Shown: piece by piece, positions 1 through 64,000 of the stretch
Numbering within the stretch: position 1 is the first letter of the stretch
How the letters are laid out: every line of letters starts with the position of its first letter
Assembly: GCA_964351475.1 (NCBI GenBank)
Contig: CAYGOB010000001.1
Coordinates: 4,459-68,458 of the forward strand
DNA: 64,000 nucleotides
DNA from: an uncultured Candidatus Saccharibacteria bacterium
Lineage (GTDB): Bacteria > Patescibacteriota > Dojkabacteria > SC72
Reading direction: 5' to 3'
Program-made: the position numbers and the translations under genes
Notes under the pieces: generated by a model
The model's database searches: none
Seen by the model: the letters and a program-made list of their open reading frames with translations, nothing else
What the model was told of the DNA's origin: nothing

Positions 1-2
1 GA

Positions 3-1298
3 TTTACTCTCTATACACCCTTAGGTGGAGGTACTGGGGTAGATGGCACCAATGAGGTTTACCTCATAGATATGAAAGGAAATGTAGTACATACATGGAC
101 GGTAGAGCATGCTCCAGGTCTTTACGGCTTCTTACTACCTAATGGGAATCTTTTGTATGGTGGAAATACTCGAGAATTACAACCAACACCAGGAGGTGGT
201 GGAGGTGGAACAATTCAGGAAATAGATTGGGATAGTAATGTAGTTTGGGAGTATACAGGTACTGAGATAAGTAAATATATGCATCATGACTTTGACAAAC
301 TTCCTAATGGAAATATTCTTGTTTTAGTATGGGAAGAGATGAGACCTGAGAATATGGACAGGGTAAAAGGTGGTTTAGAGGGAGAAGAGTTTGTAGATCC
401 TGAAACTGGTGAAAAGAAGATATGGTCTGATGCAATATATGAAATAGATTATGAAACAAAAGAAATAGTTTGGCAGTGGCATGCGGAAGAGGAATTGGTA
501 ATAGAAGATTACCCTTTGTCCCCATTAAATAATAGACATGAGTGGACACATGCAAATTCTGTTGTATATCTTCCGGAAGGGAATCCTTACAATGGTAAAC
601 CTGCTGTTATGACAATGTTTAGACAGCCTGATTTAGTAATAATAATCGACTATGCTACAAAAGATCTGTTATGGGAATGGGGCCCTGGTGAAATAAAGGT
701 ACCACATGACCCTACATTGCTTGACAATGGAAACATACTTCTCTTTGACAACGGTATGCAAAAACCAGACACCATGAGAAGTGGTATACCAGCATCTAGA
801 GTTCTAGAGGTTAACCCTAATACAAATGAAATAGAGTGGGAATACACAGGAGATGGTCTTAGAGGTTTTAGATTTTTCTCAGGAGTTATTAGTGGGGCTC
901 AGAGATTACCAAATGGCAACACCCTAATCTGTGAAGGAGTACCAGGGAGAATCTTTGAGGTAACAAGGGGTGAGAAGATAGAGTACGGTGAAGATACACC
1001 TGACGCTATGAGGGACCAACTATTTGATAATGAAATCGTATGGGAATATCACAATCCATTCTACAGTCCTAACCAAGTAGAAAATGCTGTTTTCAGAGCA
1101 TACAGATACGATATAGATGATATTGATTGGCCTGTTGATATGCCAGACCCTAATCCACAAGAGAGTACTGAAGAAACAGAGGGTATTTCTCTGCTAGATG
1201 AGGAAAACAGAACTCTACTCTTGGTTGGTGCTATTGCAGGATTAAGTGTGCTACTAAATGTCTACCTTTTACTAAACAAGAAGAAAAATGAAAAGTAA
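3..1298 (+). CDS. Arylsulfotransferase (ASST)-like beta-propeller protein, 5' partial. C-terminal TM anchor.
   Basis: The frame is open to the window edge upstream of the M at 72. Recurring PNGN/DNGN/LPNGN propeller motifs (LPNGNILVL, LDNGNILLFDNG, LPNGNTLICEG) are typical of the ASST family. C-terminal hydrophobic helix LLLVGAIAGLSVLLNVYLLL plus a KKKNEK tail. Confidence 0.6.
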   Translation, partial: FTLYTPLGGGTGVDGTNEVYLIDMKGNVVHTWTVEHAPGLYGFLLPNGNLLYGGNTRELQPTPGGGGGGTIQEIDWDSNVVWEYTGTEISKYMHHDFDKLPNGNILVLVWEEMRPENMDRVKGGLEGEEFVDPETGEKKIWSDAIYEIDYETKEIVWQWHAEEELVIEDYPLSPLNNRHEWTHANSVVYLPEGNPYNGKPAVMTMFRQPDLVIIIDYATKDLLWEWGPGEIKVPHDPTLLDNGNILLFDNGMQKPDTMRSGIPASRVLEVNPNTNEIEWEYTGDGLRGFRFFSGVISGAQRLPNGNTLICEGVPGRIFEVTRGEKIEYGEDTPDAMRDQLFDNEIVWEYHNPFYSPNQVENAVFRAYRYDIDDIDWPVDMPDPNPQESTEETEGISLLDEENRTLLLVGAIAGLSVLLNVYLLLNKKKNEK

Positions 1299-1785
1299 TA
1301 AATGGTTAATAATAGTAGGGATTGTTGTTCTCATTTGTTCTTCAGTTGGTCTGTACTGGTATTTCTCAGGCAATCCATTCTCTCAGAAAACAATCAATAT
1401 ATATATGTTTTACTCTGAGGATGACAGACAAAGTAGTCGTGCTAGGGCATTTGTAGAAAACTATGTAGATAAGCATGAAAATGTAGAGCTAATCAAATAT
1501 GACGTTTGGAAAGATCCTGAGGCAAGAGAAATAATAGACACATTAGATAAAAGAGTTGATATACAGGGCTGTGGAATTCCGCTTGTTATTGTTGGGGAAA
1601 AGGGTGTCATAGGTTATCTCTCCGATGGGGTGAGTGGAAAGAAGATTATTGATATAATAGAGAGTTGTGGCAATGACTGTTATATGGAATTAGACGACAT
1701 TGAAAAGCTAGACCTTGAATACGAACCATCCGTTGCCCCAATAAACCGACCAGAGGATGAAAACAAAGGAGCAGATGTATGCTAA
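1288..1785 (+). CDS. Membrane-anchored thioredoxin/glutaredoxin-fold protein with no canonical CxxC.
   Basis: N-terminal TM helix. Grx-like beta-alpha-beta layout (INIYMFYSE...VELIKYDV...GIPLVIVGEKGVIGY). Cysteines present as CGIP and CGNDC. Overlaps the stop of the ASST-like gene by 11 bp. Confidence 0.4.
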   Translation: MKSNKWLIIVGIVVLICSSVGLYWYFSGNPFSQKTINIYMFYSEDDRQSSRARAFVENYVDKHENVELIKYDVWKDPEAREIIDTLDKRVDIQGCGIPLVIVGEKGVIGYLSDGVSGKKIIDIIESCGNDCYMELDDIEKLDLEYEPSVAPINRPEDENKGADVC

Positions 1786-2467
1786 AAAAATCTTAATAAT
1801 TGAAGATGATAAGGATATATCGGAGTTGATAAAACTGTACTTATCAAAAGAGGGATATATCTGTTTTCAAAATTATACGGGACAAGGAGTATTAGAAAGT
1901 ATTGTAAAAGAATCCATAGACCTAATTATCCTAGATATTATGCTCCCTACTTCTAATGGGATTGAAATAGCAAAGGAGATTCGTAAAGAGTTTTCCACAC
2001 CAATAATATTTGTAACTGCAAGACAGGAAGACGACGATAAAATAACAGGACTTCAAATAGGGGGTGATGACTATATTACAAAGCCTTTTAACCCAAGAGA
2101 ATTAACAGAAAGAGTAAATTCAATATTTAGAAGGTTAGAGAACAAATACAGAGAATTAGGCTCTATGAATCTTTCTTTAGATTTAGATAAAAAGCTCGTT
2201 AAGATAAATGGTAAGAAAATTGCTCTACCACATAAAGAATTTAAACTGTTCTCTATTCTTTTTACAAATCCTAACAGAGTATTCTCAAGAGAACAGTTGA
2301 TTGAAAGAGTATACATAGATTCTGGAGAGGAAGTTTTTGACAGAGCTATAGATGTCCTTGTCTCTAGATTAAGAAAAGAAATATCAGATGAAAAAGGTGA
2401 GATAATTAAAACAGTAAGAGGTTTAGGATATAAGTTTGTGGATGAAAAAGATGAAGATAAAGTTTAA
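1757..2467 (+). CDS. OmpR/PhoB-family response regulator (receiver plus winged-helix domain).
   Basis: KILIIEDDKDISELI, LDIMLP (phospho-acceptor Asp region), DDYITKPFNPRELTERV, C-terminal RGLGYKF winged-helix signature. Confidence 0.9.
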   Translation: MKTKEQMYAKKILIIEDDKDISELIKLYLSKEGYICFQNYTGQGVLESIVKESIDLIILDIMLPTSNGIEIAKEIRKEFSTPIIFVTARQEDDDKITGLQIGGDDYITKPFNPRELTERVNSIFRRLENKYRELGSMNLSLDLDKKLVKINGKKIALPHKEFKLFSILFTNPNRVFSREQLIERVYIDSGEEVFDRAIDVLVSRLRKEISDEKGEIIKTVRGLGYKFVDEKDEDKV

Positions 2468-3548
2468 TATAAAAATAATAGCAGCATTGCTTGTAACTGT
2501 GGTGTTAACAATTGCTGTAATAAGTGTTTTAAGTAACTACTACATAAGAGAAAACTTCTCCATATTCTGTGAACATTATGGTCATGAAATACCACAATGT
2601 TTAAGAGATAGTGCAGGGCAAAGTTTTTTGAAATCTATCCAACAATCTCTTCTTGTAGCAGGAGCAATAGGTATACTGTTTTCATTTTTACTTGGAACTT
2701 TCATAACTAAAATTCTTTTAAAACCTATTAAAGAAATAATTAAGGTTAGTTCTAGTTTTTCTTCAGGAAAATATTCAGAGAGAATTAATATTAAGACTAA
2801 TGACGAGTTTTCTGATTTAATAGAGGTGGAGAACAAGCTTTTTGAGAATGTAGAAAACCAAGAGATATTAAGAAAGGATTTAGTTGCAAATTTCTCTCAT
2901 GAGATAGCTACTCCTTTAACAAATATCTACGGATATATTCAAGCATTACAGGAGGGGGTAATAAAGGGGGACAAGGAGAAAGAGAGAGTATTAAGTCTCA
3001 TAAAAAGAGAAACAGAGAGATTGATAAAACTTTCTAATGAGACAAAGAATCTAGCACTTCTAGAATCTGACAATGCTCAATATAATATTACAGAAGTTAA
3101 TCTAAGTAATTTAATTGAAGATGTAGTAGATCTGTTTAAACAAGGGGCTGACAGAAGGGATGTTAAGATTAAAGTAGAGAGAAAAGATTCAAGAGCCTCA
3201 AATATCTTAGTAAGGGTTGATAGTGATAAAATTAAACAAGCAATTGGTAATATTTTAGATAATGCTATTAGGTATTCGCCTAAAAACTCGGTTGTTAAAA
3301 TAGGTGTTAAGTTAGAATCTGATTTTGTATTCATTAGTATAAAGGATGAGGGTGTGGGGATAGCCAAGGAGGAGCTTAAGAATGTTTTTGAGAGGTTTTA
3401 TAAAATTAGGTCTTCTAAAACAAAGAGTGAGGGTACAGGTATAGGTTTAACAATTGCAAAAAAGATAATAGAGGCACATGAAGGAGATATAGATATAATA
3501 AGTAAGAAAGGAGAGGGTACAACTGTTAAGATACAGTTACCAATTTAG
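2436..3548 (+). CDS. Sensor histidine kinase (HisKA plus HATPase_c).
   Basis: Two N-terminal TM segments. H-box FSHEIATPLTNI. G-boxes GTGIGLTIAKKIIEAHEGDI. Overlaps the response regulator 3' end, operon-style. Confidence 0.9.
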   Translation: MWMKKMKIKFNIKIIAALLVTVVLTIAVISVLSNYYIRENFSIFCEHYGHEIPQCLRDSAGQSFLKSIQQSLLVAGAIGILFSFLLGTFITKILLKPIKEIIKVSSSFSSGKYSERINIKTNDEFSDLIEVENKLFENVENQEILRKDLVANFSHEIATPLTNIYGYIQALQEGVIKGDKEKERVLSLIKRETERLIKLSNETKNLALLESDNAQYNITEVNLSNLIEDVVDLFKQGADRRDVKIKVERKDSRASNILVRVDSDKIKQAIGNILDNAIRYSPKNSVVKIGVKLESDFVFISIKDEGVGIAKEELKNVFERFYKIRSSKTKSEGTGIGLTIAKKIIEAHEGDIDIISKKGEGTTVKIQLPI

Positions 3549-3572
3549 ATAGATAAGTTTGTTAATAGAATT

Positions 3573-4247
3573 ATGACAGAAGGAGTCTTTAAAAAAACAA
3601 TGAGGTTTGTTTTTTCTGTTCCGTCTATCCTTATATTGTTAGCAGTATTATTAATATCATATGTTTTAATATCATCAAGCTTAGAATCTTCATCTGTAAA
3701 ATCTAACCCTGATGTTCTTGCAGGAACGACAATTACTGTAGCAGTTTGTCCAACTTACTATGATTCTGTAAATAATTTAGGAGATGAATATATGGTTGTA
3801 AGAACAGAGAGTACTGCAGAGAGTTTGTTGTTGTTAGATTCTAAGAGGGTAGATTTTGCTATTGGTGGTAGAACACTTATGCCTGAGGAAGAGCATTTAG
3901 AATATACCGTATTGGATGACAAGGAGAGGTTTTCTTTTCTTTTTAAGGAGGGCATTGTAATTATGGAGGAAAAATTAAGGGGTATGGTTGTTTACACAGA
4001 CCAGGATGTTGATTTAATTAAAGAAATTTTTGGTATTACAGATGTAAAAGAGGTAGAGGATGTGTATGAGTATGTACAGGAGTTTGTAGTAATAACTAGT
4101 TGGTATAATACAGATTATAGTAAAGGAAATATTGTTCATTTATTAGATAGTAATGGAAAGAGGAATTATAATTCTAGAATACCTATTCTTTATTACAGGC
4201 AAGAGGGTGATGTAGAAGGGTTTGATTTAACTAGGATTGATATTTAA
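3573..4247 (+). CDS. Hypothetical exported protein downstream of the two-component pair.
   Basis: N-terminal signal anchor (ILILLAVLLISYVLISS). No recognisable catalytic motif. Confidence 0.4.
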   Translation: MTEGVFKKTMRFVFSVPSILILLAVLLISYVLISSSLESSSVKSNPDVLAGTTITVAVCPTYYDSVNNLGDEYMVVRTESTAESLLLLDSKRVDFAIGGRTLMPEEEHLEYTVLDDKERFSFLFKEGIVIMEEKLRGMVVYTDQDVDLIKEIFGITDVKEVEDVYEYVQEFVVITSWYNTDYSKGNIVHLLDSNGKRNYNSRIPILYYRQEGDVEGFDLTRIDI

Positions 4248-4271
4248 ATGAAGGGTTAATTCTAGGGTTAT

Positions 4272-4348
4272 ACAGGTCTATAAGGAACCAGAGGATAATG
4301 GCGGGATAAACACGCCTGGAATCTAAAGGGAGACAAATAAGACAGTAT
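4272..4348 (+). repeat. Interspersed promoter-bearing repeat, copy A.
   Basis: acaggtctataaggaaccagaggataatggcgggataaacacgcctggaatctaaagggagacaaataagacagtat. Lies 44 bp upstream of the tandem-repeat protein gene. Confidence 0.7.
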
Positions 4349-4391
4349 GGGAAAGTATGGAGATGTGTTATGTTTGTGATATAATACCCCT

Positions 4392-5351
4392 ATGGACAAT
4401 CTAGAAATGTTTGAATTTGAAACAAATAATGGAGATCAAGGGAATTTAAGTCTGAATCAGCAGTCTGAAATGACCTCCGAAATAGATTCTTCTTTAGCAT
4501 TTATCACGGAAAGTAAATATATATCCGAGGAAAGAGCTTTGGATGAAATAGAAAATCTTCTTTCAGAGGATAGTAGTAAATATTGGGTTGTAAGTGGATT
4601 GGCAGGTCTAGATTCAGAAAGGGCATGGAGAATCAGGGAGAGAGTTCTTTCAGAAACGGGGAAGAAGGGCCCAGTGGTAGCAGGCTTAGCGGGGCTGGAT
4701 TCAGAGAGAGCTTGGCAGACGAGAGAGAGATTTCTCTCCGAGGGAATTTTCAAAGGTTGGGTTGCTGAAGGTTTGGCAGGTGTTGATTCAGAGAGAGCTT
4801 GGCAGATGAGGGAAAGTATAATGGGAGGAAGCTGGTTAAATAGATATTGGATTTGGGTTGCGGGTGGTCTAGCAGGTTTAGATTCTGATCAAGCGTGGCG
4901 GATGAGAAAAAATCTAATGTCAAGGAGGATAAGTGGATCTTGGATGGCAAAGGGATTAGCAGGGTTGGATTCTAATAGGGCATGGAGGATGCGAAGAGAA
5001 CTTTTACGAAAGGGTGCAGACAAACGCTGGGTGGCCGGTGGTTTGGCAGGTTTGGACTCTGAGAAGGCATGGTGGATGAGAGAGAAGCTTATCGAAGAGG
5101 GAGCAGATAAAGATTGGGTAGCAAGGAGCTTAGCGGGTTTAGATTCAGAGAGAGCCTGGCAGATGAGAGAGAGATTTTTCTCTGAGGGTGTGCGCAAAGA
5201 CTGGATTGCACTTGGCTTGGCAGGATTGAACTCGGATAGGGCGTGGTTGATGCGAGAGAGACTCATCAAAGAGGGAGCAGATAGAGGATGGGTCGCAATG
5301 GGCTTAGTAGGAGAAGGTTCAACATTTGTATGGCAATTAAAGAAGACTTAG
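4392..5351 (+). CDS. Tandem-repeat protein: 8.5 copies of a 29-aa W-x-x-GLAGLDSERAW-x-MRE-x-L unit (87-bp period), probably alpha-solenoid. Family not recognised.
   Basis: Repeats are seen directly (VVSGLAGLDSERAWRIRERVL..., VAGGLAGLDSEKAWWMREKLIEEGADKDW, and so on) from about 4590 to 5351. Antisense ORFs 4457-4753 and 4889-5269 are repeat artefacts. The region is visibly G+C-richer than its flanks. Confidence 0.6.
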   Translation: MDNLEMFEFETNNGDQGNLSLNQQSEMTSEIDSSLAFITESKYISEERALDEIENLLSEDSSKYWVVSGLAGLDSERAWRIRERVLSETGKKGPVVAGLAGLDSERAWQTRERFLSEGIFKGWVAEGLAGVDSERAWQMRESIMGGSWLNRYWIWVAGGLAGLDSDQAWRMRKNLMSRRISGSWMAKGLAGLDSNRAWRMRRELLRKGADKRWVAGGLAGLDSEKAWWMREKLIEEGADKDWVARSLAGLDSERAWQMRERFFSEGVRKDWIALGLAGLNSDRAWLMRERLIKEGADRGWVAMGLVGEGSTFVWQLKKT

Positions 5352-5439
5352 ATGTTTGCGGTAATTGGTTTAACATTTACTTCCCGTAAGGTCCTAAAAT
5401 TCTAATAACAATCCACATAAGCATTCCTGAGTATATTAC

Positions 5440-5515
5440 ACAGGTCTATAAGGAACCAGAGGATGTGGTGGGACATATACGTCTGGAACCTAAAACGAGA
5501 CAAATAAGACAGTAT
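5440..5515 (+). repeat. Interspersed promoter-bearing repeat, copy B (orphan: no downstream + strand gene).
   Basis: acaggtctataaggaaccagaggatgtggtgggacatatacgtctggaacctaaaacgagacaaataagacagtat, followed by aaaaaagggggag. Confidence 0.7.
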
Positions 5516-5658
5516 AAAAAAGGGGGAGATTCTTGTCTAAATAATTCTTGTTTTTTATTATACCTTTATACACAAACACAAAATTCAAAATGTTAACTTT
5601 TTCTTTGCGTTTGATTCCGTCTAAACGGTTGATTTTTGTTATAGAAATTTAAGATACT

Positions 5659-5684
5659 AACCACTAGTAGGTGGTTTTTTAATT
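5659..5684 (+). terminator. Rho-independent terminator-like hairpin plus T-run.
   Basis: aaccactagtaggtggtt (7-bp stem, 4-nt loop) followed by tttttaatttt. Lies 145 bp downstream of repeat copy B and just outside the 3' end of the minus-strand permease gene. Confidence 0.5.
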
Positions 5685-5757
5685 TTAATAACAATATTAT
5701 GAGAAATGAAGGAACATTAAAAATAGTTAAAGAGATATATGCATCGAGAGTACGACC

Positions 5758-7623
5758 CTATTCATATCTTAAAGCATTAAGAGCTGATATCTTTTTAACT
5801 CTTCTAGCTGGGAATATACCAGTAATTAGACCTACAATTAGGGAAATAAGTAGTATTATTAGTACTAGGGAAATAGGAATGTAGGAGACATCAATACCTT
5901 CAAAACCTCTAAATGCTGAGAACATACTTAACAAAAGACTTAGTGATTTTCCACATAACCAACCCAAAATTAAACCTAGTACCCCTCCTATGAGTCCCAT
6001 AATCATAGACTCTGTAAGGAATAATTCAGATACTTCTTCGGCTTTCATTCCCATAGTTTTCATCAAACCAATTTCTCTAGTTCTTTCTAAAAGAGATACA
6101 GTCAAGGTATTAAACATACCTAAAGAAGCTACGGTTAATGCAATCATACCTACTATAGCTAAGATTATTCTAAATGTAGCAAAAAGAGATCTAATTTGTG
6201 ATACTGTATCAACCACGGACCTAGTAATATATCCCATGGACTCAATAGTATTTCTTGTACTTTCTAAATTATCTGTATCATTCACAACCACTCTTAACTG
6301 AGAATAGTTTGATATCCCTAACTGTCTTAAATCTACAAATGGGACATAAAATAATGGTGTAGACTCATCAGGTATTACACCCAAAATAGTATATTCAGTA
6401 GGTACAGACTCAATTTTCTCTATCTCACTTTCTAGTAAATCACCAACTACTACATATGTTACTTCAAATGTTTTACCTAAAGCATCATTTTCTTCCAAAT
6501 TTAACATCTTTAACATAGACCTGTTTACCACAGCCTCTCTTTCTCCATCAGGTAGTGCAACCCTCTTTAACTTGTATGTGGCTCCTGTTTCAAGCTCCTC
6601 TTCTATCTCTACCCAAGGAAGGGCATTTGTAATACCTAAGACATCTACATATCTTGGGACAAGCTCTTTTATTGTAAGCTCCGGAGTATTTTTGACATAC
6701 CCGACTCTTTGTACTTGCCTATTATTCGCCCTCTGCTCCATATATGTACCCTCACTCTCCTCCCACATATAGAATGTACCCTTGATGTAATCAAAATAAT
6801 CCTTCTTTATTAGTTCCCCATAACTTACACCTTCTACTCTTCTTGTATAACCAATTAATTCCTTTTCATCCTCCAAATTGTCATATACCTCTATCCAAAC
6901 TTCAGGGTCAATTTTGTATGACACATCATTTTCACCAACAAACTCAGATACTCCTTTAACCGCATCTGACTCCACTATCTCTACCACAGTATCATTACTC
7001 TCAAACAATTTACCACTTGTAGGTTGTAAAGCAGATTGTTTAAGATAGTCATGAGTTACTCCATACACAGCCATATCAGATACAGAAGATTTGTAATTCA
7101 CTCTCCCAACTACAGATATCAAAGGTAATGCCTGCTCTACATGAGGTAAATCACTTATTTGAGAAATAGTCCTATCATCAATGTTTAATAATCCTCCTGG
7201 TTGTACAGATACATCAGCTTGTCTCATCTCATTTAAACTCGCAACCCTAGTTATTACTAACTCCTGAAGTCCATATCCAATAGAGACTAAGAATACAATT
7301 GCCCCTATACTAACAGATATCCCCCCTATGGTAATAAGGGTTCTTGCTTTCTTAGCATTCATATTATGCAAAGAAAGCCTAATTAGTTCTAACCTTGATA
7401 TTGTCTCCCCATTATTACTATCTAAAAACTTTCTTAAGAACTCATATGCTGGATGAAATATCTCAGAGGCATCTTTTTTAACAATAGATTTAAATATTTT
7501 TGTGTTTAGTAAACTCTCAAAAAGAAAGATTGTAAGATACAAAATTAGAAGGATGATAAAGGATACAGAATGCCAGATACTATTAAGAATCTCTTTTGTT
7601 TTTACTAATACTTTTTCTCTCAT
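5758..7623 (-). CDS. MacB/FtsX-type ABC transporter permease with a large extracytoplasmic domain.
   Basis: C-terminal FtsX signature [34 protein letters not shown]-terminal TM, then a roughly 400-aa periplasmic domain, then 3 C-terminal TM helices. Start overlaps the stop of the upstream ATPase (ATGA). Confidence 0.85.
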   Translation of the reverse strand: MREKVLVKTKEILNSIWHSVSFIILLILYLTIFLFESLLNTKIFKSIVKKDASEIFHPAYEFLRKFLDSNNGETISRLELIRLSLHNMNAKKARTLITIGGISVSIGAIVFLVSIGYGLQELVITRVASLNEMRQADVSVQPGGLLNIDDRTISQISDLPHVEQALPLISVVGRVNYKSSVSDMAVYGVTHDYLKQSALQPTSGKLFESNDTVVEIVESDAVKGVSEFVGENDVSYKIDPEVWIEVYDNLEDEKELIGYTRRVEGVSYGELIKKDYFDYIKGTFYMWEESEGTYMEQRANNRQVQRVGYVKNTPELTIKELVPRYVDVLGITNALPWVEIEEELETGATYKLKRVALPDGEREAVVNRSMLKMLNLEENDALGKTFEVTYVVVGDLLESEIEKIESVPTEYTILGVIPDESTPLFYVPFVDLRQLGISNYSQLRVVVNDTDNLESTRNTIESMGYITRSVVDTVSQIRSLFATFRIILAIVGMIALTVASLGMFNTLTVSLLERTREIGLMKTMGMKAEEVSELFLTESMIMGLIGGVLGLILGWLCGKSLSLLLSMFSAFRGFEGIDVSYIPISLVLIILLISLIVGLITGIFPARRVKKISALNALRYE

Positions 7624-8363
7624 TGTTTAATCTTTCTTAGATTATTCATTACCTCTTTTGTATTTGTTTTTTCATACACCTTAATTATCTTCCCATCAAA
7701 CATACTAACAGTTCTCTTTGCGTATGATACGTACTCAAGATTGTGTGTAACCATAATCACAGTCTTTTTTTGCTTCTTGTTTAATTCTGTTAGTATATTC
7801 ATTAATTCTTCTCCAGATTGGTAATCTAAGTTACCTGTAGGCTCATCAGCAATAATTATCTCTGGATCGTTTACCAATGCTCTTGCAAGAGATACTTTCT
7901 GTTGTTGTCCACTTGATAGTTCTGAAGGTAGGTATTTGGACCAATCTGTCATTCCTAATTTGTCTATTTTTTCTCTAGCAATTTCCATACCTTTAGACCT
8001 TTCTTCTCCTAGTAGTAATAATGGAAAAAGTACATTTTCTTCTACAGGTATAGATTTGATCCAGTTGGTTTGTTGATATACCATACTAATATATTTTTTT
8101 CTTAATTTGTTTCTTTCTTCTTCTGTACTACCGTTGTAGAGGTGTTTACCTTTAAAAAAGATATTTCCTTTTGTTGGTTCTTCTAAGCCTAGTATTATGT
8201 GTAACAGAGTAGATTTACCACATCCTGATGGTCCGAATATTATAATAAAGTCACCATCTTGAATATCCAAAGATATGTCTTTTAATACAGGGATATCTTG
8301 GTCTCCAACGGTAAAGGATTTGTAGAGGTTTTTTATTTCAATTATTGAGTCAGTTTTCATCAT
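7620..8363 (-). CDS. ABC transporter ATP-binding protein (MacB/LolD-like).
   Basis: Walker [10 protein letters not shown]. Signature LSSGQQQKVSLARAL. Walker [13 protein letters not shown]-loop VTHN. Confidence 0.9.
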   Translation of the reverse strand: MMKTDSIIEIKNLYKSFTVGDQDIPVLKDISLDIQDGDFIIIFGPSGCGKSTLLHIILGLEEPTKGNIFFKGKHLYNGSTEEERNKLRKKYISMVYQQTNWIKSIPVEENVLFPLLLLGEERSKGMEIAREKIDKLGMTDWSKYLPSELSSGQQQKVSLARALVNDPEIIIADEPTGNLDYQSGEELMNILTELNKKQKKTVIMVTHNLEYVSYAKRTVSMFDGKIIKVYEKTNTKEVMNNLRKIKQ

Positions 8364-8443
8364 TCTTAATAATATATATGAATTATTGAATTAGGACAAG
8401 ATTTTAGTTTGATATTGTATACATTCTATAATATATTATATCT

Positions 8444-11400
8444 ATGATTAATGCCCTAAAAGAATATTTTTTAAAGCCAAGATTTCATATATCTAGGTTT
8501 GAGTTTAATTTAATAGGAACACTGTTTTTAACAATAGGATTGGTAGTAGGTACATATTTAGGATTGTACAATGTATTTAAGGGATTAAGAGCATTTAATG
8601 ATACTATACATGTATGGGAGTATAGTGAAGAGAATATATCAGAATATATATATGATGATAGTATAGTAGGTATTAATGATGAAGGATTGTATGCACCATC
8701 TAATAGGTTAGAGAATGGAGGGTTTGAGGAGGGGTTGGGGGGGTGGAGTAAGAAGGGAGAATATATCCTTAATGATGAATTTACTACAGATAGAGTAGCA
8801 GGAGAGGTAGATGGTACATCTGCTGAACCTACTGGGGGAACAAGGACGGTAATTGATTCGGAAGATTTTATTTCTATAGGAGAAGGAGTGTTAAATGTTG
8901 CGGGTGGAACTGGTACTGAAGGAGACCCAGGTCTTTGGTATCCCTTAGCAATAACCAGGATCCCAGGGAGAATGATTGTAGGTACAATAAATCTGTCAAC
9001 ATTAGGAAACACTCGTTTTGGTTTTGACCTTAACACAAGTGGAGGAATTAATTTTGGTATTAATTTTGGGAGTTCTAGTAGTTTGGCTCTTTACGATGGT
9101 TTATCTTCAGTAAACGTTGGGAGTGCATTATCTACTGATACGAATTATCAACTTGCAGTTATTTTACGTTCCACTGGTACATATTATTACATTAAGGGTG
9201 GGACTTTTGTTAACTGGACTCTATTATGGATAAGTGATAATGCCTCAAATAGCACTGTTTATCCCACAATTGTAGGTAGAACTGGAATTTTCACCGCTGA
9301 CAATATCCGTATCCCCACCCAAACCTGGCTACCTACCCCCTTAGTACATGATACATTTACAAGAGTTAATGGTAATGTAGGTAGTAGTGAAATAGTAGGG
9401 CCAGATGGACAAGAAACACCACAGTTACAATGGAGTTCAGGAGAGATAGAAGATAATAGGATGGTTATTAGACCAGAGTTAGGGGAGGAGGTTATCGTAA
9501 ATGGGGATATGTCTTCTTCAGAGGGTTGGAGTGTAGGTTCAGATTGGTCAATAGCCGACGGCATTGCTTCCAAAGTTGCTGGTACTACGAACCAGAATAT
9601 CTCCCAAGGTGTTCTTACTTCGGGATTATGGTACCAGGCAGTTTGGACACTAGAACGTTCAGCTGGTTCTTTCTGGGCCATGTTTGGTACAACTGCTTTG
9701 ACATATAGTCACACTACCTCTGGGACTTTTACTGAAACAGCACGGGCAAATGGGGGAACAGCAGGTATACGTGGACAATCTGTGGCGGAAGGCTCGGTGG
9801 ATAACGTCTCGTATAAACCCCTTACCCTCTCCTCCCTCTTTTCTACAGTTTCAACTTCGGATGCGGATGTGATTGCGGATGTTAATATAACAGTAACCGC
9901 AGGGACACAGGCGGGATTGGTACTGAATTTGGATAACACTTCAAGCCCTGCTAACTTCATCATTGTATATACAAATGGAACCCAAATCCGTGTAGATGAG
10001 GTTGTGAATGGTGTTTATACAAATAAACAGACTACATCATCCACTTTTACATCTGGGAATTTAAGAGTAATTAAAGATGGTACTAAATACAGAGTATATT
10101 ACAACAATGTATTGGTAGGTACTGAACAAACAATAACAGATGAAAGTATAATAAATAATACTAATCATGGACTATTTTCAACCTACGAAGGTAATAGCTT
10201 TGATAATTTTACAATATGGCCAAGAACAGGATTTACAGATGCACCATTTGAAGAATTAACACCAAGTATAGATACAGAAATAAAATACAAAGGTACTAAT
10301 TCAGTAAAACTTCAAACAGGGGGAGTGGATGCTAACTATTTACAAACAACAAACCTAGGAGATACAGAGATATATACATTAACAGGATATGCATATACAG
10401 ATGGTAGTGAAGTAAGTAGTGAAGATATTAGTTTGTATTATGATAATGACATACTAGAAACAAGATATATAGATATGGGAGAAGGATGGTATAAGTTAGA
10501 AGGAGAAGTAATAGGAGAGGATAGTGAAAAGAGTTTTGGAGTAAGAGTAAAAGCAAATAGGACAGTATATATAGATGAGTTTAGTTTGTATAGAAAGATA
10601 AATAGGATAGATAATGGTATGTTTATAAATGGGTTAGAGGGGTGGAATGAGCAATCACCTAGCGACATAGAAGATCTATTAACATGGATAGATTTTTCAG
10701 ACAAAGATACATTATTTATTAATACAGGGGGGACAACTCCTGTTAATGTAGACGGAGATTTAATATATAGGGTAGCAGATAAAAGTGATGGAAATGATTA
10801 TTGGTATGCTATTAGTGCTGGGGTAAGACCTGTATATAAGGAGAACCAGCTCAATGGATTAAGTGCAGCACATTTTCCTGCTGGAAATTATTTAAGAACG
10901 ATTAATAGTTATGGTACTTATAATAAATCCATATTTACAGTAGCAAGACTTTTAATAGATGAAAACAAAAGAAATCTTTACAACAGGGTGTCATATAATT
11001 TTTGGACGCGTGATGGTGCGATACATCTTGGCAGAGATAGCTATATATCTGTGCCTGCTGTTTCTGATACAAACTACATAATTACTGCTTTATGGGATAC
11101 AGGTTCTAATGCTAGGTTAAGGCTCAATCGGGGGATAGAAGAAGCTACAGGAATTGCGGAAGGTTGGGCTTCAAATTATATGTGGCATCTTATGTCTACA
11201 GCAGCTGAAGAAGGAGGAGAAGGATACATATATGAAAGCATTATTTATGACAGGATATTATCAATCGAAGAGTATACAGCAGTTGAGTCATATCTTAATA
11301 ACAAGTGGTTTCTAAACTCTTCTCTCTCAACCACCACCAAATACACCGGTCCCTCCTCCGCCCAACTTCAAACATCAGACTCTGATGCTACCTTCGTCCA

Positions 11401-14400
11401 ATACCTAAACCTAGCTAACACCGACACCTACACCCTTACTGCATACGCATATACAGACGGTAGCCCAGTAACAACCGATGACATTAATCTGTACTTTGAC
11501 AATGACATACTCCCTACAACCTTTTTAGATGCAGGTAATGGTTGGTACAAACTAACAGCTACTCTAACAGCAACAGACTCTTACAAAGCCTTTGGAGTAC
11601 AAGTAAAAGCAAACAAAACAGTAAATGTAGACAATTTTAGTTTAGACAGAGGAGAGCGATATGTAATATATACATCCAATGCATACACAAATGAAACAAT
11701 GACAAGTTGGGATACCTTCTGTGAAGGAGATTTGGAATACCAAACCTGTACCCCTGACTCAACACAAGAAGGCTACTCAGAAATCAGATACCAACTCTGT
11801 ACAGACGATGGGTCAGTGTGTGAAAGTGAAAACAAATGGCAATACTGGAATGGTACAGAGTGGGTAGTAGCAACTGATTTGGACATACACAACAACAGTG
11901 CAAGTGATCTAACCCAACAAGTAATGCAAACAATAGATACGGAAAACAAAAAACTCTCTGTTAAAACAATACTAACCTTTGATGGATACAATCCTCCCAT
12001 ATTACCTAAGGTATCCATAGGACTGAGTGCAGATACAATACCACCAGAGACAAATGCAAGTAACCTAATCATGAAAACACAACCAGGAGGAAGAACCATA
12101 ACTAACGAAGGCTGGAACAATACTCTAATGCCATACATTACCTGGACCCAAGGAGCAGACAACAAAGGAGGCTCAGGCCTTAAAGGCTACTGTGTATACC
12201 TAGGCCAAGATCAAACTGCAGACCCTCAAACTAGTAAAGGAATACTAGGAGAATCTCCAGTAGACTTAGAAACCTCCACCTGTGGATTCATAGTAGAGGA
12301 TAATATACTAGATCTAAGTAATACAGACTACCATTCAGAACCATGGCTAACTAGTTCAACAGAACCCTACTACCTAAAAGTAAAAGCCATAGACAGAGGA
12401 AACAATGTGTACGAAGGAGAAAGTGAAACCTTTACATTCTACATAGATACAACACCTCCTACTAATGTATCCTTCCTTTCTTGTGCTTCAGGTAATTTCT
12501 CTAATGCTTTGGATATGAATTTCTCTTGGCCAACAACAGCAGGCCCAGAAGCAAAAGATGATTACTCAGACATACTAGGTTGGCAATACAAGCTTAATGA
12601 TATTAATGCACAGTGGAAAGGTACTCAAACACACACAGGATTAGAAATTGAATACATACCTCTTGGTCAATCAATATATACCCTTAAACAAAGTGATGCA
12701 GAAACAATCATATCAGGAAGTAATGTAGTTTACTTTAGAAGTGTAGACAATGTAGGTAACTTTTCATCAGGAGCAACCATTAGAACATGTAGCATATCCT
12801 ACGGAGGAGCAGCTCCTAACTTTGAAGATACAGACAAAGTAACAATTACTCCTAATATATCCCAAGACAACCAATACTCTTTAAGCTGGCCAAGTGCCAC
12901 CCCCGCTCCAGAAACCCAAGTATCTAAATACTACTACATGATAAATACAGCTCCTCCCTCAACACTTTCAACCTTAGAAGCAAACCCAGCAACATACATT
13001 AACAATTCAACATCAACAGCAGTACCTTTAAGAGCACTCCCTAATGTAAACAAAGGAGTAAATACAGTGTATGTAGTTTCTGTAGATAACAGTGAGATAC
13101 CTAACTACTCTCCAAGTAATTACATAACAGGAACATTTACTCTTAATTCAACAGACCCAGACAATGTAGGAGATTTAGTAGCATCAGACTCATCCATAAA
13201 GTTAAAATCTCAATGGAATGTAACCCTAACTTGGGTAGTACCAGAATACAAAGGAGCAGGTAATTTAACGTATGAGATATACAGGTCAACTAATGGAGTA
13301 GACTTTACACATGTGGGATCAACCTCAGGACTTTCATATGTAGATAGTGCACCTCAGTCACGTATGTATTTTTACAAGGTATATACTAAAGACGGAGCAA
13401 ATTCTTTAAGTTCAGGGAGCAATGCAGTATCCATAACACCAACAGGAAGATGGACAACGCCACCAGAACTCATATCCGAGCCTGAGGTAGAGAATGTAAC
13501 AACACAAAGAGCAACGATAGTGTGGTCTACATCTAGGTCAGCAGACAGTAGAATTCAGTTTGGAACACAGAGTGGTAAGTATGCAGATGTAGAACCTTCA
13601 ACACCTAATCATGTAACCTCTCATGTAATGTCTCTTTCAGGATTAACCCCTAATACAACATATTTTTACAGAGCAAAATGGACAGATGAGGATGGTAATG
13701 TAGGTATTTCAGAAGAAAAAACATTTACAACAGCACCACCACCGGTAATTAAACAAGTAGAAGTAAGAAATATTGGATTAGAGTCTGCAGTAGTTAACTT
13801 TACATCAGAGGGAGCTTCGGGAGTTAAGATATATTACGGAAGAACATCCTCTTTTGGGGGAATTAGAGAGATATCAACCTCTAGTTTAGAGTCTACCTAT
13901 TCAGTAGAACTCTCTGATTTAGAGGACGGTACTAGATATTACTTTAAGATTAATACTTTAGATGTGGATGGTAGTGAATACGACAACCAGGTTAACGAGT
14001 TCCAAACCTTACCTCGTCCTCGAGTAAGCAATGTAAGATTACAACAGGTATCAGGTACAGCACAAAGTACAATACTAGTAACATGGGATTCAAATACAGA
14101 GATATCATCCATAGTGACATACTGGCCAGAAAACAATCCATCTCAAGCAAGAGATGAGGTATCAGTAGAGTTAAAGAAAGGAGAACACAGAATGATGATT
14201 AGAGGATTAGAACCTACAACTGCATACAATCTCCAAGTAAAAGGAAGAGACAAGATGGGTAATGAGGCTGTATCAGATACCCAAAGATTTACAACAGCAA
14301 CAGATACAAGACCTCCAGTAATTACAGATTTAAGAGTAGAAGGTTCAACCATCCCTCCATTTGCAACAACAGCCCAACAGACCTCAGTACAGATAGTGGT

Positions 14401-14692
14401 ATCATGGACAACAGATGAGCCAGCTACAAGTCAGGTAGAGTTTGGAGAGGGTACAGGTAGTACGTATGCACAAAGAACACAGAAGGATTCTAATTTTAGT
14501 TACAATCATACAGTAGTAATATCTAACTTAGTACCATCTCAGGTATATCATCTTAGAGCAGTATCAGAGGATATGGCAGGTAATGTAGGGTATTCCATAG
14601 ATGTAGTAACAATAGCACCTAAGGTAACAGACAATGCCCTAGATTTAGTAATACAGAATTTAATGGAGACATTTAGATTTTTAAGAAGGTAG
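8444..14692 (+). CDS. Giant (2082 aa) signal-anchored surface protein. It has an N-terminal ConA/LamG-like region, two CBM-like jelly-roll modules, an Ig/Fn3-like central region and four C-terminal purple-acid-phosphatase-N-type Fn3 domains.
   Basis: N-terminal TM (LIGTLFLTIGLVVGTYLGLY). Two internal paralogous modules (KYKGTNSVKLQTGG...FGVRVKANRTVYIDEFSL and KYTGPSSAQLQTSD...FGVQVKANKTVNVDNFSL). Four repeats of the type ATIVWSTSRSADSRIQFG...YFYRAKWTDEDGN...TFTTA. The C-terminal ~1000 aa are collinear with ORF 21535-24630. Confidence 0.8.
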   Translation: MINALKEYFLKPRFHISRFEFNLIGTLFLTIGLVVGTYLGLYNVFKGLRAFNDTIHVWEYSEENISEYIYDDSIVGINDEGLYAPSNRLENGGFEEGLGGWSKKGEYILNDEFTTDRVAGEVDGTSAEPTGGTRTVIDSEDFISIGEGVLNVAGGTGTEGDPGLWYPLAITRIPGRMIVGTINLSTLGNTRFGFDLNTSGGINFGINFGSSSSLALYDGLSSVNVGSALSTDTNYQLAVILRSTGTYYYIKGGTFVNWTLLWISDNASNSTVYPTIVGRTGIFTADNIRIPTQTWLPTPLVHDTFTRVNGNVGSSEIVGPDGQETPQLQWSSGEIEDNRMVIRPELGEEVIVNGDMSSSEGWSVGSDWSIADGIASKVAGTTNQNISQGVLTSGLWYQAVWTLERSAGSFWAMFGTTALTYSHTTSGTFTETARANGGTAGIRGQSVAEGSVDNVSYKPLTLSSLFSTVSTSDADVIADVNITVTAGTQAGLVLNLDNTSSPANFIIVYTNGTQIRVDEVVNGVYTNKQTTSSTFTSGNLRVIKDGTKYRVYYNNVLVGTEQTITDESIINNTNHGLFSTYEGNSFDNFTIWPRTGFTDAPFEELTPSIDTEIKYKGTNSVKLQTGGVDANYLQTTNLGDTEIYTLTGYAYTDGSEVSSEDISLYYDNDILETRYIDMGEGWYKLEGEVIGEDSEKSFGVRVKANRTVYIDEFSLYRKINRIDNGMFINGLEGWNEQSPSDIEDLLTWIDFSDKDTLFINTGGTTPVNVDGDLIYRVADKSDGNDYWYAISAGVRPVYKENQLNGLSAAHFPAGNYLRTINSYGTYNKSIFTVARLLIDENKRNLYNRVSYNFWTRDGAIHLGRDSYISVPAVSDTNYIITALWDTGSNARLRLNRGIEEATGIAEGWASNYMWHLMSTAAEEGGEGYIYESIIYDRILSIEEYTAVESYLNNKWFLNSSLSTTTKYTGPSSAQLQTSDSDATFVQYLNLANTDTYTLTAYAYTDGSPVTTDDINLYFDNDILPTTFLDAGNGWYKLTATLTATDSYKAFGVQVKANKTVNVDNFSLDRGERYVIYTSNAYTNETMTSWDTFCEGDLEYQTCTPDSTQEGYSEIRYQLCTDDGSVCESENKWQYWNGTEWVVATDLDIHNNSASDLTQQVMQTIDTENKKLSVKTILTFDGYNPPILPKVSIGLSADTIPPETNASNLIMKTQPGGRTITNEGWNNTLMPYITWTQGADNKGGSGLKGYCVYLGQDQTADPQTSKGILGESPVDLETSTCGFIVEDNILDLSNTDYHSEPWLTSSTEPYYLKVKAIDRGNNVYEGESETFTFYIDTTPPTNVSFLSCASGNFSNALDMNFSWPTTAGPEAKDDYSDILGWQYKLNDINAQWKGTQTHTGLEIEYIPLGQSIYTLKQSDAETIISGSNVVYFRSVDNVGNFSSGATIRTCSISYGGAAPNFEDTDKVTITPNISQDNQYSLSWPSATPAPETQVSKYYYMINTAPPSTLSTLEANPATYINNSTSTAVPLRALPNVNKGVNTVYVVSVDNSEIPNYSPSNYITGTFTLNSTDPDNVGDLVASDSSIKLKSQWNVTLTWVVPEYKGAGNLTYEIYRSTNGVDFTHVGSTSGLSYVDSAPQSRMYFYKVYTKDGANSLSSGSNAVSITPTGRWTTPPELISEPEVENVTTQRATIVWSTSRSADSRIQFGTQSGKYADVEPSTPNHVTSHVMSLSGLTPNTTYFYRAKWTDEDGNVGISEEKTFTTAPPPVIKQVEVRNIGLESAVVNFTSEGASGVKIYYGRTSSFGGIREISTSSLESTYSVELSDLEDGTRYYFKINTLDVDGSEYDNQVNEFQTLPRPRVSNVRLQQVSGTAQSTILVTWDSNTEISSIVTYWPENNPSQARDEVSVELKKGEHRMMIRGLEPTTAYNLQVKGRDKMGNEAVSDTQRFTTATDTRPPVITDLRVEGSTIPPFATTAQQTSVQIVVSWTTDEPATSQVEFGEGTGSTYAQRTQKDSNFSYNHTVVISNLVPSQVYHLRAVSEDMAGNVGYSIDVVTIAPKVTDNALDLVIQNLMETFRFLRR

Positions 14693-14824
14693 TATGGCTA
14701 TCTAGAGTTGATATATACAATAATATTGTTAAAAGCAAATTACTAAATATAATTTGATTTTTAATAACTTAGTTTTTAGATCTCGAAATAATCAAGGTTT
14801 AACAACCTTTCTAAGGGGTAGTAC

Positions 14825-14901
14825 ACAGGTCTATAATGAACCAGAGGTTATTGATGGGACATGCATGTCTGGAACCTAAAATGAGACAAAAGAGACAGTG
14901 T
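14825..14901 (+). repeat. Interspersed promoter-bearing repeat, copy C.
   Basis: acaggtctataatgaaccagaggttattgatgggacatgcatgtctggaacctaaaatgagacaaaagagacagtgt. Upstream of the NUDIX gene. Confidence 0.7.
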
Positions 14902-14948
14902 AAAAAAGGGGAAAAAAAGGTGTCCAACTTTTGATATAATGGACATAC

Positions 14949-15431
14949 ATGATAAAGACTATTACTAAATCCAAAAATCCTAATTTAACAAGACCCAGGA
15001 TTTTGCTCGTAGTTCGAATGATTATCATCAATAATGGAAAGATACTCCTTATACAAAGAAGTGGTGAAGAATCTAACAATCCTCTTAGATGGGAAATTCC
15101 AGGAGGGAAGTTAGATAAAGGTCAAGATTTAACACAAGCTGCAACAAGAGAGATGATAGAAGAGGTTGGTCTATTTGCAATCCCAGTTAAACAACTTGTA
15201 TTTTTTGATTCTGATATCAGTAGTAACAATAAATATAAAGGAATTCCGTATATTCAGTTGGCTGGACTTTATGCTTCCGAAGGTAATAAGGTACGAATCT
15301 CAAAAGAACATGAAGACTACAAATGGGTTACTCTAAGTAATTCTCTTAAATTAGACCTAACTGAATTTACTAGGAAAGCACTGTTAGCATGGGAGGTAGA
15401 TATCATGAGGTTTTTGTCCAAGAAGAAATGA
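14949..15431 (+). CDS. NUDIX hydrolase.
   Basis: Nudix box GGKLDKGQDLTQAATREMIEEVG (G-x5-E-x7-REUxEExGU). The true start may be the internal M at 15018 (MIIINNGKILLIQR). Confidence 0.8.
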   Translation: MIKTITKSKNPNLTRPRILLVVRMIIINNGKILLIQRSGEESNNPLRWEIPGGKLDKGQDLTQAATREMIEEVGLFAIPVKQLVFFDSDISSNNKYKGIPYIQLAGLYASEGNKVRISKEHEDYKWVTLSNSLKLDLTEFTRKALLAWEVDIMRFLSKKK

Positions 15432-15446
15432 GATGTAATCTGAAGG

Positions 15447-15468
15447 TATACACATGCCTGGAACCTAG
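15447..15468 (+). repeat. Partial, degenerate copy (D) of the interspersed repeat, right half only.
   Basis: atacacatgcctggaacctag, immediately followed by tataat. Lies 35 bp upstream of the orn start. Confidence 0.45.
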
Positions 15469-15502
15469 TATAATTAAATCATTAATTTGATTAAGGGTTA
15501 AT

Positions 15503-16042
15503 ATGTCTCAAGTAATAGATAAATTAGTATGGATAGATTTAGAAACAACGGGATTGAGTATTAAGAAGGATAAAATTATTGAAATAGCAGTATTGATAAC
15601 AGATACCCAATTAAATCTTCTAGATGAGAAGGGTTATGTAGCTTTTGTAAATATAACTGACAAAGATATTGCTCTAATGGACGATATTGTAAAAGAGATG
15701 CACACTAAAAATGGGGTGATTGATATGTGTAAAAAATCTTCCTTTACAATAGAGGATATAGATAAAGGAGCCGTGGAATACATATCTAAATTTGTTCAAA
15801 AAAATGAAGCTCCACTTTGTGGTAATAATATCGCTTTTGACAGATCTTTTATTGAATATAATATGCCATTACTTGTTGACTACCTTCATTACAGAAATAT
15901 AGATGTTACTACTATTAAGCAGTTAAGTCAGATTTGGAGAAACGATGTTTGTAAAAAGACAGATTCAACTCATGAAGCAATGGATGATATAAAGGAGAGT
16001 ATAGAAGAATTAAGGCATTATAAAGAAAAATTTTTTGATTGA
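15503..16042 (+). CDS. orn: Oligoribonuclease (DEDDh 3'-5' exonuclease).
   Basis: LVWIDLETTGL...IIEIAVLITD (Exo I motif). GNNIAFDRSFI (Exo II). HEAMDDIKESIEEL (Exo III, DEDDh). Length 179 aa, typical of Orn. Confidence 0.85.
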   Translation: MSQVIDKLVWIDLETTGLSIKKDKIIEIAVLITDTQLNLLDEKGYVAFVNITDKDIALMDDIVKEMHTKNGVIDMCKKSSFTIEDIDKGAVEYISKFVQKNEAPLCGNNIAFDRSFIEYNMPLLVDYLHYRNIDVTTIKQLSQIWRNDVCKKTDSTHEAMDDIKESIEELRHYKEKFFD

Positions 16043-16052
16043 GTATAGTGGA

Positions 16053-16128
16053 TGGGTCTAAGAGGAACCTAAGGGATTTGGCGGGACATACACGTCTGGA
16101 ATCTAAAATGAGACAAAAGAGACAGTAT
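16053..16128 (+). repeat. Interspersed promoter-bearing repeat, copy E (left half degenerate).
   Basis: gggtctaagaggaacctaagggatttggcgggacatacacgtctggaatctaaaatgagacaaaagagacagtat. Confidence 0.65.
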
Positions 16129-16150
16129 CATAAATAGGGTAGTGTGATAT

Positions 16151-16393
16151 TTAATCTTCTATATTAGGACGAAGAATCCAATGAAGGGTTCGAACTTGAT
16201 CCGACATGTGTGGTACGTCTCTAAAGAATTTGTCAGGGGAATCCCAAATGAACTGAGCGGCGTTTCTAATTCTTGTCTCAAGGGGTAAAATATTGGTATC
16301 CTCTGCTTTTATCCCCAAAACTTTTTCAACATCCTCAATTTTTTGAATAGTGTTTCTGCAATCTTTTGGTTCAGTTTTTTCCCAATTTTCCAT
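16151..16393 (-). CDS. Hypothetical small protein (80 aa).
   Basis: Clean ORF with mixed composition. No recognisable motif. Confidence 0.35.
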   Translation of the reverse strand: MENWEKTEPKDCRNTIQKIEDVEKVLGIKAEDTNILPLETRIRNAAQFIWDSPDKFFRDVPHMSDQVRTLHWILRPNIED

Positions 16394-16450
16394 ATTTATA
16401 AGAATTAAGATTATATTGATATTAAGAATATATCAAAAACGGAGGAATTT

Positions 16451-16512
16451 GTCAGTGGAACAACTCAATAATGGCGGGACATACACGTCTGGAATCTAAA
16501 GTAAGATAGTAT
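16451..16512 (+). repeat. Interspersed promoter-bearing repeat, copy F (left half degenerate).
   Basis: tggaacaactcaataatggcgggacatacacgtctggaatctaaagtaagatagtat. Lies 64 bp upstream of the sortase gene. Confidence 0.65.
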
Positions 16513-16575
16513 TACAGGAAAGTGCCTTGTTAATAATAACCATTTAGTATCGTGTTATAATTTAGCATAATACTA

Positions 16576-17172
16576 ATGAAAACCTTAAAACTTTTAAAAA
16601 AGTTAAACCTAATTTTCTCCATTATAATAGTTGTTATTGCTATTTATATTCTAATATATCCTCTTATACCAGAAATAGCTTTTAGAATGAGTGCTAATAA
16701 ATTCCAGGGATATGCATATCAATCTACAAAGACGATAGAAGTTTTACAAGAGGAAGCTAAAGAACTTCCTCCAATACCTGAAGATAATAGACTTGTTATT
16801 CCTAAAATCTATGTAAATGCTCCAATAGTAGATGGAGAAGATGAGTCAGTCTTAGATTTTGGTATGTGGCGTATTCCAAATACAAGTACTCCAGACAAAG
16901 GGGGCAATACAGTTATTGCTGGTCACAGAACTCTGTATACAAGTGGTCCAGATACCTTATACAATTTAGATAAGATTGAAATAAATGATTTACTATTGGT
17001 ATATTGGCAAGGTAAGGAATATGTATATAAGGTTTATGATATTACAGAGGTGAGTTCGGAGAGTATGGAAATTTTAGATAATACAATAGATTCAAGAATT
17101 ACTTTATTTAGTTGTACACCAAAATGGACATCAGAACAAAGATTGGTAGTAAAAGCCACTCTTCAACAATAA
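16576..17172 (+). CDS. Sortase-family transpeptidase.
   Basis: N-terminal TM. Catalytic His in VIAGHRTLY. TLxTC-type Cys motif ITLFSCTP. Conserved Arg near the C-terminus (EQRLVVKA). Confidence 0.8.
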   Translation: MKTLKLLKKLNLIFSIIIVVIAIYILIYPLIPEIAFRMSANKFQGYAYQSTKTIEVLQEEAKELPPIPEDNRLVIPKIYVNAPIVDGEDESVLDFGMWRIPNTSTPDKGGNTVIAGHRTLYTSGPDTLYNLDKIEINDLLLVYWQGKEYVYKVYDITEVSSESMEILDNTIDSRITLFSCTPKWTSEQRLVVKATLQQ

Positions 17173-17265
17173 AATCTAGGATCATTTTTGAATTAATAAC
17201 TCTTGTATTTAGAACAATTCTAGTCTCTATTGGAATCCTATATATTATTCGACATTCTCAAAATA

Positions 17266-18231
17266 TTATCTCTCTTTGGAAGTTCTTGACGAGAACATAG
17301 TTTCTCTTCGAGATAATACCAACAGAAGGGTAGAGATACCTGCAAGTACTAATATTACTATATTCCATGTAATTCCTTTTGTACTTAAAGTAGTACCATT
17401 TGTACCTGGTAATTTAGCGGTAGTATCTGTGCTTGTGTCTGTGGTTGTGGTCGTGGTTGCAGAGGCTACACATATCTCACTAGTAATAGTATCTGAATCT
17501 AATGTAACCGCAGCATTTCTAGCTAATAATCTTCCATAAACTGTTACGTCGGTGGTAGCAGAGATTGATGTTAATGCCATTATGGTTCCTACAAACGTTG
17601 AGCCTGTACCAAGTGTTGCAGAACTTGTAACTTGCCAGAAAACATAACATGATTGAGCACCATTTATAAGTCGGACTTCACTGCCAGAAGCAGTTACTAA
17701 ATCTGAAGAAGCTTGAAAAATGAAAACTGCATTTGGATCTCCCTGAGCATCAAGTATTAATGGGCTCTCAGCTGTTATATTTGCGGTTGTAGCATTTCCA
17801 AAAGCATAAACACCTGAAGTTAAGGTTTGTCCACCAAGTTGGTTATCTACATCAGTAAATGTTTGAGTTGGTGTTCTACCAGCAGCATCAAGATAGGCGG
17901 TTGTAAGATCGTTTTTAGCTTGAGTTAACAAATCAGGATTATTTACTGATCCTGCAGGTCCGGATGCATCTACAGAATAAATAGTTCCAGTTACTTCCTC
18001 AGCTGTTAGACCAGCATAATTACTACCAGAGGCAGGACTTAAACCAACATCTCCTGTAATAATAGAAGTTGGAATATTCGTAATTTCTGTACCAGCTAAA
18101 ACTGCAAAACTTTCAGCAGTACCAAGATTTACTGTTGTTAGTGCAGTTTGAGCATTTACAAGTTGAATTCCAATTATAGCAATAACAAAAGATACAAGCA
18201 TTGTTATTGAAATCTTACTAAATGTTCTCAT
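17266..18231 (-). CDS. Ice-binding-like (DUF3494) surface protein with a Thr-rich stalk and a C-terminal cell-wall sorting signal.
   Basis: Signal peptide. DUF3494 signature AESFAVLAGTEITNIPTSIITGDVGLSPASG. Linker ATTTTTTDTSTDTT. Then KLPGTNG motif, hydrophobic helix ITWNIVILVLAGISTLLLVL and positively charged tail SRRETMFSSRTSKER. Convergent with the sortase gene. Confidence 0.75.
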   Translation of the reverse strand: MRTFSKISITMLVSFVIAIIGIQLVNAQTALTTVNLGTAESFAVLAGTEITNIPTSIITGDVGLSPASGSNYAGLTAEEVTGTIYSVDASGPAGSVNNPDLLTQAKNDLTTAYLDAAGRTPTQTFTDVDNQLGGQTLTSGVYAFGNATTANITAESPLILDAQGDPNAVFIFQASSDLVTASGSEVRLINGAQSCYVFWQVTSSATLGTGSTFVGTIMALTSISATTDVTVYGRLLARNAAVTLDSDTITSEICVASATTTTTTDTSTDTTAKLPGTNGTTLSTKGITWNIVILVLAGISTLLLVLSRRETMFSSRTSKER

Positions 18232-18336
18232 TGAAAAGCCCCACTAAACTTATTAATTACAACATAATTGTAATCTTTTATATTTTAAGGGTTTTAAGGA
18301 GAAATGTCAATTTTTGAAGGTTTTCTACTAATGATT

Positions 18337-18391
18337 GATATTGGCGGGACATACACGTCTGGAACCTAGAATGAGACAAATAAGACAGTAT
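18337..18391 (+). repeat. Interspersed promoter-bearing repeat, copy G (right half plus a short left stub).
   Basis: gatattggcgggacatacacgtctggaacctagaatgagacaaataagacagtat, followed by aaaaaggggaggg. Upstream of the DGR target gene. Confidence 0.7.
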
Positions 18392-18514
18392 AAAAAGGGG
18401 AGGGTATATGTCTCAAATTTGTTTTTTGAACCTTTTGTGAATAAGTTGGGATGCAAGTATGCAACCGACACATCTTCTTGCAAAATATTTTTATTTCTTG
18501 TAAATTATACTAGG

Positions 18515-19393
18515 ATGCAAAAAACAAACAAGAATAAAGAGATGACCAAGTTAGAAACAGTACTAATTATTTTGATAGCCATAGCAACTATTGGATCATT
18601 TCTGGCAGGAAGGGCAGTAGCAGAACAACATGAGGGTACTCCTAAAGCAGATTCAACCTCAATAATAAAACAACTATCCGATGACCTTACAGCACTAGGA
18701 TACGGTTCAACTGAACCAGGTAGTTGGGGCAATGCTGGTGAAATGTGGAATAGGATATATTCAGCAGGAGTATGGGTACCATCTTTAGCAGATGCTCAGG
18801 ACTCAGATGTAGTATCTGGAAAACAATTCTATTCAGGCTCTGACCGCACATTGAGAACAGGCTCTTTTCAAACTATAGATTGGGAGAAACAATCTCTACT
18901 TCAAATGGATAACAGGGATAGTACAGACTATGGAGAGACAAGTAGTTGGGACAAGACTAATAATAGCCCAGAGGTTTGGTATGATGAGGTAACAGGTTTG
19001 TATTGGAGTGCAAGTCAGGGTAGTATGGCAAATGATTTTGTAAGGTCTACCTGTGATTTTTACACTACAGTCCCAAGAGGAGATTATAATGGGGGGGATG
19101 AGAGTTGTGATGCCGCAATAAATCATTGTGCAACATTGAGCCTAGCTACACATACAAATGCTTCAGCAAAGACAGATTGGTATTTACCATCTCAGATAGA
19201 GTTAATGCAGGCATACATAAATGGAATATACAAGAAGACCAGTACTGGTTGGGTTACTACAAGCCAATTTTGGTCTAGTACCGAGTTTCAGAGTTATCCT
19301 ACTATTGCATGGGGCACTTACCTAGGTAATGGACAGACGAGCCCTCATACTAAGACCACGAGCCTCGCTGTTAGGTGTGTTCTCCGGGATTAA
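18515..19393 (+). CDS. DGR target (variable) protein: signal-anchored, with a C-terminal DUF1566 (Lcl-C / C-type-lectin-like) domain carrying the variable region.
   Basis: DUF1566 signature DWYLPSQIELMQAY...FWSSTE...AWGTYLGNG...TSLAVRCVLRD. The track ORF starts at 18335 inside repeat copy G, so the start is more likely the M at 18515 (MQKTNKNKEMTKLETVLIILIAIATIGSFLAG). The last 123 nt are homologous to the TR. Confidence 0.8.
   Translation: MQKTNKNKEMTKLETVLIILIAIATIGSFLAGRAVAEQHEGTPKADSTSIIKQLSDDLTALGYGSTEPGSWGNAGEMWNRIYSAGVWVPSLADAQDSDVVSGKQFYSGSDRTLRTGSFQTIDWEKQSLLQMDNRDSTDYGETSSWDKTNNSPEVWYDEVTGLYWSASQGSMANDFVRSTCDFYTTVPRGDYNGGDESCDAAINHCATLSLATHTNASAKTDWYLPSQIELMQAYINGIYKKTSTGWVTTSQFWSSTEFQSYPTIAWGTYLGNGQTSPHTKTTSLAVRCVLRD
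19267..19389 (+). other. DGR variable region (VR) at the 3' end of the target gene.
   Basis: 123-bp homology to 19721-19843. About 19 of 20 mismatches fall at positions that are A in the TR. The last 41 bp (19349-19389) are identical to the TR. Confidence 0.85.
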
Positions 19394-19483
19394 ATACTAT
19401 AGGGCGTTTGGTTGTGGGTATTTTAAATATTTCCCCTTTTTCTTTTTGTAATACCTATTTTAAAATCAAAACAACGCCCGATT

Positions 19484-19505
19484 TACAGTGTATTTATACA
19501 CTGTA
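19484..19505 (+). terminator. Perfect 9-bp palindrome hairpin downstream of the VR (tacagtgta-ttta-tacactgta) followed by an AT-rich tract.
   Basis: Seen directly. Weak intrinsic terminator for the target gene, or the DGR VR-proximal structural element. Confidence 0.35.
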
Positions 19506-19720
19506 ATTTAAAATTTAAAAAATTCCTTGCAACATACTAATTAATATGCAACAATTATCATAAGCAAGATCTTACAATCTCAACTCCAAAGATGAGCAAT
19601 GGGTTGTGAGGGAGGCATAATATTTAATCCTACTTGCTGTACCTATTAGGTAATGTTATACAAAGAATCTTCTGTTTAATACATCAGGTTCTTGGTGGAT
19701 TTAAAAATTAGCAAGTTTAG

Positions 19721-19843
19721 ATTTTGGTCTAGTACCGAGAATCAGAATAATACAACTAATGCATGGAACACTAACCTAAATAATGGAAATACGAACAATA
19801 ATACTAAGACCACGAGCCTCGCTGTTAGGTGTGTTCTCCGGGA
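19721..19843 (+). repeat. DGR template repeat (TR).
   Basis: Homologous to the VR. The TR is dense in AAT/AAC codons and reads FWSSTENQNNTTNAWNTNLNNGNTNNNTKTTSLAVRCVLRE in the VR frame. Track ORF 19692-19892 is this TR, not a gene. Confidence 0.85.
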
Positions 19844-19852
19844 GAAGATATT

Positions 19853-20215
19853 ATGCCTCAGGCAAATAATACAGACAAACCCTTATATTTAGCTGTGTAC
19901 AAGCTCATTATCTATCTGTATAGTATAGTTCACAATCTTCCAAAAGAACATAAGTATAGATTAGGAAATGACATCATAGACATTAGTTGGAAGACCCTAG
20001 ATTCCATAATGTACACAAATACATTAGGAAACGAAGATAAACATATCCAGATAAAGAAAACCTTAGCAATATTTAATACCTTAAAATATAGGTTAAGGGT
20101 TTTAAGTGATTTAAAACTCTTAAGTCATAGGCAATATGCACACATAATTAAACAAACGGTAGAAATAAATAAAATGCTAAGGGGTTGGTACAATTGGTCT
20201 AAAAAACTTGTATGA
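19853..20215 (+). CDS. avd: Avd-like accessory variability determinant (small four-helix-bundle protein).
   Basis: About 121 aa, basic and helical (YKLIIYLYSIVHNLPKEHKYRLGNDI...LKLLSHRQYAHIIKQTVEINKMLRGW). Sits immediately 3' of the TR, the position typical of DGR avd. Start chosen at the M after a GGGAGAAG SD-like stretch. Confidence 0.55.
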   Translation: MPQANNTDKPLYLAVYKLIIYLYSIVHNLPKEHKYRLGNDIIDISWKTLDSIMYTNTLGNEDKHIQIKKTLAIFNTLKYRLRVLSDLKLLSHRQYAHIIKQTVEINKMLRGWYNWSKKLV

Positions 20216-21382
20216 GTCTTGAGGTTCTAAATAGGACTTCAGTATCCCAAAATGCTTTTCATATATATTCTTCCTTAAACGATACGAGTTACTCCATCTT
20301 AGGTGTCCAAAAGTAGAGTTAATACTTGTACAGATAGATTCAAGATCTTCTTTAGAAGGAGGTAATTTAATCTGGACAGCCTCTTCAATACAAAAACGTC
20401 TGTTTATGAGAAAACCGTTATTAAAGTAATGTAATTTTTTCTTCAGATTTCCAACTGTCCTGTTTCTGGATAGTATATATTCTGGTCTAATAACATATCC
20501 TACAAAATCAATCCCCTGATACACGCTACCATAGGTGGTTTTTTCTTTCTTTGTATTTAGTTTTAATTTTTCTAAAAGAAAATTCTCTGTTAGTTTCTCT
20601 GCTTTTTGTAATTCTTTTATGTTATTACTAATCAAAAGCATGTCATCGGCGTATCTTAAATAGTATTTGATTTTTAATTGACGCTTAATGAATTGATCTA
20701 CTTCATTTAGATACAAATTAGCAAAAAACTGTGAAGTCAAGTTCCCTATAGCTAAACCTTTCTTTTTGGGTATAGTAAAGAGGCTTTTACCTTTGGGTAG
20801 AAGCTGTAAGAGTGTTTTGTCTCCCTGTAATTCGAAGTCTTGGCAGGGGTTGTGATAAATGATCTTCATAGAAAGCCACGTTAGGTCGTCAATATCTTTT
20901 GTTGGCATAGGAAGTTTTGAGAGATCCTTCAAAAGTATTTGAGCAAGTATATCTTTATCTATGGAGTAGAAGAAACTTCTAATATCCATTTTAAGGTAAT
21001 ATGCTTTAGAGGTATTATTATGTGTGATCTTATTAAGAAAACTAGATGTTCGTTGAACACCTAGTAAGCCACCTTTATTTTTTCTACAAGCAAGAGAGTC
21101 AAAGATAAATTTTTTATCTATTTCATCTTGAATGTACATGATTAGTAAGTGATGAATAATTCTGTCGTTAAAGTAGGCGGCAAATATTTCACGAATGGTA
21201 GGGTAAGATATTACAAAGCATGAGGAGGTCCCTATTTCATAACTTTTTTCTCTGAGAGCAGTTGATAGGATGTGGAGGGTGTCTTCATAATCTAATTCAC
21301 AATAGAGTGCATGATTACTATTTCTTTTGCCTTTTCTACAAGAATAATATGCTCTAAGTAAGGATGAGAGATTAAAAATCAT
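20177..21382 (-). CDS. DGR reverse transcriptase.
   Basis: RT motifs: LAIGNLTSQFFANLYLNEVD (the DGR-specific I/LGxxxSQ motif 4, in place of the group II intron QGxxxSP) and YLRYADDMLLI (YADD catalytic box). 401 aa. Adjacent to the TR/avd. Confidence 0.9.
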   Translation of the reverse strand: MIFNLSSLLRAYYSCRKGKRNSNHALYCELDYEDTLHILSTALREKSYEIGTSSCFVISYPTIREIFAAYFNDRIIHHLLIMYIQDEIDKKFIFDSLACRKNKGGLLGVQRTSSFLNKITHNNTSKAYYLKMDIRSFFYSIDKDILAQILLKDLSKLPMPTKDIDDLTWLSMKIIYHNPCQDFELQGDKTLLQLLPKGKSLFTIPKKKGLAIGNLTSQFFANLYLNEVDQFIKRQLKIKYYLRYADDMLLISNNIKELQKAEKLTENFLLEKLKLNTKKEKTTYGSVYQGIDFVGYVIRPEYILSRNRTVGNLKKKLHYFNNGFLINRRFCIEEAVQIKLPPSKEDLESICTSINSTFGHLRWSNSYRLRKNIYEKHFGILKSYLEPQDSYKFFRPIVPTP

Positions 21383-21534
21383 CTCTGATATTATATCATT
21401 AGGTCCTTGGGATTAACACAAAACTAATTTTCTTCTATTTGCCGTACTCTATTTTTAAAAAGACTCAATGTGTTAAACTCTATATAGTCTGTATTCTTGT
21501 CTTTTAAGCGATCTAATGCTAAACTTTTTCTAAC

Positions 21535-24500
21535 ATGAAAAAACCTGTCCGGATAAATATAAAAATACCAGCATTAACGTTACTCCTCTTCGCTATTATA
21601 GGTATATCAATATTCTTCCTCTCCAGAGTATATGCTACCAACCAAACTCCAATTAAAGGAAGTGCTACTGTACTAAATACCTCTAATGAAATATTCTTTA
21701 CCTCTAGTGTATATGGAGCTAACGTAGTAATATCGGATCCAGACCCCGAAGATGAAAACAAACGTACAATCTCTGGATATGCATGGTCTCAAGATATTGG
21801 GTGGATAAAGTTTACTGCAGGAGAATCCCCTGGGGTATTTGTAGATTATGCAACAGGACAAGTAAGTGGTTCTGCCCATGTAATGAACACAGGTAATGAA
21901 ATTAAATTTGATTCTAACAACAGTAATACAATTGTTAATACAAATACTGGAGTATTTAGTGGATATGTTTGGTCTGAGGATGTAGGGTGGATAGATTTGG
22001 GAACAGACCAAGTATATGTCCAAGACACACTACCTCCTCACAACCCAGATGAAATATCAATATATTCAGATGGAAGTAGAACAAAAGAGATTGTGATTTT
22101 GGAAGGAAATGTTTACAACTACAGTAATCCCCATATAGAGTGGGAAGAACCCATAGATCCCAGCACAGAATCTCACGGTTATCAGTCTAGTGGCATATCA
22201 GGATACTACGTATATTGGGGGCCAAGTAATACAGCTATACCCACAAGCTCAGGTACTTTTCAAACAGATAATTACATAGATGTAGAAGTAACCCAAAGTG
22301 GTATGCACTACTTAAACATTCAAGCAGTAGACAATCACGGAAATATACATACCAATCCTGAACATGAATATACTGTTTTAGAGTACAAAGCAGACATTAT
22401 TCCCCCAACCAATGTTAAATACATAACTACACCAAGTGGAAATTTTGGAAATGTTAATGACATGTTCTTTAGTTGGCCAAGTGCTCCAGGAGTAGCAAGC
22501 AGTGATGAAAATGGAATACTCGGATGGCAGTACAGTCTTAACGATGTCAGCAGTTGGACAGGAACCCACGAAAGTGAAAGATTTGACCTTGAGTACATAC
22601 CATTTGAAGATACTACCTACTCCCACTACTTTACAGAAGAAAAAGACCTGGGAAATATGGTAGTAGGTAACAACATCATATATTTTAGAACCATAGACAA
22701 TGCAGGCAATTTTAGTGGGTATATATCTGGAGGAATCTCATACGGAGGTTTGGCTCCTACCTTTGGAGAAGAACACAATGTGACTGTAACTCCCAACACC
22801 AACACCTCTAACGAATTCTCTCTCTCATGGCCCTCTGCCACACCAGAGGAGGGAAGAACCATAGTCTCATATTACTATATGATAAATAGAACACCTCCTA
22901 GCACATACAATACTTTAGTAGACAACCCCTCTCTTTATGTCCCTGTTACAACAACATCTGTATCTACAAGGATGTTAAACGGAGCCGTAAAAGGAAGCAA
23001 CACAGTATATGTCGTAGCTGTAGATGACTTAGATGGATACTCTCCAAGCAACTTTATTACTGGCACATTTACCCTTAACAGCACTCTCCCAGACCCTGTA
23101 ATTAACCTAAGTATAGCAGACACCTCAATACGTGAAGCCAAACTATGGAGAGCAAGTTTAACTTGGGAGGCTCCTGCTTACAAAGGAGATGGTAACCTCT
23201 CCTACGTTATACAAAGAAGCCTAAATGGTAGTACATGGGCTACGGTAGGTTCAACAACAGGAACGTCATTTTCTGACATTGTCCCAGAAAGTAGAACATA
23301 CTATTACAGAATAGGGGTCTCTGATGGTTCTGACCAAAGCATAGCAAATCCAACCCCCTCAACCACAGTATCCTCCTTTATTCAAGGAAGATACACAGAA
23401 GCACCAGAGTTACTCTCTGGAATCATAGTATCTAATGTCGGAACAAGAAAAGCTACAATATCGTGGGTAACAAGTAGAGAAAGTGATACTAAAATTGCAT
23501 TCGGACTAAGTAGTAATGACTACTTTGAAGAAGAAGTATACAGTTCAAAACAGGTAACAGAGCATGAAATAACGCTACATAATCTCCAACCTGAAACGAC
23601 ATACTACTTCAAAGCCAGATGGACAGACCAAGACGGCAATACAGGAGAAAGCAAAGAAGTCTCCTTTAGAACAACTGACTCTCCCCAAGTTTACTCTTCA
23701 AATGTAGATATGGTTGGGCTAGATTATGCCATAATATCCTTTGAGGTCTTTGGTGCTAGCAAAGCAGCCGTAGTATATGGAAGGTCTCTAGCATATACAG
23801 CAATTGAAGAGATAAACACCTCTCCTGCAAGAAGCAAATACTCTGTAGTTTTGGAAGACCTAGACGATGGGGTTGAATACAATTTCAAAATTAGGTTAAC
23901 AGATGCAGATGGATATATCTATGACTCCATAGAAAACAACGTCTTTAGAACACCTCCTAGACCACAGATATCGAATGTACGAGTACAAGAATTAAGAGAG
24001 GTAGCAAGTCCCACAGTCGTATTTAGTTGGGAAACAAATACACATACTAACTCAATAGTTAGATTTAGAGAAGATTTTGAAGGTGCAAGAGAAAGAGACC
24101 AAGTAAGTATGGAAAAAATAAAGGGAGAGCATGAGATGACATTAACAGGACTGGATTCAGAAACCCCATATATTGCCTATGTAGAAGGAGTAGATGACTA
24201 TGGTAACAAAGCAGTATCCGAGGGCGTGAGATTTACTACCGATGTAGATACCAGGCCGCCTAAAATATTGAATGTGAAAATTGAGCAGGACTTACAAGGT
24301 CGCTCTGTACAAACTGACAGAAGCAGAAGTGCCCAATTCATTATTAGTTGGGAAACGGATGAACCAGCAACAAGCAAGATAAATTATGGAGAAGGAGGGG
24401 GAGGAGCATATACCTCTAGTTCAAGATTAGACCAAGAGTACAGAATGAAACATCTTGTCATAGTATCTGGTCTAACACCTTCAAAAGTATATAGTTTAGA

Positions 24501-24630
24501 AATTGAATCCACCGATCCATCAGGAAACACAGGCAGATACGGTCCACTAGTATCCATAACTCCAAAATCTGCTAATACTGTTTTAGAAACAATACTCAAT
24601 ACTATGTCAAATATGTTTAATATATTCTAA
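21535..24630 (+). CDS. Large (1031 aa) secreted Fn3/PAP-N-repeat surface protein, paralogous to the C-terminal half of ORF 8444-14692.
   Basis: Signal anchor (ALTLLLFAIIGISIFFL). Collinear similarity to 8444-14692, for example IPPTNVKYITTPSGNFGNVNDMFFSWPS...GWQYSLND...YFRTIDNAGNFS...SYYYMINRTPPSTY...TGTFTLNST, and four ATISWVTSRESDTKIAFG-type domains. Its stop overlaps the start of the downstream ABC gene. Confidence 0.8.
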   Translation: MKKPVRINIKIPALTLLLFAIIGISIFFLSRVYATNQTPIKGSATVLNTSNEIFFTSSVYGANVVISDPDPEDENKRTISGYAWSQDIGWIKFTAGESPGVFVDYATGQVSGSAHVMNTGNEIKFDSNNSNTIVNTNTGVFSGYVWSEDVGWIDLGTDQVYVQDTLPPHNPDEISIYSDGSRTKEIVILEGNVYNYSNPHIEWEEPIDPSTESHGYQSSGISGYYVYWGPSNTAIPTSSGTFQTDNYIDVEVTQSGMHYLNIQAVDNHGNIHTNPEHEYTVLEYKADIIPPTNVKYITTPSGNFGNVNDMFFSWPSAPGVASSDENGILGWQYSLNDVSSWTGTHESERFDLEYIPFEDTTYSHYFTEEKDLGNMVVGNNIIYFRTIDNAGNFSGYISGGISYGGLAPTFGEEHNVTVTPNTNTSNEFSLSWPSATPEEGRTIVSYYYMINRTPPSTYNTLVDNPSLYVPVTTTSVSTRMLNGAVKGSNTVYVVAVDDLDGYSPSNFITGTFTLNSTLPDPVINLSIADTSIREAKLWRASLTWEAPAYKGDGNLSYVIQRSLNGSTWATVGSTTGTSFSDIVPESRTYYYRIGVSDGSDQSIANPTPSTTVSSFIQGRYTEAPELLSGIIVSNVGTRKATISWVTSRESDTKIAFGLSSNDYFEEEVYSSKQVTEHEITLHNLQPETTYYFKARWTDQDGNTGESKEVSFRTTDSPQVYSSNVDMVGLDYAIISFEVFGASKAAVVYGRSLAYTAIEEINTSPARSKYSVVLEDLDDGVEYNFKIRLTDADGYIYDSIENNVFRTPPRPQISNVRVQELREVASPTVVFSWETNTHTNSIVRFREDFEGARERDQVSMEKIKGEHEMTLTGLDSETPYIAYVEGVDDYGNKAVSEGVRFTTDVDTRPPKILNVKIEQDLQGRSVQTDRSRSAQFIISWETDEPATSKINYGEGGGGAYTSSSRLDQEYRMKHLVIVSGLTPSKVYSLEIESTDPSGNTGRYGPLVSITPKSANTVLETILNTMSNMFNIF

Positions 24631-26777
24631 TGCCAAAAAAGAAACTAATAAGTGTTAAAAATATAAATAAGAGCTTTCTCCTAGGTAAAAGAAGAAACAA
24701 TGTTCTTAAAGATATAAATCTAGATATCTATTCTGGTCAACTAACAAATATCTTTGGACCATCAGGATGTGGTAAATCTACACTTCTAAACGTCATCATG
24801 GGTATAGAGAAGCCAGATACAGGCATTGTAAAGATACATGACGAAGATCTATGGAAGAAAAACACCGACGAACAAGCAGACATAAGAAAAAGAGAAATTG
24901 GAATAGTATATCAACAACAAAACTGGGTAAGGTCATTGACAGTCATAGAAAACGTTGCTCTTTCTGCACAGCTCTTAGGGTTTGGTAAGGCAGAATCCTT
25001 ACAAAGGGCACAAGAGGTATTAAAAGAAGTGGGAATGTTTAAATTTAGAAACTTCTACACCTCAGAACTCTCCTCAGGAGAACAACAAAGGGTTGGTTTA
25101 GCAAGAGCCCTCATAGCCGACCCAGAAATTATCCTAGCAGATGAGCCAACAGGGAACCTGGATACAGAAAATGGGGATGAGGTTGTTAAAATATTGAAGA
25201 GTTTAGCTAAAAAAGGCAAAGCTGTAGTTTTAGTAAGTCACAATCCCGAATATTTGGACACTTCTGACACTATAGTAATTATGAAAGATGGCTATATCAT
25301 TGACTCTCTCAAACAACAAGAGGGAATTGTAAAAAAAGTTAGAACTATTTTAGCCCAAACAGAATTAAACAACGAAGAGAAAATCTTTGAAAATGCTAGG
25401 AGCAAACCAAACATATCTCAACCATACTATCCCACAGAAACCCTATTTGAGAAAATCAAAGTATATTCTAGGTTAATTTACAGCTTCTTTTACAAATCTT
25501 TGCTACTTTTTGTAATATCTGCTCTTACAATTTTCAATCCTACTAAAGCAGAAGAATTTAGAAAGAAAGCAACTGTTACAGGGGAGAATAATATCCCTAT
25601 CCTAGATCTAACAGAGCTCTCTTTTAAAAACCTTTTCTTTAAAAAATTCAGAACGGTAGTAACAATATTGGGAGTAGGATTAGGTACGGGTTTTGTAGTT
25701 TTACTTCTCTCACTGGGTTACGGTATGGAGAGGTTAGTTATTGATCAGATAACAGCGGCAGAAGACTTAAGTCAGGTTGATGTTTTTCCTAAAGTTGGAA
25801 GCCAATTAGAACTAACCGATGCACTTATTGAGAAGATTGCAGGTATATCTGGAATAGATACAATATATAGAATAAAAAACTTCCCAGGGAGGATAGATTA
25901 CAAAGGCTCTACAGTAGATGTAGTAGTGTATGGAGTAGAGTTTGAATATTTAGAAAATTCTCCTGTTAGAAAAGTGGCAGGTGAATTCTTAGAAGAAGAG
26001 TCAGACAAATACTCTGCAATTGTTAACAAAGAATATGTTGATTTACTAGGGTTGTTGGGGGATGACGTAGTAGGAGAGAGATTAGATTTAAGTGTCATTC
26101 AGTCCATGCCACAGGAAGACAGTGAGCCTCAAAACATTCTAGCCCAGGTATTAGGTGTTGTTGAAGATGATTCTCCTCCTGTCGTATATCTTAAAATGGG
26201 CTCAGTTAGGGACTATACCACTGATGAGTATTCTGAATTGACAATAGTTGTTAACAGAGATGTTTCCTTGGAGGTAGTTAGAAAGCAGATAGAGTCTTTA
26301 GGGTTAGAGACTTTTTCTGTAATGGATACAATAGAGCAAGTACAAAACATTTTCACCTATGTAAGATATGGGTTGTTAGGTTTTGGGGTATTGGCTTTTG
26401 CCATAGCATTTTTAGGTATGATAAATACATTGGTTGTTTCATTACTTGAAAGAACTAGAGAGGTTGGGTTATTAAAAATTATTGGTATGAAGAGAAATGA
26501 TATTAGGTTTTTGTTCATAATTGAGTCTATGTTTATTGGACTTTTGGGGGGTATAACAGGTGTTATTCTGGGTGTTCTTGGTGGATATTTAGTATCTATA
26601 CTGATATATCTTTTCTCAATGTCAAGAGGTGTAGAGTTTATGATAATTTCATCTTTCCCCCTCCTTATGATGATACTTGTTGTTTTTTGTACAACGATGT
26701 TAGGTTTCTTTACAGGTCTTTACCCAGCAAATAGGGCTGTTAAGATACCTCCTCTTGATGCAATTAGGTATGAGTAA
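24630..26777 (+). CDS. MacB-type ABC exporter, fused ATPase plus FtsX-permease.
   Basis: N-terminal Walker [10 protein letters not shown], signature [15 protein letters not shown], Walker [13 protein letters not shown]-terminal FtsX signature [31 protein letters not shown]. Translationally coupled to the upstream gene (TAATG). Confidence 0.85.
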
Positions 26778-26988
26778 AGAGTTTATGAACGGATTAGATT
26801 GTTTTAAACTATACCTGTACGATAGAAAGAACTTTTAGTTAGGGTACATAAGGCTTTCACCTTCGAACCGAGAGCTCTTAAAAACATCTCTTTTTTGACT
26901 ATTTTCATCCACCAGACCTTATTTTTGAGAACATCTCTTTTTTAGCATTAAATAACTCAATCCCCATAAGGGTTTTAAAACATAGTGT

Positions 26989-27015
26989 ACAGGTCTATAA
27001 GGAACCAGAGGATAT
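26989..27015 (+). repeat. Left-half-only copy (H) of the interspersed repeat, directly abutting the 3' end of tRNA-Asp.
   Basis: acaggtctataaggaaccagaggatat, then tggcgg, which is the reverse complement of the tRNA CCGCCA 3' end. Confidence 0.6.
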
Positions 27016-27092
27016 TGGCGGAATGGACGGGACTCGAACCCGCAGCCTTCGCAGTGACAGTGCGATGCTCTAACCAATTGAGCTACCACTCC
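27016..27092 (-). tRNA. tRNA-Asp (anticodon GTC).
   Basis: The reverse complement folds as GGAGTGG / TAGCTCAATTGGTTAGAGC / TCGCA-CTGTCAC-TGCGA / AGGCT / GCGGG-TTCGAGT-CCCGT / CCATTCC-G-CCA. CCA is encoded. Confidence 0.85.
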
Positions 27093-27141
27093 TTACAGCC
27101 AAAAAGTATATCAAACTATACCTAAAATAACAACAAAACCC

Positions 27142-27465
27142 TTACTCAATATACTTCTCTATACTCTCCATATAACTATCCTTGTTCATAGCCCCTATCA
27201 ATCTCTCTACAATCTCTCCATTTTTAAAAACAAATACCGCAGGTATACTCATAATCTCATACTCCTGACCCAAAGAACTCTCCTCATCAACATTAACCTT
27301 GCCTACCTTAACTTTACCTCCCATCTCCTTTGCTATTTCCTCCATCATTGGAGTAACCATATGACAAGGACCACACCAAGGAGCCCAAAAATCTACTAAT
27401 ACAACCCCATTAAAATCTAAAACCTCTTCCTTAAAATTCTCTTTAGTTAAATGTAATACTGACAT
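27142..27465 (-). CDS. trxA: Thioredoxin.
   Basis: WAPWCGPCHM active site. 107 aa. Confidence 0.9.
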   Translation of the reverse strand: MSVLHLTKENFKEEVLDFNGVVLVDFWAPWCGPCHMVTPMMEEIAKEMGGKVKVGKVNVDEESSLGQEYEIMSIPAVFVFKNGEIVERLIGAMNKDSYMESIEKYIE

Positions 27466-27540
27466 GATATATAATATTAAAACTTAAAAACACTGTAATA
27501 TGGGCATTTACTCATATAACTAGTATAATACCATTATACC

Positions 27541-28629
27541 ATGAACAAAGTAGACATTAAAAAAGAAAAAACCTTAGCAATTAAAAAAGCCGTTGAGATA
27601 CTCAAAAACGGTGGGTTAATAGTATACCCAACTGAAACATGCTACGGACTAGGAGGAGATGCTACTAACCCTAAAGCATTAAAAAAGATAATGCGGTACA
27701 AAAAATTAAGAGGATCTAAACCAATATCCATAGCAGTAGCAAACAAACAAATGGCTCAGAGGTATGTAAAAATAAATGAGATGGCAGACAATATATACAA
27801 AAATTACCTACCAGGTCCCATTACAGTAATATCTATGAGTAAAGGCAAACTAGTTCCTCCAGTAGTATCAATACAAGGAGCAGTAGGTGTAAGATATCCT
27901 GACTATGACTTTACCTTAGACGTAATTAAACAGTTCGGTAAACCCATCACAGCTACTTCAGCTAATGTATCCTACAGATCTGCACCTTACAATATTGACA
28001 AATTAATAGAGAATTTACCTAAAAAAAGCTTAGAGTTAATAGATCTGTTTCTGGATGCTGGAAGTTTACCTAAAAATGACCCATCCACAGTACTAGATAC
28101 TACAATGAATCAATTAAGTGTTTTAAGACAGGGAAAACTAGAATTTGAAGATGCATTAATTAAAAACAAAAAGATTGAAGAAAAAGAAACTAAAACAACT
28201 CAAGAAACCATCGACTTAGGAAAAGAATTTACAGAAAAACATCTCAAAGGAGAGCAACCCATAGTAGTAGCCCTAAGTGGGGAGTTAGGAGCAGGTAAAA
28301 CACAGTTTGCAAAAGGAGTAGGTCAAGCTTTAGGAGTAGAGGAAATTGTTAACTCTCCTACATATACAATAATAAATGAATACAATTACAAAAAAGGAAA
28401 TGAAGAAAAAATATTAGCACATATGGATACATGGAGATTACAGGATAGTGAATTGGATAAATCGGGGTTGATTGAGAATCTAGAACAAGGAAATATTGTT
28501 CTAATTGAATGGGCAGACAAGTTCTACCAAGAGATAGCAGCAATATGTGACAATATGAACATACCAATATACAAAGTCACTATTAAATACATATCATTAA
28601 ATGAAAGAAGTATTGAAATCTATGAATAA
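27541..28629 (+). CDS. Fused t6A biosynthesis protein: N-terminal TsaC/YrdC (threonylcarbamoyl-AMP synthase) and C-terminal TsaE (YjeE P-loop ATPase).
   Basis: YrdC motif KKAVEILKNGGLIVYPTETCYGLGGDATNP. TsaE motif VALSGELGAGKTQFAKGVGQALGV...VNSPTYTIINEY. Confidence 0.75.
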   Translation: MNKVDIKKEKTLAIKKAVEILKNGGLIVYPTETCYGLGGDATNPKALKKIMRYKKLRGSKPISIAVANKQMAQRYVKINEMADNIYKNYLPGPITVISMSKGKLVPPVVSIQGAVGVRYPDYDFTLDVIKQFGKPITATSANVSYRSAPYNIDKLIENLPKKSLELIDLFLDAGSLPKNDPSTVLDTTMNQLSVLRQGKLEFEDALIKNKKIEEKETKTTQETIDLGKEFTEKHLKGEQPIVVALSGELGAGKTQFAKGVGQALGVEEIVNSPTYTIINEYNYKKGNEEKILAHMDTWRLQDSELDKSGLIENLEQGNIVLIEWADKFYQEIAAICDNMNIPIYKVTIKYISLNERSIEIYE

Positions 28630-29731
28630 TAAATCATTAATACTAGCATTTGACACAAGTTGTGACGACACCTCAGTTGCCGTTCTAAGAGGCCCTAGAG
28701 TACTCTCTAGTGTTGTATCTTCCCAAGTGGATATCCATGCTAAGTGGGGTGGTGTAGTCCCAGATATTGCAAGAAGAGAGCATGAGAAGAATATCCCTAT
28801 GGTCTATGGAGAAGCTCTCAAGAAGGCTAAGGTTAGTATTGAAGATATTGAATATATTGCCTGTACATACGGCCCAGGTTTAGCTATAGATTTGGAAGTA
28901 GGTTTAAATTTTGCAAAAGATTTAGCAATTAAACATAACAAACCATTCATACCTGTAAACCATATGGAAGGACACCTACTTTCAGGATTATTAGAAAATT
29001 CTAAAGGTAAATCTTTTACCAAGGATGTTGAGAAAGCAAAAGAGGAAACAAAAACAGAAATGAGAGGGGTTGTTAGTGAGGAATTTTTTCCTGCATTAGG
29101 ATTACTAATATCAGGTAAACATACAGAGTTAATATATGTAAAAGAGATTGGTAAATACAAAAAACTTGGTCAAACATTAGATGATGCAGTAGGGGAGGCT
29201 TTTGATAAAGTAGGTAGAATTCTTAATTTTGGTTATCCAGGGGGACCTACATTAACAGAGTTTGCAAAGAAAGGTAAGGCAGGAGATATTGTTTTTCCAG
29301 TACCTATGAAGAATTCTAATGATTTGAATTTTAGTTATTCAGGTTTAAAAACAGCAGCACTTTACAAAAGTAAAGAGTTAAGAGAGGATGATGTGCCTGA
29401 AAAAGAATGGATATATGATTTTTGTAGAGGTTTTTTAGATGCAATTATTGAATCATTAATTATTAAATTGGAATTGGCAATACAGGAGTATGGGGATGTG
29501 AAAAGTGTGTTTGTGGGTGGTGGAGTGTTTAACAGTGAGGAGATTATTAGAGAAATCGGTAGGGTAGTAAGGTTATATGATTTGAAATATGTATATCCTG
29601 CTAAGGAGTATAGAGGGGATAATGCAGCTATGGTTGGGTTAGTTGGATATAACAAATCTCTAAGGGGTGAAGTTCTTAAAGAAGATACAGAAATTAAAGA
29701 AGTGGACAGAGAGCCAAGGTTATCCCTTTAA
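28601..29731 (+). CDS. tsaD: tRNA N6-adenosine threonylcarbamoyltransferase TsaD (Kae1/YgjD family).
   Basis: LILAFDTSCDDTSVAVL N-terminus. HMEGHL metal-binding motif. GGGVFNS. Contains an insertion of about 35 aa. Confidence 0.85.
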   Translation: MKEVLKSMNNKSLILAFDTSCDDTSVAVLRGPRVLSSVVSSQVDIHAKWGGVVPDIARREHEKNIPMVYGEALKKAKVSIEDIEYIACTYGPGLAIDLEVGLNFAKDLAIKHNKPFIPVNHMEGHLLSGLLENSKGKSFTKDVEKAKEETKTEMRGVVSEEFFPALGLLISGKHTELIYVKEIGKYKKLGQTLDDAVGEAFDKVGRILNFGYPGGPTLTEFAKKGKAGDIVFPVPMKNSNDLNFSYSGLKTAALYKSKELREDDVPEKEWIYDFCRGFLDAIIESLIIKLELAIQEYGDVKSVFVGGGVFNSEEIIREIGRVVRLYDLKYVYPAKEYRGDNAAMVGLVGYNKSLRGEVLKEDTEIKEVDREPRLSL

Positions 29732-30997
29732 TATCTCCTCAATCTCCAACAATCTATTATATTTAACAATCCTCTCTCCTCTAGAAGGTGCTCCAAATTT
29801 ACAATATTGTGCAGGTGTAGCTATTACTAAATCAGCAATAAAATCATCATTAGTTTCTCCACTCCTATGAGATATTACAGCACTCATTCCATTATCTATA
29901 CTCATTCGTATAGCATCTAAAGTCTCAGATACAGTCCCTATCTGATTTAATTTAATTAAGACACTGTTTATTGCTTTTTCATTAATCCCTTTCTTTATCC
30001 TCTTCGTATTTGTAGTTAACAAATCATCCCCTACAACCATATATTTATTTCCAAACTCTTTTGTAAATTCTACCCATCCATCCCAATCATCCTCATATAA
30101 CGGATCCTCTATAGATGCCATAGGGTATTTAGAATACCACTCTCTTTGTAATTTAATAAACTCCTCTCTGTTTAAAACCTTGTTTTCTCTTCTAAGTTGA
30201 TATAGTTTTTTTTCTTTGTTAAAAAATTCAGACGCAGCTATATCAAGTGCAATACTGAAATCTTCTTGAGGTTTGTATCCGCTTTCTTGTATTCCCTGTA
30301 ATATGGTATCAAAAGCCTCTTCATTGCTTGAGAGTTCTTTTGGAGCATAACCACCCTCTAAACCTAGACCTACGGAATATTTCTTAGAATCCAAAATGTC
30401 ATGTATGGTATGAAATATCTCTGCGCTTGCTCTTAGGGCTTTACTAAAGGTTTTAAATTTCTCCATATTAGGTACAAGCATATACTCCTGGATATCTGTA
30501 GACCAATTACCATGCTTAGCCCCTTCCATCATCAGTATCTGTGGGGTAGGAAGCTTAAAGTTTTTCTTATCATATTCCTCCTCCCAGTAGGTCATACCAA
30601 GGTATTCGTACAGTTCTAGACCAAACGCATTAGATACTGCCCTTGCAAATGCCATAGAGCATGAAAGTATTGAATTCCCTCCTAAATTCTTTTTAAGTTC
30701 TGTACCATCTGTATCTATGAGTAATTGGTCAAATTCTCTTTGGCTAGTAAATTCTTTACCTACTAGTAAGTCCTTTATTTTAGTATTTACAATCTCTACT
30801 GCTTTTAGTACTCCTTTTCCCTCATACCTTTCACTATCTTCATCTCTTAATTCAATAACTTCTGTCTTTCCTGTAGATGCTCCACTAGGGACATCTGCTC
30901 TTCCTTTCTCTCCACTTAAAATCTCTATCTCTGTGGATATTGTAGGAACTCCATTAGAATCTAGTATTTCTCTTGCATGTACGTTTTTTATCTTCAT
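29720..30997 (-). CDS. eno: Enolase (phosphopyruvate hydratase).
   Basis: MKIKNVHAREILDSNGVPTISTEIEIL...GRADVPSGASTGKTEVIELRD...RYEGKGV. The track ORF extends to 31210, but that N-terminal extension overlaps tRNA-Leu. The start was reset to the M at 30997. Confidence 0.9.
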   Translation of the reverse strand: MKIKNVHAREILDSNGVPTISTEIEILSGEKGRADVPSGASTGKTEVIELRDEDSERYEGKGVLKAVEIVNTKIKDLLVGKEFTSQREFDQLLIDTDGTELKKNLGGNSILSCSMAFARAVSNAFGLELYEYLGMTYWEEEYDKKNFKLPTPQILMMEGAKHGNWSTDIQEYMLVPNMEKFKTFSKALRASAEIFHTIHDILDSKKYSVGLGLEGGYAPKELSSNEEAFDTILQGIQESGYKPQEDFSIALDIAASEFFNKEKKLYQLRRENKVLNREEFIKLQREWYSKYPMASIEDPLYEDDWDGWVEFTKEFGNKYMVVGDDLLTTNTKRIKKGINEKAINSVLIKLNQIGTVSETLDAIRMSIDNGMSAVISHRSGETNDDFIADLVIATPAQYCKFGAPSRGERIVKYNRLLEIEEILKG

Positions 30998-31122
30998 AGA
31001 ACTGTAGGTAATATTATGTAGTACATTTTGCATCAAAAGAGAGATTTTTGCAATAAATCCCAGGTCTGTCCCTCTAGAGATTGAGTTTGTGTGTTGGGTT
31101 TGATAGAATTGCTGTATAATAT

Positions 31123-31209
31123 GCCGGGGTGGTGGAATTGGCAGACACGCTACCTTGAGGTGGTAGTGGGATTTATACTCCCGTGCAGGTTCAACTCCTG
31201 TCCTCGGCA
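31123..31209 (+). tRNA. tRNA-Leu (anticodon GAG), type II with a long variable arm.
   Basis: GCCGGGG / anticodon stem-loop CTACC-TTGAGGT-GGTAG / variable arm TGGGATTTATACTCCC / T arm GCAGG-TTCAACT-CCTGT / CCTCGGC-A. No encoded CCA. Confidence 0.8.
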
Positions 31210-31221
31210 TGTGTTCATTAA

Positions 31222-31295
31222 GGGCGATTAGCTCAGCTGGCTAGAGCATCTCGTTTACACCGAGAGGGTCATAGGTTCGAATCCTATATCGCCCA
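31222..31295 (+). tRNA. tRNA-Val (anticodon TAC).
   Basis: GGGCGAT-TA-GCTC-AGCTGGCT-AGAGC-A-TCTCG-TTTACAC-CGAGA-GGGTC-ATAGG-TTCGAAT-CCTAT-ATCGCCC-A. Confidence 0.85.
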
Positions 31296-31481
31296 TTTCA
31301 CACCCCCTACCTTTGACTTAGCTTAAAACCCTTAGAGTGTCAAGCACTATATGTGTTTTCCACATCAAATTTAATATTCTATGGGTTAACCCAATACTTT
31401 TATCTAACAATATTGCCAACCCCCTCCCTAATATGTACAATAAAGTAGTTAAAAACACTAAATTATTTTTAATCTACTTTT

Positions 31482-31787
31482 ATGACAATGGGTAGAATAA
31501 TAGCAACCCTCATAGGATGTTTAATACTCGCAGTAATAGCAGGCCTTATTACTAGAAACATTATAGTTGCTATTACATTCCCATTCTTACTTGTAGCATT
31601 TCTTTTAATGTGGAGAAACCTAAAACAAACTACACCAAAGGAAGAAGTAAATAAGGAGCAGAAAATCCAAAACCCTCTACAATCTGAAGTTGTAGAAAAA
31701 CAAGAACCACAAGAAGTACAAAATACTCCAGCCCCGGTATCTACAACATACCCTCCAAGACAAGCAAACCCTCCAACCTACAATTGA
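31482..31787 (+). CDS. Hypothetical small membrane protein with a Pro/Gln-rich tail.
   Basis: Two predicted TM helices. Confidence 0.3.
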   Translation: MTMGRIIATLIGCLILAVIAGLITRNIIVAITFPFLLVAFLLMWRNLKQTTPKEEVNKEQKIQNPLQSEVVEKQEPQEVQNTPAPVSTTYPPRQANPPTYN

Positions 31788-32254
31788 CTAGTACAGAAAG
31801 GACACCTAGTAGCCTTAGGTTTAATCTCTGTCCTACAATAAGGACATAATCTCTTTTTCTTCTTTTCTTCTTGATCTTTCTTATTCATCCTATTTATAAT
31901 CTTAGCTGCTTGGTATGTAATTAAGAAAAGAATAAATGCCGTAATTAGAAAAGATATAAACTCACTAATAAAATTACCGTAATGAATTACTACTACACCA
32001 GCCTCCCTTGCTAATTCCAAAGATTCAAAATTATTCTTACCAAGAACCCAATACAAACTGGTAAAATCAATACCTGAGGTAAAGTAACCAATAGGAGGTG
32101 TTAAAATGTCATTTACTAAGGAATTAATTACATCCCTAAAAGCACCCCCAAGCATAATACCAACTGCAGCTCCTAGTGTAGCTTCTTTAAATGCAAAATT
32201 TTTAAATTCCTTTCTTAATTTCCCAACCTTCTTTGTTACTTTCGTCTTAGTCAT
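31778..32254 (-). CDS. mscL: Large-conductance mechanosensitive channel MscL with a C-terminal zinc-ribbon extension.
   Basis: EFKNFAFKEATLGAAVGIMLGGAFRDVINSLVNDILTPPIG...VIHYGNFISEFISFLITAFILFLI. C-terminal CPYCRTEIKPKATRCPFC. Confidence 0.8.
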   Translation of the reverse strand: MTKTKVTKKVGKLRKEFKNFAFKEATLGAAVGIMLGGAFRDVINSLVNDILTPPIGYFTSGIDFTSLYWVLGKNNFESLELAREAGVVVIHYGNFISEFISFLITAFILFLITYQAAKIINRMNKKDQEEKKKKRLCPYCRTEIKPKATRCPFCTSQL

Positions 32255-33464
32255 TTCTATGCTGTCTTAACTTAAATATTAAATATATTGCTGTAGAAAG
32301 AGCCATAAAACCATATACAATAGCCTGATTAAACATCACCATATCTAAATTCTCATTTCTAAATATGAAAAATGCAATTTGAAGAGCTGTTGCAATAACT
32401 AAAATATATAGATAATTAAAATACTCCTTTGAAATGAAATAATTAGCAGCCATATATACAAATGCAAAAGCAGTCATACAAAGACCAAAACCGCCAATGT
32501 AACCACTTACCATAGAATACTGACTTCCTACAGTAAAATTTACAATTAAACCATTAAACAAGAAAAACAGAAGAGAGATAAATAAGCCAATTGAAATGGA
32601 TAAAGCAAGAGATATCATTAAACTTTTCTTTTGACTCTTTTCTACCTCCTCGTTAGTTAATCTGGCAAACAGTACAGAAGCAGTCATTATTGATGCAAAA
32701 TATACTAGTTTTCCAAGTATAGATACGGCTGAAAACTCTGCTCTAAATTCAGGATTTACCAAAGGAAGACTTAACATGAAAGGACCACTTAAAAACAGAA
32801 AAGAAAGGGTAATTAGGATGACTTCTTTAAAATCAATGTTTACTTTCTCGTCTCTTTCTTTCTTAAACCTAACTACTGGGAGTATAACAATTGTTGTTAA
32901 AATAGCAGGAACAGAGTTTGCCAGAATTAGAAGAGGAACAGATCCTCCCATTCTAATAGCAATCCACCCCATTGCAAACCTAAGAATTGTTTCTAAAAGT
33001 AAGATTAGGTTTACGGTAGTAATTCTTTCTTTCCCTAATAATAGACCTTTACCTACGGGACTAACAAAAGCAAAGAACATTGTTATAGCAAGAAACAGAA
33101 TTATTTCTGTGGGAATATTTGCAATATCAGCAATAACTCCTCGGCTCAAGAAGAAGAGTGTAGAGAAGACGACCCCAAGTATTGAAAAGATAATAAAGGA
33201 ATACCATTTGTAGTGATCTAGGTTGGCTCCTTTGTTTTTTGCTACTGCCTTGGTAACTACAGACTGTATTGCGACAGCAGGAACCTGCACCAAATATATT
33301 ATTCCTAGGGCTGCACTAAATGTGCTAAAGACAGTTTGATCTGTATATCTAGCAACAAATATATTAAAAAGGTAGTTCAAAATCCCTATAATTCCACCTA
33401 GTATTGTAGTCAAAAAAAGATTTTTAACAAAAATACTTTGTTTAGTAGATAGTGTCATGTTCAT
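32247..33464 (-). CDS. Polytopic membrane protein of the oligosaccharide/polysaccharide flippase (MOP/Wzx-like) type.
   Basis: About 12 predicted TM helices. Basic loops (RFKKERDEK). Confidence 0.45.
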   Translation of the reverse strand: MNMTLSTKQSIFVKNLFLTTILGGIIGILNYLFNIFVARYTDQTVFSTFSAALGIIYLVQVPAVAIQSVVTKAVAKNKGANLDHYKWYSFIIFSILGVVFSTLFFLSRGVIADIANIPTEIILFLAITMFFAFVSPVGKGLLLGKERITTVNLILLLETILRFAMGWIAIRMGGSVPLLILANSVPAILTTIVILPVVRFKKERDEKVNIDFKEVILITLSFLFLSGPFMLSLPLVNPEFRAEFSAVSILGKLVYFASIMTASVLFARLTNEEVEKSQKKSLMISLALSISIGLFISLLFFLFNGLIVNFTVGSQYSMVSGYIGGFGLCMTAFAFVYMAANYFISKEYFNYLYILVIATALQIAFFIFRNENLDMVMFNQAIVYGFMALSTAIYLIFKLRQHRND

Positions 33465-33509
33465 ATTTGTACTATAATATCACAAGATAATATTACACAT
33501 TTTACCACT

Positions 33510-34631
33510 ATGATTGAAGTAATAGTAGCATTAATAGGAGGAATTTTACTAGGAATAGGTTTTTTTTACATACTAAAAAGAGGACAAGGAGCTAGTAGTG
33601 AAGATATCTCTGAGAGTATACAAGTAAAGCTTGATGAATTAGTACCTAAAGCCTTGATGGAAGCAAATGAGTATTTAGTAAGAACTGCAAGAGAGTCTCT
33701 TAGCTCGGAAACTAAACAGAGTAGAGTAGATTTGGAAAACAAAAGGGAAGAAATCTCTAGAATGGTTAAAGGTATGGAAGAGTATCTTAAGATAGCTGAA
33801 AAGGAAAGGATTAATACATACGCTACTTTAAAAAATTCTGTAGAGGAGAGTAGGAAGATAACAGAACAACTTTCTGTTAGTACAGAGAATCTTAAAAAGG
33901 TTTTATCAGATAACCAAGTAAGAGGTCAGTTTGGAGAGAGAGTAGCAGATGACCTTTTACAGATGGCTGGTTTTGTAAGGGGTGTAGATTATGAATTTAA
34001 TAAAGCTCAAGAGGGTTCTAAAACACGTCCTGACTTTGCAGTGTTCTTGCCTGACGGTACAAGAATAAATGTGGATTCTAAATTCCCTTATGCTAATTTA
34101 CAAAAGATGTCTAATACTGAAGATAAGGGTATGAAAGAAAAATACATGAAGGATTTTGAAAGGGATGTTAAAGAAAAAATTAAACAGGTTACCTCTAGGG
34201 ATTATATTAATCCTGAGGATAAAACTGTTGACTTTGTAATACTGTTCATACCTAATGAAATGATATTTTCCTACATCTATGACAAGATGCCAGAGCTTTC
34301 TCAGGAAGCTATGGCAAGTAAGGTTGTGCTTGCAGGTCCATTTAGTTTTACAGCAATATTAAGAATGATAAGACAGTCTTACGAGAATTTTAGGGTACAG
34401 AAAAATATTTACAATATAATTGGTCATGTTAAATCTTTTGAGAAAGAGTTTGACACTTTCTCAAGTGAGTTTTACAAGATAGGGGATAGAATAGGGTCTT
34501 TGAGAAAACAATATGACACAGTAAGCACTACGAGGTTTAATCAATTAGAAAGGAAAATAGATAAGGTTAAAGAAGAGGGTATGGGAGTGGAAGAAGGAAA
34601 GCAGAGGAAATTGCTAGAGGAAGTAAAGTAA
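33510..34631 (+). CDS. rmuC: DNA recombination protein RmuC.
   Basis: N-terminal TM plus coiled coil. Conserved core RGQFGERVADDLLQMAGF...RPDFAVFLPDG...VDSKFP...DFVILFIPNE. Confidence 0.8.
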   Translation: MIEVIVALIGGILLGIGFFYILKRGQGASSEDISESIQVKLDELVPKALMEANEYLVRTARESLSSETKQSRVDLENKREEISRMVKGMEEYLKIAEKERINTYATLKNSVEESRKITEQLSVSTENLKKVLSDNQVRGQFGERVADDLLQMAGFVRGVDYEFNKAQEGSKTRPDFAVFLPDGTRINVDSKFPYANLQKMSNTEDKGMKEKYMKDFERDVKEKIKQVTSRDYINPEDKTVDFVILFIPNEMIFSYIYDKMPELSQEAMASKVVLAGPFSFTAILRMIRQSYENFRVQKNIYNIIGHVKSFEKEFDTFSSEFYKIGDRIGSLRKQYDTVSTTRFNQLERKIDKVKEEGMGVEEGKQRKLLEEVK

Positions 34632-34681
34632 TAATCCAACATATTTGGAAATAAACCACAATATATGCTAACTTATATGTA

Positions 34682-35272
34682 ATGAAACCTGCCACTTTTA
34701 GAACAATCTTAGGCACTAGTCCAATACTACTCTCTGCACCTCATGTGTATCCACACAAAAGACCTAAACTAAGTATGGCATACAAGATAGGTGAACCTTT
34801 AACAAACAATATTGTAGAAGAGGTATGTAAGCAAGTTAAAACCTTTGGAATAGTTCTTACAGATGAGTCAGAGTACGACTTTAATTATCATAAGATTGAA
34901 ACAAATCCCTACAAACAAGAGGTTAAGAAAATTGTTGAAGATAATAAAATAGAATATTTTGTAGATATACATGGTCTAAAAGATGGTAACAATTATGATG
35001 TTGCAATTTATTACCCCACTAAATTCTCAAAATCAATTAGATTAGCCAGATCAATAAAAGAGGGATTAGATAAATATGCTCTAAGGGGTATAAATATAGT
35101 TATTTTAAGATTTCCAGACGGTCCTCAGGAGACCCTAGGGGAATATGTAGCTTCTAATTTAAGAGTTCCTTCTGTTCAAATAGAGATAGCTAGATACATT
35201 AGAGAGAAAAAAAATCTAAGAGAGGCCTTTATCCAAAATCTAGGAGAAGTATTAGAAGGCTTGGTAATATAG
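34682..35272 (+). CDS. Hypothetical protein.
   Basis: No recognisable motif. Confidence 0.35.
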   Translation: MKPATFRTILGTSPILLSAPHVYPHKRPKLSMAYKIGEPLTNNIVEEVCKQVKTFGIVLTDESEYDFNYHKIETNPYKQEVKKIVEDNKIEYFVDIHGLKDGNNYDVAIYYPTKFSKSIRLARSIKEGLDKYALRGINIVILRFPDGPQETLGEYVASNLRVPSVQIEIARYIREKKNLREAFIQNLGEVLEGLVI

Positions 35273-35368
35273 AAATTATTATCGGTTAATTAAATAGACA
35301 ACTTTTCACTTTGACCTATCCAGTTTACTCTGTTATTCTGAATAGTAATAATTTTAAGATAAACAACA

Positions 35369-36412
35369 ATGCCAACAACTAAAAAGACAAAAACCGTGAA
35401 AAAAACAAGCAGTAAAGAAGCTTCAAAACAGATAGATTCTCCTAAGAATAAAGCAATAGATGTAGCTGTTTCCCAAATAGAAAAGCAATTTGGAAAAGGT
35501 TCCATAATGAAACTAGGGGGAGATAAGAAAATAGATATAGATGTAATATCTACAGGAGCGCTTTCCTTGGACATTGCTCTTGGGATAGGAGGGGTACCTA
35601 AGGGGAGGATAGTAGAAATATATGGGCCGGAATCATCTGGTAAAAGTACCCTAGCACTTCACATATTGGCAGAAGCTCAAAAGAAGGGAGAGGCTGTTGC
35701 TCTCATAGATGCAGAGCATGCTTTTGATCCAACATATGCTAGGAATATTGGTGTGGTGCTAGATGATCTTTACATCTCTCAACCAGATTTTGGAGAACAA
35801 GCTCTTGAAATTCTCGAGACCTTAGTAAGATCTGCAGCCTTTGGTGTAGTAGTAGTAGACTCAGTAGCAGCTCTTACCCCTAGAGCAGAGATAGAGGGGG
35901 ACATGGGAGATAGTCATATGGGTTTGCAGGCCAGGTTAATGTCTCAGGCATTAAGAAAAATTACGGCTGTAACTAGTAAGACAGGAACCACTGTAATCTT
36001 CATAAACCAACTAAGAATGAAGATTGGAATAATGTTTGGAAATCCAGAAACAACAACAGGTGGTAGGGCTCTTAAGTTTTACGCTTCCATCAGATTAGAT
36101 ATTAGACAGAAAGATAAAATACTTAAGGATGGAAAGATAATTGGTCATGTTAGAAAAGTTAAAGTTGCTAAAAACAAAATGGCACCTCCATTTAAAGAAG
36201 CAACTTTTGACATGATATATCCTTTCGGTATAGACAAAGAAAGTAGCATTATAGATGCAGCCTTGGAAGTAGGAGTTGTAGAAAAGAAAGGATCATGGTT
36301 TAGTTATGGAGATCTTCAATTAGGACAAGGTAAGGAAGCAGCAGCAGACTTTTTGAGGGAAGATAAAAAGATTAAAGCAAAAATTGTAAAAGAGGTAAAA
36401 GCAAAGATTTAA
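35369..36412 (+). CDS. recA: Recombinase RecA.
   Basis: [35 protein letters not shown] (Walker A). Lys-rich N-terminal extension. Confidence 0.95.
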
Positions 36413-36414
36413 TA

Positions 36415-37068
36415 ATGAAAGTAACCAAACTATCCTCTCAAAAGAAAGATAGTTCTAGGGTCAACATGTACATAGACGAGGAATTCTTCTGTGGACTTTC
36501 GCTAGATGCCCTTTCGAAATTCAATATACATGATGGTAAAGAATTAGACCCAGAAGAATTAGAAAATATTCTTTTTGAGGAATTAAAATCCAGATTTTCA
36601 CAAAGAGCTCTCTCATACATATCCAGAGCAATTAAAACAGAATTCCAACTTAGAAGATATCTAAGAACACTTTCAATTAAAAAAAGGGGTACTTGGTACA
36701 AAGAGATAGAGAAAGAACAACTTGAAAGAATATTTAATGAAGTAATAGAAAAATTAAATGAGTATGGATACATAGATGACGAACAATTTTCAGAGCAGTT
36801 TATACTTTCAAGAATAAAAAACAAACCTAGGGGTAAAATAATCCTAGTATCAGAGCTAATGTCTAAGGGTGTTGATAAAGAAATTGCTAGAAAGAAGGTT
36901 GATGAATTAATAGAAGATGAATTTGAAGTTTTGAAAGAAACATATAGGAAGAAATTTAGAGAAGAAAATATTACAATTAGGGATAGAAAGAAAATAGATT
37001 TTTTAAAAAGAAAAGGTTTTAGTTGGGATTTAATTGAAAAGTTAATTAAAAATGAGTCTGAAGAGTGA
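36415..37068 (+). CDS. recX: Regulatory protein RecX.
   Basis: Immediately 3' of recA. About 217 aa, helical-repeat composition. Confidence 0.6.
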   Translation: MKVTKLSSQKKDSSRVNMYIDEEFFCGLSLDALSKFNIHDGKELDPEELENILFEELKSRFSQRALSYISRAIKTEFQLRRYLRTLSIKKRGTWYKEIEKEQLERIFNEVIEKLNEYGYIDDEQFSEQFILSRIKNKPRGKIILVSELMSKGVDKEIARKKVDELIEDEFEVLKETYRKKFREENITIRDRKKIDFLKRKGFSWDLIEKLIKNESEE

Positions 37069-38791
37069 GAGAGAGTGGGTACTCCCCAAAGAAAAAACAA
37101 AAGATGTAGTAGAACATATACTCAAGGAAAGAGATATTAAAGAAAAGGAAATATTTCTTAACCCAAATATTGAGGATATTCCTAACCACAAAAAATTACA
37201 TGACACTAAGTCTGGAGCTAAGAAGATTGTTGAACATATTAAGAAAAGAAACAAAATAGTAATCCATGGAGATTATGATGCAGATGGAATATGTTCAACC
37301 AGCTTGCTGTGGGATTTTTTATACAGAGATGTTTCTAAGTTTTTAGAAAAAGAAATAGATGTTCTCCCATATATCCCAGACAGGGTAGAGCAGGGTTATG
37401 GTCTTACTAAAGATTCTCTGGATGACGTTTTTAATTTAGGAGCTAAGTTGGTAATTACCGTAGATTGTGGGGTTAGGGACAAAGAATTAATACATGAGTT
37501 TATGCAGGAAAAAGATTTAGATTTTGTAGTTACAGATCATCATCTTCCTCCAGAGGATTTGTTAGAAAGTAAAGAGCAAAAAAAAGAGAAGGAAAAGGAC
37601 AAAGAAGACAAAAAAAAGAAGAAAGAGGAAATACGATATCCCTTAGTACACCAAATGTATCCGGGATATGAATATCCTTACACAGAAATATGTGGAACCT
37701 CTGTAGTGTATTTCCTTATTCAACAAATTCGTGACTTACTAGATATGCCCAAAGATCTTAAATATGGTTTAGACCTAGTCGCTTTAGCTACCGTTACAGA
37801 TGTAATGCCTCTTTTAGATGTAAATAGAGTTTTTGTTAAAGAAGGTTTAGAGGAAATAAACAAAGGTAAGAGATTAGGACTAAGAATGTTAGCTCTAAGA
37901 GCAGGTATAGAACCAAATGAAGTACAGTCATATCATCTAGGTTTTGTTCTTGGTCCAAGAATTAATGCTTCTGGGAGAATAGCTTCTCCTATGGAAGCTG
38001 TACGATTATTAGTTAGTAATGATGAGAACCAATGTAAAGAGATAGCAAATCTTTTAGAAACAACCAATTTTGAAAGACAAAAAATGACCACTGAAATATT
38101 TGAACAAGCAAAAGAAGAGATTAAAGAGAGTGAGGATAATTTACTCTTTGTAATAGGCAAAGATTGGCACGAAGGAATTATTGGTTTAGTTGCGGGTAAA
38201 TTACAACAACTGTATTACAGGCCTGTTGTAGTTGCTACTAAAAGTGAAGGAGTTATTAAAGGCTCTGCTAGGAGTATTAAGGGTTTTAATATTACTAATG
38301 CCTTTGACAAATTTAAAAAACAGTTAGAGAGATATGGTGGACATGAATTAGCAGCAGGTTTTAGTGCTACCGAAGAAAAGATAGAAACATTCAAAAAGAG
38401 TTTAGTAGAGTATGCGAATAAGGAGATTACTAAGGAACAGCTACAACCTAAGTTGGATATAGAGATACTTTTAGGGAGTGAAGATGTAACCAAGGATTTA
38501 GTAAATGAATTAAAGAGATTAGAACCTTTAGGGTTTGGTAATCCCAAACCTATGGTTTGTTTGAAGGAGCTTTTAATTAAAAGTAAACAGGTTATTGGAA
38601 AGGATGGTAATCATCTTAAATTGTTTGTAGGCGATAAGAATACAGAACCTCTCACACTATTACTCTTTGGTTGTGGTGATGACGTGGAGATATTAAAAGA
38701 AGGAGATAGTATAGATGTAGTAGGTTATCCTGACATTAACGTATGGAATGGGAGAGAAAGTATGCAGTTTAATGTAAAAGAGTGGAGATAG
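37052..38791 (+). CDS. recJ: Single-stranded-DNA-specific exonuclease RecJ (DHH/DHHA1), with a Lys/Glu-rich insertion.
   Basis: VIHGDYDADGICS (motif I). VTDHH (DHH motif). C-terminal GGHELAAGFS (DHHA1). Insertion KEQKKEKEKDKEDKKKKKEE. Confidence 0.85.
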   Translation: MSLKSEREWVLPKEKTKDVVEHILKERDIKEKEIFLNPNIEDIPNHKKLHDTKSGAKKIVEHIKKRNKIVIHGDYDADGICSTSLLWDFLYRDVSKFLEKEIDVLPYIPDRVEQGYGLTKDSLDDVFNLGAKLVITVDCGVRDKELIHEFMQEKDLDFVVTDHHLPPEDLLESKEQKKEKEKDKEDKKKKKEEIRYPLVHQMYPGYEYPYTEICGTSVVYFLIQQIRDLLDMPKDLKYGLDLVALATVTDVMPLLDVNRVFVKEGLEEINKGKRLGLRMLALRAGIEPNEVQSYHLGFVLGPRINASGRIASPMEAVRLLVSNDENQCKEIANLLETTNFERQKMTTEIFEQAKEEIKESEDNLLFVIGKDWHEGIIGLVAGKLQQLYYRPVVVATKSEGVIKGSARSIKGFNITNAFDKFKKQLERYGGHELAAGFSATEEKIETFKKSLVEYANKEITKEQLQPKLDIEILLGSEDVTKDLVNELKRLEPLGFGNPKPMVCLKELLIKSKQVIGKDGNHLKLFVGDKNTEPLTLLLFGCGDDVEILKEGDSIDVVGYPDINVWNGRESMQFNVKEWR

Positions 38792-38795
38792 TTTT

Positions 38796-40130
38796 TTAGG
38801 TTTTTGCAATTAACTTTCCTAATCTGTTTGGAGTATTTGGCAAATAGGTTGTTTCTAAAACACTTGTGTAATCTAGCATCTTCATCAAAAGTCTCTCAGT
38901 ACCAATTGCAAAACCTCCGTGTGGAGGACAGCCATATTTAAAGTATTCAAAATACTCTTCTAGGGTATCTAGCTCTATACCTCTTTCCTTAGCATTTTCT
39001 TTTAAATTCTCTATCCTGTGTTCTCTTTGTGCTCCTGTTGTTATTTCTACACCATTCCAGAAGAGGTCGTACCCTAAAGCAAATTTAGGATTGTTAGGGT
39101 CCTTCATATGGTAAAAAGCTCTACTTTCATGAGGGTATTCAGTAACAAAAACAAATTCACAACCTGTCTCCTCCTTAACTATTCGAGAGAGTTCTCTTTC
39201 TTCCTCTGGAGAAAAGTCCCCATCACTTTTACTCTGTATTTTTTCTTTTGCTAATTTTTCTTTAGCTTCTTTAACCGTTATGTATTCAAAATCTCCTTTA
39301 GGGATAGTGATATCAAGCTCGAAAACCTCTTTAATTCTCTCTCCGTACTCTTCCTTAATATCCAATAACATAGATTTGATCATTTCTTGTTCAAATACAC
39401 AAAGCTCTTTATATGAATCAATATACGCAATCTCTACATCAAAACTAGTATATTCTGTTAGATGTCTTGTGGTAAATGATTTCTCTGCTCTAAATACAGG
39501 TCCTACATTAAAGACTCTCTCCATGTCTGCTGCTATAGCCATTTGTTTATGGAATTGTGGAGATTGAGCAAGGTAAGCTTTCTTGTCAAAATATTTAACT
39601 TCAAAAACACTTGCACCAGATTCGCTAGCTGCACTAATTATTCTTGGAGCTTGTATTTCCTTGAAATCTTTTTCAATACAAAACTCTCTAAGCTTATTTG
39701 TCATTAATGTTGCGATGGACATCATTAGGTTGTTTTTTGTGGACCTTAGATCTATCCATCTGTAATCTAACCTGATATCCAGAGCAGACATGTTATCGTT
39801 GTGTTCACCCTCTATGACTATTGGTAGGGGAGCTTTAGAAAGGGAGTCTATATTTATATCTACTATTTCAATTTCATAACCCTGTTCTACTTGTTTGGCT
39901 TCCTTTACTTTTCCGGTTATATCTACAACCGATTCTAAAGTTAGGGGTTTAATCTTATTAATTAAATCTTGATTATTCTCTGCTAAGGCTACAGTTTGTA
40001 TTTTGCCTGTTCGGTCTCTTATTATTAGAAAAACAATCTTCCCCTGATCCCTTATTGTGTCAACCCTTCCTCTTATTCTAACTTCTTTTCCTATGTAACC
40101 TTTTAGTTGTGCAATTAATGTTCTATTCAT
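38796..40130 (-). CDS. Class IIb aminoacyl-tRNA synthetase of the AsnRS / archaeal-type AspRS kind.
   Basis: N-terminal OB fold (VRIRGRVDTIRDQGKIVFLIIRD). Motif 2 FRAEKSFTTRHLTEYTSFDVE. Motif 3 GCPPHGGFAIGTERLLM. Confidence 0.8.
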   Translation of the reverse strand: MNRTLIAQLKGYIGKEVRIRGRVDTIRDQGKIVFLIIRDRTGKIQTVALAENNQDLINKIKPLTLESVVDITGKVKEAKQVEQGYEIEIVDINIDSLSKAPLPIVIEGEHNDNMSALDIRLDYRWIDLRSTKNNLMMSIATLMTNKLREFCIEKDFKEIQAPRIISAASESGASVFEVKYFDKKAYLAQSPQFHKQMAIAADMERVFNVGPVFRAEKSFTTRHLTEYTSFDVEIAYIDSYKELCVFEQEMIKSMLLDIKEEYGERIKEVFELDITIPKGDFEYITVKEAKEKLAKEKIQSKSDGDFSPEEERELSRIVKEETGCEFVFVTEYPHESRAFYHMKDPNNPKFALGYDLFWNGVEITTGAQREHRIENLKENAKERGIELDTLEEYFEYFKYGCPPHGGFAIGTERLLMKMLDYTSVLETTYLPNTPNRLGKLIAKT

Positions 40131-40204
40131 TCTCAGACTTTTTAAAAAATGTAGATTAATTTAAGCATATTATATATTATTAAATATTTCTTTAATAGTT
40201 TTTA

Positions 40205-41521
40205 CTAGAAGAAACCACTCTCTTCTACAATTTCTGGTTCTGGTAATATTACCTCATCTTGCACAATCTCATAATTTATCGCGGGATAGAAGAAGTCAAA
40301 AAGACCTTTAGTATCATTGTCAAAGATGGCTTCTCCAGATACCACATAAACTGGTTGTAGAAACTCTAACTCTCCTCTGTCTTCGTAGTAAACCACAAAG
40401 ACATCAAATACTAGGAACTTCTTAACTCTTTTTGGAGTATACTCAATCACATCATCACCATCTACTTCAAAAAGGTACACTAAACTACCTTCTCCAGACT
40501 GTACTTTTTCAATAGCAACTTGGGGAGAAAGAAGTTCATATGTTCCACAAGCTTCGACCTGTATTGGCCAGTAGATATACTCTATTTGGTAAACACCTTT
40601 AAGAGTGGTGCTTCTTTGACTTTTATCTTCTGCCCCTATATATACCGAGATATTACTTCTTTGAGTTTGTGGGAAAGAGACCAAGGTATTAAAAGTATAT
40701 ATTTCAATTCTTTGGTCATTAACGATGGGAGTCTCTACTACTGGAGGTTCTGGAAACTTTCTGTTAAGTGTTTGTACCATACTGTTTGCCCCTACAATAT
40801 TTGAAGGTATTGTTATCATAGACTTACTTCTAACAAAATCAATTCTAATTAAATCTGCTTCAGCAGCAGCAGAAGCTTTACTAAAAGAACCATCAGGATT
40901 AACCCTTATGTAAGTAGTCCGGTGATTACCTTTCGAATAATCCTCTGAATAAAGACCAAGAGACCTTAAGGCGTTAGCTGCCTGAGACCTAGCTTCTTGT
41001 TCAGAAGGTAAAATTCCCTCTCTAGAGATTTCCCTTACCCTAGAAGCCTCTGTCCTCAATGTAAAGTTTAAGTTTTTTGCTAACACCTCTAAAGTTCTTC
41101 CTGTTTCTCTGTCTACCCAAACATAACTCTCTGTTCCTCTTCTAATTACTGCATCAGGATCAAAATCTAATTTGTTTGCTAAAACTTTTGCATCTGCCTG
41201 AGAGCTAAGAGATTGAACGGGATTGTTAAATCTATAGACATTAATAATTTCAGGTAAAGAATCTATTTTCCCAGTATCAGTATCAATTTGAAACACCATT
41301 TCAGAACCCTCTGCTAAGTCTAGGGTAGGGATTTCTAATCTGTGTGGAAGAAATTCGTCTTTTGTTTCAGTACAGGCATAATTAGCCGTAAGATATTGAG
41401 GAGGCATAACCCCCTCTCTTCGTAGGGTTAGCAGTAAAACAATTACTGTAAACACAACAAATGCGCCTAATGCAATAACGCCAAACCTTTTTGTCCAGAA
41501 TGCTGCCTCAGTTAAAGTCAT
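40205..41521 (-). CDS. Hypothetical signal-anchored extracytoplasmic protein.
   Basis: N-terminal TM (FGVIALGAFVVFTVIVLLL). No catalytic motif recognised. Confidence 0.4.
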   Translation of the reverse strand: MTLTEAAFWTKRFGVIALGAFVVFTVIVLLLTLRREGVMPPQYLTANYACTETKDEFLPHRLEIPTLDLAEGSEMVFQIDTDTGKIDSLPEIINVYRFNNPVQSLSSQADAKVLANKLDFDPDAVIRRGTESYVWVDRETGRTLEVLAKNLNFTLRTEASRVREISREGILPSEQEARSQAANALRSLGLYSEDYSKGNHRTTYIRVNPDGSFSKASAAAEADLIRIDFVRSKSMITIPSNIVGANSMVQTLNRKFPEPPVVETPIVNDQRIEIYTFNTLVSFPQTQRSNISVYIGAEDKSQRSTTLKGVYQIEYIYWPIQVEACGTYELLSPQVAIEKVQSGEGSLVYLFEVDGDDVIEYTPKRVKKFLVFDVFVVYYEDRGELEFLQPVYVVSGEAIFDNDTKGLFDFFYPAINYEIVQDEVILPEPEIVEESGFF

Positions 41522-41578
41522 GATATAATCTTAACAGTACTTAAATATTGTATCAACCATAATATTACCAGTATTATT

Positions 41579-43198
41579 ATGAGAACAAAAGAGCAAAATA
41601 TTCAGTTAGCACAAAAGCTTTTCCCCAATGTGGAAAAAACTCCTGAGGATGTAATTAAAAAATACCCAGAGCGAAAAGTTAAAGGTTTGGTGTTAAGATT
41701 TGCCCCAAGTCCTACAGGATTTATGCATATTGGGAATGTATTTACTGGTTTAACATGTACAAAGTTAGCAAAGCAAACTGATGGAGTGTCAATATTAAGA
41801 ATAGAAGATACAGACAAAGAAAGAGAGGTGGAAAATGGAGTTTCTCAAATAGTTAATGGACTTAAGGGATTTGGCGTAGAGTTTGATGAAGGTATGTTGG
41901 ATGACCAAGACGAAAGGGGCAAGTATGGTCCATATATTCAAAGTAAAAGGTTAGAGATATATAAAATTTTTGTTAAAGACTTAGTCTCAAAGGGTTTTGC
42001 ATACCCATGTTTTCTTAAAGAAGAGGAACTTGAAGAAATTAGAGAAAAACAGAAAGAATTAAATATTAGGACCGGTTGTTATGGTAAATGGGCTAAGTGG
42101 AGAGATGCTAATTTGGAACAAATAGGGGAGATGTTAGATAGGGGAGAGGAATTTGTAATTAGATTGCATTCTACAGGGGATAGTGAAAAAACATTTAACA
42201 TAAAAGATTTGGTTAAGGGAGGAGTTACCTTAAGAGAAAATGACATGGATGCAGTATTACTTAAATCTGACGGTTATCCTACATATCATTTCGCACATCC
42301 AATAGATGACACATTAATGAGAATAACGCATATTATTAGAGGAGACGAATGGTTTTCATCCTTACCTTTGCATGTAGAACTTTTTGACAAATTAGATTTG
42401 CCTCTTTTAGCTTACGCTCATCTCTCTCCTCTTATGAAGTCAGAAAATGGTAAGAAAAGAAAATTAAGTAAAAGAAAAGATCCTGAATTTGCAGTGTCTT
42501 ACTACATTGAAAAAGGATATCCAAAGAAGGGTATTATTGAATACCTTCTTAATATTGCAAATTCCAACTTCTATGACTGGAGGGTACAAAACCCTGAAAA
42601 GGATTTAGATGAGTTTGAATTAAAGATTGAGAAATTTAATAGCTCAGGTGCACTCTTTGATATAAATAAATTAGACAATACCTGCAAGAACTACATAGCT
42701 ACACTTACAGCTCAAGAAGTTTACGACAAAGCTTTTGTATGGACTAAAAGTTTTGATAAGGAAATATATTCTTTAATGGAAGAGAACAAGCAGTACTGTA
42801 TTAATATTTTCAACATTGAAAGAACAGGAGATAAAATTAGAAAAGATTTAGTTAAATACGAAGATGTTAGAGACCAGTTAACTATCTTTTTTGAAGAGTT
42901 GTTAGAAAAGGAAAAAATAGAGGATGTATCTCAAAAAGTAGAGCAAGAAAAACAGGTTGAGATACTAAATAAATATCTAGAAGTCTTTGATGTAAAGGAT
43001 AATCAAGAAGAATGGTTTGAGAAGATAAAAGACATTTCAAAGGAATTAGGTTTTGAAAAGGTAGGTGATGTAGCAATGGTACTAAGAGTTGCAGTAACAC
43101 ACAGAACAAAAACACCTGATCTTTATCAGATAATGAATGTTTTAGGGGAAGGAAAAGTGAGGGAAAGGATTCAGAGATATATCGATATAATGATATAA
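41579..43198 (+). CDS. gltX: Glutamate--tRNA ligase (GluRS) with a C-terminal extension.
   Basis: VLRFAPSPTGFMHIGNVFTGL (HIGH-type motif). KLSKRK (KMSKS). Immediately followed by tRNA-Gln. Confidence 0.85.
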   Translation: MRTKEQNIQLAQKLFPNVEKTPEDVIKKYPERKVKGLVLRFAPSPTGFMHIGNVFTGLTCTKLAKQTDGVSILRIEDTDKEREVENGVSQIVNGLKGFGVEFDEGMLDDQDERGKYGPYIQSKRLEIYKIFVKDLVSKGFAYPCFLKEEELEEIREKQKELNIRTGCYGKWAKWRDANLEQIGEMLDRGEEFVIRLHSTGDSEKTFNIKDLVKGGVTLRENDMDAVLLKSDGYPTYHFAHPIDDTLMRITHIIRGDEWFSSLPLHVELFDKLDLPLLAYAHLSPLMKSENGKKRKLSKRKDPEFAVSYYIEKGYPKKGIIEYLLNIANSNFYDWRVQNPEKDLDEFELKIEKFNSSGALFDINKLDNTCKNYIATLTAQEVYDKAFVWTKSFDKEIYSLMEENKQYCINIFNIERTGDKIRKDLVKYEDVRDQLTIFFEELLEKEKIEDVSQKVEQEKQVEILNKYLEVFDVKDNQEEWFEKIKDISKELGFEKVGDVAMVLRVAVTHRTKTPDLYQIMNVLGEGKVRERIQRYIDIMI

Positions 43199-43207
43199 TA
43201 GGCACAT

Positions 43208-43281
43208 TGCCGGATCGTCTAATGGTAGGACGGCGGTCTCTGAAACCGTTAATCCTAGTTCGAATCTAGGTCCGGCAACCA
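43208..43281 (+). tRNA. tRNA-Gln (anticodon CTG).
   Basis: TGCCGGA-TC-GTCT-AATGGTA-GGAC-G-GCGGT-CTCTGAA-ACCGT-TAAT-CCTAG-TTCGAAT-CTAGG-TCCGGCA-A-CCA. CCA is encoded. Confidence 0.8.
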
Positions 43282-43282
43282 T

Positions 43283-43891
43283 ATGATAAGTAATAAAGAT
43301 TTAATAAAAAGTTTAGAGGAGGGAGGAGTTTTAAAAAGCAAACATATTAAAAAAGCTTTTTTAAACATTGATCGCAAAGATTTTGTTACAGAAGAATACA
43401 AGGATCTTGCATATATGGACACAGCATTACCCATAGGTTATAGTCAGACCATATCTCAACCATATACAGTTGCTTTTATGTTAGAACTTTTAGAACTCAA
43501 ACAAGGACAAAAGGTTTTAGATATTGGGACTGGTAGTGGATGGAGTACAGCGTTGCTTTCAAACATCGTAGGAAGTACGGGTTGGATTCAGGGAGTAGAA
43601 AGAGTGGAAGGGCTGATTGAATTTGGAAGGGGAAATATTAAAAAATACAATATTGATAATGCACAGATTTTTAAAACTGAGGGGAATATAGGTGTTCCTG
43701 GAGAAGTTTTTGACAGAATTTTAGTTTCTGCAAGTGCAGAAGAGTTTCCTGAAGAATTATTAAACCAATTAAAGGATGATGGTATAATAGTTATACCTAT
43801 TAAAGATTCTATATTTAAATTTAAAAAAATCTCAAACAAAGAAATATTGAAAGAAGAGTATTATGGATTTTCTTTTGTTGAGTTAAAATAA
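43283..43891 (+). CDS. pcm: Protein-L-isoaspartate O-methyltransferase.
   Basis: YSQTISQPYTVAFMLELLELKQGQKVLDIGTGSGWSTALL (PIMT SAM-binding motif). Confidence 0.85.
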   Translation: MISNKDLIKSLEEGGVLKSKHIKKAFLNIDRKDFVTEEYKDLAYMDTALPIGYSQTISQPYTVAFMLELLELKQGQKVLDIGTGSGWSTALLSNIVGSTGWIQGVERVEGLIEFGRGNIKKYNIDNAQIFKTEGNIGVPGEVFDRILVSASAEEFPEELLNQLKDDGIIVIPIKDSIFKFKKISNKEILKEEYYGFSFVELK

Positions 43892-43892
43892 T

Positions 43893-44492
43893 ATGGATAC
43901 AATAAAAATGGAAGGGACAGGTTATACAGATAGGAGCTATGAGGATAATGTTACAAAAGATGCTTGGTCTACTTGTGGATTAGAACCAAATAGAAAAAAC
44001 AAAATTGTTGATGAAATAATAGAGAAAAATCCTTTGAAGCTACTCTTTGATGAGAGAAATGACTCCAGCCTTGAGCTAATGTTAGATTATGTTAAGGAAG
44101 CAAAGAAGAGTGTAGATTCCTTTACGGAAGTATTACCTACTGCTGGAGAGTTATCAGAGAATAAGGAACTTGTAATGCTATTTAGAACTACATCAAAGAT
44201 AGTAGGTGCTGGAGAACAGTCTCCTTTTAATGAACTAAGTCTCATAGTCGGTTGTAAAGGAGTTTTTCTAATAAGGAATTTAGGGAAATACGGCAAAAGA
44301 ATCTCTGAGGGAAGTATAGATGTCTCTCATCCAAGTGAAGGGGGAGTATCCAAGAATCCAATAAGTGTAGATCCTGAGGTTAGAAAGATGGTAGAAACTT
44401 TTGAACAAAATCCTTCTGTTGAAAACAAAGGGAAACTTCTAGAGGCTTATGAGAAAATAAACTCTGTTGTATCAAGAACATCTAGCTCTTAG
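43893..44492 (+). CDS. Hypothetical protein.
   Basis: No motif recognised. Confidence 0.3.
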   Translation: MDTIKMEGTGYTDRSYEDNVTKDAWSTCGLEPNRKNKIVDEIIEKNPLKLLFDERNDSSLELMLDYVKEAKKSVDSFTEVLPTAGELSENKELVMLFRTTSKIVGAGEQSPFNELSLIVGCKGVFLIRNLGKYGKRISEGSIDVSHPSEGGVSKNPISVDPEVRKMVETFEQNPSVENKGKLLEAYEKINSVVSRTSSS

Positions 44493-46347
44493 TAGTCTCT
44501 ATTGTCCTCTCAAAACTTTCTAGATTCTCTTTGACACTCTCTATCCCTCTTTCCCAAATATCTTTTTTAGTAATATCTATACCCATTCCTTCAAATAATT
44601 CTCTTGGAGACTTTGTACTACCAGATTTCAAAAATTGTTTAACTAGTTCTACATTCTTTTTATCTTCTTTCACCAAACCCTGAAGCCCCTTAGAAATTAA
44701 TAATCCACTAGCATATGAGTAAACATAAAAAAACATTCTAAGATGACTCCAATATATCCAACCATTCTTCATTCCTTCATCCTCCTTAACAGCATCTCCT
44801 AAATATGCAGACATATGCTTAGTAAATAATTCAGAAATATATTCCTTACTTAAATACCCCTTTTTACGAAAATCTTTATGTAATTCTTTTTCAAAATTGT
44901 AAAACGCTACCTGTCTAAAGATTGAGGATATATCTGAATTAAGCTTTTGAGCTAGAATAGTAAATCGAAGTTCCTCATTTGCTCCCTTCAATATCTCCTC
45001 TAACACAAAGTCCTCAAAAAAAGTGCTAGCAACCTCTGCTAAGGATGTAGGATACCCACAGTTAAGAGAATTTTGGACCTTTGACATCTCAGAGTGAATC
45101 CCATGCCCACTCTCATGAGCGATGGTAAGAACGTCATTAAGTTTATCCTTGTGGTTTAAAAGTATGTAAGTAGGTAAGGACTTTCCAGAGGAAGTACAGA
45201 AAGCTCCACCAGATTTCTTCGCTTTGGGAAACACATCATACTGTCCACTATCCGTGAATTTTTTGATGATATTAGCAAAAAGAGAGTCAATATTTTCAAA
45301 AGTACTTGTAATTAGTTCCATGGAATCCTCATAGGGATAATCAGAATCAATCTCTCCTAGGGGAACATTCCTTTCATGATACTCAAGGGTTTTTTGTCCA
45401 AGAAGATCAGCTTTTAATTTGTAATACTTTTTTGAAACATCAAAATTATTTGTAACAACTTCTAGCAGTGTGTCTACGACCTTAGAATCAATATCGTCTG
45501 AGATATGACGAGCTAAATCTGGACGAGAAAGCCCTCTATACTCGTCATTAATCTTCTTGCTCTCCAATATGGAATTAATTTCAAACTCTGCTATCTCTGA
45601 ATATTTCTCATTTATCCTGTTAAATTCTTTAGCAGCATAATCTCTAACCTTCTTGTTTTTTGAATCTAAATACTTAAAAACTTCGCTGTATGGAATCTTT
45701 TTATTATTCCCTTTTTCATCTATTATTTTCAGTTCTTGCTTGCTAAGTAGCTCTTCCAGCATATTGGCCCAATTTGAAAAAGAAGCCTTACTTGTTAGAG
45801 TAAAGATATTCTCTTCCTTCTCGCTTAATAAGTATTTTGAAGAAAGAAATAACTGTTCTAGGTGGTGCTTGTACTCTTTTATGTGTGTGGAGTTAGTAAA
45901 AGTGGTGTATAACTTAGGATCTATCTTAGAGACATTTAGTTCAAAGAACTGTACCTCATTAGAAAGTTTTACTGCAGTATCACGAACTTTATTTAGCTTC
46001 CCTTTAACATCAACATCTGTTTGGTCAAGTGCGTTCTTCAGGCCTAAGTAATACAGGGGTTTGTCACAGAAAGCATTTCGTTTATGTAAGTTTTCGTAAT
46101 CATCAAGAGCCTCTTTTAACGTTTTCGGTTGTTTAACGTACTCTTCATTGCTCTTCCATTTTTTACAAAAAGAAGAAACTAGCTTTTTACTTCTCTCTAT
46201 GTCTTCTTTAATTTTGGGGTCTTGGGGTGATTTATACAGTAAATCTAAATTCCATTTGGTTTTCATATTGTCATTATATCCTAATAGGTCAGGCTTGGAA
46301 AACCTATAGCGATTAGTTCTGTTTAATTTGATTGTTATATCAATCAA
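44482..46347 (-). CDS. pepF: Oligoendopeptidase F (M3B metallopeptidase).
   Basis: HESGHGIHS zinc-binding HExxH motif. About 620 aa. Confidence 0.85.
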   Translation of the reverse strand: MIDITIKLNRTNRYRFSKPDLLGYNDNMKTKWNLDLLYKSPQDPKIKEDIERSKKLVSSFCKKWKSNEEYVKQPKTLKEALDDYENLHKRNAFCDKPLYYLGLKNALDQTDVDVKGKLNKVRDTAVKLSNEVQFFELNVSKIDPKLYTTFTNSTHIKEYKHHLEQLFLSSKYLLSEKEENIFTLTSKASFSNWANMLEELLSKQELKIIDEKGNNKKIPYSEVFKYLDSKNKKVRDYAAKEFNRINEKYSEIAEFEINSILESKKINDEYRGLSRPDLARHISDDIDSKVVDTLLEVVTNNFDVSKKYYKLKADLLGQKTLEYHERNVPLGEIDSDYPYEDSMELITSTFENIDSLFANIIKKFTDSGQYDVFPKAKKSGGAFCTSSGKSLPTYILLNHKDKLNDVLTIAHESGHGIHSEMSKVQNSLNCGYPTSLAEVASTFFEDFVLEEILKGANEELRFTILAQKLNSDISSIFRQVAFYNFEKELHKDFRKKGYLSKEYISELFTKHMSAYLGDAVKEDEGMKNGWIYWSHLRMFFYVYSYASGLLISKGLQGLVKEDKKNVELVKQFLKSGSTKSPRELFEGMGIDITKKDIWERGIESVKENLESFERTIETTKS

Positions 46348-46469
46348 ATCATTTTCGCGGCTTTTCTTTTGAAGGGTGTTTCTAAAATTTTCTCTACAGG
46401 ATAGCAGAAACTCTTGAAGCTAATCGCTATAGGACCAGTAGGGCAGACCTCTTGTGATATAATCGAAGG

Positions 46470-49391
46470 ATGATGGTTGAAAAGTTAAAAGATGTAAATC
46501 CAAAACAAGATTTTGTACGGATGGAAAAGGAACTTCTTAAGAGGTGGGAAGAGGATGGTGTCGTGCAAGGGTATTTGGAAAAGAACAAGGATTCTGAAAA
46601 GCATTTCTCTTTCATAGATGGGCCGATCACTGCGAACAACCCTATGGGTGTACATCATGCATGGGGAAGAACTTACAAGGATTCTATGCAGAGATACAAG
46701 AACTTAAAGGGTTTTGAGCAAAGATTCCAGAATGGGTTTGACTGCCAAGGGCTTTGGGTAGAGGTTCAGGTGGAAAAGGAATTAGGTTTTAACAGCAAGA
46801 AGGATATTTTGGATTACGGTATGGACAATTTCACCAACCAGTGTGTTGCGAGGGTAAACAAGTATGCGGGTGTTCAGACGGAGCAATCTAAGAGATTAGG
46901 TATGTTCATGGATTGGGAAAACAGCTATTACACGATGTCTGAGATGAATAATTTATATATATGGAATTTTTTAAAGAAATGTCATAAGAAGGGATTAATA
47001 TATAGGAGTAAATCTTCTACAACATGGTGCCCAAGGTGTGAGACGGGTCTTTCTCAGCATGAGCAAGCGGATGCTTATCAAAACATTGAAGATACAGCGG
47101 TATATGTTTTCTTTAAATTGAAGAATGCCTCAAAGAGTGAGCAAGTAAGTGAGGAATATGTTTTGGCATGGACTACTACACCATGGACTCTTTCGGCCAA
47201 TGTTCTTTTGGCAGTGAACTCCGAATTAGATTATGTTAAAACCCAGATAGATGACAAGAGTGTCTATTTAGGAAGAGATGCAGCAGATAGATTAGGTCTG
47301 GAGGATTTAGAAGATATTAAAGCAAAAGAATTACTAGGAAGGGAGTATGAATCACTGATGGATATCCCCGCTCAGGGTGGAGTAAAACATTATATTGTAG
47401 AGTGGGATCTGGTTGACTCAGAGAGTGGTTCTGGAGTTGTACATATTGCTCCTGGATGTGGTCAAGAAGACTTTGAGTTAGGGCAGCAATTAGGTGTCTC
47501 TTCTCTTTCCCCCCTAGACACCTCTGGTCATTTTGAAGATGGCTATGGATTTCTTACTGGAAAGTATGCTCATGATACTGCAGATTTAGTTATAGAGCAT
47601 TTAGAGAAGAAGGGTTTACTCTTTATGACTGAGGTTTATGAACACAGTTACCCTCATTGTTGGAGGTGTAAAACAAAGTGTTTATTTAGATTAGAGGATA
47701 ACTGGTTTATTAATATTGACAAAATAAGGGGGGATCTCAAAAGGGAAGCTCAGAAAGCAAAATGGATGCCTGAGTTTGTTGGTAAGAGGATGCAGGATTG
47801 GTTAGACAATATGGATGATTGGATGATTAGTAGGAAAAGATTTTATGGGTTAGCACTTCCTTTCTACGAGTGTACTAAATGTGACACTTTGCATGTTGTA
47901 GAGAGCAAAGAAGAACTAAAGGAGTTAGCGGTAGAACCTGAATTGGTTGATAAACTACCTAGTGTACACAGGCCTTGGATAGATGAAATAAAAATCAAAT
48001 GTCCTAAGTGTGATCAGGAAGTTGAGAGAGTTGTAGATGTTGGGGATTGTTGGTTAGATGCTGGTGTGGTTCCATTTTCTACCCTTAAATATTTAGAGGA
48101 TAGGAAATACTGGGAGAAATGGTACCCTGCCGAGTTTGTAGTAGAAATGATAGAGCAGGTAAGGCTTTGGTTTTACTCTATGCTTGTATTCGGTGTCATA
48201 TTTGAGGATAGAATACCTTATGAGAGAGTTTTAGGATTTGCAGAAGTAAGAGATGAGAATAACAAGAGAATGAGTAAGACAGCACATAACTACATTCCTT
48301 TAGATGAAGCAGCTGATAAGGTAGGCACAGATTTAATAAGATGGAATTTTTTAACTTCCTCAGTTGGTGCAAACATACGTTTTGGTTTTAAGATATTAGA
48401 TGATGTAAGAAGGAGATTTTATATTCCTCTTTGGAACACATATAACTACTTTGTTACCTATGCAAAATTACATAATTGGGATTACTCAAAATATGATGTA
48501 AAGAAGGTAGAGAATGTAATGGATAAATGGATAGTCGCTAAAACAAAAAAATTAGTAAGAGATGTTGCTTCATATATGGATGAGTATGATATGGCCTCTT
48601 CATCAAGAGAAATAGAGGCTTTCATAAAAGATCTTTCTCAATGGTACATTAGAAGATCTAGGGATAGGTTTAAGGAGGGAGATTCTGATGCAATTGGGAC
48701 TCTTCACTATGTCCTTTTGACAATATCTAAATTAGTTGCCCCGTATGTTCCATTTGTAGCCGATGAAATATATTCAAATATTGCAATTAACCTGGAAATA
48801 CCTGGTAGTAAGAGGTCGGTACACTTGGAGGATTATCCTGAGGTTAAAGCAAAGGAGATAGACAGTACTCTTGTAGATCAAATGAAAACTGTAAGGGAAA
48901 TATGTTCCAACGGTTTGAAGGCTAGAGAAATGTCTAGGCTAAGTTTAAGACAACCATTAAATAAAGCATATATAGGTTTTAAGGATGAATATGTACAGGA
49001 AATTGTAAGAGAGGAGCTTAATCTTAAAGAGGTAGAGTATTCTAAGGAACCTGTTGAGGGTAAAGGTATTGTAACAGTAGGGGAACATGAACTTTATGTC
49101 TCCCTAGATACTAATATGACCAAAGACTTACAAAGAGAGGGCATAGTTAATGACTTCCTAAGGAAGTACAGGAATTTCCGAAAGAAGAATGGATTTAGAA
49201 TGGGTGATGTAATAGAGATTGTTATATCAATGGAGGGTGAAAACAATGAGATATTAGAAGAGTTTGTAGAGAAGAACAAAGAAGAGATGGTAGTTAAGAC
49301 AGTGGATTTTGTTAGTGAAATGCATGATCCTGATGGCGAATTTGAAGTTGCAAAAACAAGGATACTGATAAAAGGCAAAAAGTACATCTAA
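46470..49391 (+). CDS. ileS: Isoleucine--tRNA ligase.
   Basis: GFDCQGLWVE (compare GWDCHGLPIE of IleRS). CPRCETG zinc knuckle. KRMSKTAHN (KMSKS). The HIGH region reads GVHHAW, which is atypical. Confidence 0.8.
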   Translation: MMVEKLKDVNPKQDFVRMEKELLKRWEEDGVVQGYLEKNKDSEKHFSFIDGPITANNPMGVHHAWGRTYKDSMQRYKNLKGFEQRFQNGFDCQGLWVEVQVEKELGFNSKKDILDYGMDNFTNQCVARVNKYAGVQTEQSKRLGMFMDWENSYYTMSEMNNLYIWNFLKKCHKKGLIYRSKSSTTWCPRCETGLSQHEQADAYQNIEDTAVYVFFKLKNASKSEQVSEEYVLAWTTTPWTLSANVLLAVNSELDYVKTQIDDKSVYLGRDAADRLGLEDLEDIKAKELLGREYESLMDIPAQGGVKHYIVEWDLVDSESGSGVVHIAPGCGQEDFELGQQLGVSSLSPLDTSGHFEDGYGFLTGKYAHDTADLVIEHLEKKGLLFMTEVYEHSYPHCWRCKTKCLFRLEDNWFINIDKIRGDLKREAQKAKWMPEFVGKRMQDWLDNMDDWMISRKRFYGLALPFYECTKCDTLHVVESKEELKELAVEPELVDKLPSVHRPWIDEIKIKCPKCDQEVERVVDVGDCWLDAGVVPFSTLKYLEDRKYWEKWYPAEFVVEMIEQVRLWFYSMLVFGVIFEDRIPYERVLGFAEVRDENNKRMSKTAHNYIPLDEAADKVGTDLIRWNFLTSSVGANIRFGFKILDDVRRRFYIPLWNTYNYFVTYAKLHNWDYSKYDVKKVENVMDKWIVAKTKKLVRDVASYMDEYDMASSSREIEAFIKDLSQWYIRRSRDRFKEGDSDAIGTLHYVLLTISKLVAPYVPFVADEIYSNIAINLEIPGSKRSVHLEDYPEVKAKEIDSTLVDQMKTVREICSNGLKAREMSRLSLRQPLNKAYIGFKDEYVQEIVREELNLKEVEYSKEPVEGKGIVTVGEHELYVSLDTNMTKDLQREGIVNDFLRKYRNFRKKNGFRMGDVIEIVISMEGENNEILEEFVEKNKEEMVVKTVDFVSEMHDPDGEFEVAKTRILIKGKKYI

Positions 49392-49557
49392 GTCGGACTT
49401 AGTCATAAATCCTTACTATTACAATAACTATTAAGGTTTTCTACTAGGAATTTAATATACTATAAGCTCTCTAAGATAGTTGACAGAGCTTTAAATAGGT
49501 GATAAATTTTAAATGTACTTTAACAGTCTTGAGTTTTTAACTCATGCTATGCGAGGT

Positions 49558-49930
49558 GTTGTAGGTTATTAGAACCTTCCTTCATTTCTACTTCCTTCGG
49601 GTTGTAGGGCATCCCTTTTCTGCTTGCAGGATTGCGATGTTTTGATGTTCCGGTGTAGGTCCGGCTCCTTGCTTGTGCAGGATGTTGTTGGTTATTAGAA
49701 CCTTCCTTCTTCTTACTTCCTTCGGGTTGTAAGACACTGCTTTTTTGCTTGCATTAATGTAGTGTTTGATGTTCCGGTGTAAGTCCGGCATCCTGTTTAT
49801 GTAGGGCGTTGTAGGTTATTAGAACCTTCCTTCTTCTCATTTCCTTCGGGATTTGGGGCATCTCTTTCTATTTATAGTTTGCGATGTTTGGAGCTCCGGT
49901 GTAAGTCCGGCGTCCTGCTTTTTTGTTTCT
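49558..49930. repeat. Tandem direct repeat, 3 units of about 124-126 bp at roughly 80-85% identity.
   Basis: Each unit runs gttgt(a/t)ggttattagaaccttccttc...ttccttcggg...ttgcttgca...tgttccggtgtaggtccggc..cctg.tt. Lies in the convergent intergenic region between ileS and cdnL. Track ORF 49588-49791 (minus) is inside it and probably spurious. Confidence 0.8.
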
Positions 49931-49943
49931 TAATTGGTGAAAT

Positions 49944-50468
49944 TTACTCTTCTACTTCTTCTATCTCTATCCCCGTCATGTCAGTGAATCTCTCAGAGGC
50001 TGTTTTGAGTGTAACACCTCCAGATACTGCTAATTCTCCAACAATATTCCTTATAGCTCCCTCTAATTGCTTTTCTATGGTTATAGGTATTAATCTTCCT
50101 TCCTTCTTTCTTTTCTTTTTTACATAATTACAATACTGGATAATCTGTATAGAAGCACCTAACTCAGAACTTTCTTCTAAATCTTTGAACACCTTAATCA
50201 TCATATTGAAATCCTTAACCTTAGGGTTAATCTCAGGAGTTTTCTTTAGTATTTTAATTCCCTCCTCTATCTTCTTTGTTGGTAAAATTCTTCTAATACC
50301 TAAATTCTCTACATTGTCTACAGGAGTAGATATACTTAAAGGATTAGTTACTAATTCAAATTCAAAATACTTCTTTTTTTCTCCATCAAACTCTATTTCC
50401 TTTTCTCTTTTAATAACACCAGCTCCGTGTGAAGGGTAAAAAACTTTTGATCCGACTTTAAACTCCAT
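49944..50468 (-). CDS. CarD/CdnL-family RNA-polymerase-binding transcription factor.
   Basis: N-terminal FKVGSKVFYPSHGAGVIKREKEIEFDGEKKKYFEFELV (CarD_TRCF RNAP-interacting domain). 174 aa. Confidence 0.75.
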   Translation of the reverse strand: MEFKVGSKVFYPSHGAGVIKREKEIEFDGEKKKYFEFELVTNPLSISTPVDNVENLGIRRILPTKKIEEGIKILKKTPEINPKVKDFNMMIKVFKDLEESSELGASIQIIQYCNYVKKKRKKEGRLIPITIEKQLEGAIRNIVGELAVSGGVTLKTASERFTDMTGIEIEEVEE

Positions 50469-50526
50469 AAAGCGCCTTCTTTTAATATTAATTCTCTATT
50501 ATATCACGAAAATGATATAATTTTAT

Positions 50527-51558
50527 ATGAACATACTGGTAATTGGGGGGGGTACAGGTTCTACGGTAGTCCTAGAAGGAATAAAGAGATATAAGGAGTT
50601 GAAGTTAAAGGTCATTGTTGCAATGATGGACGACGGAGGAAGCAACGCTGTGGTCCGAGATGAATTTGGACTCTTGCCCCTTAGTGATGTTAGGAAATCA
50701 ATAATTGCTCTTGCAGATACCCAGAGTAATGAAGTTTTGAGAGATCTCTTTACATATAGATTCCATGACTCAGAAAGTATGCAAGGACATACATTGGGGA
50801 ACCTTCTTATGATTGCAATGACAGATATTATGGGCTCAGAAATAGGGGCAATTGAAATGTTTAAAAACATGTTTAATGTAAGAGGGGATATCATTCCTGT
50901 TACTTTAGATGATGTCAGATTAGTGGCAGAGTATGACGATGGAAGTAAGATAGTGGGGGAACATCGCATTGATGACCCTGAAGTTCATAAGAATATAATT
51001 AAATTCTATTTAGACTCCCCAGCAAAAGCCCTAGATTCTGCCCTAGAAGCCATAAGAAAGGCTGACTTCATAATCTTGGGACCTGGAGACCTATATACTA
51101 CTTTAATCCCTAATCTTTTAGCAGAAGGTGTTTCCGAAGAAATAAAGAAGTGTAAAGCTAAAATAGTTTTTATTTCTAACCTAATGAGCAAGATTGGTCA
51201 AACCAGAGATAAAACACAAAGTGACATTTTAAATATTATTGAAGGGTATCTAGAGAAGAAAATAGATTATATTTTAATAAACAGTGGAAAACTACCTCAA
51301 GAAGCATACCAAAGATATATCGAAGATGGAGAACACATAATTGAAGACGATTTACACGATGGAGATGGTAGGGTAATTCTTAGAAAAGATCTTATAGGGT
51401 CTGAACCTATCAAGAAACAGAAGGGAGATAAACTTAAGAGAAGTTTTATCAGGCATGACAGCAAGAAATTAGGAAAACAACTTTATTCGATATTCAATAG
51501 TGAAAAGAATAGTTTATTTAGGATAATTAATTCACTTCTTAGCTATTACAAGGATTAA
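50527..51558 (+). CDS. YvcK/CofD-family (UPF0052) gluconeogenesis-factor-like protein.
   Basis: NILVIGGGTGSTVVLEGI...VIVAMMDDGGSNAVVRDEFGLLPLSDVRKSIIALAD. Confidence 0.8.
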   Translation: MNILVIGGGTGSTVVLEGIKRYKELKLKVIVAMMDDGGSNAVVRDEFGLLPLSDVRKSIIALADTQSNEVLRDLFTYRFHDSESMQGHTLGNLLMIAMTDIMGSEIGAIEMFKNMFNVRGDIIPVTLDDVRLVAEYDDGSKIVGEHRIDDPEVHKNIIKFYLDSPAKALDSALEAIRKADFIILGPGDLYTTLIPNLLAEGVSEEIKKCKAKIVFISNLMSKIGQTRDKTQSDILNIIEGYLEKKIDYILINSGKLPQEAYQRYIEDGEHIIEDDLHDGDGRVILRKDLIGSEPIKKQKGDKLKRSFIRHDSKKLGKQLYSIFNSEKNSLFRIINSLLSYYKD

Positions 51559-52239
51559 CTCCTCACTAGGTTCTTGCAATTTATCTCCATCCTGAAAATA
51601 CTCTAACCTGAAACTATTTCTTTTTAGTATCTTCAAAAGATTTTCAATATTTTGACCTTTAGAGGGATGGTACTCAATAAACATATTTTTAATATTTTTA
51701 AAGCAATCACTTTCGTCCAACTCCTTTAATATCTCTAGCTCAACACCCTCTACATCTAGTTTTACTAAATCAACAGTTTTCTTAATGTATTTACTTAATG
51801 GTTCTGTTTTAACTTCTATAACCCTACTTTTCTGTTTTCCATTCCAAGCATTCTTTCTAAAACTAGCAGTGGAGAATGCTCCATAACCAGAACTGTCAAT
51901 GTGTAAATTCCTTTTTGAAGAATTTTTTCCAAGAGCAATATTTAAAATAGTTACATTTGTAAGATTATTGTAAAAAATATTCTCCTCTAACAAAGGAAAA
52001 ACATTGGGATTAGGTTCAAAGCAGATTATTTTTGAATTAGGGTATTGTGCCTTAAAATACAAAACGGAAAGACCGATGTGTGAACCAACATCCAGGATAT
52101 TTATAGTATTCTCCTTCTTACACTTAAGGTCAATCGAATATATTTCATCTTGAAAGATTTCTTTCTTGAGAGTTTGTAATTCAGGCTTGTTGAAATATGT
52201 AACTTTGTACTTGCCAATATTGGCTATCTTAGGAGTCAT
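51532..52239 (-). CDS. FkbM-family SAM-dependent methyltransferase.
   Basis: ILDVGSHIGLSVLYFKAQYPNSKIICFEPNPNVFPLLEEN. Confidence 0.7.
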   Translation of the reverse strand: MTPKIANIGKYKVTYFNKPELQTLKKEIFQDEIYSIDLKCKKENTINILDVGSHIGLSVLYFKAQYPNSKIICFEPNPNVFPLLEENIFYNNLTNVTILNIALGKNSSKRNLHIDSSGYGAFSTASFRKNAWNGKQKSRVIEVKTEPLSKYIKKTVDLVKLDVEGVELEILKELDESDCFKNIKNMFIEYHPSKGQNIENLLKILKRNSFRLEYFQDGDKLQEPSEELILVIAKK

Positions 52240-52281
52240 TGTGAAAGTATATCAGAAAGAGAAGTATGCTTAATATCATAG

Positions 52282-52872
52282 TTAATTCCCTATCTGGTTC
52301 ATTACGAAAGTTACGTTTTGAGCCCACTTTACAGCATTTGGAGGACAGTAGTAGGGGGCAATCAATTGTGGCGTGGTTAAACCTCTAGAGTAGTATCTAG
52401 AAATACCAGCAGATACAGTCCATATCCCCTCAGTCCAATTTTCAAAAGACATTTTACCCCAACCCCATGCATTATGAGGTCTAAAGGTGTGTTTTCCACC
52501 ACCAGATTCAATAACTGAGATAGCGGCTATGATTCTGTAGTCAATGTTGTAGTGATCTGCAGCTTTTACAAACTCCTCAGCATAAGCTGCTAGGGGAGCG
52601 TGTCTTCCTACAAGATACTTCCTAACATTTTCTACTTTTTGAGCATCTGGTACATAAGTAGGAGTTCTGTTTATAACAAATTCTTTTACTATCATATTTT
52701 CCTCTATTTCTACACTAGTAGAAATAGAAAGATTTCCTATACCAGAAGTCTCATTAGCTTCTACGTAGTTAACTGGTACATGGCTTGATAAATTGTTTAT
52801 CATGACAGCCCCAAACAGTATTCCTGTTATAACGGCAAGTGTCTTATTTCCCTTTATGAGCAGGTTTTTCAT
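52282..52872 (-). CDS. Hypothetical secreted protein, possibly a lysozyme/transglycosylase-like peptidoglycan hydrolase.
   Basis: Signal anchor. Motif IAAISVIESGGGKH...NAWGWG, reminiscent of the SLT-type E-S catalytic dyad. Confidence 0.35.
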   Translation of the reverse strand: MKNLLIKGNKTLAVITGILFGAVMINNLSSHVPVNYVEANETSGIGNLSISTSVEIEENMIVKEFVINRTPTYVPDAQKVENVRKYLVGRHAPLAAYAEEFVKAADHYNIDYRIIAAISVIESGGGKHTFRPHNAWGWGKMSFENWTEGIWTVSAGISRYYSRGLTTPQLIAPYYCPPNAVKWAQNVTFVMNQIGN

Positions 52873-52989
52873 AGTATTATTTTTAAAATATTAGATAATA
52901 CCAACTACATTATACCACAAACTACCCTATAGTATCCACCCGTACATAATTACTTCCCATGTAGGATTTTATGTTAATATATCTATGTT

Positions 52990-54684
52990 ATGAGTAAAAA
53001 TATATACATGAGAGAACCGCAAAGACCAAAAAGATCAATTAGTATAGGTAAACTCTTTTTTCTTTCTCTTGTAATATCTTTCTTCCTTCTCTTTTTTACC
53101 TTATGGATAACAGAAGGCTCTGACTTTACAAATGCTCTTAGATATGTTTTTGGACCTAAAAATTTTGTTATCTATGACACATACACACTCTCCTTTGATG
53201 GAAGTATTCCACAGGAGTATGTAGAAAAAGTCACGGAGAGTTTAGAAAAATTAGAATATAATGGAAAAAGAAGATTTGAGATTAGAGATAGGAATGCAGA
53301 CATACAGCTTTCCAGAGAGAAACAAGAAGATGCAGAGGAAATTTTTAGTAAACAACTTATTCCCGTAGGACATTTGTATTCCCTTGTTAATAATATTAGT
53401 AAAGAAACTTTGAATGATTTTAATCTCTTTATTTTAGATTCAACGTACAGGGAATTTTTAAAACAGGATTATAATATAGAAGTTTCCTTATTAAATTCCT
53501 ATGATGATTTAGTAACAAAGTTAGCTGAGGATGATAGGAATATTGGGATGATAGAGTTTAATGACTTAGACTTTAGAGTAAAGATTTTAGAGATGGATAA
53601 TAACTACTATCTTGAGGATCAAAGTGCTTCTGTACCTATCAATTTCTATGCCAAATTAAAGGATAAGGTGGATGACTTTGTAATCGCAATTCTTTCAAGA
53701 AATACAGGATTAGGTAATGGGTCTTGGAGGGAAGATAGGTTAGCGAAGGTTAATATGGGGGGGGTAGTTGCAATTACAAGAGGTTTAGCTCTTAAGATGG
53801 ATAATATTGGGGATAATGCATATCCTGCAAGGGAAATAGGAGATTTTCTTGCAGATGCAGACCTTACACATGTTTCAAATGAGGTGTCTTTTGTTCCTGG
53901 TTGTAAGTCATACTCAGGTTTGAGTTTTTGTTCAAGGCCTGAATATATTGAAACTTTTCAAAAGGCAGGAGTAAATATTGTTGAATTAACAGGGAATCAC
54001 AATAATGATTTTGGTAGCCAATACAGTACAGAAACAATAGAATTGTATAAGAATTTGGGTATAAGATATTTTGGTGGAGGTTTGGACAAGGATGATGCTA
54101 GTGAAATTTTGTATGAGGAAGTAAATGGTTCGACAGTAGCGTTTATAGGGTACAACTACTATGACACGATATACCCTAGTATAGCTTTGGCAGCAGAAAA
54201 TAGGGCAGGAGCAAATTCCTATTCAGAGGAGAAAATGAGAAATGATGTGAGGAATGCAAGAGAGAAGGCAGATGTTGTAATTGTTACATTCCAATTTCAA
54301 GAGTGTTGGAGTTATCCTCCTACGGATGTTATTTATCCTTTGTGTTACAAACCTCTTTCAAATCCTGACCAAAAGGGCGTTTTTAGGATGGCTGTAGATT
54401 TTGGTGCAGATATTGTAATAGGTAGTCAGGCTCATCAACCTCAAACTTATGAATTGTATGGGGATGGTGTAATCTTTTATGGTACTGGCAATCTCTTTTT
54501 TGACCAAAACATATGGATAGGTACAAGGCAGGGTTTGATTCTTTCCCATTATGTTTATGAAGGTAAACTAATTCAATCTAGAATAACCCCTATATATATG
54601 GGTAAGGATGATTTAATGCCTAGGTTAGCTACTCAGGAGCAGGGAGATTTATTGTTGAAATTATTAAAAGAGGCTAGAGAGTAA
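52990..54684 (+). CDS. CapA/PgsA-family metallophosphoesterase-like membrane protein (poly-gamma-glutamate capsule synthesis family).
   Basis: N-terminal TM. CapA core VAITRGLALKMDNIGDNAYP...ADADLTHVSNEVSF...FQKAGVNIVELTGNHNNDFG. Confidence 0.65.
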   Translation: MSKNIYMREPQRPKRSISIGKLFFLSLVISFFLLFFTLWITEGSDFTNALRYVFGPKNFVIYDTYTLSFDGSIPQEYVEKVTESLEKLEYNGKRRFEIRDRNADIQLSREKQEDAEEIFSKQLIPVGHLYSLVNNISKETLNDFNLFILDSTYREFLKQDYNIEVSLLNSYDDLVTKLAEDDRNIGMIEFNDLDFRVKILEMDNNYYLEDQSASVPINFYAKLKDKVDDFVIAILSRNTGLGNGSWREDRLAKVNMGGVVAITRGLALKMDNIGDNAYPAREIGDFLADADLTHVSNEVSFVPGCKSYSGLSFCSRPEYIETFQKAGVNIVELTGNHNNDFGSQYSTETIELYKNLGIRYFGGGLDKDDASEILYEEVNGSTVAFIGYNYYDTIYPSIALAAENRAGANSYSEEKMRNDVRNAREKADVVIVTFQFQECWSYPPTDVIYPLCYKPLSNPDQKGVFRMAVDFGADIVIGSQAHQPQTYELYGDGVIFYGTGNLFFDQNIWIGTRQGLILSHYVYEGKLIQSRITPIYMGKDDLMPRLATQEQGDLLLKLLKEARE

Positions 54685-55375
54685 GTCTTTCCAAAGTATT
54701 AAGAATTCTCATGATTTTGTTATATTTTATTCTATGAATCTTTATAAAGTAGGAGCTAGATCCATTGTTTTTATAAGATAAAGTCTCTGACTTCTCCTTT
54801 CTCTTTTTTAAAACACATATTTCAAATCTTTCTAAGAATTCATTATCAAGAATTTTTCGATTATGAGTGACAACATGTTTAATATAATTTTGATAAGTTT
54901 TTTTAGTAGGATTACCTAAAAAATTCTCTGCGTAAGTTTTTCCAATTTCTGCATTATGGATAGGAAGAAGTATGGGCATTTTGTTTTCATAACTGAGTTT
55001 TCTAGCATATTCTGGAGCACTTATTGTTACATCAAAGAATTTTTCAGATTTTCCTTCTTTGAGTATAAAATCTCTACCGTCTAAGTCTTCTTGGGCATTT
55101 GATGTAGTAATTAGAATGTTTTTTTGTAAGCAATTATTACATGCTAGAAGAAAACAACCTTCATGAATAAAACCGTCATAAAAGAGAGCTTCATTGTCGT
55201 TTTCATACCAGTTGCAAATATCGTCACTCCTTTCTTCTAAAAGATATTGGTATCTATGCAAGTCCTGATCAGAATACTGTGCAGAGGAATGTCGCCTAAT
55301 TAAAATATCTAGTGTTGTTAGTATTAGGGTAGGGACTTTTGTTTCTAGTTCAATCTTAGTGTTTGTAGTTTCCAA
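54674..55375 (-). CDS. Hypothetical protein.
   Basis: No motif recognised. Confidence 0.3.
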   Translation of the reverse strand: METTNTKIELETKVPTLILTTLDILIRRHSSAQYSDQDLHRYQYLLEERSDDICNWYENDNEALFYDGFIHEGCFLLACNNCLQKNILITTSNAQEDLDGRDFILKEGKSEKFFDVTISAPEYARKLSYENKMPILLPIHNAEIGKTYAENFLGNPTKKTYQNYIKHVVTHNRKILDNEFLERFEICVLKKRKEKSETLSYKNNGSSSYFIKIHRIKYNKIMRILNTLERLTL

Positions 55376-55442
55376 TATATTACATTGTACAAAAAAGGGA
55401 TTGATGATACAACCCCTTTTTTCGGACTATAAGTTAGCGGGA

Positions 55443-55892
55443 TTACTTTATCTCTATCTCTCTAGGTTTAACCTCATCTGCTTTAGGAAGTTTAATGGTT
55501 AATACACCATCCTTAAATTCAGCATCAGCATCATCAGGGTTAACCTTTGTAGGAAGATTAAAACTTTGTTGGAAAGAACTTTCCATACTTCTTAGGTAGT
55601 AATTTCTTTCCTTTTCCTCCTTCTCTTCTTCTTTACTCTGTCCACTTATGGAAATATTATCTTCATTTATTGTAATTTTAACATCATCCTTTTTAATACC
55701 CGGAAGTGCCATTTTTACAAATATATCATCCTTCTCTTCCCATATGTCAGCAGAAAGATTGGACAATGAAGATTGTGTTGTAAAGAAGTCATCCCATACA
55801 GTAGGTGCAAAGAAGTCGTCAAAAATTGACCTAAATGGAGTGTATGTAGAAGGATATGACCTTTTACTATCATCTCTTTTTATAATTTTCAT
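55443..55892 (-). CDS. Hsp20/alpha-crystallin small heat-shock protein.
   Basis: Alpha-crystallin domain ...DVKITINEDNISISGQ...YLRSMESSFQQSFNLPTKVNPDDADAEFKDGVLTIKLPK. Confidence 0.85.
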   Translation of the reverse strand: MKIIKRDDSKRSYPSTYTPFRSIFDDFFAPTVWDDFFTTQSSLSNLSADIWEEKDDIFVKMALPGIKKDDVKITINEDNISISGQSKEEEKEEKERNYYLRSMESSFQQSFNLPTKVNPDDADAEFKDGVLTIKLPKADEVKPREIEIK

Positions 55893-55967
55893 ATTTACCT
55901 CTACTTAAAATTTAAATATATAGCAAATAGTAACATTGAGTGCTAATGTTTGTCAAGGGGTATGTAC

Positions 55968-58100
55968 TTATTGAGGTATTTTAATGAAAATGCCTTTTTG
56001 ACGAGATAGAGGAATATTTTCTCCATACACATCTCCAGCATTATCTCTTAAAGTATAATCAAAAATATTTTGATCATTATTCCATATAGCTATCTGTTTA
56101 ATGAATGAATACTCAGTATCTAGAAGTAATCTGGTTGATGTAGAAGAGGTGTTTTTAAACTGTGTAGTTGGTATTAAATTCCAACCCGTTAATTTAGGAA
56201 GGTCTATCTCTTTTGGTATATCTAATGTTTGTACTGAAATTTCAATATCCTCTATTGCAATTACCATATATACTTCAGAAGGTTCTAGATTAAAATCCTC
56301 TCCACTTATTTGTCCGTTTTCATTCTTTACAATTTTCTCCCATATATCATTTCTAAAAAGCCCTACAGCTAAGATATTGCCATTGGAGTATTCTATTAAT
56401 TCTTTTGCACTACCTATTTGTACATCACTACTATTTACAATCAATGAGGCTTCATAAAAATTTACACCTTTTAGTATGTTTATTCTTGTATATTTCTCTT
56501 CACAATCTCTTTCTGCAATATTCTCTAAAATTAAACCTTGACAATCTTTTTCTTCTGAAAATTCAAGAAAGTCATTAAAAAGGCAACAGATCTTTGGTTC
56601 TGGTTCTGATTTAGTCTCTGTCTTAGGAGTTATAACTTTTCCTCCTACGGTACATACTTGACCTATCTGAGCATCTTTGGTGTTTTCTCCTGGTTTAATA
56701 TTATATTTCCATATACATGTACAGTATGTATTCCACCCAAGAGCTTCACATTTCTTATCTACCTCTGGAGAAATTCTTCTACCATCATTACCTATTCCAG
56801 TAATATCTAACCATTTCCTAGTAGTTTGTGTAGAACTTAAGGATGATGGAGTACCCTTACTATTACAAGAATTGTACGTAGTGTTGGTTGTTGCACTAGC
56901 ATAACTACAAGCGTTAGGCTGTGCACTTACATTAATGGGCCATGTTAACTTTTTATTTGTATACCAACCATAGACTTCGTTTATCTTGGTCATGTATCTA
57001 TAACCTCTTTCAAAGTGACTGAATGTGGTACAACCTCCTGTTAGAAATCTTGCTCCCCACATTATTACTGCTTTATCTAAGGTAGGGTTGTATGCTTGTT
57101 CAAAAGTAGGGTCCCATACACAGGCATTGCCAGTGTATGAAGGTTGAGCTATGTTTTTAAGAAAATGTTCTATCTGTTTGTCAAAATTGGCAACAGGTAC
57201 AGAAGGATGATTATGTATTCCGAAGTCTTCTACATTTGATACGTTTGCATAATTGCTCCCTCCAGATTCGTTAGACCATATCGCTATGGCAAATGCAGGA
57301 TCTACACCATACTTTAAAGCTCTGCAATATACATCTTCATAACACTCGTTAGGATATCCTCCCTTTGGACAAGATGCCACCCACCTATTTAATATGTTCG
57401 TAACCGTACCTTTAGAAGGAGAGGTAGAAACATTAACCCGAACACCTGTTTTACAGTTAGCTCCAGTTTGGGCATATACAGAAGGAGGTATTAGGTCAAT
57501 TAATTTTGTTTGTAATTCATTTTTTGTAATATAGTTAGTGTATATGGAAGTAGTATATTCTTTTCCTTTAGTATCTAACGCCCATGTCCCATGGTATTGT
57601 GTGTTTCTAATATATTTGTCTCCCTCTACATCTATTAGTACTAGTGCTCTATCAATATCTTGTCCTGTTACTATTACAGGTAATTTAACTTCATCAGCGA
57701 TATCTTTTGTCCTAAATGAATAATCTTCATCCCAAACCCTATTTTCACTTTCTATTCTAAAAAGATACTCTGTATTTGGTTTTAGATTACTAAGAGTAGT
57801 GTAATGTACTCTTTTTTCAGAAAGAATATCTTCAGGAATAATGGATTGAGTAACTTCTGTGTAAAGACCAGTATCTTCTTTTTCCTTAAATGATAGTCTT
57901 TGTATACTCTCAGGATTTGCTTTCCAATATATTTGAGCTTCTACTGTAGAAATGTTTGCTACGATTACTTCTGTTGGTTTTTGAGCAACAATTCTTTGTT
58001 CATGGATATTTTTGTAAAGAAGATAGATTGTTGGTATTAGTAGGAATATACCGATTGTGAAGAGAACAAGATATTTGGATTTATTTTTAAGAGGTTTCAT
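55968..58100 (-). CDS. Large (710 aa) signal-anchored extracytoplasmic protein with an N-terminal PAP-N/Fn3-like domain and a central lysozyme-like region.
   Basis: TM LVLFTIGIFLLIPTIYLL. Fn3-like EVIVANISTVEAQIYWKANPES...NTEYLFRIESENRVWDEDYSFRT. AIAIWSNESGGSNY motif similar to ORF 52282-52872. Confidence 0.5.
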   Translation of the reverse strand: MKPLKNKSKYLVLFTIGIFLLIPTIYLLYKNIHEQRIVAQKPTEVIVANISTVEAQIYWKANPESIQRLSFKEKEDTGLYTEVTQSIIPEDILSEKRVHYTTLSNLKPNTEYLFRIESENRVWDEDYSFRTKDIADEVKLPVIVTGQDIDRALVLIDVEGDKYIRNTQYHGTWALDTKGKEYTTSIYTNYITKNELQTKLIDLIPPSVYAQTGANCKTGVRVNVSTSPSKGTVTNILNRWVASCPKGGYPNECYEDVYCRALKYGVDPAFAIAIWSNESGGSNYANVSNVEDFGIHNHPSVPVANFDKQIEHFLKNIAQPSYTGNACVWDPTFEQAYNPTLDKAVIMWGARFLTGGCTTFSHFERGYRYMTKINEVYGWYTNKKLTWPINVSAQPNACSYASATTNTTYNSCNSKGTPSSLSSTQTTRKWLDITGIGNDGRRISPEVDKKCEALGWNTYCTCIWKYNIKPGENTKDAQIGQVCTVGGKVITPKTETKSEPEPKICCLFNDFLEFSEEKDCQGLILENIAERDCEEKYTRINILKGVNFYEASLIVNSSDVQIGSAKELIEYSNGNILAVGLFRNDIWEKIVKNENGQISGEDFNLEPSEVYMVIAIEDIEISVQTLDIPKEIDLPKLTGWNLIPTTQFKNTSSTSTRLLLDTEYSFIKQIAIWNNDQNIFDYTLRDNAGDVYGENIPLSRQKGIFIKIPQ

Positions 58101-58165
58101 TAATGATTATGATATCAAAGGGATGTGTTAAAGTACATATTAAGAAGTTATTTAAGAGTAAGCAA

Positions 58166-59452
58166 TTATTCAAAATATTGTGTGTTTTTATCCCAAAGAC
58201 CAATATCCCTTTTTAAGAATTCTTCAGACGGAAATTTAGGATATGTGTAGAAATCAGTAGAACCATTTATTTTGTCTCTCATTCCCTTCTGTTTGTATCG
58301 TAAATAAAAATCATGGTAATACTCCAAGGTTTTTAATTTTTTTTGTATGCTGTCCTCATCTCCAAGGCCTACTTGTTTTAAATCTATCTCATTTTCTTGT
58401 TGAGTTACGGGATTTATGTAGGAGAATTTTATAAAGTCCCTAAAAGGAAGCTCTGGTATCTGCCAATGTTCTATAGATTTAACATTTCTTCTTTTAGACA
58501 AAACCTTTTTATTTTTAAAGGTAAGTGGTTTTTTAGTTGTTTTTTCTTTAGGATATCTTAGATCCCAGTCAGAAGTTTGAGTGTCAAGTTCATATACTTC
58601 ATCTGCAAATTTCGTAAATACAGCCAAGGCCATCATGAAGACTTGTAAGTTTTCTTCATATCCTTTTTCTTTGTAAAATTCTCTACCAGTTTTGTAATCT
58701 ATAATATGGATAGGGGTATCTGAAGAAGGGGTAATTCTAATCTCATCTATATTTGTACAAATTTGTATATTTGTTTCAGGGAAGTATGTATTAAGAACGA
58801 GTGGGACTTCGTTCATGACAAGAGTTTTTGTTGGGTCAATATTGTCTTGCTTTTCTATAAAACTTTCTCTTGTAAGATTAAAAACTCCTGGAGCGATTAA
58901 ATCTCTTTCCCATATTCTTTTTACTTGGGTTGGTGTAATTCTGCATCTTTTGCCATTTGGGAGGAAGTTTTGTCCATTAAGCCTCCATATATTCCAGAAG
59001 TCTTGTGCATTGTCTAAAGGATTTTGTGTTAAGGATTCATCAAGTGTCATGTTTAGTATTTTAAGTAGTCCTTCGTAGTATTCTTCATCTTTAAAGGGAA
59101 ATATTGTTTTAATATCTTCTAATTCTGGAACTTTATTAAAAACAGAGGCTCTGTAAAAAAGTGAGTTTGCATAGGTTAGGTTATGAAGGTGTGTACCCTT
59201 GATACTATCTTTTGCATTTTCAAGTTCTTTGTCTTCTTTGAATGGTTTATTACTATTTAACATTGTGAGAAATCTTGTTTCTAGTGTTTCTCCAGTTAAT
59301 TTTTCTCGCTCTTGTAGTCTTTTGTATTGGTAATGGTAATGAATGATGGTTTCCAATGAGGAGGGAGTTATTCTAGACCCTGTATCTTCTTTTTGAATTT
59401 GTTCTGTTTTGAATCCTTCTAAATCTAGGGCAGCTTGAATGTATTCAGGCAT
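58166..59452 (-). CDS. Hypothetical protein, possibly a PD-(D/E)XK-family nuclease.
   Basis: Candidate motif ...SSDTPIHIIDYKTG (D...D-x-K). Otherwise unrecognised. Confidence 0.3.
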   Translation of the reverse strand: MPEYIQAALDLEGFKTEQIQKEDTGSRITPSSLETIIHYHYQYKRLQEREKLTGETLETRFLTMLNSNKPFKEDKELENAKDSIKGTHLHNLTYANSLFYRASVFNKVPELEDIKTIFPFKDEEYYEGLLKILNMTLDESLTQNPLDNAQDFWNIWRLNGQNFLPNGKRCRITPTQVKRIWERDLIAPGVFNLTRESFIEKQDNIDPTKTLVMNEVPLVLNTYFPETNIQICTNIDEIRITPSSDTPIHIIDYKTGREFYKEKGYEENLQVFMMALAVFTKFADEVYELDTQTSDWDLRYPKEKTTKKPLTFKNKKVLSKRRNVKSIEHWQIPELPFRDFIKFSYINPVTQQENEIDLKQVGLGDEDSIQKKLKTLEYYHDFYLRYKQKGMRDKINGSTDFYTYPKFPSEEFLKRDIGLWDKNTQYFE

Positions 59453-59485
59453 ATTAAATAGTATACATCATATTATTACTATTCT

Positions 59486-59965
59486 TTAACAATTACTTCT
59501 ATTAAAAATATGTTCTAAACCTTCTGTCATGGAGCAGTATTTTTCTAAGTCTGTGATGAAAAATATCTCAGCAAGAAGGAAGTGATCAGACAGACACAGA
59601 GTTTTTAAGCTTATTGTTTTACTTTCGTTAACATTTTCTACTGAAAAATCCTCACGGTCTCTTAACAGTGTGAATACAAGGGCTTCGGTTTTAGTTATCT
59701 TCTGTTTTGAGAGAGATTTAAGATACTTTGTAGTTTTTTCCTGTTTACAAACAAATTTAGGGTACTCTATTACTTTGGGGTCAATATATTTGTGGTAGAG
59801 ATCTTCATAATCTTCCATCTCATTGTTATCAACAATTTCTCGAATTAAGGAATAATCTTCTAGGGTAAGGTTCCCTTGATTGCTTTCATAGTGATTATAA
59901 TCTTCTTCGTAGAGGGAATAGTCTTTGTGAACAGTTGTAGGTAGCAACTCAATCTGTTGAAGCAT
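59486..59965 (-). CDS. Hypothetical protein, cotranscribed upstream of 58166-59452.
   Basis: 34-bp gap on the same strand. No motif recognised. Confidence 0.3.
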   Translation of the reverse strand: MLQQIELLPTTVHKDYSLYEEDYNHYESNQGNLTLEDYSLIREIVDNNEMEDYEDLYHKYIDPKVIEYPKFVCKQEKTTKYLKSLSKQKITKTEALVFTLLRDREDFSVENVNESKTISLKTLCLSDHFLLAEIFFITDLEKYCSMTEGLEHIFNRSNC

Positions 59966-60028
59966 ATTGAAAGTCTAGCAACATACTTTCTAAAAGACAA
60001 GGATGTTGCTCCTATGATATATTAATCT

Positions 60029-60742
60029 ATGGAATTTGTACTTGTAAGTCTAGTTTTTGTACTAGCAGGAATAGGAGCAGAAGTAGTTGGTTTCGGAATA
60101 TCTGCAATATCTATGGCTTTATTGCCTTTGTTTTTACCTCTAGAAGTAGCAATCCCCTTGGTAGCTATAATTTCTGTAGTTGCTACAGGGGTAGTAGCAT
60201 ACCGTACTAAGGCTAAGGGTTTAACAGAAATTCTAATTCCTCTTTTTATAGGTTCTTTGTTTGGTATTCCTCTTGGTTTGTATTTTCTTCAAATAGTTCC
60301 TGAGAGGACACTGTTATTAATATTGGGTTTAATATTAATATTTTCTAGTGTGTATAGTCTATTAGGAAAGGAGATTAAACTTAATTTTGATAGAGTAACT
60401 GGGATATTAGTTGGCTTCCTAGCAGGGGTATTTGGAGCTTCAATAAATGTTAATGGTCCTTTAGTGGGTATGTATTTTACTACCAATGAAAAGATTTCTA
60501 AGCTCAAGAATAAGGATCTAATTACCACATACATGTTTTTTACAGGATTATTTGTAATTTTAGGACATTACTTAGTAGGTAGGATAGATAGGGAGGTAGG
60601 GGTATATACCTTAATTGTACTTCCTGCACTGTTTATTGGTTTACAGTTGGGTAAGGTTATTTTTGAAAAGATTCCGGTAAAGGTATTAAGAACGATTATC
60701 TTTCTTTTTGTACTTGGGGCTGGAATCAAGTTGTTGTTTTAG
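60029..60742 (+). CDS. TauE/SafE-family (DUF81) membrane exporter.
   Basis: Eight hydrophobic helices. Gly-rich repeats AGIGAEVVGFGISAISMALLPLF / LAGVFGASINVNGPLVGMYF. Confidence 0.75.
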   Translation: MEFVLVSLVFVLAGIGAEVVGFGISAISMALLPLFLPLEVAIPLVAIISVVATGVVAYRTKAKGLTEILIPLFIGSLFGIPLGLYFLQIVPERTLLLILGLILIFSSVYSLLGKEIKLNFDRVTGILVGFLAGVFGASINVNGPLVGMYFTTNEKISKLKNKDLITTYMFFTGLFVILGHYLVGRIDREVGVYTLIVLPALFIGLQLGKVIFEKIPVKVLRTIIFLFVLGAGIKLLF

Positions 60743-60753
60743 AAAATCTCTTT

Positions 60754-60996
60754 CTATTTGTGAAGTACTCTTCCTAAGAAGATAACTATAGCAGCTCCAA
60801 TAATAGCAACAATTAGACTATAAAAGTTAAAACCAGTTATTCCTGTAAATCCTAGTAAGTTCATTATAAACCCTCCTAGAAATGCTCCAATAATACCTAA
60901 AATGATATCCTCGAGTAATCCGTGCGAACTACCCATAATCATTCCTGCTATCCATCCTGCTAATGCTCCTAAGACAATCCATAATATAATATTCAT
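60754..60996 (-). CDS. GlsB/YeaQ/YmgE-family stress-response membrane protein.
   Basis: MNIILWIVLGALAGWIAGMIMG...IILGIIGAFLGGFIMNLLG. Confidence 0.8.
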   Translation of the reverse strand: MNIILWIVLGALAGWIAGMIMGSSHGLLEDIILGIIGAFLGGFIMNLLGFTGITGFNFYSLIVAIIGAAIVIFLGRVLHK

Positions 60997-61041
60997 ATTT
61001 ATAATTAATAAATTTAATTTTCTAACAGAAAGAAAAAGTAA

Positions 61042-61440
61042 TTACTCTACTTGTGCTCTTCCTGAAAGTATTTGAATAAGTTTTACAATTCCCCAAGCTA
61101 ATAGTAGGTAGAAAAGAATTGCAATTATTGTTGCTGGCTCAAAAATTGAAGTTGTCTCTAACCCTTCAGATAATCCAGTACTAAATATTCCAGCAAAAGG
61201 GACTACGAATATTCCTGTTATTCCATATATTAAAGCTACAAAGCTATTTAATGCATTTGCACCAAATAACTTTAGGATGAAACGAAACACTAAAAGAATG
61301 TTTAGAGCCCCAAAGAAGAAATATATTAAATATTGAACAGTTTGGAAACTTGTTGCTTTGGTTTCTACCGCTGTTATCTCGGTCTGTGCCACCTCATTAT
61401 TACCCTCTGTCACTACCGTTTCTCTTATTACTTTATCCAT
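61042..61440 (-). CDS. Hypothetical membrane protein (YggT-like topology).
   Basis: Three or four hydrophobic helices. Confidence 0.35.
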   Translation of the reverse strand: MDKVIRETVVTEGNNEVAQTEITAVETKATSFQTVQYLIYFFFGALNILLVFRFILKLFGANALNSFVALIYGITGIFVVPFAGIFSTGLSEGLETTSIFEPATIIAILFYLLLAWGIVKLIQILSGRAQVE

Positions 61441-61771
61441 ATCTTTACCCTCTTATATAAACTTAAATATAAATTAATTACTAAGAAGAAATTCTTAAAT
61501 TTCTACGATAGGTTTCTTTATTACTGTTTCCTTTGGTAAATAATTAAGAAGTGCTTTTTCTACAAAGGTTGTTAATGTTAACCCTTCAATTATTGCTTGT
61601 GCTTTTGTGTATTTAACAATTTGGGGATTAATAAATAGGGTTACTCTTTGTTTTGTTTTAGTTGACATACTACATATACTACACCTAGTTGTAGCAAGGT
61701 CAATAGCTTATAGTTAAGGCAAAGGGAAGGATATTCTCAATACAAACAGAACTATAAATTAGCGGGATGAA

Positions 61772-61843
61772 CTCCGCGGGAAGGACTCGAACCTTCAACC
61801 GAACGGTTAACAGCCGTTTGCTCTACCATTGAGCTACCGCGGA
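61772..61843 (-). tRNA. tRNA-Asn (anticodon GTT).
   Basis: The reverse complement folds as TCCGCGG-TA-GCTC-AATGGTAG-AGC-A-AACGG-CTGTTAA-CCGTT-CGGTT-GAAGG-TTCGAGT-CCTTC-CCGCGGA-G. No encoded CCA. Confidence 0.85.
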
Positions 61844-61894
61844 TTATTAAATGACAGGTCAATTATATATATACAAGGTTATTTCTGCAAGAAC

Positions 61895-62347
61895 CTATCT
61901 ACTGGGTATACCTCTAAGTGCAAGAAGTTTCTTTTCTAGCATATCAAGCATTACTCTATTACTATGAATATCATTATAAGGATAATATTTTATCCCATAT
62001 AGTCTCCCTTCTATATCTTTTTCTTGAAAATACTTTATTTCCTCTTTGTTAATTCTCTTACTATTTAATTCTTCTGCATAAAGATCAAATTTTCTAAGTA
62101 ACTTCTCATCTCTCTCACTCATATTCCAAAGATGATCTAGATCTAGGGTTGTTATAGAGAGCATTCCAGAGGGAAGAAGAAAAACCCTATCTTCTTTTGC
62201 AAAGGTTTCTTCCTTTCTGGGATTAGCTTTTTCTAGATAGATTTTACTATTTGAGATGTTAAGTACTTCAAAGAGTTCAGGGTAAGCATCGTATACCTGC
62301 TCGTTGTTTGCAATAATTGGGATGAACTCACTTTCAGGTTTGTCCAT
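61895..62347 (-). CDS. Hypothetical protein.
   Basis: No motif recognised. Confidence 0.3.
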   Translation of the reverse strand: MDKPESEFIPIIANNEQVYDAYPELFEVLNISNSKIYLEKANPRKEETFAKEDRVFLLPSGMLSITTLDLDHLWNMSERDEKLLRKFDLYAEELNSKRINKEEIKYFQEKDIEGRLYGIKYYPYNDIHSNRVMLDMLEKKLLALRGIPSR

Positions 62348-62410
62348 AATTGGAATTTATCTTCCTAAAATTATATTATATTAATATATCTAAATTAATC
62401 ACCCATTACA

Positions 62411-63001
62411 ATGTTAGAAGAAAAAATAGAAGTAAAATATGTAGGTATGGACTCTTCAGATTCATTAAAGGAATATATTCTAGAAAAAATGAAAAAGAAA
62501 GAAGCTCTTCTAGAAGATGCCACATCCATAGAGATATTCTTTAAGAATAATAAACACAGTAGAGGTGTAGAAGAAGATTTTAGAATAGACATTAATGTAA
62601 ATTTACCTAACTCACCAGTTAGGGTAGAAGAAAAGGGAGCAGATATGTATGCAAATATTGACCTTGCTATAGATACATTAGACAGAAGATTAAAGAGATA
62701 TAGTGATAGGAAGGAACATTGGGAAGGTATTAAGCCATGGAAGATATTAGAAGCAGAGGCAGCCTTAGAGGCTCTTACAGAGCAAGTAGAGAATGAGGTT
62801 GAGGATTACTCTGACTATGTATCTGGAATAGTTAAAAGAAAGGTAGTTAAGGACATGGATCCCATATTAGAGGCTGAGGCTATAGAGAGAATGGAATTGT
62901 CAGGTTACGATCAGTATCTTTTTAAAAATAAGAGTACAGGTAAAATATCCATGATATACAGAAGAAACTATGGGGGTTACGGTTTAGTAGAACCAGAGTA
63001 G
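62411..63001 (+). CDS. hpf: Ribosome hibernation-promoting factor, long form (HPF / RaiA family).
   Basis: N-terminal KIEVKYVGMDSSDSLKEYILEKMKK. C-terminal dimerisation domain MELSGYDQYLFKNKSTGKISMIYRRNYGGYGLVEPE. Confidence 0.85.
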   Translation: MLEEKIEVKYVGMDSSDSLKEYILEKMKKKEALLEDATSIEIFFKNNKHSRGVEEDFRIDINVNLPNSPVRVEEKGADMYANIDLAIDTLDRRLKRYSDRKEHWEGIKPWKILEAEAALEALTEQVENEVEDYSDYVSGIVKRKVVKDMDPILEAEAIERMELSGYDQYLFKNKSTGKISMIYRRNYGGYGLVEPE

Positions 63002-63085
63002 GGGGTAGTGTACAAAGTCCTAAGTGTAAATAAAAAGGGAGACGTATGTGTCTCCCTTTAACTTCCTTTTAAATATTTCCTTTAA

Positions 63086-63898
63086 CTACTCTGCTTGGGT
63101 TGCAGTTCCTTCAAGTAAGTTATTTACAATATTTGTAGTAATAGTTAAGAAACCATACTTTGGTTTAGAAGTAGAGTTATCTTGTATTCTGTATTCATTT
63201 CTCTTTTCATTTAACCAACCAGCTTTTCTATTCTGTACTTCCTGTTGTATGAAAATCTCTTCTGTTTGCTCTTTGTATTGTTCAAAGTTCAATAATTCTC
63301 CCTCTTCTAACTGTGCTGTTTCTTCTGGGAATATTACATCACTATATTGACTAAAGAAATCTTTAACATCTTCCTCAGCATATTCTAACTCTGGAGCAAG
63401 TATTGCAGTAGCAAGTAAGTCCACCTCTATTTGCTCTCTTAATTCTTCCTCTGTAATATTGTTAGCTTCTAGAGCACTCTCATACATCTCTTGACCACCA
63501 ATACTCTCTATTATTCTCTCTATCTCCTGATCAATCTCTTCCTTTGAGATAGAAACATCTGCCTTCTTTGCTTCACTCCTAACTATCTGGTCCTCTATTA
63601 ACTGAGAAGCTACAGCAGAACCATATGCTGTTTCTAATCTGTTATGCCATTCACTCTTAGGAATTCTAACACCATTAACTACAGCAACACTGTAATCGTT
63701 ATTAAAGTATTGAACAGCTAGGTCTATTAGAGCTAGTGATACAATTATTAATACAACTATACCGACTACTTTAAGAGCAGGTTGTAAACTTCCCATATTT
63801 TCTATTTTAGGAAGTTTAACTTTTTTAATATCAAGTTTCTTTGATATTTCTTTTTGGGGTGCAGTTTTCTCTTTAGTACTTTTCTTACTTTTAGGCAT
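63086..63898 (-). CDS. Signal-anchored SurA-N-domain-like periplasmic chaperone. No clear PPIase domain.
   Basis: TM IVVLIIVSLALIDLAV. Acidic helical region resembling a SurA/PpiD N-terminal chaperone module. Confidence 0.4.
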   Translation of the reverse strand: MPKSKKSTKEKTAPQKEISKKLDIKKVKLPKIENMGSLQPALKVVGIVVLIIVSLALIDLAVQYFNNDYSVAVVNGVRIPKSEWHNRLETAYGSAVASQLIEDQIVRSEAKKADVSISKEEIDQEIERIIESIGGQEMYESALEANNITEEELREQIEVDLLATAILAPELEYAEEDVKDFFSQYSDVIFPEETAQLEEGELLNFEQYKEQTEEIFIQQEVQNRKAGWLNEKRNEYRIQDNSTSKPKYGFLTITTNIVNNLLEGTATQAE

Positions 63899-64000
63899 TA
63901 CTTTATGTTATGTAAAATTTAATATGACTAGTTTAACAAAATATTTGAGATTTGGGAAGAAGGGGGGTTATAGTTCGAAGGTTAGGTGTACGTATATAGT

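Follow-up and report, generated by a model that had tools for sequence, protein, structure and literature searches.

Interspersed repeats as likely joints of an integron-like cassette array at the 3′ end of a tRNA-Asp gene in Candidatus Dojkabacteria

Short repeats scattered among genes of unrelated function may be regulatory modules, selfish elements, or the joints of mobile DNA. We asked which of these readings fits a repeat family in a 64-kb stretch of DNA (here called the window). The original prediction described interspersed 77-bp repeats carrying a sigma-70-like promoter and a shared leader. Repeat finding, together with pattern and profile searches, recovered copies at positions 4268 to 4360, 5428 to 5533, 14815 to 14914, 16041 to 16140, 16448 to 16509, and 18331 to 18406, all on the + strand, as well as a copy consisting of the left half only (26977 to 27021, +) and a decayed remnant (15438 to 15467). 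The family is thus real, with seven + strand copies and one decayed copy between 4268 and 27021; a pattern search for the consensus gave four matches at ≤3 mismatches, with 0.00 expected. Profile searches found no copies in the 27- to 64-kb part of the window or in the 13 kb upstream of it, and in the 77 kb surveyed, the copies are confined to 23 kb of the window on the 3′ side of a tRNA-Asp gene. CRISPR had been correctly excluded. The unit size of 77 bp proved too short, since the left arm alone spans about 170 nt at the tRNA-proximal copy (26860 to 27015). The copy placed at 26989 is indeed a half copy but is not randomly truncated: its TGGCGG is the reverse complement of CCGCCA, the 3′ end of the tRNA-Asp gene (27016 to 27092, minus strand).

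The repeats are composite junctions. Each comprises a left-hand (L) arm of 30 to 170 nt containing GGTCT..GGAAC, the 6-bp core TGGCGG, and a right-hand (R) arm consisting of a 24-mer (GACATACACGTCTGGAAC-type) and a leader ending in AAAAAGGGG. The two halves are separable, and each goes with the cassette that lies on its own side, left or right. A cassette would begin with its R arm, carry one or a few genes on either strand, and finish with its L arm.

All seven junctions of the window are in + orientation. The most distal one detected, J1 (4268 to 4360), has an L arm, the core (4299 to 4304), and a diverged R part; no junction was found further upstream in the 13 kb of upstream sequence (L120). 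Cassette 1 (4361 to 5427, +) encodes a 319-aa protein of 87-bp coding repeats (4392 to 5351), whose gene has its own TGTGATATAAT 6 nt before the ATG. J2 (5409 to 5533) carries an L arm with part of its leftward extension, the core variant TGGTGG (5466 to 5471), and an R part with a Shine-Dalgarno (SD)-like tail. It is followed by cassette 2 (5534 to 14814), of mixed orientation, which encodes a MacB-like permease (5758 to 7623, −), an ABC ATPase (7620 to 8363, −), and a 2,082-aa fn3 surface protein (8444 to 14692, +). J3 (14815 to 14914) has an L arm, the core variant TGATGG (14852 to 14857), and an R part; cassette 3 (14915 to 16040, +) encodes a NUDIX protein (14949 to 15431) and an RNase T/Orn-like exonuclease (15503 to 16042), with the decayed junction remnant between them. 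J4 (16041 to 16140; L arm, core at 16079 to 16084, R part) and J5 (16448 to 16509; degenerate L arm, core at 16472 to 16477, R part truncated after the 24-mer) enclose an interval (16141 to 16447) whose sole content is an 80-aa minus-strand open reading frame (ORF). Cassette 5 (16510 to 18330, mixed) encodes a sortase (16576 to 17172, +) and an ice-binding-like protein (17266 to 18231, −). J6 (18331 to 18406) lacks an L arm and consists of the core (18342 to 18347) and a full R part. Cassette 6 (18407 to 26859, mixed) contains a diversity-generating retroelement (DGR), a 1,031-aa fn3 protein, and a fused MacB ABC transporter (24630 to 26777). The DGR comprises an Lcl_C target (18371 to 19393), bAvd (19829 to 20215), and a minus-strand reverse transcriptase (20177 to 21382), with a 134-nt repeat pair at 19267 to 19400 and 19721 to 19854. 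The last junction, J7 (26860 to 27021), has a full-length L arm (~155 nt) with the blocks CTTCGAACC, TTTCATCCACCAG, CCCCATAAGGG, and ACAGGTCT..GGAACC, and its core (27016 to 27021) is the 3′ end of tRNA-Asp(GTC). Beyond this gene lie genes for Trx (27142 to 27465, −), Sua5/TsaE (27541 to 28629), and TsaD (28601 to 29731). The link that the original prediction drew between the repeats and mobile accessory genes is borne out.

The same element was detected in Candidatus Dojkabacteria as 262 copies in 102 loci, mostly on short-read metagenome contigs. Orientation is strictly uniform within each locus, with copies on both strands in 0 of 102. Successive copies are separated by a median of 1,038 bp; 149 of the 160 intervals bear genes, and 98 of these 149 hold a single ORF, oriented with the element in 54 cases and against it in 44. 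The genes carried by the cassettes are accessory ones (AbiEii toxin, methyltransferases, SDRs, HD domain, sortase, DGR). A block of ~57 bp is conserved at ≥90%.

The point of exchange was mapped with cassettes at least 96% identical that occur in different contexts (11 pairs for the left junction, 13 for the right). At the left junction, the L arm was unlinked to the cassette (identity, 0.48 to 0.50; baseline, 0.5 to 0.6), whereas the 24-mer (0.97; baseline, 0.70) and the leader (1.00; baseline, 0.41) were linked. At the right junction, the L arm was linked (0.86 to 0.88) and the 24-mer (0.62) and leader (0.34) were unlinked. Exchange therefore maps between L(−1) and position +7 of the 24-mer, with L(−60..−31) still linked in 10 of 13 pairs: near-identical cassettes keep their left R part and right L arm and swap partners at the 6-bp core, although contig mis-joins or homologous recombination within common arms could mimic part of this signal. 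In one 99%-identical cassette pair (L003 and L005), the R leader diverges more than the body, which suggests gene conversion among junctions.

The array is anchored at a tRNA gene. A tRNA-Asp gene is present in 20 element-bearing loci. Wherever both were mapped, the element and the tRNA gene run antiparallel, and in 15 of the 20 loci the L arm directly adjoins the tRNA 3′ end. The Trx/Sua5-TsaE/TsaD flank is syntenic in the window, L001, L007, L027, and others, amounting to most loci that carry this tRNA. In this comparison of related genomes, which the original prediction had called for, the genes on the array side differ in each locus, and the tRNA-Asp flank is conserved. On the opposite strand, the core TGGCGG reads CCGCCA, the 3′-terminal sequence of tRNA-Asp and, in other lineages, of tRNA-Ser. 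Across the loci, the sequence L arm + TGGCGG is followed by an R core (153 cases), an intact tRNA-Asp (15 cases), an intact tRNA-Ser (4 cases), a third arm type (12 cases), or tRNA-Asp 3′-end sequence without a tRNA call by ARAGORN (33 cases). About 30 of these 33 are 24-nt fragments with one common breakpoint (GGACTCGAAC|), and the others are tRNAs interrupted by the end of a contig or by another tRNA. Every one of the ~30 displaced fragments is broken after GAAC, at 24 nt from the core. Exchange at TGGCGG does not explain this breakpoint, which suggests that there was a second crossover position or an older mechanism. The internal junctions of the window have the R-core 24-mer in place of a tRNA fragment. 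This 24-mer is merely tRNA-like, matching tRNA-Asp at 17 of 25 positions and the tRNA fragment in L117 at 19 of 25; similarity of the R part to the tRNA-Asp 3′ half beyond the core was not significant (p ~0.1).

A candidate enzyme is encoded in some arrays. This 433-aa large serine recombinase (LSR), with Resolvase, Recombinase, and Zn ribbon domains, lies within or beside the arrays of six loci, with a fragment in a seventh; the loci recorded with an LSR in or beside arrays are L056, L066, L070, L086, L088, L102, L111, L113 to L116, and L127. Its gene sits in a module with genes for a TerL-like protein and a ParB-methyltransferase. Wherever tRNA-Asp was mapped in LSR loci, it is transcribed toward the LSR, and in JBMNHC01, L113, L114, and L116 the LSR element ends with the L arm directly at tRNA-Asp. 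In four genomes of Patescibacteria other than Dojkabacteria, a 65%-identical LSR is followed within 0.3 to 1.5 kb by a homologous L arm abutting tRNA-Ser, and an IMG/VR contig carries the LSR followed by an L arm, TGGCGG, and a tRNA fragment. Sequence comparison shows that, in several Patescibacteria, a homolog of the L arm separates a conserved LSR gene from the 3′ end of a tRNA. Most arrays are without an LSR, and no recombinase of any kind was found in the window or the 13 kb upstream.

We consider it likely that the repeats mark where neighboring cassettes meet in a tandem array built onto the tRNA-Asp 3′ end, and that partners are exchanged at the TGGCGG core. The array looks like integron-like gene capture in the genome of a member of the candidate phyla radiation, Dojkabacteria, rather than a set of portable promoters. 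The serine recombinase probably drives it: acting in trans on cassettes without a recombinase, the LSR would catalyze the swapping of cassette partners at the core common to the junctions, with the tRNA-Asp 3′ end serving as an attB-like anchor. The window array is presumably still active.

The reading first proposed, a portable module in which the right half supplies a sigma-70 promoter, a common 5′ leader, and a ribosome binding site (RBS) to drive the downstream + strand gene, appears improbable. Four to five window copies do lie 40 to 120 nt before + strand genes, an SD-like AAAAAGGGGGAG with ATG or GTG 4 to 8 nt later is common, and conservation of the R leader exceeds 90% across ~55 nt. 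The arrangement was claimed for every full copy, however, and it fails for the copies placed at 5440, which is followed by the minus-strand ABC transporter genes, and at 16053, which is followed by just the 80-aa minus-strand ORF. The spacer from GGGACA to TAAAAT is 15 nt rather than the stated 17 to 18 nt, a consensus scan did not call this promoter in any copy, and promoter-like matches in the region were no more frequent than in shuffled sequence. Close to the ATG, many downstream genes bear a TGnTATAAT of their own (6 to 7 nt before the ATG in several), and one inositol-phosphatase gene, on the minus strand, has a complete R part with its SD-like tail directly at its 3′ end. Nor is promoter activity supported as the defining function: of the 98 single-gene cassettes, 44 run antisense to the co-oriented element, and the L half, the tRNA-Asp fusion, and the co-orientation within loci are left unexplained. 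The R leader may have a secondary role as an RBS or leader for cassette genes in + orientation.

Somewhat less doubtful, but still unlikely, is that no dedicated recombinase operates today: the junctions would be old att scars or conserved modules between genes, and cassettes would be shuffled only by RecA-dependent homologous recombination between them after DNA uptake. In length (up to 170 + 60 nt) and similarity, the arms would suffice for homologous recombination, recA is present in the window (35369 to 36412), most arrays have no recombinase nearby, and some cassette pairs have mosaic arms. Against this, exchange is confined to the few bases mapped above and is not spread along the 170-nt arm, and a mini-cassette whose L arm measures just ~12 nt occurs in several contexts. 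The precise 3′-end fusion to two tRNA species and the synteny of LSR and L arm across classes imply site-specific recombination at least at the origin of the system. A classical integron or CALIN, with attC sites and the tyrosine recombinase IntI, would likewise have co-oriented sites mostly bracketing single ORFs ~1 kb apart, accessory and toxin-antitoxin cargo, and often no adjacent integrase, yet it is very improbable here. An attC structure was refuted by the lack of a hairpin on either strand (DNA fold z-scores, −1.1 to +0.9), inspection of the window copies revealed no GTTRRRY/RYYYAAC core sites, and the sites are conserved in sequence rather than structure, with a tRNA 3′ end as the anchor. 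A phmmer search with a single approximate Escherichia coli XerD query, of limited sensitivity, returned no XerD-like tyrosine recombinase at E ≤10 among six-frame ORFs of the window and 110 loci (733 kb). Equally remote is a REP/MITE-like selfish repeat or a structured small RNA. The element is short, intergenic, and multicopy; however, its copies are clustered in one 23-kb array within the 77 kb surveyed, it has no terminal inverted repeats or palindrome, and it is conserved across species together with the tRNA anchor. The proposed fold and covariance check gave no support for an RNA, with 0 compensatory pairs in 45 copies (RNAalifold; covariation term, −0.03 kcal/mol), and Rfam searches returned tRNAs alone at gathering thresholds and no match to the element even at E ≤1 (14.7 to 18.5 kb).

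The favored cassette array shares features with several known systems. As in integrons, tandem and mostly one-gene cassettes are each bounded by a co-oriented recombination site, every junction is a hybrid of the sites of two cassettes, the cargo is of accessory or toxin-antitoxin type, and the arrays often lack a recombinase gene. Integron attC sites are recognized as bottom-strand hairpins, whereas the sites described here do not fold; IntI was not detected, a tRNA 3′ end takes the place of attI as the anchor, the genes in cassettes point either way nearly at random, many cassettes have their own promoter-like TGnTATAAT, and the candidate enzyme is an LSR. Phage-type large serine integrases (phiC31, Bxb1, and A118 class) use sites of 40 to 50 bp with dyad symmetry and a 2-bp crossover, and they do not usually integrate at the very 3′ terminus of a tRNA or build cassette arrays by repeated integration. 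The candidate LSR resembles these enzymes in its Resolvase, Recombinase, and zinc ribbon domains and in the position of its gene next to one att arm, but the conserved arm is far longer and dyad symmetry is not evident. On inspection, the junction had no obvious dyad of the LSR att-site kind, and the two occurrences of GGTCT..GGAAC within it are direct, not inverted, repeats. CIMEs of the Streptococcus thermophilus ICESt family are att-bounded elements without recombination genes that lie in tandem with an integrase-bearing element and are in principle mobilizable in trans. The likeness lies in integrase-less, att-bounded elements beside an integrase-bearing one; the arrays described here differ in having no conjugation genes, in being much longer with much smaller units, and in the recombinase family.

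Features of a tRNA-anchored island are also present: abutment on the tRNA 3′ end, displaced partial tRNAs in related loci, and an integrase in some arrays, though not in this window. Tycheposon islands of Prochlorococcus are anchored at tRNA genes, grow by successive integrations, number 1 to 2 elements per genome, and use large serine recombinases in a minority of elements of this type (bioRxiv 10.1101/2020.12.28.424599). Both systems form islands beside a tRNA gene in a streamlined genome, with newer integrants pushing older ones outward, partial tRNA copies scattered in the island, and cargo without its own integrase. In contrast to tycheposons, the units here are ~1-kb single-gene cassettes that each carry both conserved arms, the junction is a conserved 80- to 250-bp composite rather than a simple partial tRNA, and the host belongs to the candidate phyla radiation, with up to 7 junctions in 8 kb.

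A repeat search of the window recovered the 77-bp family on which the original prediction was built, with plus-strand copies near 4272, 5440, 14825, 16053, 16451, and 18337, together with the partial copy, a weak match at 15438, and the half copy, a left half at 26958-27022. Within the window, a pattern search with the 25-nt core gave four matches at ≤3 mismatches (0.00 expected), and an element profile gave seven matches, all on the plus strand (4268-4360, 5428-5533, 14815-14914, 16041-16140, 16448-16509, 18331-18406, and 26977-27021). The profile search found no copy between 27 and 64 kb of the window, nor does the source contig (ENA k141_612511) carry one in the 13 kb that precede the window. 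A complete element comprises a left (L) arm, the core TGGCGG, and a right (R) part, the last consisting of a 24-mer (R core) and a leader with a Shine-Dalgarno-like tail. The best-conserved block, TGGCGGGACATACACGTCTGGAACCTAAAATGAGACAAA..AGACAGTATAAAAAGG, is at least 90% identical across 62 copies. The L half is more variable, occurs in several discrete variants, and reaches leftward for ~170 nt; CTTAGAACCA and TTTCATCCACCAGGCCTTA are conserved within this stretch, which also includes a small hairpin. The left-half copy ends with TGGCGG at 27016-27021; on the minus strand these six bases read CCGCCA and form the 3′ end of a tRNA-Asp(GTC) gene (27016-27092).

The right half of the repeat had been read as a portable sigma-70-like promoter placed before plus-strand genes. 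The evidence does not support this reading. A consensus scan called no such promoter in any copy, the gap between GGGACA and TAAAAT is 15 nt rather than the predicted 17 to 18, and promoter-like matches in the array region showed no excess over shuffled expectation. Nor does every full copy precede a plus-strand gene: the copy at 5440 lies before minus-strand MacB/ABC genes, and downstream of the copy at 16053 there is only an 80-aa minus-strand ORF. For several downstream genes, a separate extended −10 (TGnTATAAT) lies 6 to 7 nt before the ATG (e.g., 4375-4385). Across the comparison loci, the profile detected 262 copies at 102 loci, with 0 loci bearing copies on both strands; inter-copy intervals had a median of 1038 bp. 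In intervals with one ORF, 54 genes were codirected with the element versus 44 opposed, and minus-strand cassette genes judged real include Inositol_P, adh_short, nucleoside deoxyribosyltransferase, and methyltransferases. That the elements keep one orientation while the genes face either way is the behavior of a recombination site and not of a promoter.

Other possible expression signals were noted near the junctions. The consensus scan called minus-strand promoter-like sites within or just after the R leader (18416-18387, 5539-5511, and 14926-14897), with a −35 from TGTCTC and a −10 TATACT from AGTATA, directed into the junction and the preceding cassette. Many plus-strand cassettes have a mini-ORF of 4 to 10 codons (ATG TCT ... 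TGA) after the Shine-Dalgarno-like tail, the stop of which overlaps a TGATATAAT box 5 to 7 nt before the ATG of the real gene (window 4360-4394; comparison loci L009 1700-1740, L024 7660-7700, and L027 2158-2100, minus strand). This arrangement could represent a leaderless promoter or termination-reinitiation.

The point of exchange was located by comparing cassettes with bodies ≥96% identical in different contexts (11 pairs for the left junction, 13 for the right). Identity of the L arm was 0.48 at left junctions and 0.88 at right junctions for positions −60 to −31 (random-pair baseline, 0.51), and 0.50 and 0.86, respectively, for −30 to −1 (baseline, 0.60). Identity of the 24-mer (+7 to +24) was 0.97 at the left and 0.62 at the right (baseline, 0.70), and that of the next 30 nt (+25 to +54) was 1.00 and 0.34 (baseline, 0.41). 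At left junctions the cassette keeps its 24-mer and downstream sequence and is unlinked from the L arm; at right junctions it keeps the L arm but not the 24-mer and downstream sequence. This pattern defines the cassette as 24-mer and leader, gene or genes, and L arm, with partners swapped within the 6-bp core TGGCGG. Because exchange falls in this core, the 77-bp unit is a composite in which each half can stand alone, and the tRNA-proximal copy is a half because the tRNA replaces its right-hand partner. A crossover at GAAC|C in the T-loop, deduced from tRNA fragments, was rejected as the general exchange point, since the 24-mer moves with the right-hand cassette and not with the L arm. Exchange in TGGCGG does not explain the break in the tRNA fragments, 24 nt from the core. 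In one near-identical cassette pair, the R leader diverges more than the body, which hints at gene conversion.

Under this exchange-point model, the window array is six cassettes between 4361 and 26859, with a decayed junction between the NUDIX and Orn genes. One cassette contains a whole DGR (18371-21382), comprising a target with an Lcl_C C-terminal domain, bAvd, and a minus-strand RT; a 134-nt repeat pair within it (19267-19400 and 19721-19854, 84% identical) is probably VR/TR. Coding repeats of 87 bp (29 aa) carrying the motif ...LAGLDSERAWQMRER... make up the proteins encoded at 4392-5351 and at 58166-59452 (minus strand), the latter paralogue far outside the array; neither of the two matched a Pfam family above threshold.

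Outside the window, the core pattern matched 28 loci in about 20 Candidatus Dojkabacteria MAGs, some labelled Saccharibacteria or Patescibacteria. A second scan, with the leftward-extension motif of the L half, yielded 82 further metagenome loci, the majority of them from anaerobic digesters and activated sludge. A tRNA-Asp gene is present in 20 element-bearing loci, antiparallel to the element wherever both were mapped, and the L arm abuts its 3′ end in 15. The flank beyond the tRNA is syntenic in the window, L001, L007, L027, L074, L083, L093, and other loci (thioredoxin, Sua5/TsaE, TsaD, and often also a GGDEF protein); genes on the array side differ in almost every locus. The same cassettes reappear in other genomes with order and neighbors changed, among them those for inositol monophosphatase, LD-carboxypeptidase, an HD-domain protein, an AbiEii pair, a DUF5674 pair, and a radical-SAM protein. 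The comparison loci are mostly short-read contigs, many ending inside the element, and some changes of cassette context could be assembly artifacts or products of homologous recombination.

The sequence that follows L arm and TGGCGG was the R core in 153 cases, tRNA-Asp 3′-end sequence without an ARAGORN-called tRNA in 33, intact tRNA-Asp in 15, a third arm type in 12, and intact tRNA-Ser in 4. About 30 of the 33 are 24-nt fragments ending ...GGACTCGAAC, followed by another conserved arm; the rest are another tRNA or tRNAs cut by a contig end. A 235-bp mini-cassette, flanked by a direct duplication of TTGAAAATGGCGGGACATACACGTCTGG, recurs in five loci (L007, L027, L011, L018, and L080). The L-arm extension also holds a degenerate minus-strand frame, MK(I/R)VKKEMFLRALGSK..., preceded by AAGG..GGTGG, in the window (26860-26912, minus strand) and in ~35 other L arms. 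A maintained peptide MK.VKKEMFLRALGSK was rejected, as interruptions fall at different positions from copy to copy and leave frames of 1 to 133 aa. The frame may be a relic of the 5′ end of an ancestral gene, or it may provide minus-oriented cassette genes with a start signal.

Several known kinds of element were weighed as accounts of the junction. A CRISPR array, already dismissed in the original prediction, is excluded by irregular spacing and by units that are whole genes. Were the junction a structured RNA or riboswitch, some fold or covariation would be its signature; single-sequence folds of either strand are unremarkable (z-scores of −1.1 to +0.9), RNAalifold over 45 distinct copies gave seven pairs, none with a compensatory change, and Rfam detected only tRNAs at gathering thresholds, with no match at E ≤ 1 in 14.7-18.5 kb. 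A T-box, suggested by potential pairing of UGGC with the tRNA NCCA end, was rejected given that stem I and structure are missing and the genes are unrelated to amino acid metabolism. The R part was likewise rejected as a genuine 3′ half of a tRNA or a split tRNA, since neither ARAGORN nor Rfam detects a tRNA there and its similarity to tRNA-Asp past the TGGCGG core is not significant.

Among recombination systems, an integron with attC sites was rejected because no hairpin and, in a screen with a single tyrosine-recombinase query sequence, no IntI were found. A Xer/dif-like site was also set aside, as the same screen gave no Xer-like protein near the arrays and the site does not resemble dif consensus sequences; no XerD-like or Hin-like protein was found in the window. 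Phage records and viral contigs gave no match to the junction DNA.

The window contains no recombinase. Clustering of ORFs over all loci identified a candidate, a 433-aa large serine recombinase (LSR) with Resolvase, Recombinase, and zinc ribbon domains. Six loci carry it within or next to an array, and a seventh has a fragment of it; wherever tRNA-Asp is on the map, the gene is transcribed toward that tRNA. The family is very large in Patescibacteria (at least 8000 candidates at E < 1e-30), and the best 120 of these relatives are 62 to 96% identical. In JBMNHC01 (a 724-kb Dojkabacteria genome), L113, L114, and L116, a module ordered ParB-methyltransferase, small protein, TerL-like protein, restriction-modification genes, LSR, and a few genes ends in L arm, tRNA-Asp, and Sua5. 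Immediately distal to the module in JBMNHC01 is the L014 cassette array. In four non-Dojkabacteria genomes (L117, L124, L125, and L126), the module is followed within 0.3 to 1.5 kb by a homologous L arm (CTTAGAACCA ... GGGTCTTG..GNAAC ... TGGCGG) that abuts a tRNA-Ser 3′ end, and an IMG/VR contig carries LSR, L arm, TGGCGG, and a tRNA-Asp fragment. This synteny identifies the L half of the window repeat as the recombinase-proximal att arm of a Patescibacteria-wide LSR element family. From the same synteny, we infer that the LSR moves recombinase-less cassettes. On inspection, no dyad symmetry of the sort typical of LSR sites is evident at the junction.

The four genes of the module (ParB_N-N6_N4 methyltransferase, a ~135-aa protein, a ~500-aa Terminase_6C TerL-like protein, and the 433-aa LSR) are >60% identical across Patescibacteria classes (L111 35-11308, L113 172-11302, L117 4187-11308, and L123-L126). 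Restriction-modification or defense genes usually sit between TerL and LSR, and no capsid genes were found in the stretches read around the module. L117 (BOKR01000001.1) also bears a 68-nt tRNA 3′ fragment next to an R-type leader, AAAATGAGACAAATGGGACACTATAAAAAAGGAG; the fragment's T-loop, TTCCAGA, fits the window R core better than tRNA-Asp (19/25 versus 17/25). A second small cassette array at another tRNA-Ser, with this leader and fragment in it, appears to be present in L117 (17170-19647, minus strand; tRNA-Ser(gct), 15758-15843).

Candidate-phyla-radiation bacteria have genomes of 0.6 to 1.2 Mb and few recognized mobile elements, and to our knowledge their acquisition and exchange of accessory genes are poorly understood. 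Our results suggest that in Dojkabacteria the flexible genes are concentrated at tRNA-Asp in a single cassette array, whose cargo includes surface proteins, ABC exporters, a DGR, sortase, toxin-antitoxin pairs, and small-molecule enzymes. Homology of the L arm suggests that other Patescibacteria do likewise at tRNA-Ser. As a tentative model, to which we give somewhat less than even credence, Patescibacteria would possess an integron-like capture system of different chemistry. A conserved LSR from the ParB-methyltransferase/TerL-like module would insert, in trans, ~1-kb single-gene, recombinase-less cassettes, each bearing a bipartite double-stranded site (L arm, TGGCGG, and R arm). The targets of insertion would be junctions already present and the CCGCCA that forms the 3′ end of tRNA-Asp or tRNA-Ser. 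Repeated insertion would give these tiny genomes their principal flexible-gene locus, and the R arm would serve in addition as a leader or ribosome binding site ready for use.

The array resembles integrons in its co-oriented sites, one-gene cassettes, and hybrid junctions but does not belong to them, differing in both attC structure and IntI. It fits the same general class as the tycheposon islands of Prochlorococcus (bioRxiv 10.1101/2020.12.28.424599), tRNA-anchored islands arising from repeated integration, but differs in host lineage, in having kilobase-sized recombinase-less cassettes with both conserved arms on each, in its serine-recombinase candidate, and in a 6-bp core located at the extreme end of the tRNA. 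We found no description of this cassette system in the literature. If the conserved LSR is the enzyme, the system would be a functional integron analogue of independent origin with double-stranded, sequence-defined sites, of interest to genome evolution and to recombinase-tool development. The junction sequence is a practical probe for retrieving Dojkabacteria accessory genes from metagenomes.

A different LSR gene (597 aa; 7748-9589) in locus L037 ends in or at tRNA-Val(tac), beside tRNA-Leu(gag). It was rejected as the array enzyme, being at tRNA-Val on the opposite side of the tRNA-Asp locus, and appears to be part of a separate element. The same tRNA pair is found in the window at 31122-31295, suggesting that beyond the Sua5/TsaD block there is a second integration hotspot. 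Elsewhere in the window, a ~124-bp unit (families D8, D9, D12, and D16) is repeated three to four times in tandem at 49548-49920, between a 973-aa plus-strand ORF and a 174-aa minus-strand ORF.

Follow-up and report, generated by a model that had tools for sequence, protein, structure and literature searches.

A Patescibacteria-wide operon, here in two anciently diverged copies, joins a giant surface-fibre protein to a type VII ABC ATPase and permease

A large part of bacterial diversity belongs to the Patescibacteria, which appear to spend their lives attached to other cells; to our knowledge little is known of their attachment beyond type IV pili. Here we ask why one locus, within a 64,000-nucleotide stretch of DNA (the window), carries two giant Fn3-repeat proteins that each lie beside a MacB-like ABC ATPase and permease. 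An initial annotation of the window had suggested that each ABC system is dedicated to its giant, in exporting, anchoring or processing it. The five open reading frames that it assigned to the two cassettes are all in place (Table 1), with a split, divergently transcribed ABC system at cassette A and a fused one at cassette B, and the coordinates of VR, TR, Avd and RT confirm that a diversity-generating retroelement (DGR) lies between them. The surroundings are housekeeping genes (tRNA synthetases, RecA, enolase). The region between ATPase A and giant A presumably holds a promoter shared by both genes, and the same divergent layout recurs in loci L013 and L015. The two-component genes upstream of cassette A (1757..3548) may regulate the cassette, although their membership in it is uncertain.

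Table 1 Coordinates of cassettes A and B, the DGR and neighbouring genes in the window
Feature	Position	Strand	Description and evidence
OmpR-type response regulator	1757-2467	+	Pfam; upstream of cassette A
Histidine kinase	2436-3548	+	Pfam; upstream of cassette A
Cassette A permease	5758..7623	-	621 aa; MacB_PCD + FtsX (Pfam)
Cassette A ATPase	7620..8363	-	247 aa; ABC_tran 5.8e-34 (Pfam)
Divergent intergenic region, ATPase A/giant A	8364..8443	.	80 nt; from ORF coordinates
Giant A, N-terminal part	8444..12130	+	From translation
Giant A, C-terminal Ig/Fn3 module	12131..14692	+	Residues 1230-2082; Pur_ac_phosph_N 1.1e-18; match to giant B
Giant A, amphipathic tail	14624-14689	+	VTDNALDLVIQNLMETFRFLRR; conserved among relatives
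Sortase gene	16576-17172		Between cassettes A and B
DGR target, secreted Lcl_C (DUF1566) protein	18335..19393	+	Lcl_C 1.7e-12 (Pfam)
DGR VR	19267-19400		In the Lcl_C target
DGR core	19721..21382	.	TR, bAvd, RT; bAvd 4.8e-15, RVT_1 3.6e-17
DGR TR	19721-19854	+	
bAvd	19829-20215	+	
DGR RT	20177-21382	-	
Giant B, signal peptide and small head	21535..22128	+	Translation; AF2
Giant B, Ig/Fn3 module	22129..24630	+	Residues 199-1031; BLASTP to giant A; AF2
Giant B, tail	24568-24627	+	SANTVLETILNTMSNMFNIF; ends Ig/Fn3 module
Cassette B fused ATPase-permease	24630..26777	+	715 aa; ABC_tran 4e-35, MacB_PCD 1.2e-18, FtsX 3.1e-18

The giant Ig/Fn3 module that forms the core of the family was found in 532 genome stretches, and we compared 82 related loci from many CPR lineages, containing 87 giants. 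A same-strand ATPase and permease lie directly downstream of 72 of the 87 giants and adjoin another 7 in a different orientation, and the 8 apparent exceptions are all cut by a contig or locus edge; among the 82 loci, none with both flanks available lacks the ABC genes. The giant-to-ATPase gap in the 72 same-strand cases has a median of 2 nt and is at most 10 nt in 64, with the genes overlapping in 23, and a reverse look-up from permease homologues found a giant directly upstream in three of three. Co-occurrence in relatives, which the initial annotation had named as a check on the adjacency, is thus near-universal and reciprocal from the permease, so the linkage is not a local accident.

BLASTP aligns the two giants collinearly (867 columns, 41% identity, E=0; residues 1230-2080 of A against 199-1031 of B), upholding the C-terminal paralogy described earlier but shortening the shared part from ~1000 aa to ~850 aa. 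Pfam matches to Pur_ac_phosph_N/fn3 bear out purple-acid-phosphatase-N-type Fn3 domains in both giants; the idea that all four end in TTAxDxRPP was mistaken, as just one of four per giant ends TT(A/D)xDTRPP and the remaining ends in both are FTTAPPP, F(Q/R)T(L/P)PRP and ITPK. AF2 models giant B (pLDDT 83) as a TM helix, some ten beta-sandwich domains and a terminal tail helix, the tail helix at low confidence (pLDDT <50); the final four sandwich domains (~625-1010) are Fn3/PAP-N-like.

Across the family, giants of 1000-3200 aa share one plan, in which a signal peptide or anchor is followed by a head that varies, some ten Ig/Fn3 domains and, at the C-terminus, a conserved amphipathic tail. Conservation rises C-terminally, and the tail motif ITPK..AL.LV...L...FgFL is present in all clades. 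Heads are modular, and those of relatives contain LamG, DUF2341, RCC1, FG-GAP or a C-type-lectin domain diversified by a DGR. Every complete relative has a hydrophobic N-terminal signal or anchor. Giant A begins with a conserved PRFHISRFEFNL motif plus TM segment (residues ~10-45), the motif being common to main-clade relatives, and continues into a head of ~1180 aa with an internal duplication (10535-10594 / 11591-11650) and zero Pfam matches. Giant B has a signal peptide at residues 1-34 (...SRVYA/TN; in the AF2 model, helix 11-33 and then beta strands) and a head of ~165 aa whose repeated GYAWSxDIGWI motifs are conserved in clade-B orthologues; giants of this clade have an ordinary cleavable signal peptide and no main-clade motif, and still keep the ABC. 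Neither N-terminus contains a lipobox cysteine, and the giants have no Cys. The [LIV]Px[TSA]G motif is absent from both giants and their tails are amphipathic rather than TM, which excludes an LPXTG sortase-anchored protein; the sortase gene between the cassettes has no counterpart in any related locus.

The ABC proteins combine an FtsX-type C-terminal four-TM bundle, a large extracytoplasmic MacB_PCD (Porter/Sabre) domain between TM1 and TM2, and a partner ATPase from the LolD/MacB/FtsE subfamily whose catalytic motifs are intact; these are features of type VII ABC systems. Permease A consists of an N-terminal hydrophobic helix, four TM helices and an extracytoplasmic domain (ECD) of ~340 aa with an extra beta-rich insert, and its start is overlapped by ATPase A by 4 nt. 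In cassette B, Pfam finds ABC_tran, MacB_PCD and FtsX in one chain, a fusion with orthologues in L001, L007, L008 and L009, and its proposed translational coupling to giant B is visible as a TAATG overlap (TAA 24628-24630, ATG 24630-24632; context TTCTAATGCC). The two ATPases are 47% identical and the permeases 33-39%. Walker A, the signature LSSGQQQK, Walker B with its glutamate (IIIADEPT) and the H-loop (VTHN) can be read in the A/B alignment, and we predict an ATPase capable of catalysis. Its best NCBIfam matches (LolD, MacB, FtsE, DevA) all score under cut-off. The initial annotation had held that grouping with generic pumps would count against its proposal; the giant-linked ABC proteins instead fall under every curated NCBIfam cut-off and score 200-600 bits mutually versus ~80-110 bits to the short second MacB-like pairs that share their loci. 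Such separate, distantly related pairs co-occur in L001, L005 and L007, and by these scores the giant-linked proteins are a subfamily of their own.

Cassette B clusters with L001, L007, L008 and L009 for giant, ATPase and permease alike, and cassette A with the main split clade; in this clade comparison A and B are 43/46/35% identical (giant/ATPase/permease). Judged from these congruent sequence groupings, the cassettes belong to different old clades, and the window holds two anciently diverged copies of a Patescibacteria-wide fibre and type VII ABC operon. Adjacency, a separate ABC subfamily and congruent clades together lend good support to a dedicated giant-ABC partnership, as first proposed. 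Saccharimonadia, the class of the cultivable Saccharibacteria, carry many fibre paralogues. Divergence in the last ~225 residues of the giant (807-1031) tracks that of the permease ECD (r 0.86), the permease TMD (0.90) and the ATPase (0.84), with partial r given ATPase of 0.5-0.6, whereas domains further upstream (197-615) do not track the ABC proteins (r 0.25-0.39, partial r ~0). This C-terminal signal could reflect gene proximity combined with head-shuffling recombination rather than protein contact.

The retroelement in the window encodes RVT_1 and bAvd proteins and has an adenine-specific TR/VR pair (134 nt, 84% identity, 18 of 22 mismatches at TR adenines) whose VR lies in a target of Lcl_C C-type-lectin fold. 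From its sequence, this target likely starts at M61 (position 18515), with a signal peptide following; the RT gene and giant B are divergent, with 152 nt between them. In 23 loci the cassette is accompanied by a DGR. The VR falls inside the giant's head in 9-12 of these (among them L021, L024, L032, L035, L037, L040, L043, L044 and L049, with 13-17 of 15-18 mismatches showing the A-bias) and otherwise in a separate adjoining Lcl_C protein, as in the window. An Lcl_C gene adjoins all 11 informative short-head cassettes, making this protein a recurrent companion of short-head giants. The DGR is therefore a recurrent partner of the cassette and not a bystander, a point absent from the initial annotation.

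We consider the best explanation, at a probability of roughly one half, to be a surface fibre whose base is engaged by a dedicated type VII ABC protein, so that the cassette is probably an ATP-serviced attachment device and not a drug pump. The fibre would be exported by Sec, its C-terminal base (the last two Fn3 domains and the tail) remaining at the membrane and engaging the permease dimer through the extracytoplasmic domain or the outer-leaflet face, while the variable head would point outward, ~35-40 nm from the membrane. The ATPase would do mechanical work on the base by mechanotransmission, with no small-molecule pumping, as modelled on FtsEX acting on EnvC/PcsB; this work might consist of holding, inserting, repositioning or releasing the fibre. 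The DGR would retarget binding, in cis where relatives' heads hold the VR and, in the window, probably in trans via the secreted Lcl_C protein beside cassette B. No MFP adaptor or outer-membrane channel occurs among recurrent neighbours in the 82 loci or the Pfam-scanned window ORFs. The main-clade N-terminal motif and TM segment, including those of giant A, could equally be what the ABC recognises, and an uncleaved N-terminal TM would put the head, not the base, beside the membrane. Cassette A is divergent and not co-transcribed, which counts against the best explanation. A bolder version strikes us as quite unlikely: an ATP-powered, retargetable capture organelle of episymbiotic CPR, in which a MacB-type motor holds, actuates or releases a ~40 nm fibre with a DGR-hypermutated head, diversified in cis (C-type-lectin) or in trans by Lcl_C docking on short-head fibres like giant B.

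A possible but rather unlikely alternative is that the ABC is needed only transiently, extracting an N-terminal signal-anchor or C-terminal amphipathic helix in a Lol-like manner, or pushing the fibre through the wall or S-layer as Aat or MacB do with periplasmic proteins, after which the fibre would be released or retained by some other factor. Against this, lipobox and Cys are absent from the giants, the LolCE model reaches 86 bits (cut-off 362), clade-B giants retain the ABC despite a cleavable signal peptide and no N-terminal motif, and it is the C-terminal base with which the ABC co-diverges.

In 8 of 82 loci, 7 with a DGR as well, the cassette sits among relaxase, VirD4-like, VirB4/TraG-like and T4SS pilin genes, and L091 has the order Avd-RT-giant-ABC-TrbC-TrbL-VirB4-M23; the nearest relatives of cassette A are labelled as other CPR classes, consistent with transfer. 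The cassette might accordingly be an accessory of mobile T4SS clusters that supplies a DGR-variable adhesin for mating pairs or target cells; the copies in the window would then be chromosomal descendants of such elements. We hold this to be improbable, as T4SS genes are missing from the vicinity in ~90% of loci and in the window; it concerns the head's role more than the fibre-ABC mechanism and can coexist with the best explanation.

Still less probable is a sensor module in which, as in BceAB-BceS, an adjacent two-component system would be informed of envelope stress or a bound ligand by the ABC and the fibre, the latter serving as antenna. A histidine kinase and/or response regulator flanks the cassette in 17 of 82 loci, and in the window such genes lie 2.2 kb from cassette A. 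The ABC lacks the BceAB-type arrangement of a ten-TM permease with its ECD between TM7 and TM8 and an intramembrane-sensing kinase.

A generic antimicrobial-peptide or drug efflux pump merely lying beside a surface-protein gene, as source annotations ('ABC-type antimicrobial peptide transport system permease'), the filing of patescibacterial macB genes under defence (PMC12455944) and the closest solved relatives tied to cell-wall or peptide stress (YtrF, Spr0695, YknZ) would have it, is hardly credible given near-universal, often overlapping adjacency across deep CPR lineages, congruent fibre and ABC clades, co-divergence of the ABC with the fibre base, and distinct shorter MacB-like pairs in the same loci that are merely distant kin.

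The operon is a conserved, phylum-wide candidate attachment apparatus with separate tasks for a head that can be swapped or hypermutated, a stalk and base that are conserved, and an ATPase. Hundreds of CPR genes labelled 'antimicrobial peptide ABC permease' are probably mislabelled, and MacB-fold mechanotransducers would gain a new class of partner. Abundant Patescibacteria DGRs diversify proteins without known cellular context (PMC8144416), and here DGR targets are tied to a membrane machine; if the capture organelle were real, it would give type VII ABC proteins a new task and place CPR DGR targets in a cell-surface context for the first time.

Among known systems, FtsEX with EnvC/PcsB/CwlO/RipC shares with the cassette a MacB-fold permease of four TM helices and an extracytoplasmic domain, a LolD/FtsE-type ATPase and the absence of an adaptor or outer-membrane channel. 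FtsEX acts on an extracytoplasmic protein partner and does not transport solute. Its partner, however, is a coiled-coil peptidoglycan-hydrolase activator rather than a 1000-3200-aa Ig/Fn3 fibre with an amphipathic tail encoded within the operon, and its ECD spans ~100-130 aa against 230-500 aa in the cassettes; the FtsX models reach 34-39 bits where 225-255 are required, and with an ECD of ~340 aa and an all-beta fibre as neighbour, an FtsEX division complex was rejected. YtrEF (B. subtilis, 9o9x), Spr0694-0695 (S. pneumoniae, 5xu1) and YknYZ have ~400-aa permeases tied to stress from peptides or at the cell wall, encode no giant fibre alongside and show only ~24-26% identity.

MacAB-TolC, the Aat dispersin exporter and LolCDE share the transporter fold, and some move proteins or peptides already outside the cytoplasm. 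These depend either on an outer-membrane channel plus a MacA/HlyD-type adaptor or on LolA and a lipoprotein cargo, and CPR cells are regarded as single-membrane. The cassette has none of these accessories: a tripartite MacAB-TolC-type pump fails for want of adaptor and channel (MacB equivalog 241 bits, cut-off 966), and a LolCDE extractor for want of a lipobox cysteine (TIGR02212, 86 bits against 362). The giant RTX/Ig-repeat adhesins LapA and SiiE likewise lie next to a dedicated ABC and have a functionally important C-terminal end, but their type I system uses an HlyB-type (ABC_membrane) exporter with MFP and TolC for cargo without an N-terminal signal peptide; the MacB-type ABC and Sec-type N-terminus found here exclude such an adhesin.

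DGR variable proteins (Mtd, TvpA, LdtA and CPR clade-2 targets) match in their RT, bAvd, adenine-specific TR/VR and a VR in an Lcl_C/DUF1566 or FGE-sulfatase-type C-type-lectin fold. A difference is that in many relatives the VR is not C-terminal but ~350-400 residues in from the N-terminus, within a protein of ~1500 aa, and has the stalk after it. CPR DGR targets typically have no recognisable membrane or other domains (Roux et al. 2021, PMC8144416), whereas those described here are part of, or lie beside, a membrane-based fibre/ABC cassette.

The giant surface protein and its neighbouring ABC transporter form a dedicated, co-inherited unit, supporting the relationship proposed in the initial annotation. 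A profile of the conserved giant module, searched against species-representative genomes, returned at least 532 confirmed stretches; the best 80 of these together with context look-ups gave 82 non-redundant loci, whose ORFs were called and then searched with the window proteins. Among 87 giants (these loci plus the window), 72 are followed directly downstream and on the same strand by an ATPase and then a permease, split in 56 cases and fused in 16, so the adjacency is kept in relatives. The giant stop codon and the ATPase start are separated by a median of 2 nt (≤10 nt in 64 of the 72, with overlap in 23). Divergent ABC genes, as in cassette A, accompany 5 of the 87 giants and upstream ones 2, and all 8 giants without a visible ABC miss a flank (contig or locus edge). 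Reverse look-up from permease homologues on long contigs found an Fn3 giant directly upstream in 3 of 3 cases.

Among the matches listed, the nearest relatives of both cassettes belong to Candidatus Dojkabacteria (WS6), Microgenomates and other Patescibacteria; none of the best 120 matches, most of which carry no source name, is labelled as cultivated Saccharibacteria (TM7x, Southlakia). A phage origin was rejected because just 2 relatives occur among 2.9 million viral contigs, which marks the cassette as a cellular feature. Labels of Pseudomonadales, Gammaproteobacteria, Bdellovibrionales, Anaerolineae, Omnitrophota and TM6 on loci with plainly patescibacterial genes (L012, L014, L030, L032, L035, L037, L046, L052, L064 and others) probably reflect mislabelled or misbinned MAGs. 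Several paralogous giants per genome, tandem or otherwise multiple, are common (L015, L017 and contigs of P0244/P0245, P0263/P0267 and P0260/P0277); one divergent ABC pair in L015 serves as the common neighbour of two tandem giants.

Within the window, the five ORFs of both cassettes are present as initially described, and Pfam annotation matched Pur_ac_phosph_N/fn3 in each giant. Residues 1230-2080 of giant A and 199-1031 of giant B align collinearly by BLASTP (41% identity, E=0), confirming that the C-terminal parts are paralogous, over ~850 aa instead of the ~1000 aa first proposed; the TTAxDxRPP ending once assigned to all four Fn3 domains narrows to one domain per giant, ending TTxxDTRPP. 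The ATPases of the two cassettes share 47% identity, with intact motifs in the alignment, and the permeases 33-39%. Coupling of giant B to the fused ATPase-permease is borne out by a TAATG overlap of stop and start. Between the cassettes lie NUDIX, RNase T, sortase and ice-binding-like genes and then a complete DGR, where the annotation had placed it. The window has a G+C content of ~35%, and the neighbouring genes are housekeeping. A third Fn3/Pur_ac_phosph_N protein with an N-terminal TM lacks an ABC neighbour and falls outside the giant family (no BLAST match >60 bits). The window's t6A operon is compact, with an unusual fusion of Sua5/YrdC (TsaC-type) and TsaE in one ORF and with TsaD after it.

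Coordinates of features in the window and in related loci
Feature	Position (strand)	Details
Window: two-component genes	1757-3548	OmpR-type regulator, 1757-2467
Window: ORF	4392-5351	
Window: repeated-element copies	5470-5504; 14856-14890; 16083-16117; 18346-18380	full-length example, 14819-14907
Cassette A permease	5758-7623 (-)	MacB_PCD + FtsX (Pfam)
Cassette A ATPase	7620-8363 (-)	ABC_tran (Pfam)
Giant A	8444-14692 (+)	2082 aa
Window: sortase	16576-17172 (+)	
Window: ice-binding-like protein	17266-18231 (-)	PF11999
Window: VR	19267-19400	18/22 mismatches at TR adenines
Window: TR	19721-19854	
Window: bAvd (+) and RT (-)	19829-21382	
Giant B	21535-24630 (+)	1031 aa
Cassette B ATPase-permease	24630-26777 (+)	ABC_tran + MacB_PCD + FtsX (Pfam)
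Window: Sua5/YrdC-TsaE	27541-28629	
Window: TsaD	28601-29731	
Window: third Fn3 protein	55968-58100 (-)	710 aa
L015 tandem giants	3886-12337	
L017 giants (tandem or multiple)	3-12304	
L026 VR	about 9125-9241	
L045 VR	9045-9164	
L049 TR; VR; giant	6462-6580; 9036-9154; 7943-12577	
L072 VR	4524-4644	

Cassette B clusters with L001, L007, L008 and L009 in giant, ATPase and permease alike, a clade with fused ABC proteins, giants of ~1030 aa and 53-72% identity to cassette B. Cassette A falls in the main split clade (50-63% identity), and the two cassettes are only 43/46/35% identical (giant/ATPase/permease). This agreement of all three parts, together with the low identity between A and B, points to an old duplication or acquisition of the whole cassette. 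Distance matrices correlate at 0.67 for giant module and ATPase, 0.71 for giant and permease and 0.88 for ATPase and permease.

We cut the conserved module into segments (giant B numbering) and compared the divergence of each with that of the permease extracytoplasmic domain (ECD), transmembrane domain (TMD) and ATPase. Residues 807-1010 correlate strongly with all three (r = 0.86, 0.90 and 0.84; partial r given the ATPase 0.55-0.63), as does the tail, residues 1005-1031 (r = 0.82, 0.84 and 0.79; partial r 0.49-0.52), a C-terminal pattern that linkage alone could explain because the C-terminus is the gene-proximal end in most loci; in the divergent cassettes (window A, L013 and L015) the N-terminus is the nearer one. 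Two segments within 197-615 gave r of only 0.29-0.38, 0.25-0.32 and 0.31-0.39, with partial r of ~0. The last two Fn3 domains and the tail are thus inherited with the ABC proteins, possibly co-evolving with them, and the upstream domains are shuffled.

Conservation of the giants increases toward the C-terminus, and the tail (ITPK..AL.LV...L...FgFL) is found in all clades, Saccharimonadia included; with a hydrophobic moment of 0.37-0.51 it is amphipathic rather than TM, and it lacks LPXTG. In the structural model of giant B (pLDDT 83), a TM helix (11-33) precedes about ten beta-sandwich domains; the terminal helix (1016-1028) is of low confidence. Giant B has no match among PDB sequences, and Foldseek searches of the PDB with the model returned only generic Ig/Fn3 arrays (MyBP-C, contactin, gp130, GhpA base), nothing specific. 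An N-terminal hydrophobic segment is present in every complete relative: clade B carries an ordinary, cleavable-looking signal peptide, and the main clade, including giant A, a conserved PRFHFSRFQFNL motif followed by a TM and then FALNDT. Heads vary strongly, comprising LamG, DUF2341, RCC1, FG-GAP/VCBS, FGE-sulfatase-type lectin or, as in giant A, unrecognizable domains. Six segments of the giant A head and the giant B head gave no significant Pfam match, and the CBM/LamG-like appearance of such motifs as NGGFEEGLGGW...VYIDEFSL was set aside as an impression. No curated NCBIfam family covers the giants, the Lcl_C (DUF1566) protein or ORFs 3573/4392.

Sortase anchoring of the giants was rejected, given the missing LPXTG and the lack of a conserved sortase nearby. 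The window sortase adjoins the PF11999 protein, which has a signal peptide, a C-terminal hydrophobic helix and a basic tail but no canonical LPXTG, and it may be recognized by sortase through a non-standard motif; both genes are absent from the surroundings of the cassette in all relatives. Two-component genes, present in the window, are near the cassette in 17 loci, and T4SS and relaxase genes in 8, 7 of which also have a DGR. Roughly 10% of relatives have the cassette, in most cases together with its DGR, set amid relaxase, VirD4-like, VirB4/TraG-like and T4SS pilin genes (L003, L018, L024, L025, L032, L035, L037, L045 and L091, the last ordered Avd-RT-giant-ABC-TrbC-TrbL-VirB4-like-M23), which suggests that a conjugative or type IV secretion cluster carries the cassette or cooperates with it.

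A conserved, repeated element of ~90 nt has four same-strand copies in the window (0 expected by chance). It contains a palindrome (GACATGCATGTC) and the direct repeat GAGACA-N4-AGACAG, along with a TATAAA box and a Shine-Dalgarno-like GGGGGAG run. Four places carry a copy: the 5' side of NUDIX, the intergenic stretches that follow RNase T (ahead of sortase) and the ORF starting at 4392, and a site ~110 nt before the probable start of Lcl_C. Scanning of 14600-21600 gave no Rfam match. Candidate roles are that of a leader or of a shared promoter/operator, perhaps one for the OmpR-type regulator.

The DGR is a partner of the cassette rather than a bystander, with RT and Avd within 10 kb of a giant in 23 loci. 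Nine loci (L021, L024, L032, L035, L037, L040, L043, L044 and L049) share the order Avd-TR-RT-giant-ABC, with the VR inside the giant gene ~1.0-1.2 kb from its start; TR adenines account for 13-17 of the 15-18 mismatches. Counted from the N-terminus, these VRs fall ~350-400 residues into a protein of ~1500 aa, with >1100 aa of stalk after them; in L024 the VR occupies the end of an FGE-sulfatase (C-type-lectin) domain spanning residues 186-384. Head and stalk ORFs are separated by an apparent frameshift in L026, L045 and L072, and the VR spans it; this may be either a genuine split or an artefact of assembling a hypervariable population. Short-head giants (≤1100 aa) instead lie within ~5 kb of a stand-alone Lcl_C gene, mostly accompanied by RT and Avd, in 11 of 11 informative cases (window B, L001, L003, L007, L008, L009, L011, L012, L014, L065 and L092). 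The window Lcl_C protein, the target of the window DGR, carries a signal peptide of its own when read from M61. BLASTP found no similarity between it and the lectin head of main-clade giants, so simple fission of a C-type-lectin head was rejected; the two are different lectin-fold subtypes. The window bAvd and RT are convergent with an overlap of ~39 nt, RT being divergent from giant B, and this whole layout recurs in L007, L009 and L011.

We propose that Sec exports the fibre and that the conserved C-terminal base remains at the membrane, where it would contact the MacB-fold permease. An Fn3 domain spans ~3.5-4 nm, and ten such domains would hold the variable head outward, ~35-40 nm off. By analogy with FtsEX, ATP hydrolysis would perform mechanical work on the base to hold, insert, reposition or release it. 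The DGR would retarget the head in cis or, in the window, probably in trans by way of the Lcl_C protein. The main rival to a base held at the permease is transient extraction or export of the fibre by the ABC proteins, a reading kept alive by the conserved N-terminal motif and TM of main-clade giants. The evidence indicates that the giant-linked ABC proteins are not generic pumps: they score 200-600 bits with one another and only 80-110 bits with the additional MacB-like pairs, short at ~420 aa, that L001, L005 and L007 also carry, fall below NCBIfam equivalog cut-offs (LolCE, 86 bits versus 362; FtsX, 39 versus 225; MacB, 241 versus 966) and have no recurrent adaptor or outer-membrane channel gene among the neighbours in related loci. 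Both the generic-pump reading and a Bce-like sensor are poorly supported.

In the Patescibacteria/CPR literature covered on FtsX, MacB, fibronectin type III, DUF2341 or DGR, with Paul et al. 2017 (Nat Microbiol, CPR DGRs) outside that coverage, we found no description of the operon or of the DGR-cassette link. CPR DGR targets typically lack recognizable membrane or other domains (Roux et al. 2021, PMC8144416). DGRs usually place the VR at the C-terminus of the target, whereas in nine cassette relatives it is internal. The parts are of known kinds, but their conserved combination, a type VII ABC system with a giant modular fibre that bears a specific C-terminal tail and is often coupled to a DGR, appears to be undescribed.

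Follow-up and report, generated by a model that had tools for sequence, protein, structure and literature searches.

A diversity-generating retroelement of an uncultured Patescibacteria bacterium with a conserved structured RNA directly 5′ of its template repeat

Diversity-generating retroelements (DGRs) are already known to be common in CPR (Patescibacteria) bacteria. The hallmark of a DGR reverse transcriptase (RT) is a motif 4 of the form [I/L]GxxxSQ, in place of the QGxxxSP of group II introns, together with a YxDD box. The variable repeat of a DGR forms the 3′ end of a gene whose product is a variable ligand-binding protein with a C-type-lectin or Ig fold. In Legionella pneumophila the avd-TR-RT core (avd, accessory variability determinant; TR, template repeat) lies on one strand, as architecture B, and the diversified protein, LdtA, is a lipoprotein. 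The DGR of Bordetella phage BPP-1 has the order mtd-avd-TR-Sp-brt, and its bRT, Avd and RNA form a ribonucleoprotein (Handa et al., bioRxiv 10.1101/2023.10.23.563531; PDB 8ub7 series). Targets of the CLec2/DUF1566 class form 'category d' (Wu et al. 2018, PMC5758913), and the same survey reports that TR and RT may occupy different strands and that a hairpin or cruciform downstream of the variable repeat (VR) is present in only 34% of DGRs. The DGRs of CPR and DPANN hosts, as the 'CPR set' of Paul et al. 2017 is summarised there, mostly have architecture B3, TR-(avd)-RT.

The locus described here lies in a 64,000-nucleotide stretch of DNA from an uncultured CPR bacterium, analysed as a whole and referred to below as the window. 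Positions 18515–21382 contain every part of a DGR (target gene, VR, TR, avd and RT), and we consider this very probably a chromosomal, currently active element. As a type it is already well known; the new part is a structured RNA of about 160 nt directly 5′ of the TR. The arrangement of this RNA sets the locus apart from known DGRs, and its function we infer. The initial annotation had proposed a complete DGR with a DUF1566/C-type-lectin-like target, a TR, Avd and a DGR-type RT. That proposal stands, all the sequence features it named being present once the target start, details of the repeats, the Avd and the strand of the RT are corrected, and nothing in the similarities of the RT, in the VR differences between populations or in the adenine bias of the mismatches runs counter to it.

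The target gene (18515..19393, plus strand) encodes a protein of 292 amino acids that is membrane-anchored at its N-terminus and carries an Lcl_C/DUF1566 domain at its C-terminus. Gene callers on identical contigs begin it either at ATG 18515 or at ATG 18542 (283 amino acids). The gene was thus correctly recognised at the outset, with a start (18335) that does not hold: the 352-amino-acid ORF from TTG 18335 is mechanical, and a copy of a dispersed intergenic repeat makes up its first 60 nt. The anchor and the lectin-like C-terminus are both borne out. In an AlphaFold model the hydrophobic N-terminal segment (residues 12–35 of the 292-residue form) is a single helix, and Pfam Lcl_C/DUF1566 matches the C-terminus at E 1.7e-12, exceeding its curated cut-off. 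The modelled C-terminal domain has a mean pLDDT of 88.4, and Foldseek places the C-terminal domain of Legionella Lcl (8q4e) at the top, followed by C-type lectin-like domains. There are 128 homologues of the target, and those that are named all belong to CPR bacteria. As in LdtA, the variable region overlaps the DUF1566/Lcl_C motif at the diversified C-terminus of a membrane-tethered and, here presumably, surface-exposed protein whose fold matches that of Legionella Lcl; the window's protein differs from the LdtA lipoprotein in being anchored by an N-terminal transmembrane helix.

The VR (19267..19389, plus strand) lies at the 3′ end of the target gene, as in BPP-1, where it occupies the extreme 3′ end of the gene for a C-type-lectin-fold protein, and stops 1 nt short of completing the last sense codon. 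It and the TR (19721..19843, plus strand) are 123 nt each and 331 nt apart, in agreement with the initial report of a repeat some 330 bp downstream. The Asn-rich template outside any real gene that was described there is likewise seen: the TR contains 45 adenines, reads in frame as 12 AAY (Asn) codons in the variable core, and is crossed by a 66-amino-acid ORF that is mechanical. On realignment the two repeats differ at 18 positions, 17 of them at TR adenines; the sole exception is TR thymine 19790, opposite G at 19336. Chance can be excluded, since this is the longest repeat of the region and the adenine bias (17/18, in a TR with 37% A) recurs in every relative examined. The last 41 nt of the VR (19349–19389) are the same in VR and TR and resemble an IMH by sequence; with a GC content of 56% against a background of 35%, they correspond to the invariant GC-richer 3′ segment of BPP-1. 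The flanks of the two repeats part ways from 19390 and 19844 onwards, and no further VR besides 19267–19389 was found in the window.

To the right of the VR are inverted repeats (19402..19506, plus strand), AT-rich and comprising a long imperfect hairpin (GGGCGTT at 19402–19408 with AACGCCC at 19473–19479) and a second hairpin at 19483–19506 followed by an A/T-rich run. The RNA fold of 19385–19725 has a z-score of −4.88, and relatives also have inverted repeats after the VR, as judged by eye. From their sequence, these repeats are probably the terminator of the target gene and possibly the counterpart of the DGR target-site hairpin.

The activity of the element is indicated by differences between assemblies, in which the VR was compared between consensus assemblies, that is, between populations. 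An independent assembly (L003) differs from the window at 25 of 11,719 positions, and 24 of these fall within 62 nt of the VR (19286–19347), the hypervariable core that encodes residues 258–278. When five VR DNA alleles are each set against their own cognate TR there are 82 mismatches, 78 at adenines and 4 elsewhere, so that the VR polymorphism at TR-adenine positions predicted for an active DGR is seen as differences between populations. The adenines that vary number 31 of 45, all between TR positions 20 and 83; the final 41 nt have no mutation in any of the five alleles, and among seven VR peptide alleles the differences are limited to residues 258–278 and 284. The A-rich core of the TR is identical in all strains compared. 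The TR variants at non-adenine positions (94, 98 and 99) are mirrored in the cognate VR, showing that information flows from TR to VR, and the VRs of relatives are biased alike, from 13/13 to 27/28 mismatches at adenines. This adenine-specific difference between TR and VR is shared with BPP-1. Alternatively, the element could be decayed or domesticated, with the VR differences reflecting ordinary divergence, recombination between strains or chimeric assemblies; the comparison of consensus assemblies alone, and the presence of the window's own VR allele in samples L001 and L002, would fit such an explanation. It leaves unaccounted for the confinement of nearly all differences over 11.7 kb to one short segment, the adenine bias here and in relatives, and the intact state of RT, avd and TR, with an identical RT protein on 23 independently assembled contigs, and we regard it as very improbable.

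The avd gene (19853..20215, plus strand) starts 10 nt past the end of the TR, and its product is one of the two accessory proteins (Avd or HRDC) expected beside the TR or RT of a DGR. The product was first described as a basic Avd-like protein of 121 amino acids; it is 120 residues long from ATG 19853, and is otherwise as described. It is basic (pI 9.8), like the Avd of BPP-1, and matches Pfam bAvd (E 3.9e-15, exceeding the cut-off) and the PHROG 'Avd protein of DGR' (2.4e-19), with a match to the NCBIfam equivalog DivGenRetAVD (1.7e-17) that at 63.6 bits is under the cut-off of 80.

The RT gene (20177..21382) encodes a protein of 401 amino acids with a Pfam RVT_1 domain. It had been described as following avd; the RT is real, but it does not simply follow, being on the minus strand and convergent with avd, with the 3′ ends overlapping by 39 nt. 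The IGNLTSQ and YADD motifs noted initially are at residues 212 and 244, and BPP-1 has the same combination of I-G-x-L-T-S-Q and YxDD. Among solved structures the best match is 8ub7, a 328-residue 'Reverse transcriptase' that we take to be the Bordetella phage bRT (E 4.5e-25, aligned over residues 6–150 and 208–320, with IGNLTSQFFANLY opposite IGSLTSQLFANVY), whereas group II intron RTs match at 5e-7 or worse in the same search, and the suggested comparison with DGR and other RTs thus comes down on the DGR side. The phage RT family PHROG 1423 matches at 7.5e-91. The phage records matching the RT number 99, including five from Bordetella phages, and identity to RT genes of Pseudomonas, Burkholderia and Shewanella phages reaches at most 41%, over 76–77% of the length; the closest RTs are in MAGs of Saccharibacteria, Dojkabacteria, Paceibacterota and Moranbacteria. 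By its motifs and by these similarity searches, the RT is of the DGR type. An RT of another retroelement or defence system (a group II intron, a retron or a DRT/UG system) beside a duplicated gene end would account for the weak matches in NCBIfam and PADLOC to group II, retron and DRT models, but any RT gives such matches, and no NCBIfam model of these kinds comes near its cut-off with this RT: group_II_RT_mat scores 75.5 bits against 300, Retron St85 60 against 235, and Drt3a 57 against 200. The PADLOC matches are generic RT ones, none above 99 bits. Rfam finds neither a group II intron RNA nor a retron RNA in the window, and we rejected both a group II intron, its RT/maturase model being far under cut-off, and a retron, DRT or UG system, the RT being under the family cut-offs. 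With Avd adjacent, and the arrangement with the TR/VR pair conserved across relatives, such an origin of the RT is scarcely conceivable.

The overall architecture departs from the canonical Bordetella-phage type, in which TR and RT share a strand and a structured spacer RNA lies 3′ of the TR. This DGR is cellular rather than carried by a phage, and its parts run target-leader-TR-avd, the RT being encoded on the opposite strand; avd begins so close to the TR that a 140-nt spacer RNA would not fit 3′ of it. The RT is likewise inverted relative to the Legionella core. The host lineage, and the position of the TR ahead of avd, are shared with the CPR and DPANN DGRs as summarised in PMC5758913; relative to the 'CPR set' as given there, the window's subclade (RT identity at least 55%) differs in having TR and avd on one strand with the RT converging on them. 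Different strands for TR and RT are tolerated within the DGR family (Wu et al., PMC5758913), so the departure leaves membership of the family intact. Wherever VR/TR pairing or the RNA model locates the TR in relatives whose RT identity is 48% or more, the opposite orientation of the RT is kept, and it is therefore not an assembly artefact.

Directly 5′ of the TR is the conserved structured RNA, or leader (19563..19720, plus strand), delineated with RNAalifold and a covariance model. From left to right it has a stem-loop domain (19571–19610), a strand designated J (19611–19631), the 5′ strand of a closing helix (19632–19639, pairing with 8 nt at 19709–19716 that lie 4 nt upstream of the TR), a short hairpin (19640–19652) and a long stem-loop (19662–19695). 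RNAalifold gives 35 pairs, 20 of them compensatory, and double (compensatory) changes are seen in 31 of the 35, counts that are somewhat inflated by the fitting of the underlying alignment to the model. In that alignment 94.1% of cells are paired, compared with 72.0% in shuffles. With the covariance model, each related DGR locus yields a single match, which invariably shares the strand of the TR and directly adjoins it; the element is conserved, with covariation, in all relatives examined. Rfam has no match to the leader at E ≤ 10, and we found no description of a conserved structured RNA 5′ of the TR in the open-access papers searched or in Rfam.

Strand J pairs with 19840..19859 (plus strand), which consists of the last 4 nt of the TR (GGGA) plus AGAUAUUAUGCCUC directly 3′ of it. 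RNAduplex gives this pairing −25.4 kcal/mol (z −7.6). Across loci, cognate J duplexes average −20.2 kcal/mol and non-cognate ones −11.95; the cognate partner is the top-ranked one in 10 of 12 loci, and a permutation test gave 0/200,000. Upstream of the leader is a putative promoter for the DGR RNA (19527..19555, plus strand; TTGCAA, a 17-nt spacer and AACAAT), with a predicted start near 19562. At least 9 of 15 loci have a −35-like TTGNNA hexamer 35–37 nt before the first position of the model, followed after 17 nt by a −10-like hexamer (AACAAT, AATTAT, TAAAAT or TAATTT); the promoter is weak, and a generic promoter scan does not list it.

The leader is present in loci of three arrangements, with avd in the sense direction 3′ of the TR (arrangements A and C) or antisense (arrangement B). 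The sequences 3′ of the TR are not homologous between arrangements, and there is thus no conserved long RNA 3′ of the TR across the clade. As in BPP-1, two neighbouring RNA duplexes flank the TR, the first formed at its 3′ end and the second immediately upstream of it. After them come a short hairpin, a single strand and a long stem-loop, an order that agrees with Sp in the published ribonucleoprotein structure; the connectivity is permuted, the structured RNA being 5′ of the TR. By this analogy we favour, with some reserve, the leader as a circularly permuted functional equivalent of the Bordetella phage Sp RNA. We lean narrowly towards a more specific version for this clade, in which the RNA that recruits RT-Avd and primes and stops cDNA synthesis would be circularly permuted, located 5′ of the TR and expressed from its own promoter. 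With similarly slight preference, we place the Avd-side stem-loop, primer strand, stop strand, short hairpin, single strand and long stem-loop all 5′ of the TR, and it seems marginally the better reading that just a partner segment of about 16 nt is left 3′ of it.

The 5′ element could instead be a mere leader or regulator of the TR-avd transcript, acting in stability, termination or avd translation, in an otherwise genuine DGR whose RT-Avd-binding, priming RNA is elsewhere, for example supplied in trans or, on the Bordetella phage pattern, situated 3′ of the TR inside avd. The partner of strand J covers a Shine-Dalgarno-like GGGAG and the AUG of avd at 19853, and in the window, as in most relatives of arrangement A, the J duplex overlies both the start codon of avd and its ribosome-binding site, so that it could in part be a means of translational control. 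In a published survey, 207 of 278 DGRs, among them CPR members, were also predicted to have Avd-binding stem-loops immediately 3′ of the TR. The 3′-end nucleotide of strand J, the candidate for priming, is U or G, unlike the A with which the Bordetella phage primes, and the J duplex is mostly 3′ of the TR with just 4 bp inside it; both observations speak against the permuted RNA. However, the full leader and the J pairing persist in the arrangement B loci (L034, L035, L031 and L037), in which avd lies on the opposite strand and there is no translated sequence 3′ of the TR. The lack of homology 3′ of the TR leaves no common downstream RNA for the purpose, and the order of elements agrees with Sp one by one. 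A purely regulatory leader is thus rather unlikely, and the permuted RNA remains our preferred reading.

These features suggest how the element may work. A transcript of its own would run from near 19562 through the leader and the 123-nt TR into avd. Homology with the Bordetella phage system suggests that Avd and the RT, the latter expressed on its own from the opposite strand, together reverse-transcribe the TR with misincorporation opposite adenines. The pairing of strand J with the TR 3′ end would resemble a template:primer duplex, and that of the adjacent strand just upstream of the TR the cPRT Stop duplex, such that the leader may prime cDNA synthesis in cis near U19631, with synthesis beginning at about C19839 and ending at the closing helix. 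The cDNA would then replace the VR at the 3′ end of the target gene, a process whose outcome is seen in the VR alleles, and about 13 positions (residues 258–278) of the membrane-anchored, C-type-lectin-like Lcl_C protein would be recoded, with about 5e17 peptide variants possible without stop codons. From what is established for DGRs, the element probably serves to vary a ligand-binding site on the surface rapidly, for example one used in attachment to host cells.

The neighbouring genes encode a sortase, a sortase-substrate-like Ice_binding protein, NUDIX and RNase T proteins, MacB-type ABC transporters, tRNA-Asp, TsaD and enolase, and the surroundings are indeed rich in cell-surface genes, as first described. 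The cassette is bounded by two copies of a dispersed repeat, where synteny between strains breaks. The GC content is flat (32–40%) and no phage or mobility genes were found near the cassette; the proposed location in an accessory island is thus unsupported.

As a DGR, the element is a further well-documented, naturally active example from the CPR bacteria, and near-identical assemblies that differ almost only in the VR are unusually clean evidence of activity from sequence alone. Within this clade the covarying RNA element flags the TR irrespective of gene order, and could aid the annotation of DGRs with RT and TR on different strands. If the RNA is indeed permuted, the DGR ribonucleoprotein would depend on RNA topology and not on linear order, which would bear on the generality of the Bordetella phage mechanism and on the design of compact templates for engineered DGR mutagenesis systems. 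Either strand would then be open to the RT gene, and in some members to avd as well, and in the window's arrangement the folding of the template and the translation of avd would be mutually exclusive on any one RNA molecule.

The region assigned to the diversity-generating retroelement (DGR) is resolved by a six-frame ORF list into a plus-strand target ORF terminating at 19393, a plus-strand ORF of 120/128 aa terminating at 20215, and the 401-aa reverse transcriptase (RT) ORF at 20177–21382 on the minus strand. The longest direct repeat found by a repeat search within 17–23 kb is of 134 nt (19267–19400 and 19721–19854, 84% identical), and base-by-base comparison defines an in-register repeat of 123 nt, with the variable repeat (VR) at 19267–19389, at the 3′ end of the target gene, and the template repeat (TR) at 19721–19843. 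There are 18 mismatches between them, 17 at an A of the TR and one at a T (19790), and 45 of the 123 TR nucleotides are A. Translated in the target frame the TR reads FWSSTENQNNTTNAWNTNLNNGNTNNNTKTTSLAVRCVLR, its variable core containing 12 AAY codons, and adenine randomisation of this core makes about 5e17 peptides possible with zero stop codons created. No further VR or repeat copy was found in the 64-kb window when it was searched in segments, on both strands, with TR adenines wild-carded.

The ORF ending at 20215 encodes the accessory protein Avd (pI 9.8), which matches Pfam bAvd (3.9e-15) and the PHROG 'Avd protein of DGR' (2.4e-19); the NCBIfam DivGenRetAVD match of 63.6 bits is under its cut-off of 80. 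The RT matches Pfam RVT_1 and PHROG 1423 (7.5e-91), and its best match among solved structures is 8ub7, a 328-aa 'Reverse transcriptase' (E 4.5e-25), which we take to be the Bordetella phage bRT; the alignment sets IGNLTSQFFANLY opposite IGSLTSQLFANVY. Group II intron RTs match at 5e-7 or worse, and assignment of the RT as a retron, DRT or group II enzyme was rejected, as all those models score far under their curated cut-offs. With the Lcl_C (DUF1566) match of the target (E 1.7e-12, residues 215–349 of the long ORF), the TR/VR pair, the bAvd match and the RT bear out the initial annotation of a complete DGR with a DUF1566 target.

The TTG at 18335 is not a credible start for the target gene because 18337–18396 copies a dispersed repeat, and gene callers place the start on identical contigs at ATG 18515 or ATG 18542. 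An AlphaFold model of the target with 74 homologues as input (mean pLDDT 88.4) has an N-terminal helix at residues 12–35 that a disordered linker joins to a compact ectodomain. Because Foldseek against the PDB returns first the Legionella Lcl C-terminal domain (8q4e, E 2e-4), and then dozens of C-type lectin-like domains (snake-venom lectins, LOX-1, langerin; target-normalised TM-scores of about 0.4–0.58), the CLec fold proposed for this domain holds as a prediction of moderate strength.

Taxonomy was based on relatives of the RT and the target. The nearest RTs in species-representative MAGs are from Saccharibacteria (62% identity), Dojkabacteria (59%), Paceibacterota (42%) and Moranbacteria (40%), and the named target homologues are from Dojkabacteria/WS6, Woesebacteria and 'Patescibacteria group'. 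A viral origin was rejected, with no relative among viral contigs and phage RTs at most 41% identical. The neighbours of the DGR include a sortase, an Ice_binding-like protein, NUDIX, RNase T, tRNA-Asp, TsaD/TsaE and enolase. The Ice_binding-like protein (17266–18231, minus strand, E 1.8e-61) combines an LPGTN motif with a hydrophobic stretch and a basic tail at its C-terminus, judged by eye to be a sortase-type sorting signal. The adjoining sortase gene (16576–17172, plus strand) probably forms a sortase-substrate pair with it, just upstream of the DGR target. The neighbourhood also encodes two giant proteins with fn3/Pur_ac_phosph_N-like repeats, at 21535–24630 (1031 aa) and 8444–14692 (2082 aa), each adjoined by a MacB-type ABC transporter, fused at 24630–26777 and split at 5758–8363; strains L004–L006 have a 915-aa gene and an 83-aa ORF in place of the 1031-aa gene. 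Of the suggested accessory island beside giant surface proteins, 'surface-protein neighbourhood' is a fair description, but 'accessory island' is not supported, as the GC content (35%) is flat along the window and there are no mobility genes among the DGR neighbours. The 408-aa ORF at 72–1298, considered as the counterpart of a 408-aa radical-SAM gene flanking the L004 cassette, is unrelated to it and is arylsulfotransferase-like.

The dispersed repeat is intergenic and about 90 nt long, with the consensus ACAGGTCTATAAGGAACCAGAGGATATTGGCGGGACATACACGTCTGGAACCTAAAATGAGACAAATAAGACAGTATAAAAAAGGGG; copies lie at 4272–4365, 5440–5532, 14826–14920, 16054–16146, 16468–16506 and 18320–18410, all on the plus strand, and a related flank (26938–27021) is beside tRNA-Asp (27016–27092, minus strand). 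Six copies of its 16-nt core are present versus 0.1 expected, its left part corresponds to the flank plus the last bases of tRNA-Asp, and its predicted structure is weak, with zero compensatory pairs. Two repeat copies edge the segment 18337–27021, which comprises the DGR cassette, the 1031-aa gene and the ABC transporter, and synteny between strains breaks exactly at these copies, with other genes after the right-hand copy in L004–L006 and another flank at the left-hand copy in L009. The repeat may act in recombination or mark cassette boundaries. A 30-nt similarity of 18337–18366 to the tRNA-Asp 3′ end had raised the reading of an att-site and integrated island, which was dropped because these bases belong to the six-copy repeat; no integrase was found near the cassette.

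Twenty-three contigs from ENA, JGI and Logan assemblies encode an identical RT. One of these (L001, ENA ERZ27247823 contig k141_612511) is 100% identical to the window, and a contig from a sister sample, L003, differs at 25 of 11,719 aligned bases, of which 24 lie within VR positions 19286–19347 and one at 28982; the variation expected of the VR is thus seen between assemblies. The loci that contain both repeats yield five VR DNA alleles, which differ from their cognate TRs at 18, 16, 21, 13 and 14 positions, and 78 of these 82 mismatches are at TR adenines. The other four (T>G twice, G>T once and C>A once; window 19336/19790 and the VRs of L005 and L009) would fit either low-level errors at non-A bases or ordinary mutation. 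At least one allele varies at 31 of the 45 TR adenines, all inside TR positions 20–83. The A-rich core of the TR is the same in every strain, and non-A positions 94, 98 and 99 distinguish two strain groups; with one exception, in L009, the VRs match their own TR at these positions, which is the signature of TR-to-VR copying. Exact-protein look-ups gave additional VR alleles, and seven VR peptide alleles occur across a 90% protein cluster and its nearest neighbour, varying exactly at residues 258, 260–262, 264, 267, 269, 271, 272, 274, 276–278 and 284. The RT clade, the VR variation and the adenine bias all favour a DGR, so that none of these three grounds speaks against one, and, judged from assemblies, the element is active.

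A small DGR-finder, in which self-BLAST located adenine-biased repeats and tblastn the RT and Avd, was applied to 30 related genomic and metagenomic loci, and three arrangements emerge that track RT identity. In arrangement A (RT identity 55–63%; the window, L011, L025–29 and L044) the target/VR, TR and avd share one strand and the RT is convergent; in B (48–52%; L034–37) the RT then avd are on one strand and the TR and VR on the other; and in C (43% or less; L013, L015 and L040–43) the order is VR-TR-avd-RT on a single strand. L039 is a further variant. Contrary to the original description of an RT that follows avd, the RT is on the minus strand and convergent on avd, and because the arrangements recur across relatives this inversion is conserved and real. 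The TR and RT can lie on different strands, and DGRs of CPR bacteria mostly have the TR ahead of avd (Wu et al., PMC5758913), so the gene order is a variant inside the known range. The 3′ ends of avd (plus strand) and RT (minus strand) overlap by 39 nt (20177–20215). In relatives with arrangement A the two converging genes likewise overlap or abut (by 27 nt in L025–L027, for instance), which may allow antisense or termination coupling of the two transcripts. We also note that L013 has two separate TR/VR pairs (4299–4413/4779–4893 and 1238–1374/1603–1739, with 21/21 and 20/20 mismatches at A), that L035 has a single TR (6035–6162) with two VRs (7845–7984 and 10357–10484), and that L012 has two VR-like copies (2719–2858/3334–3473) whose mutual mismatches are without adenine bias, its TR being located at about 4905–5025 by the RNA model described below.

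Within the VR–TR spacers the last ~160 nt, which we refer to as the leader (19563–19720), are conserved in all arrangements and the remainder is not. RNAalifold predicts 35 pairs in eight sequences, 20 of them with compensatory changes, and a covariance model built from these eight matches each DGR locus of the clade exactly once, directly adjoining the TR and in every case on the same strand as it. Held-out loci are also matched (L012, 2.8e-30; L033, 1.7e-16; L035, 2e-8; L031, 3e-5; L013, 3.5e-5; L038, 7e-5; L041–43, 0.011; L037, 0.018). In an alignment of 16 distinct rows 94.1% of cells are paired, compared to 72.0% in column shuffles (0/500 as high) and 37–52% with slid partners; double changes occur in 31 of the 35 pairs, although the alignment was fitted to the model and so favours the structure. 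Rfam has nothing at E ≤ 10 on 19380–20260, and across the window it reports five tRNAs and nothing else. The leader consists of a stem-loop domain (19571–19610), a strand we call J (19611–19631), the 5′ strand of a closing helix (19632–19639, paired with 19709–19716), a short hairpin (19640–19652) and a long stem-loop (19662–19695), with the TR starting at 19721. An alternative, switch helix through the 5′-most GCAAGA, whose sequence is similar to that of the closing-helix 3′ strand, was rejected as it lacks covariation support (65.6% of cells paired versus 61.7% in shuffles, 48/500 as high). A −35-like TTGNNA hexamer and a −10-like hexamer, 17 nt apart, precede the leader at a constant distance in most loci and suggest a transcription start near 19562.

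Folding of 19555–19860 pairs leader GAGGCAUAAUAU with AUAUUAUGCCUC directly after the TR. RNAduplex gives J duplexes of −13 to −25 kcal/mol in 16 loci (window −25.4, z −7.6), which always cover the last 4–5 nt of the TR and the next ~15 nt, and whose sequences differ widely among loci: leader strand GAGGCAUAAUAUUU with partner AGAUAUUAUGCCUC in the window, GGCACAGA with UCUGUGCU in L011, GAAGCCCAAACA with UGUUUGGGCUU in L034, GGAGGCUCGA with UCGAGCUUUC in L035, and AGGUGCUUAUUU with AAAUAAGCACC in L031. The mean energy is −20.2 kcal/mol for cognate pairs and −11.95 (sd 3.45) for non-cognate ones. In 10 of 12 loci the top-ranking partner is the cognate one, and random reassignment of partners never reaches the observed sum (0/200,000). 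In arrangement A the duplex also overlaps the avd Shine-Dalgarno sequence and AUG, and translational control is thus a possible additional or alternative role.

In the solved ribonucleoprotein of the Bordetella phage the DGR RNA begins with the stop-strand partner, within avd, followed by the TR, and then by the spacer (Sp) with an Avd-binding stem-loop (Sp3–33), a primer strand (Sp47–56) paired with TR117–129, 2 nt, a stop strand (Sp59–70) paired directly upstream of the TR, a short stem-loop, unpaired As, a single-stranded 'thumb ring' and a long bRT-binding stem-loop (Handa et al., bioRxiv 10.1101/2023.10.23.563531). The order in the window is stem-loop domain, J (pairing with the TR 3′ end), closing strand (pairing with a segment 4 nt upstream of the TR), short hairpin, single strand, long stem-loop, single strand, closing-strand partner, TR and J partner, which is exactly that of the phage RNA if its 3′ end is joined to its 5′ end and it is cut between TR and Sp. 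The polarity also fits the phage scheme: J ends in U19631, which pairs with G19840, and this 3′ end adjoins C19839, the template base that comes next. There are differences: J and the closing strand are separated by 0 nt rather than the 2 nt between phage primer and stop strands, the junction nucleotide in this clade is U or G and not A, and the J duplex is mostly outside the TR. Two further points favour the correspondence: a 140-nt spacer cannot fit 3′ of the TR because avd begins 10 nt after it, and there is no common RNA 3′ of the TR across the clade because arrangement B has antisense avd there. By analogy with the phage, we lean slightly towards the leader being the Sp counterpart in a circularly permuted DGR RNA.

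We found no description of an upstream element like the leader in the open-access papers searched. A DGR with a DUF1566 target in a CPR bacterium is of a well-known kind, and placement of the RT on the opposite strand is variation of a documented type; only the conserved, covarying leader, with its pairing to both ends of the TR, goes beyond the descriptions found in the open-access literature.
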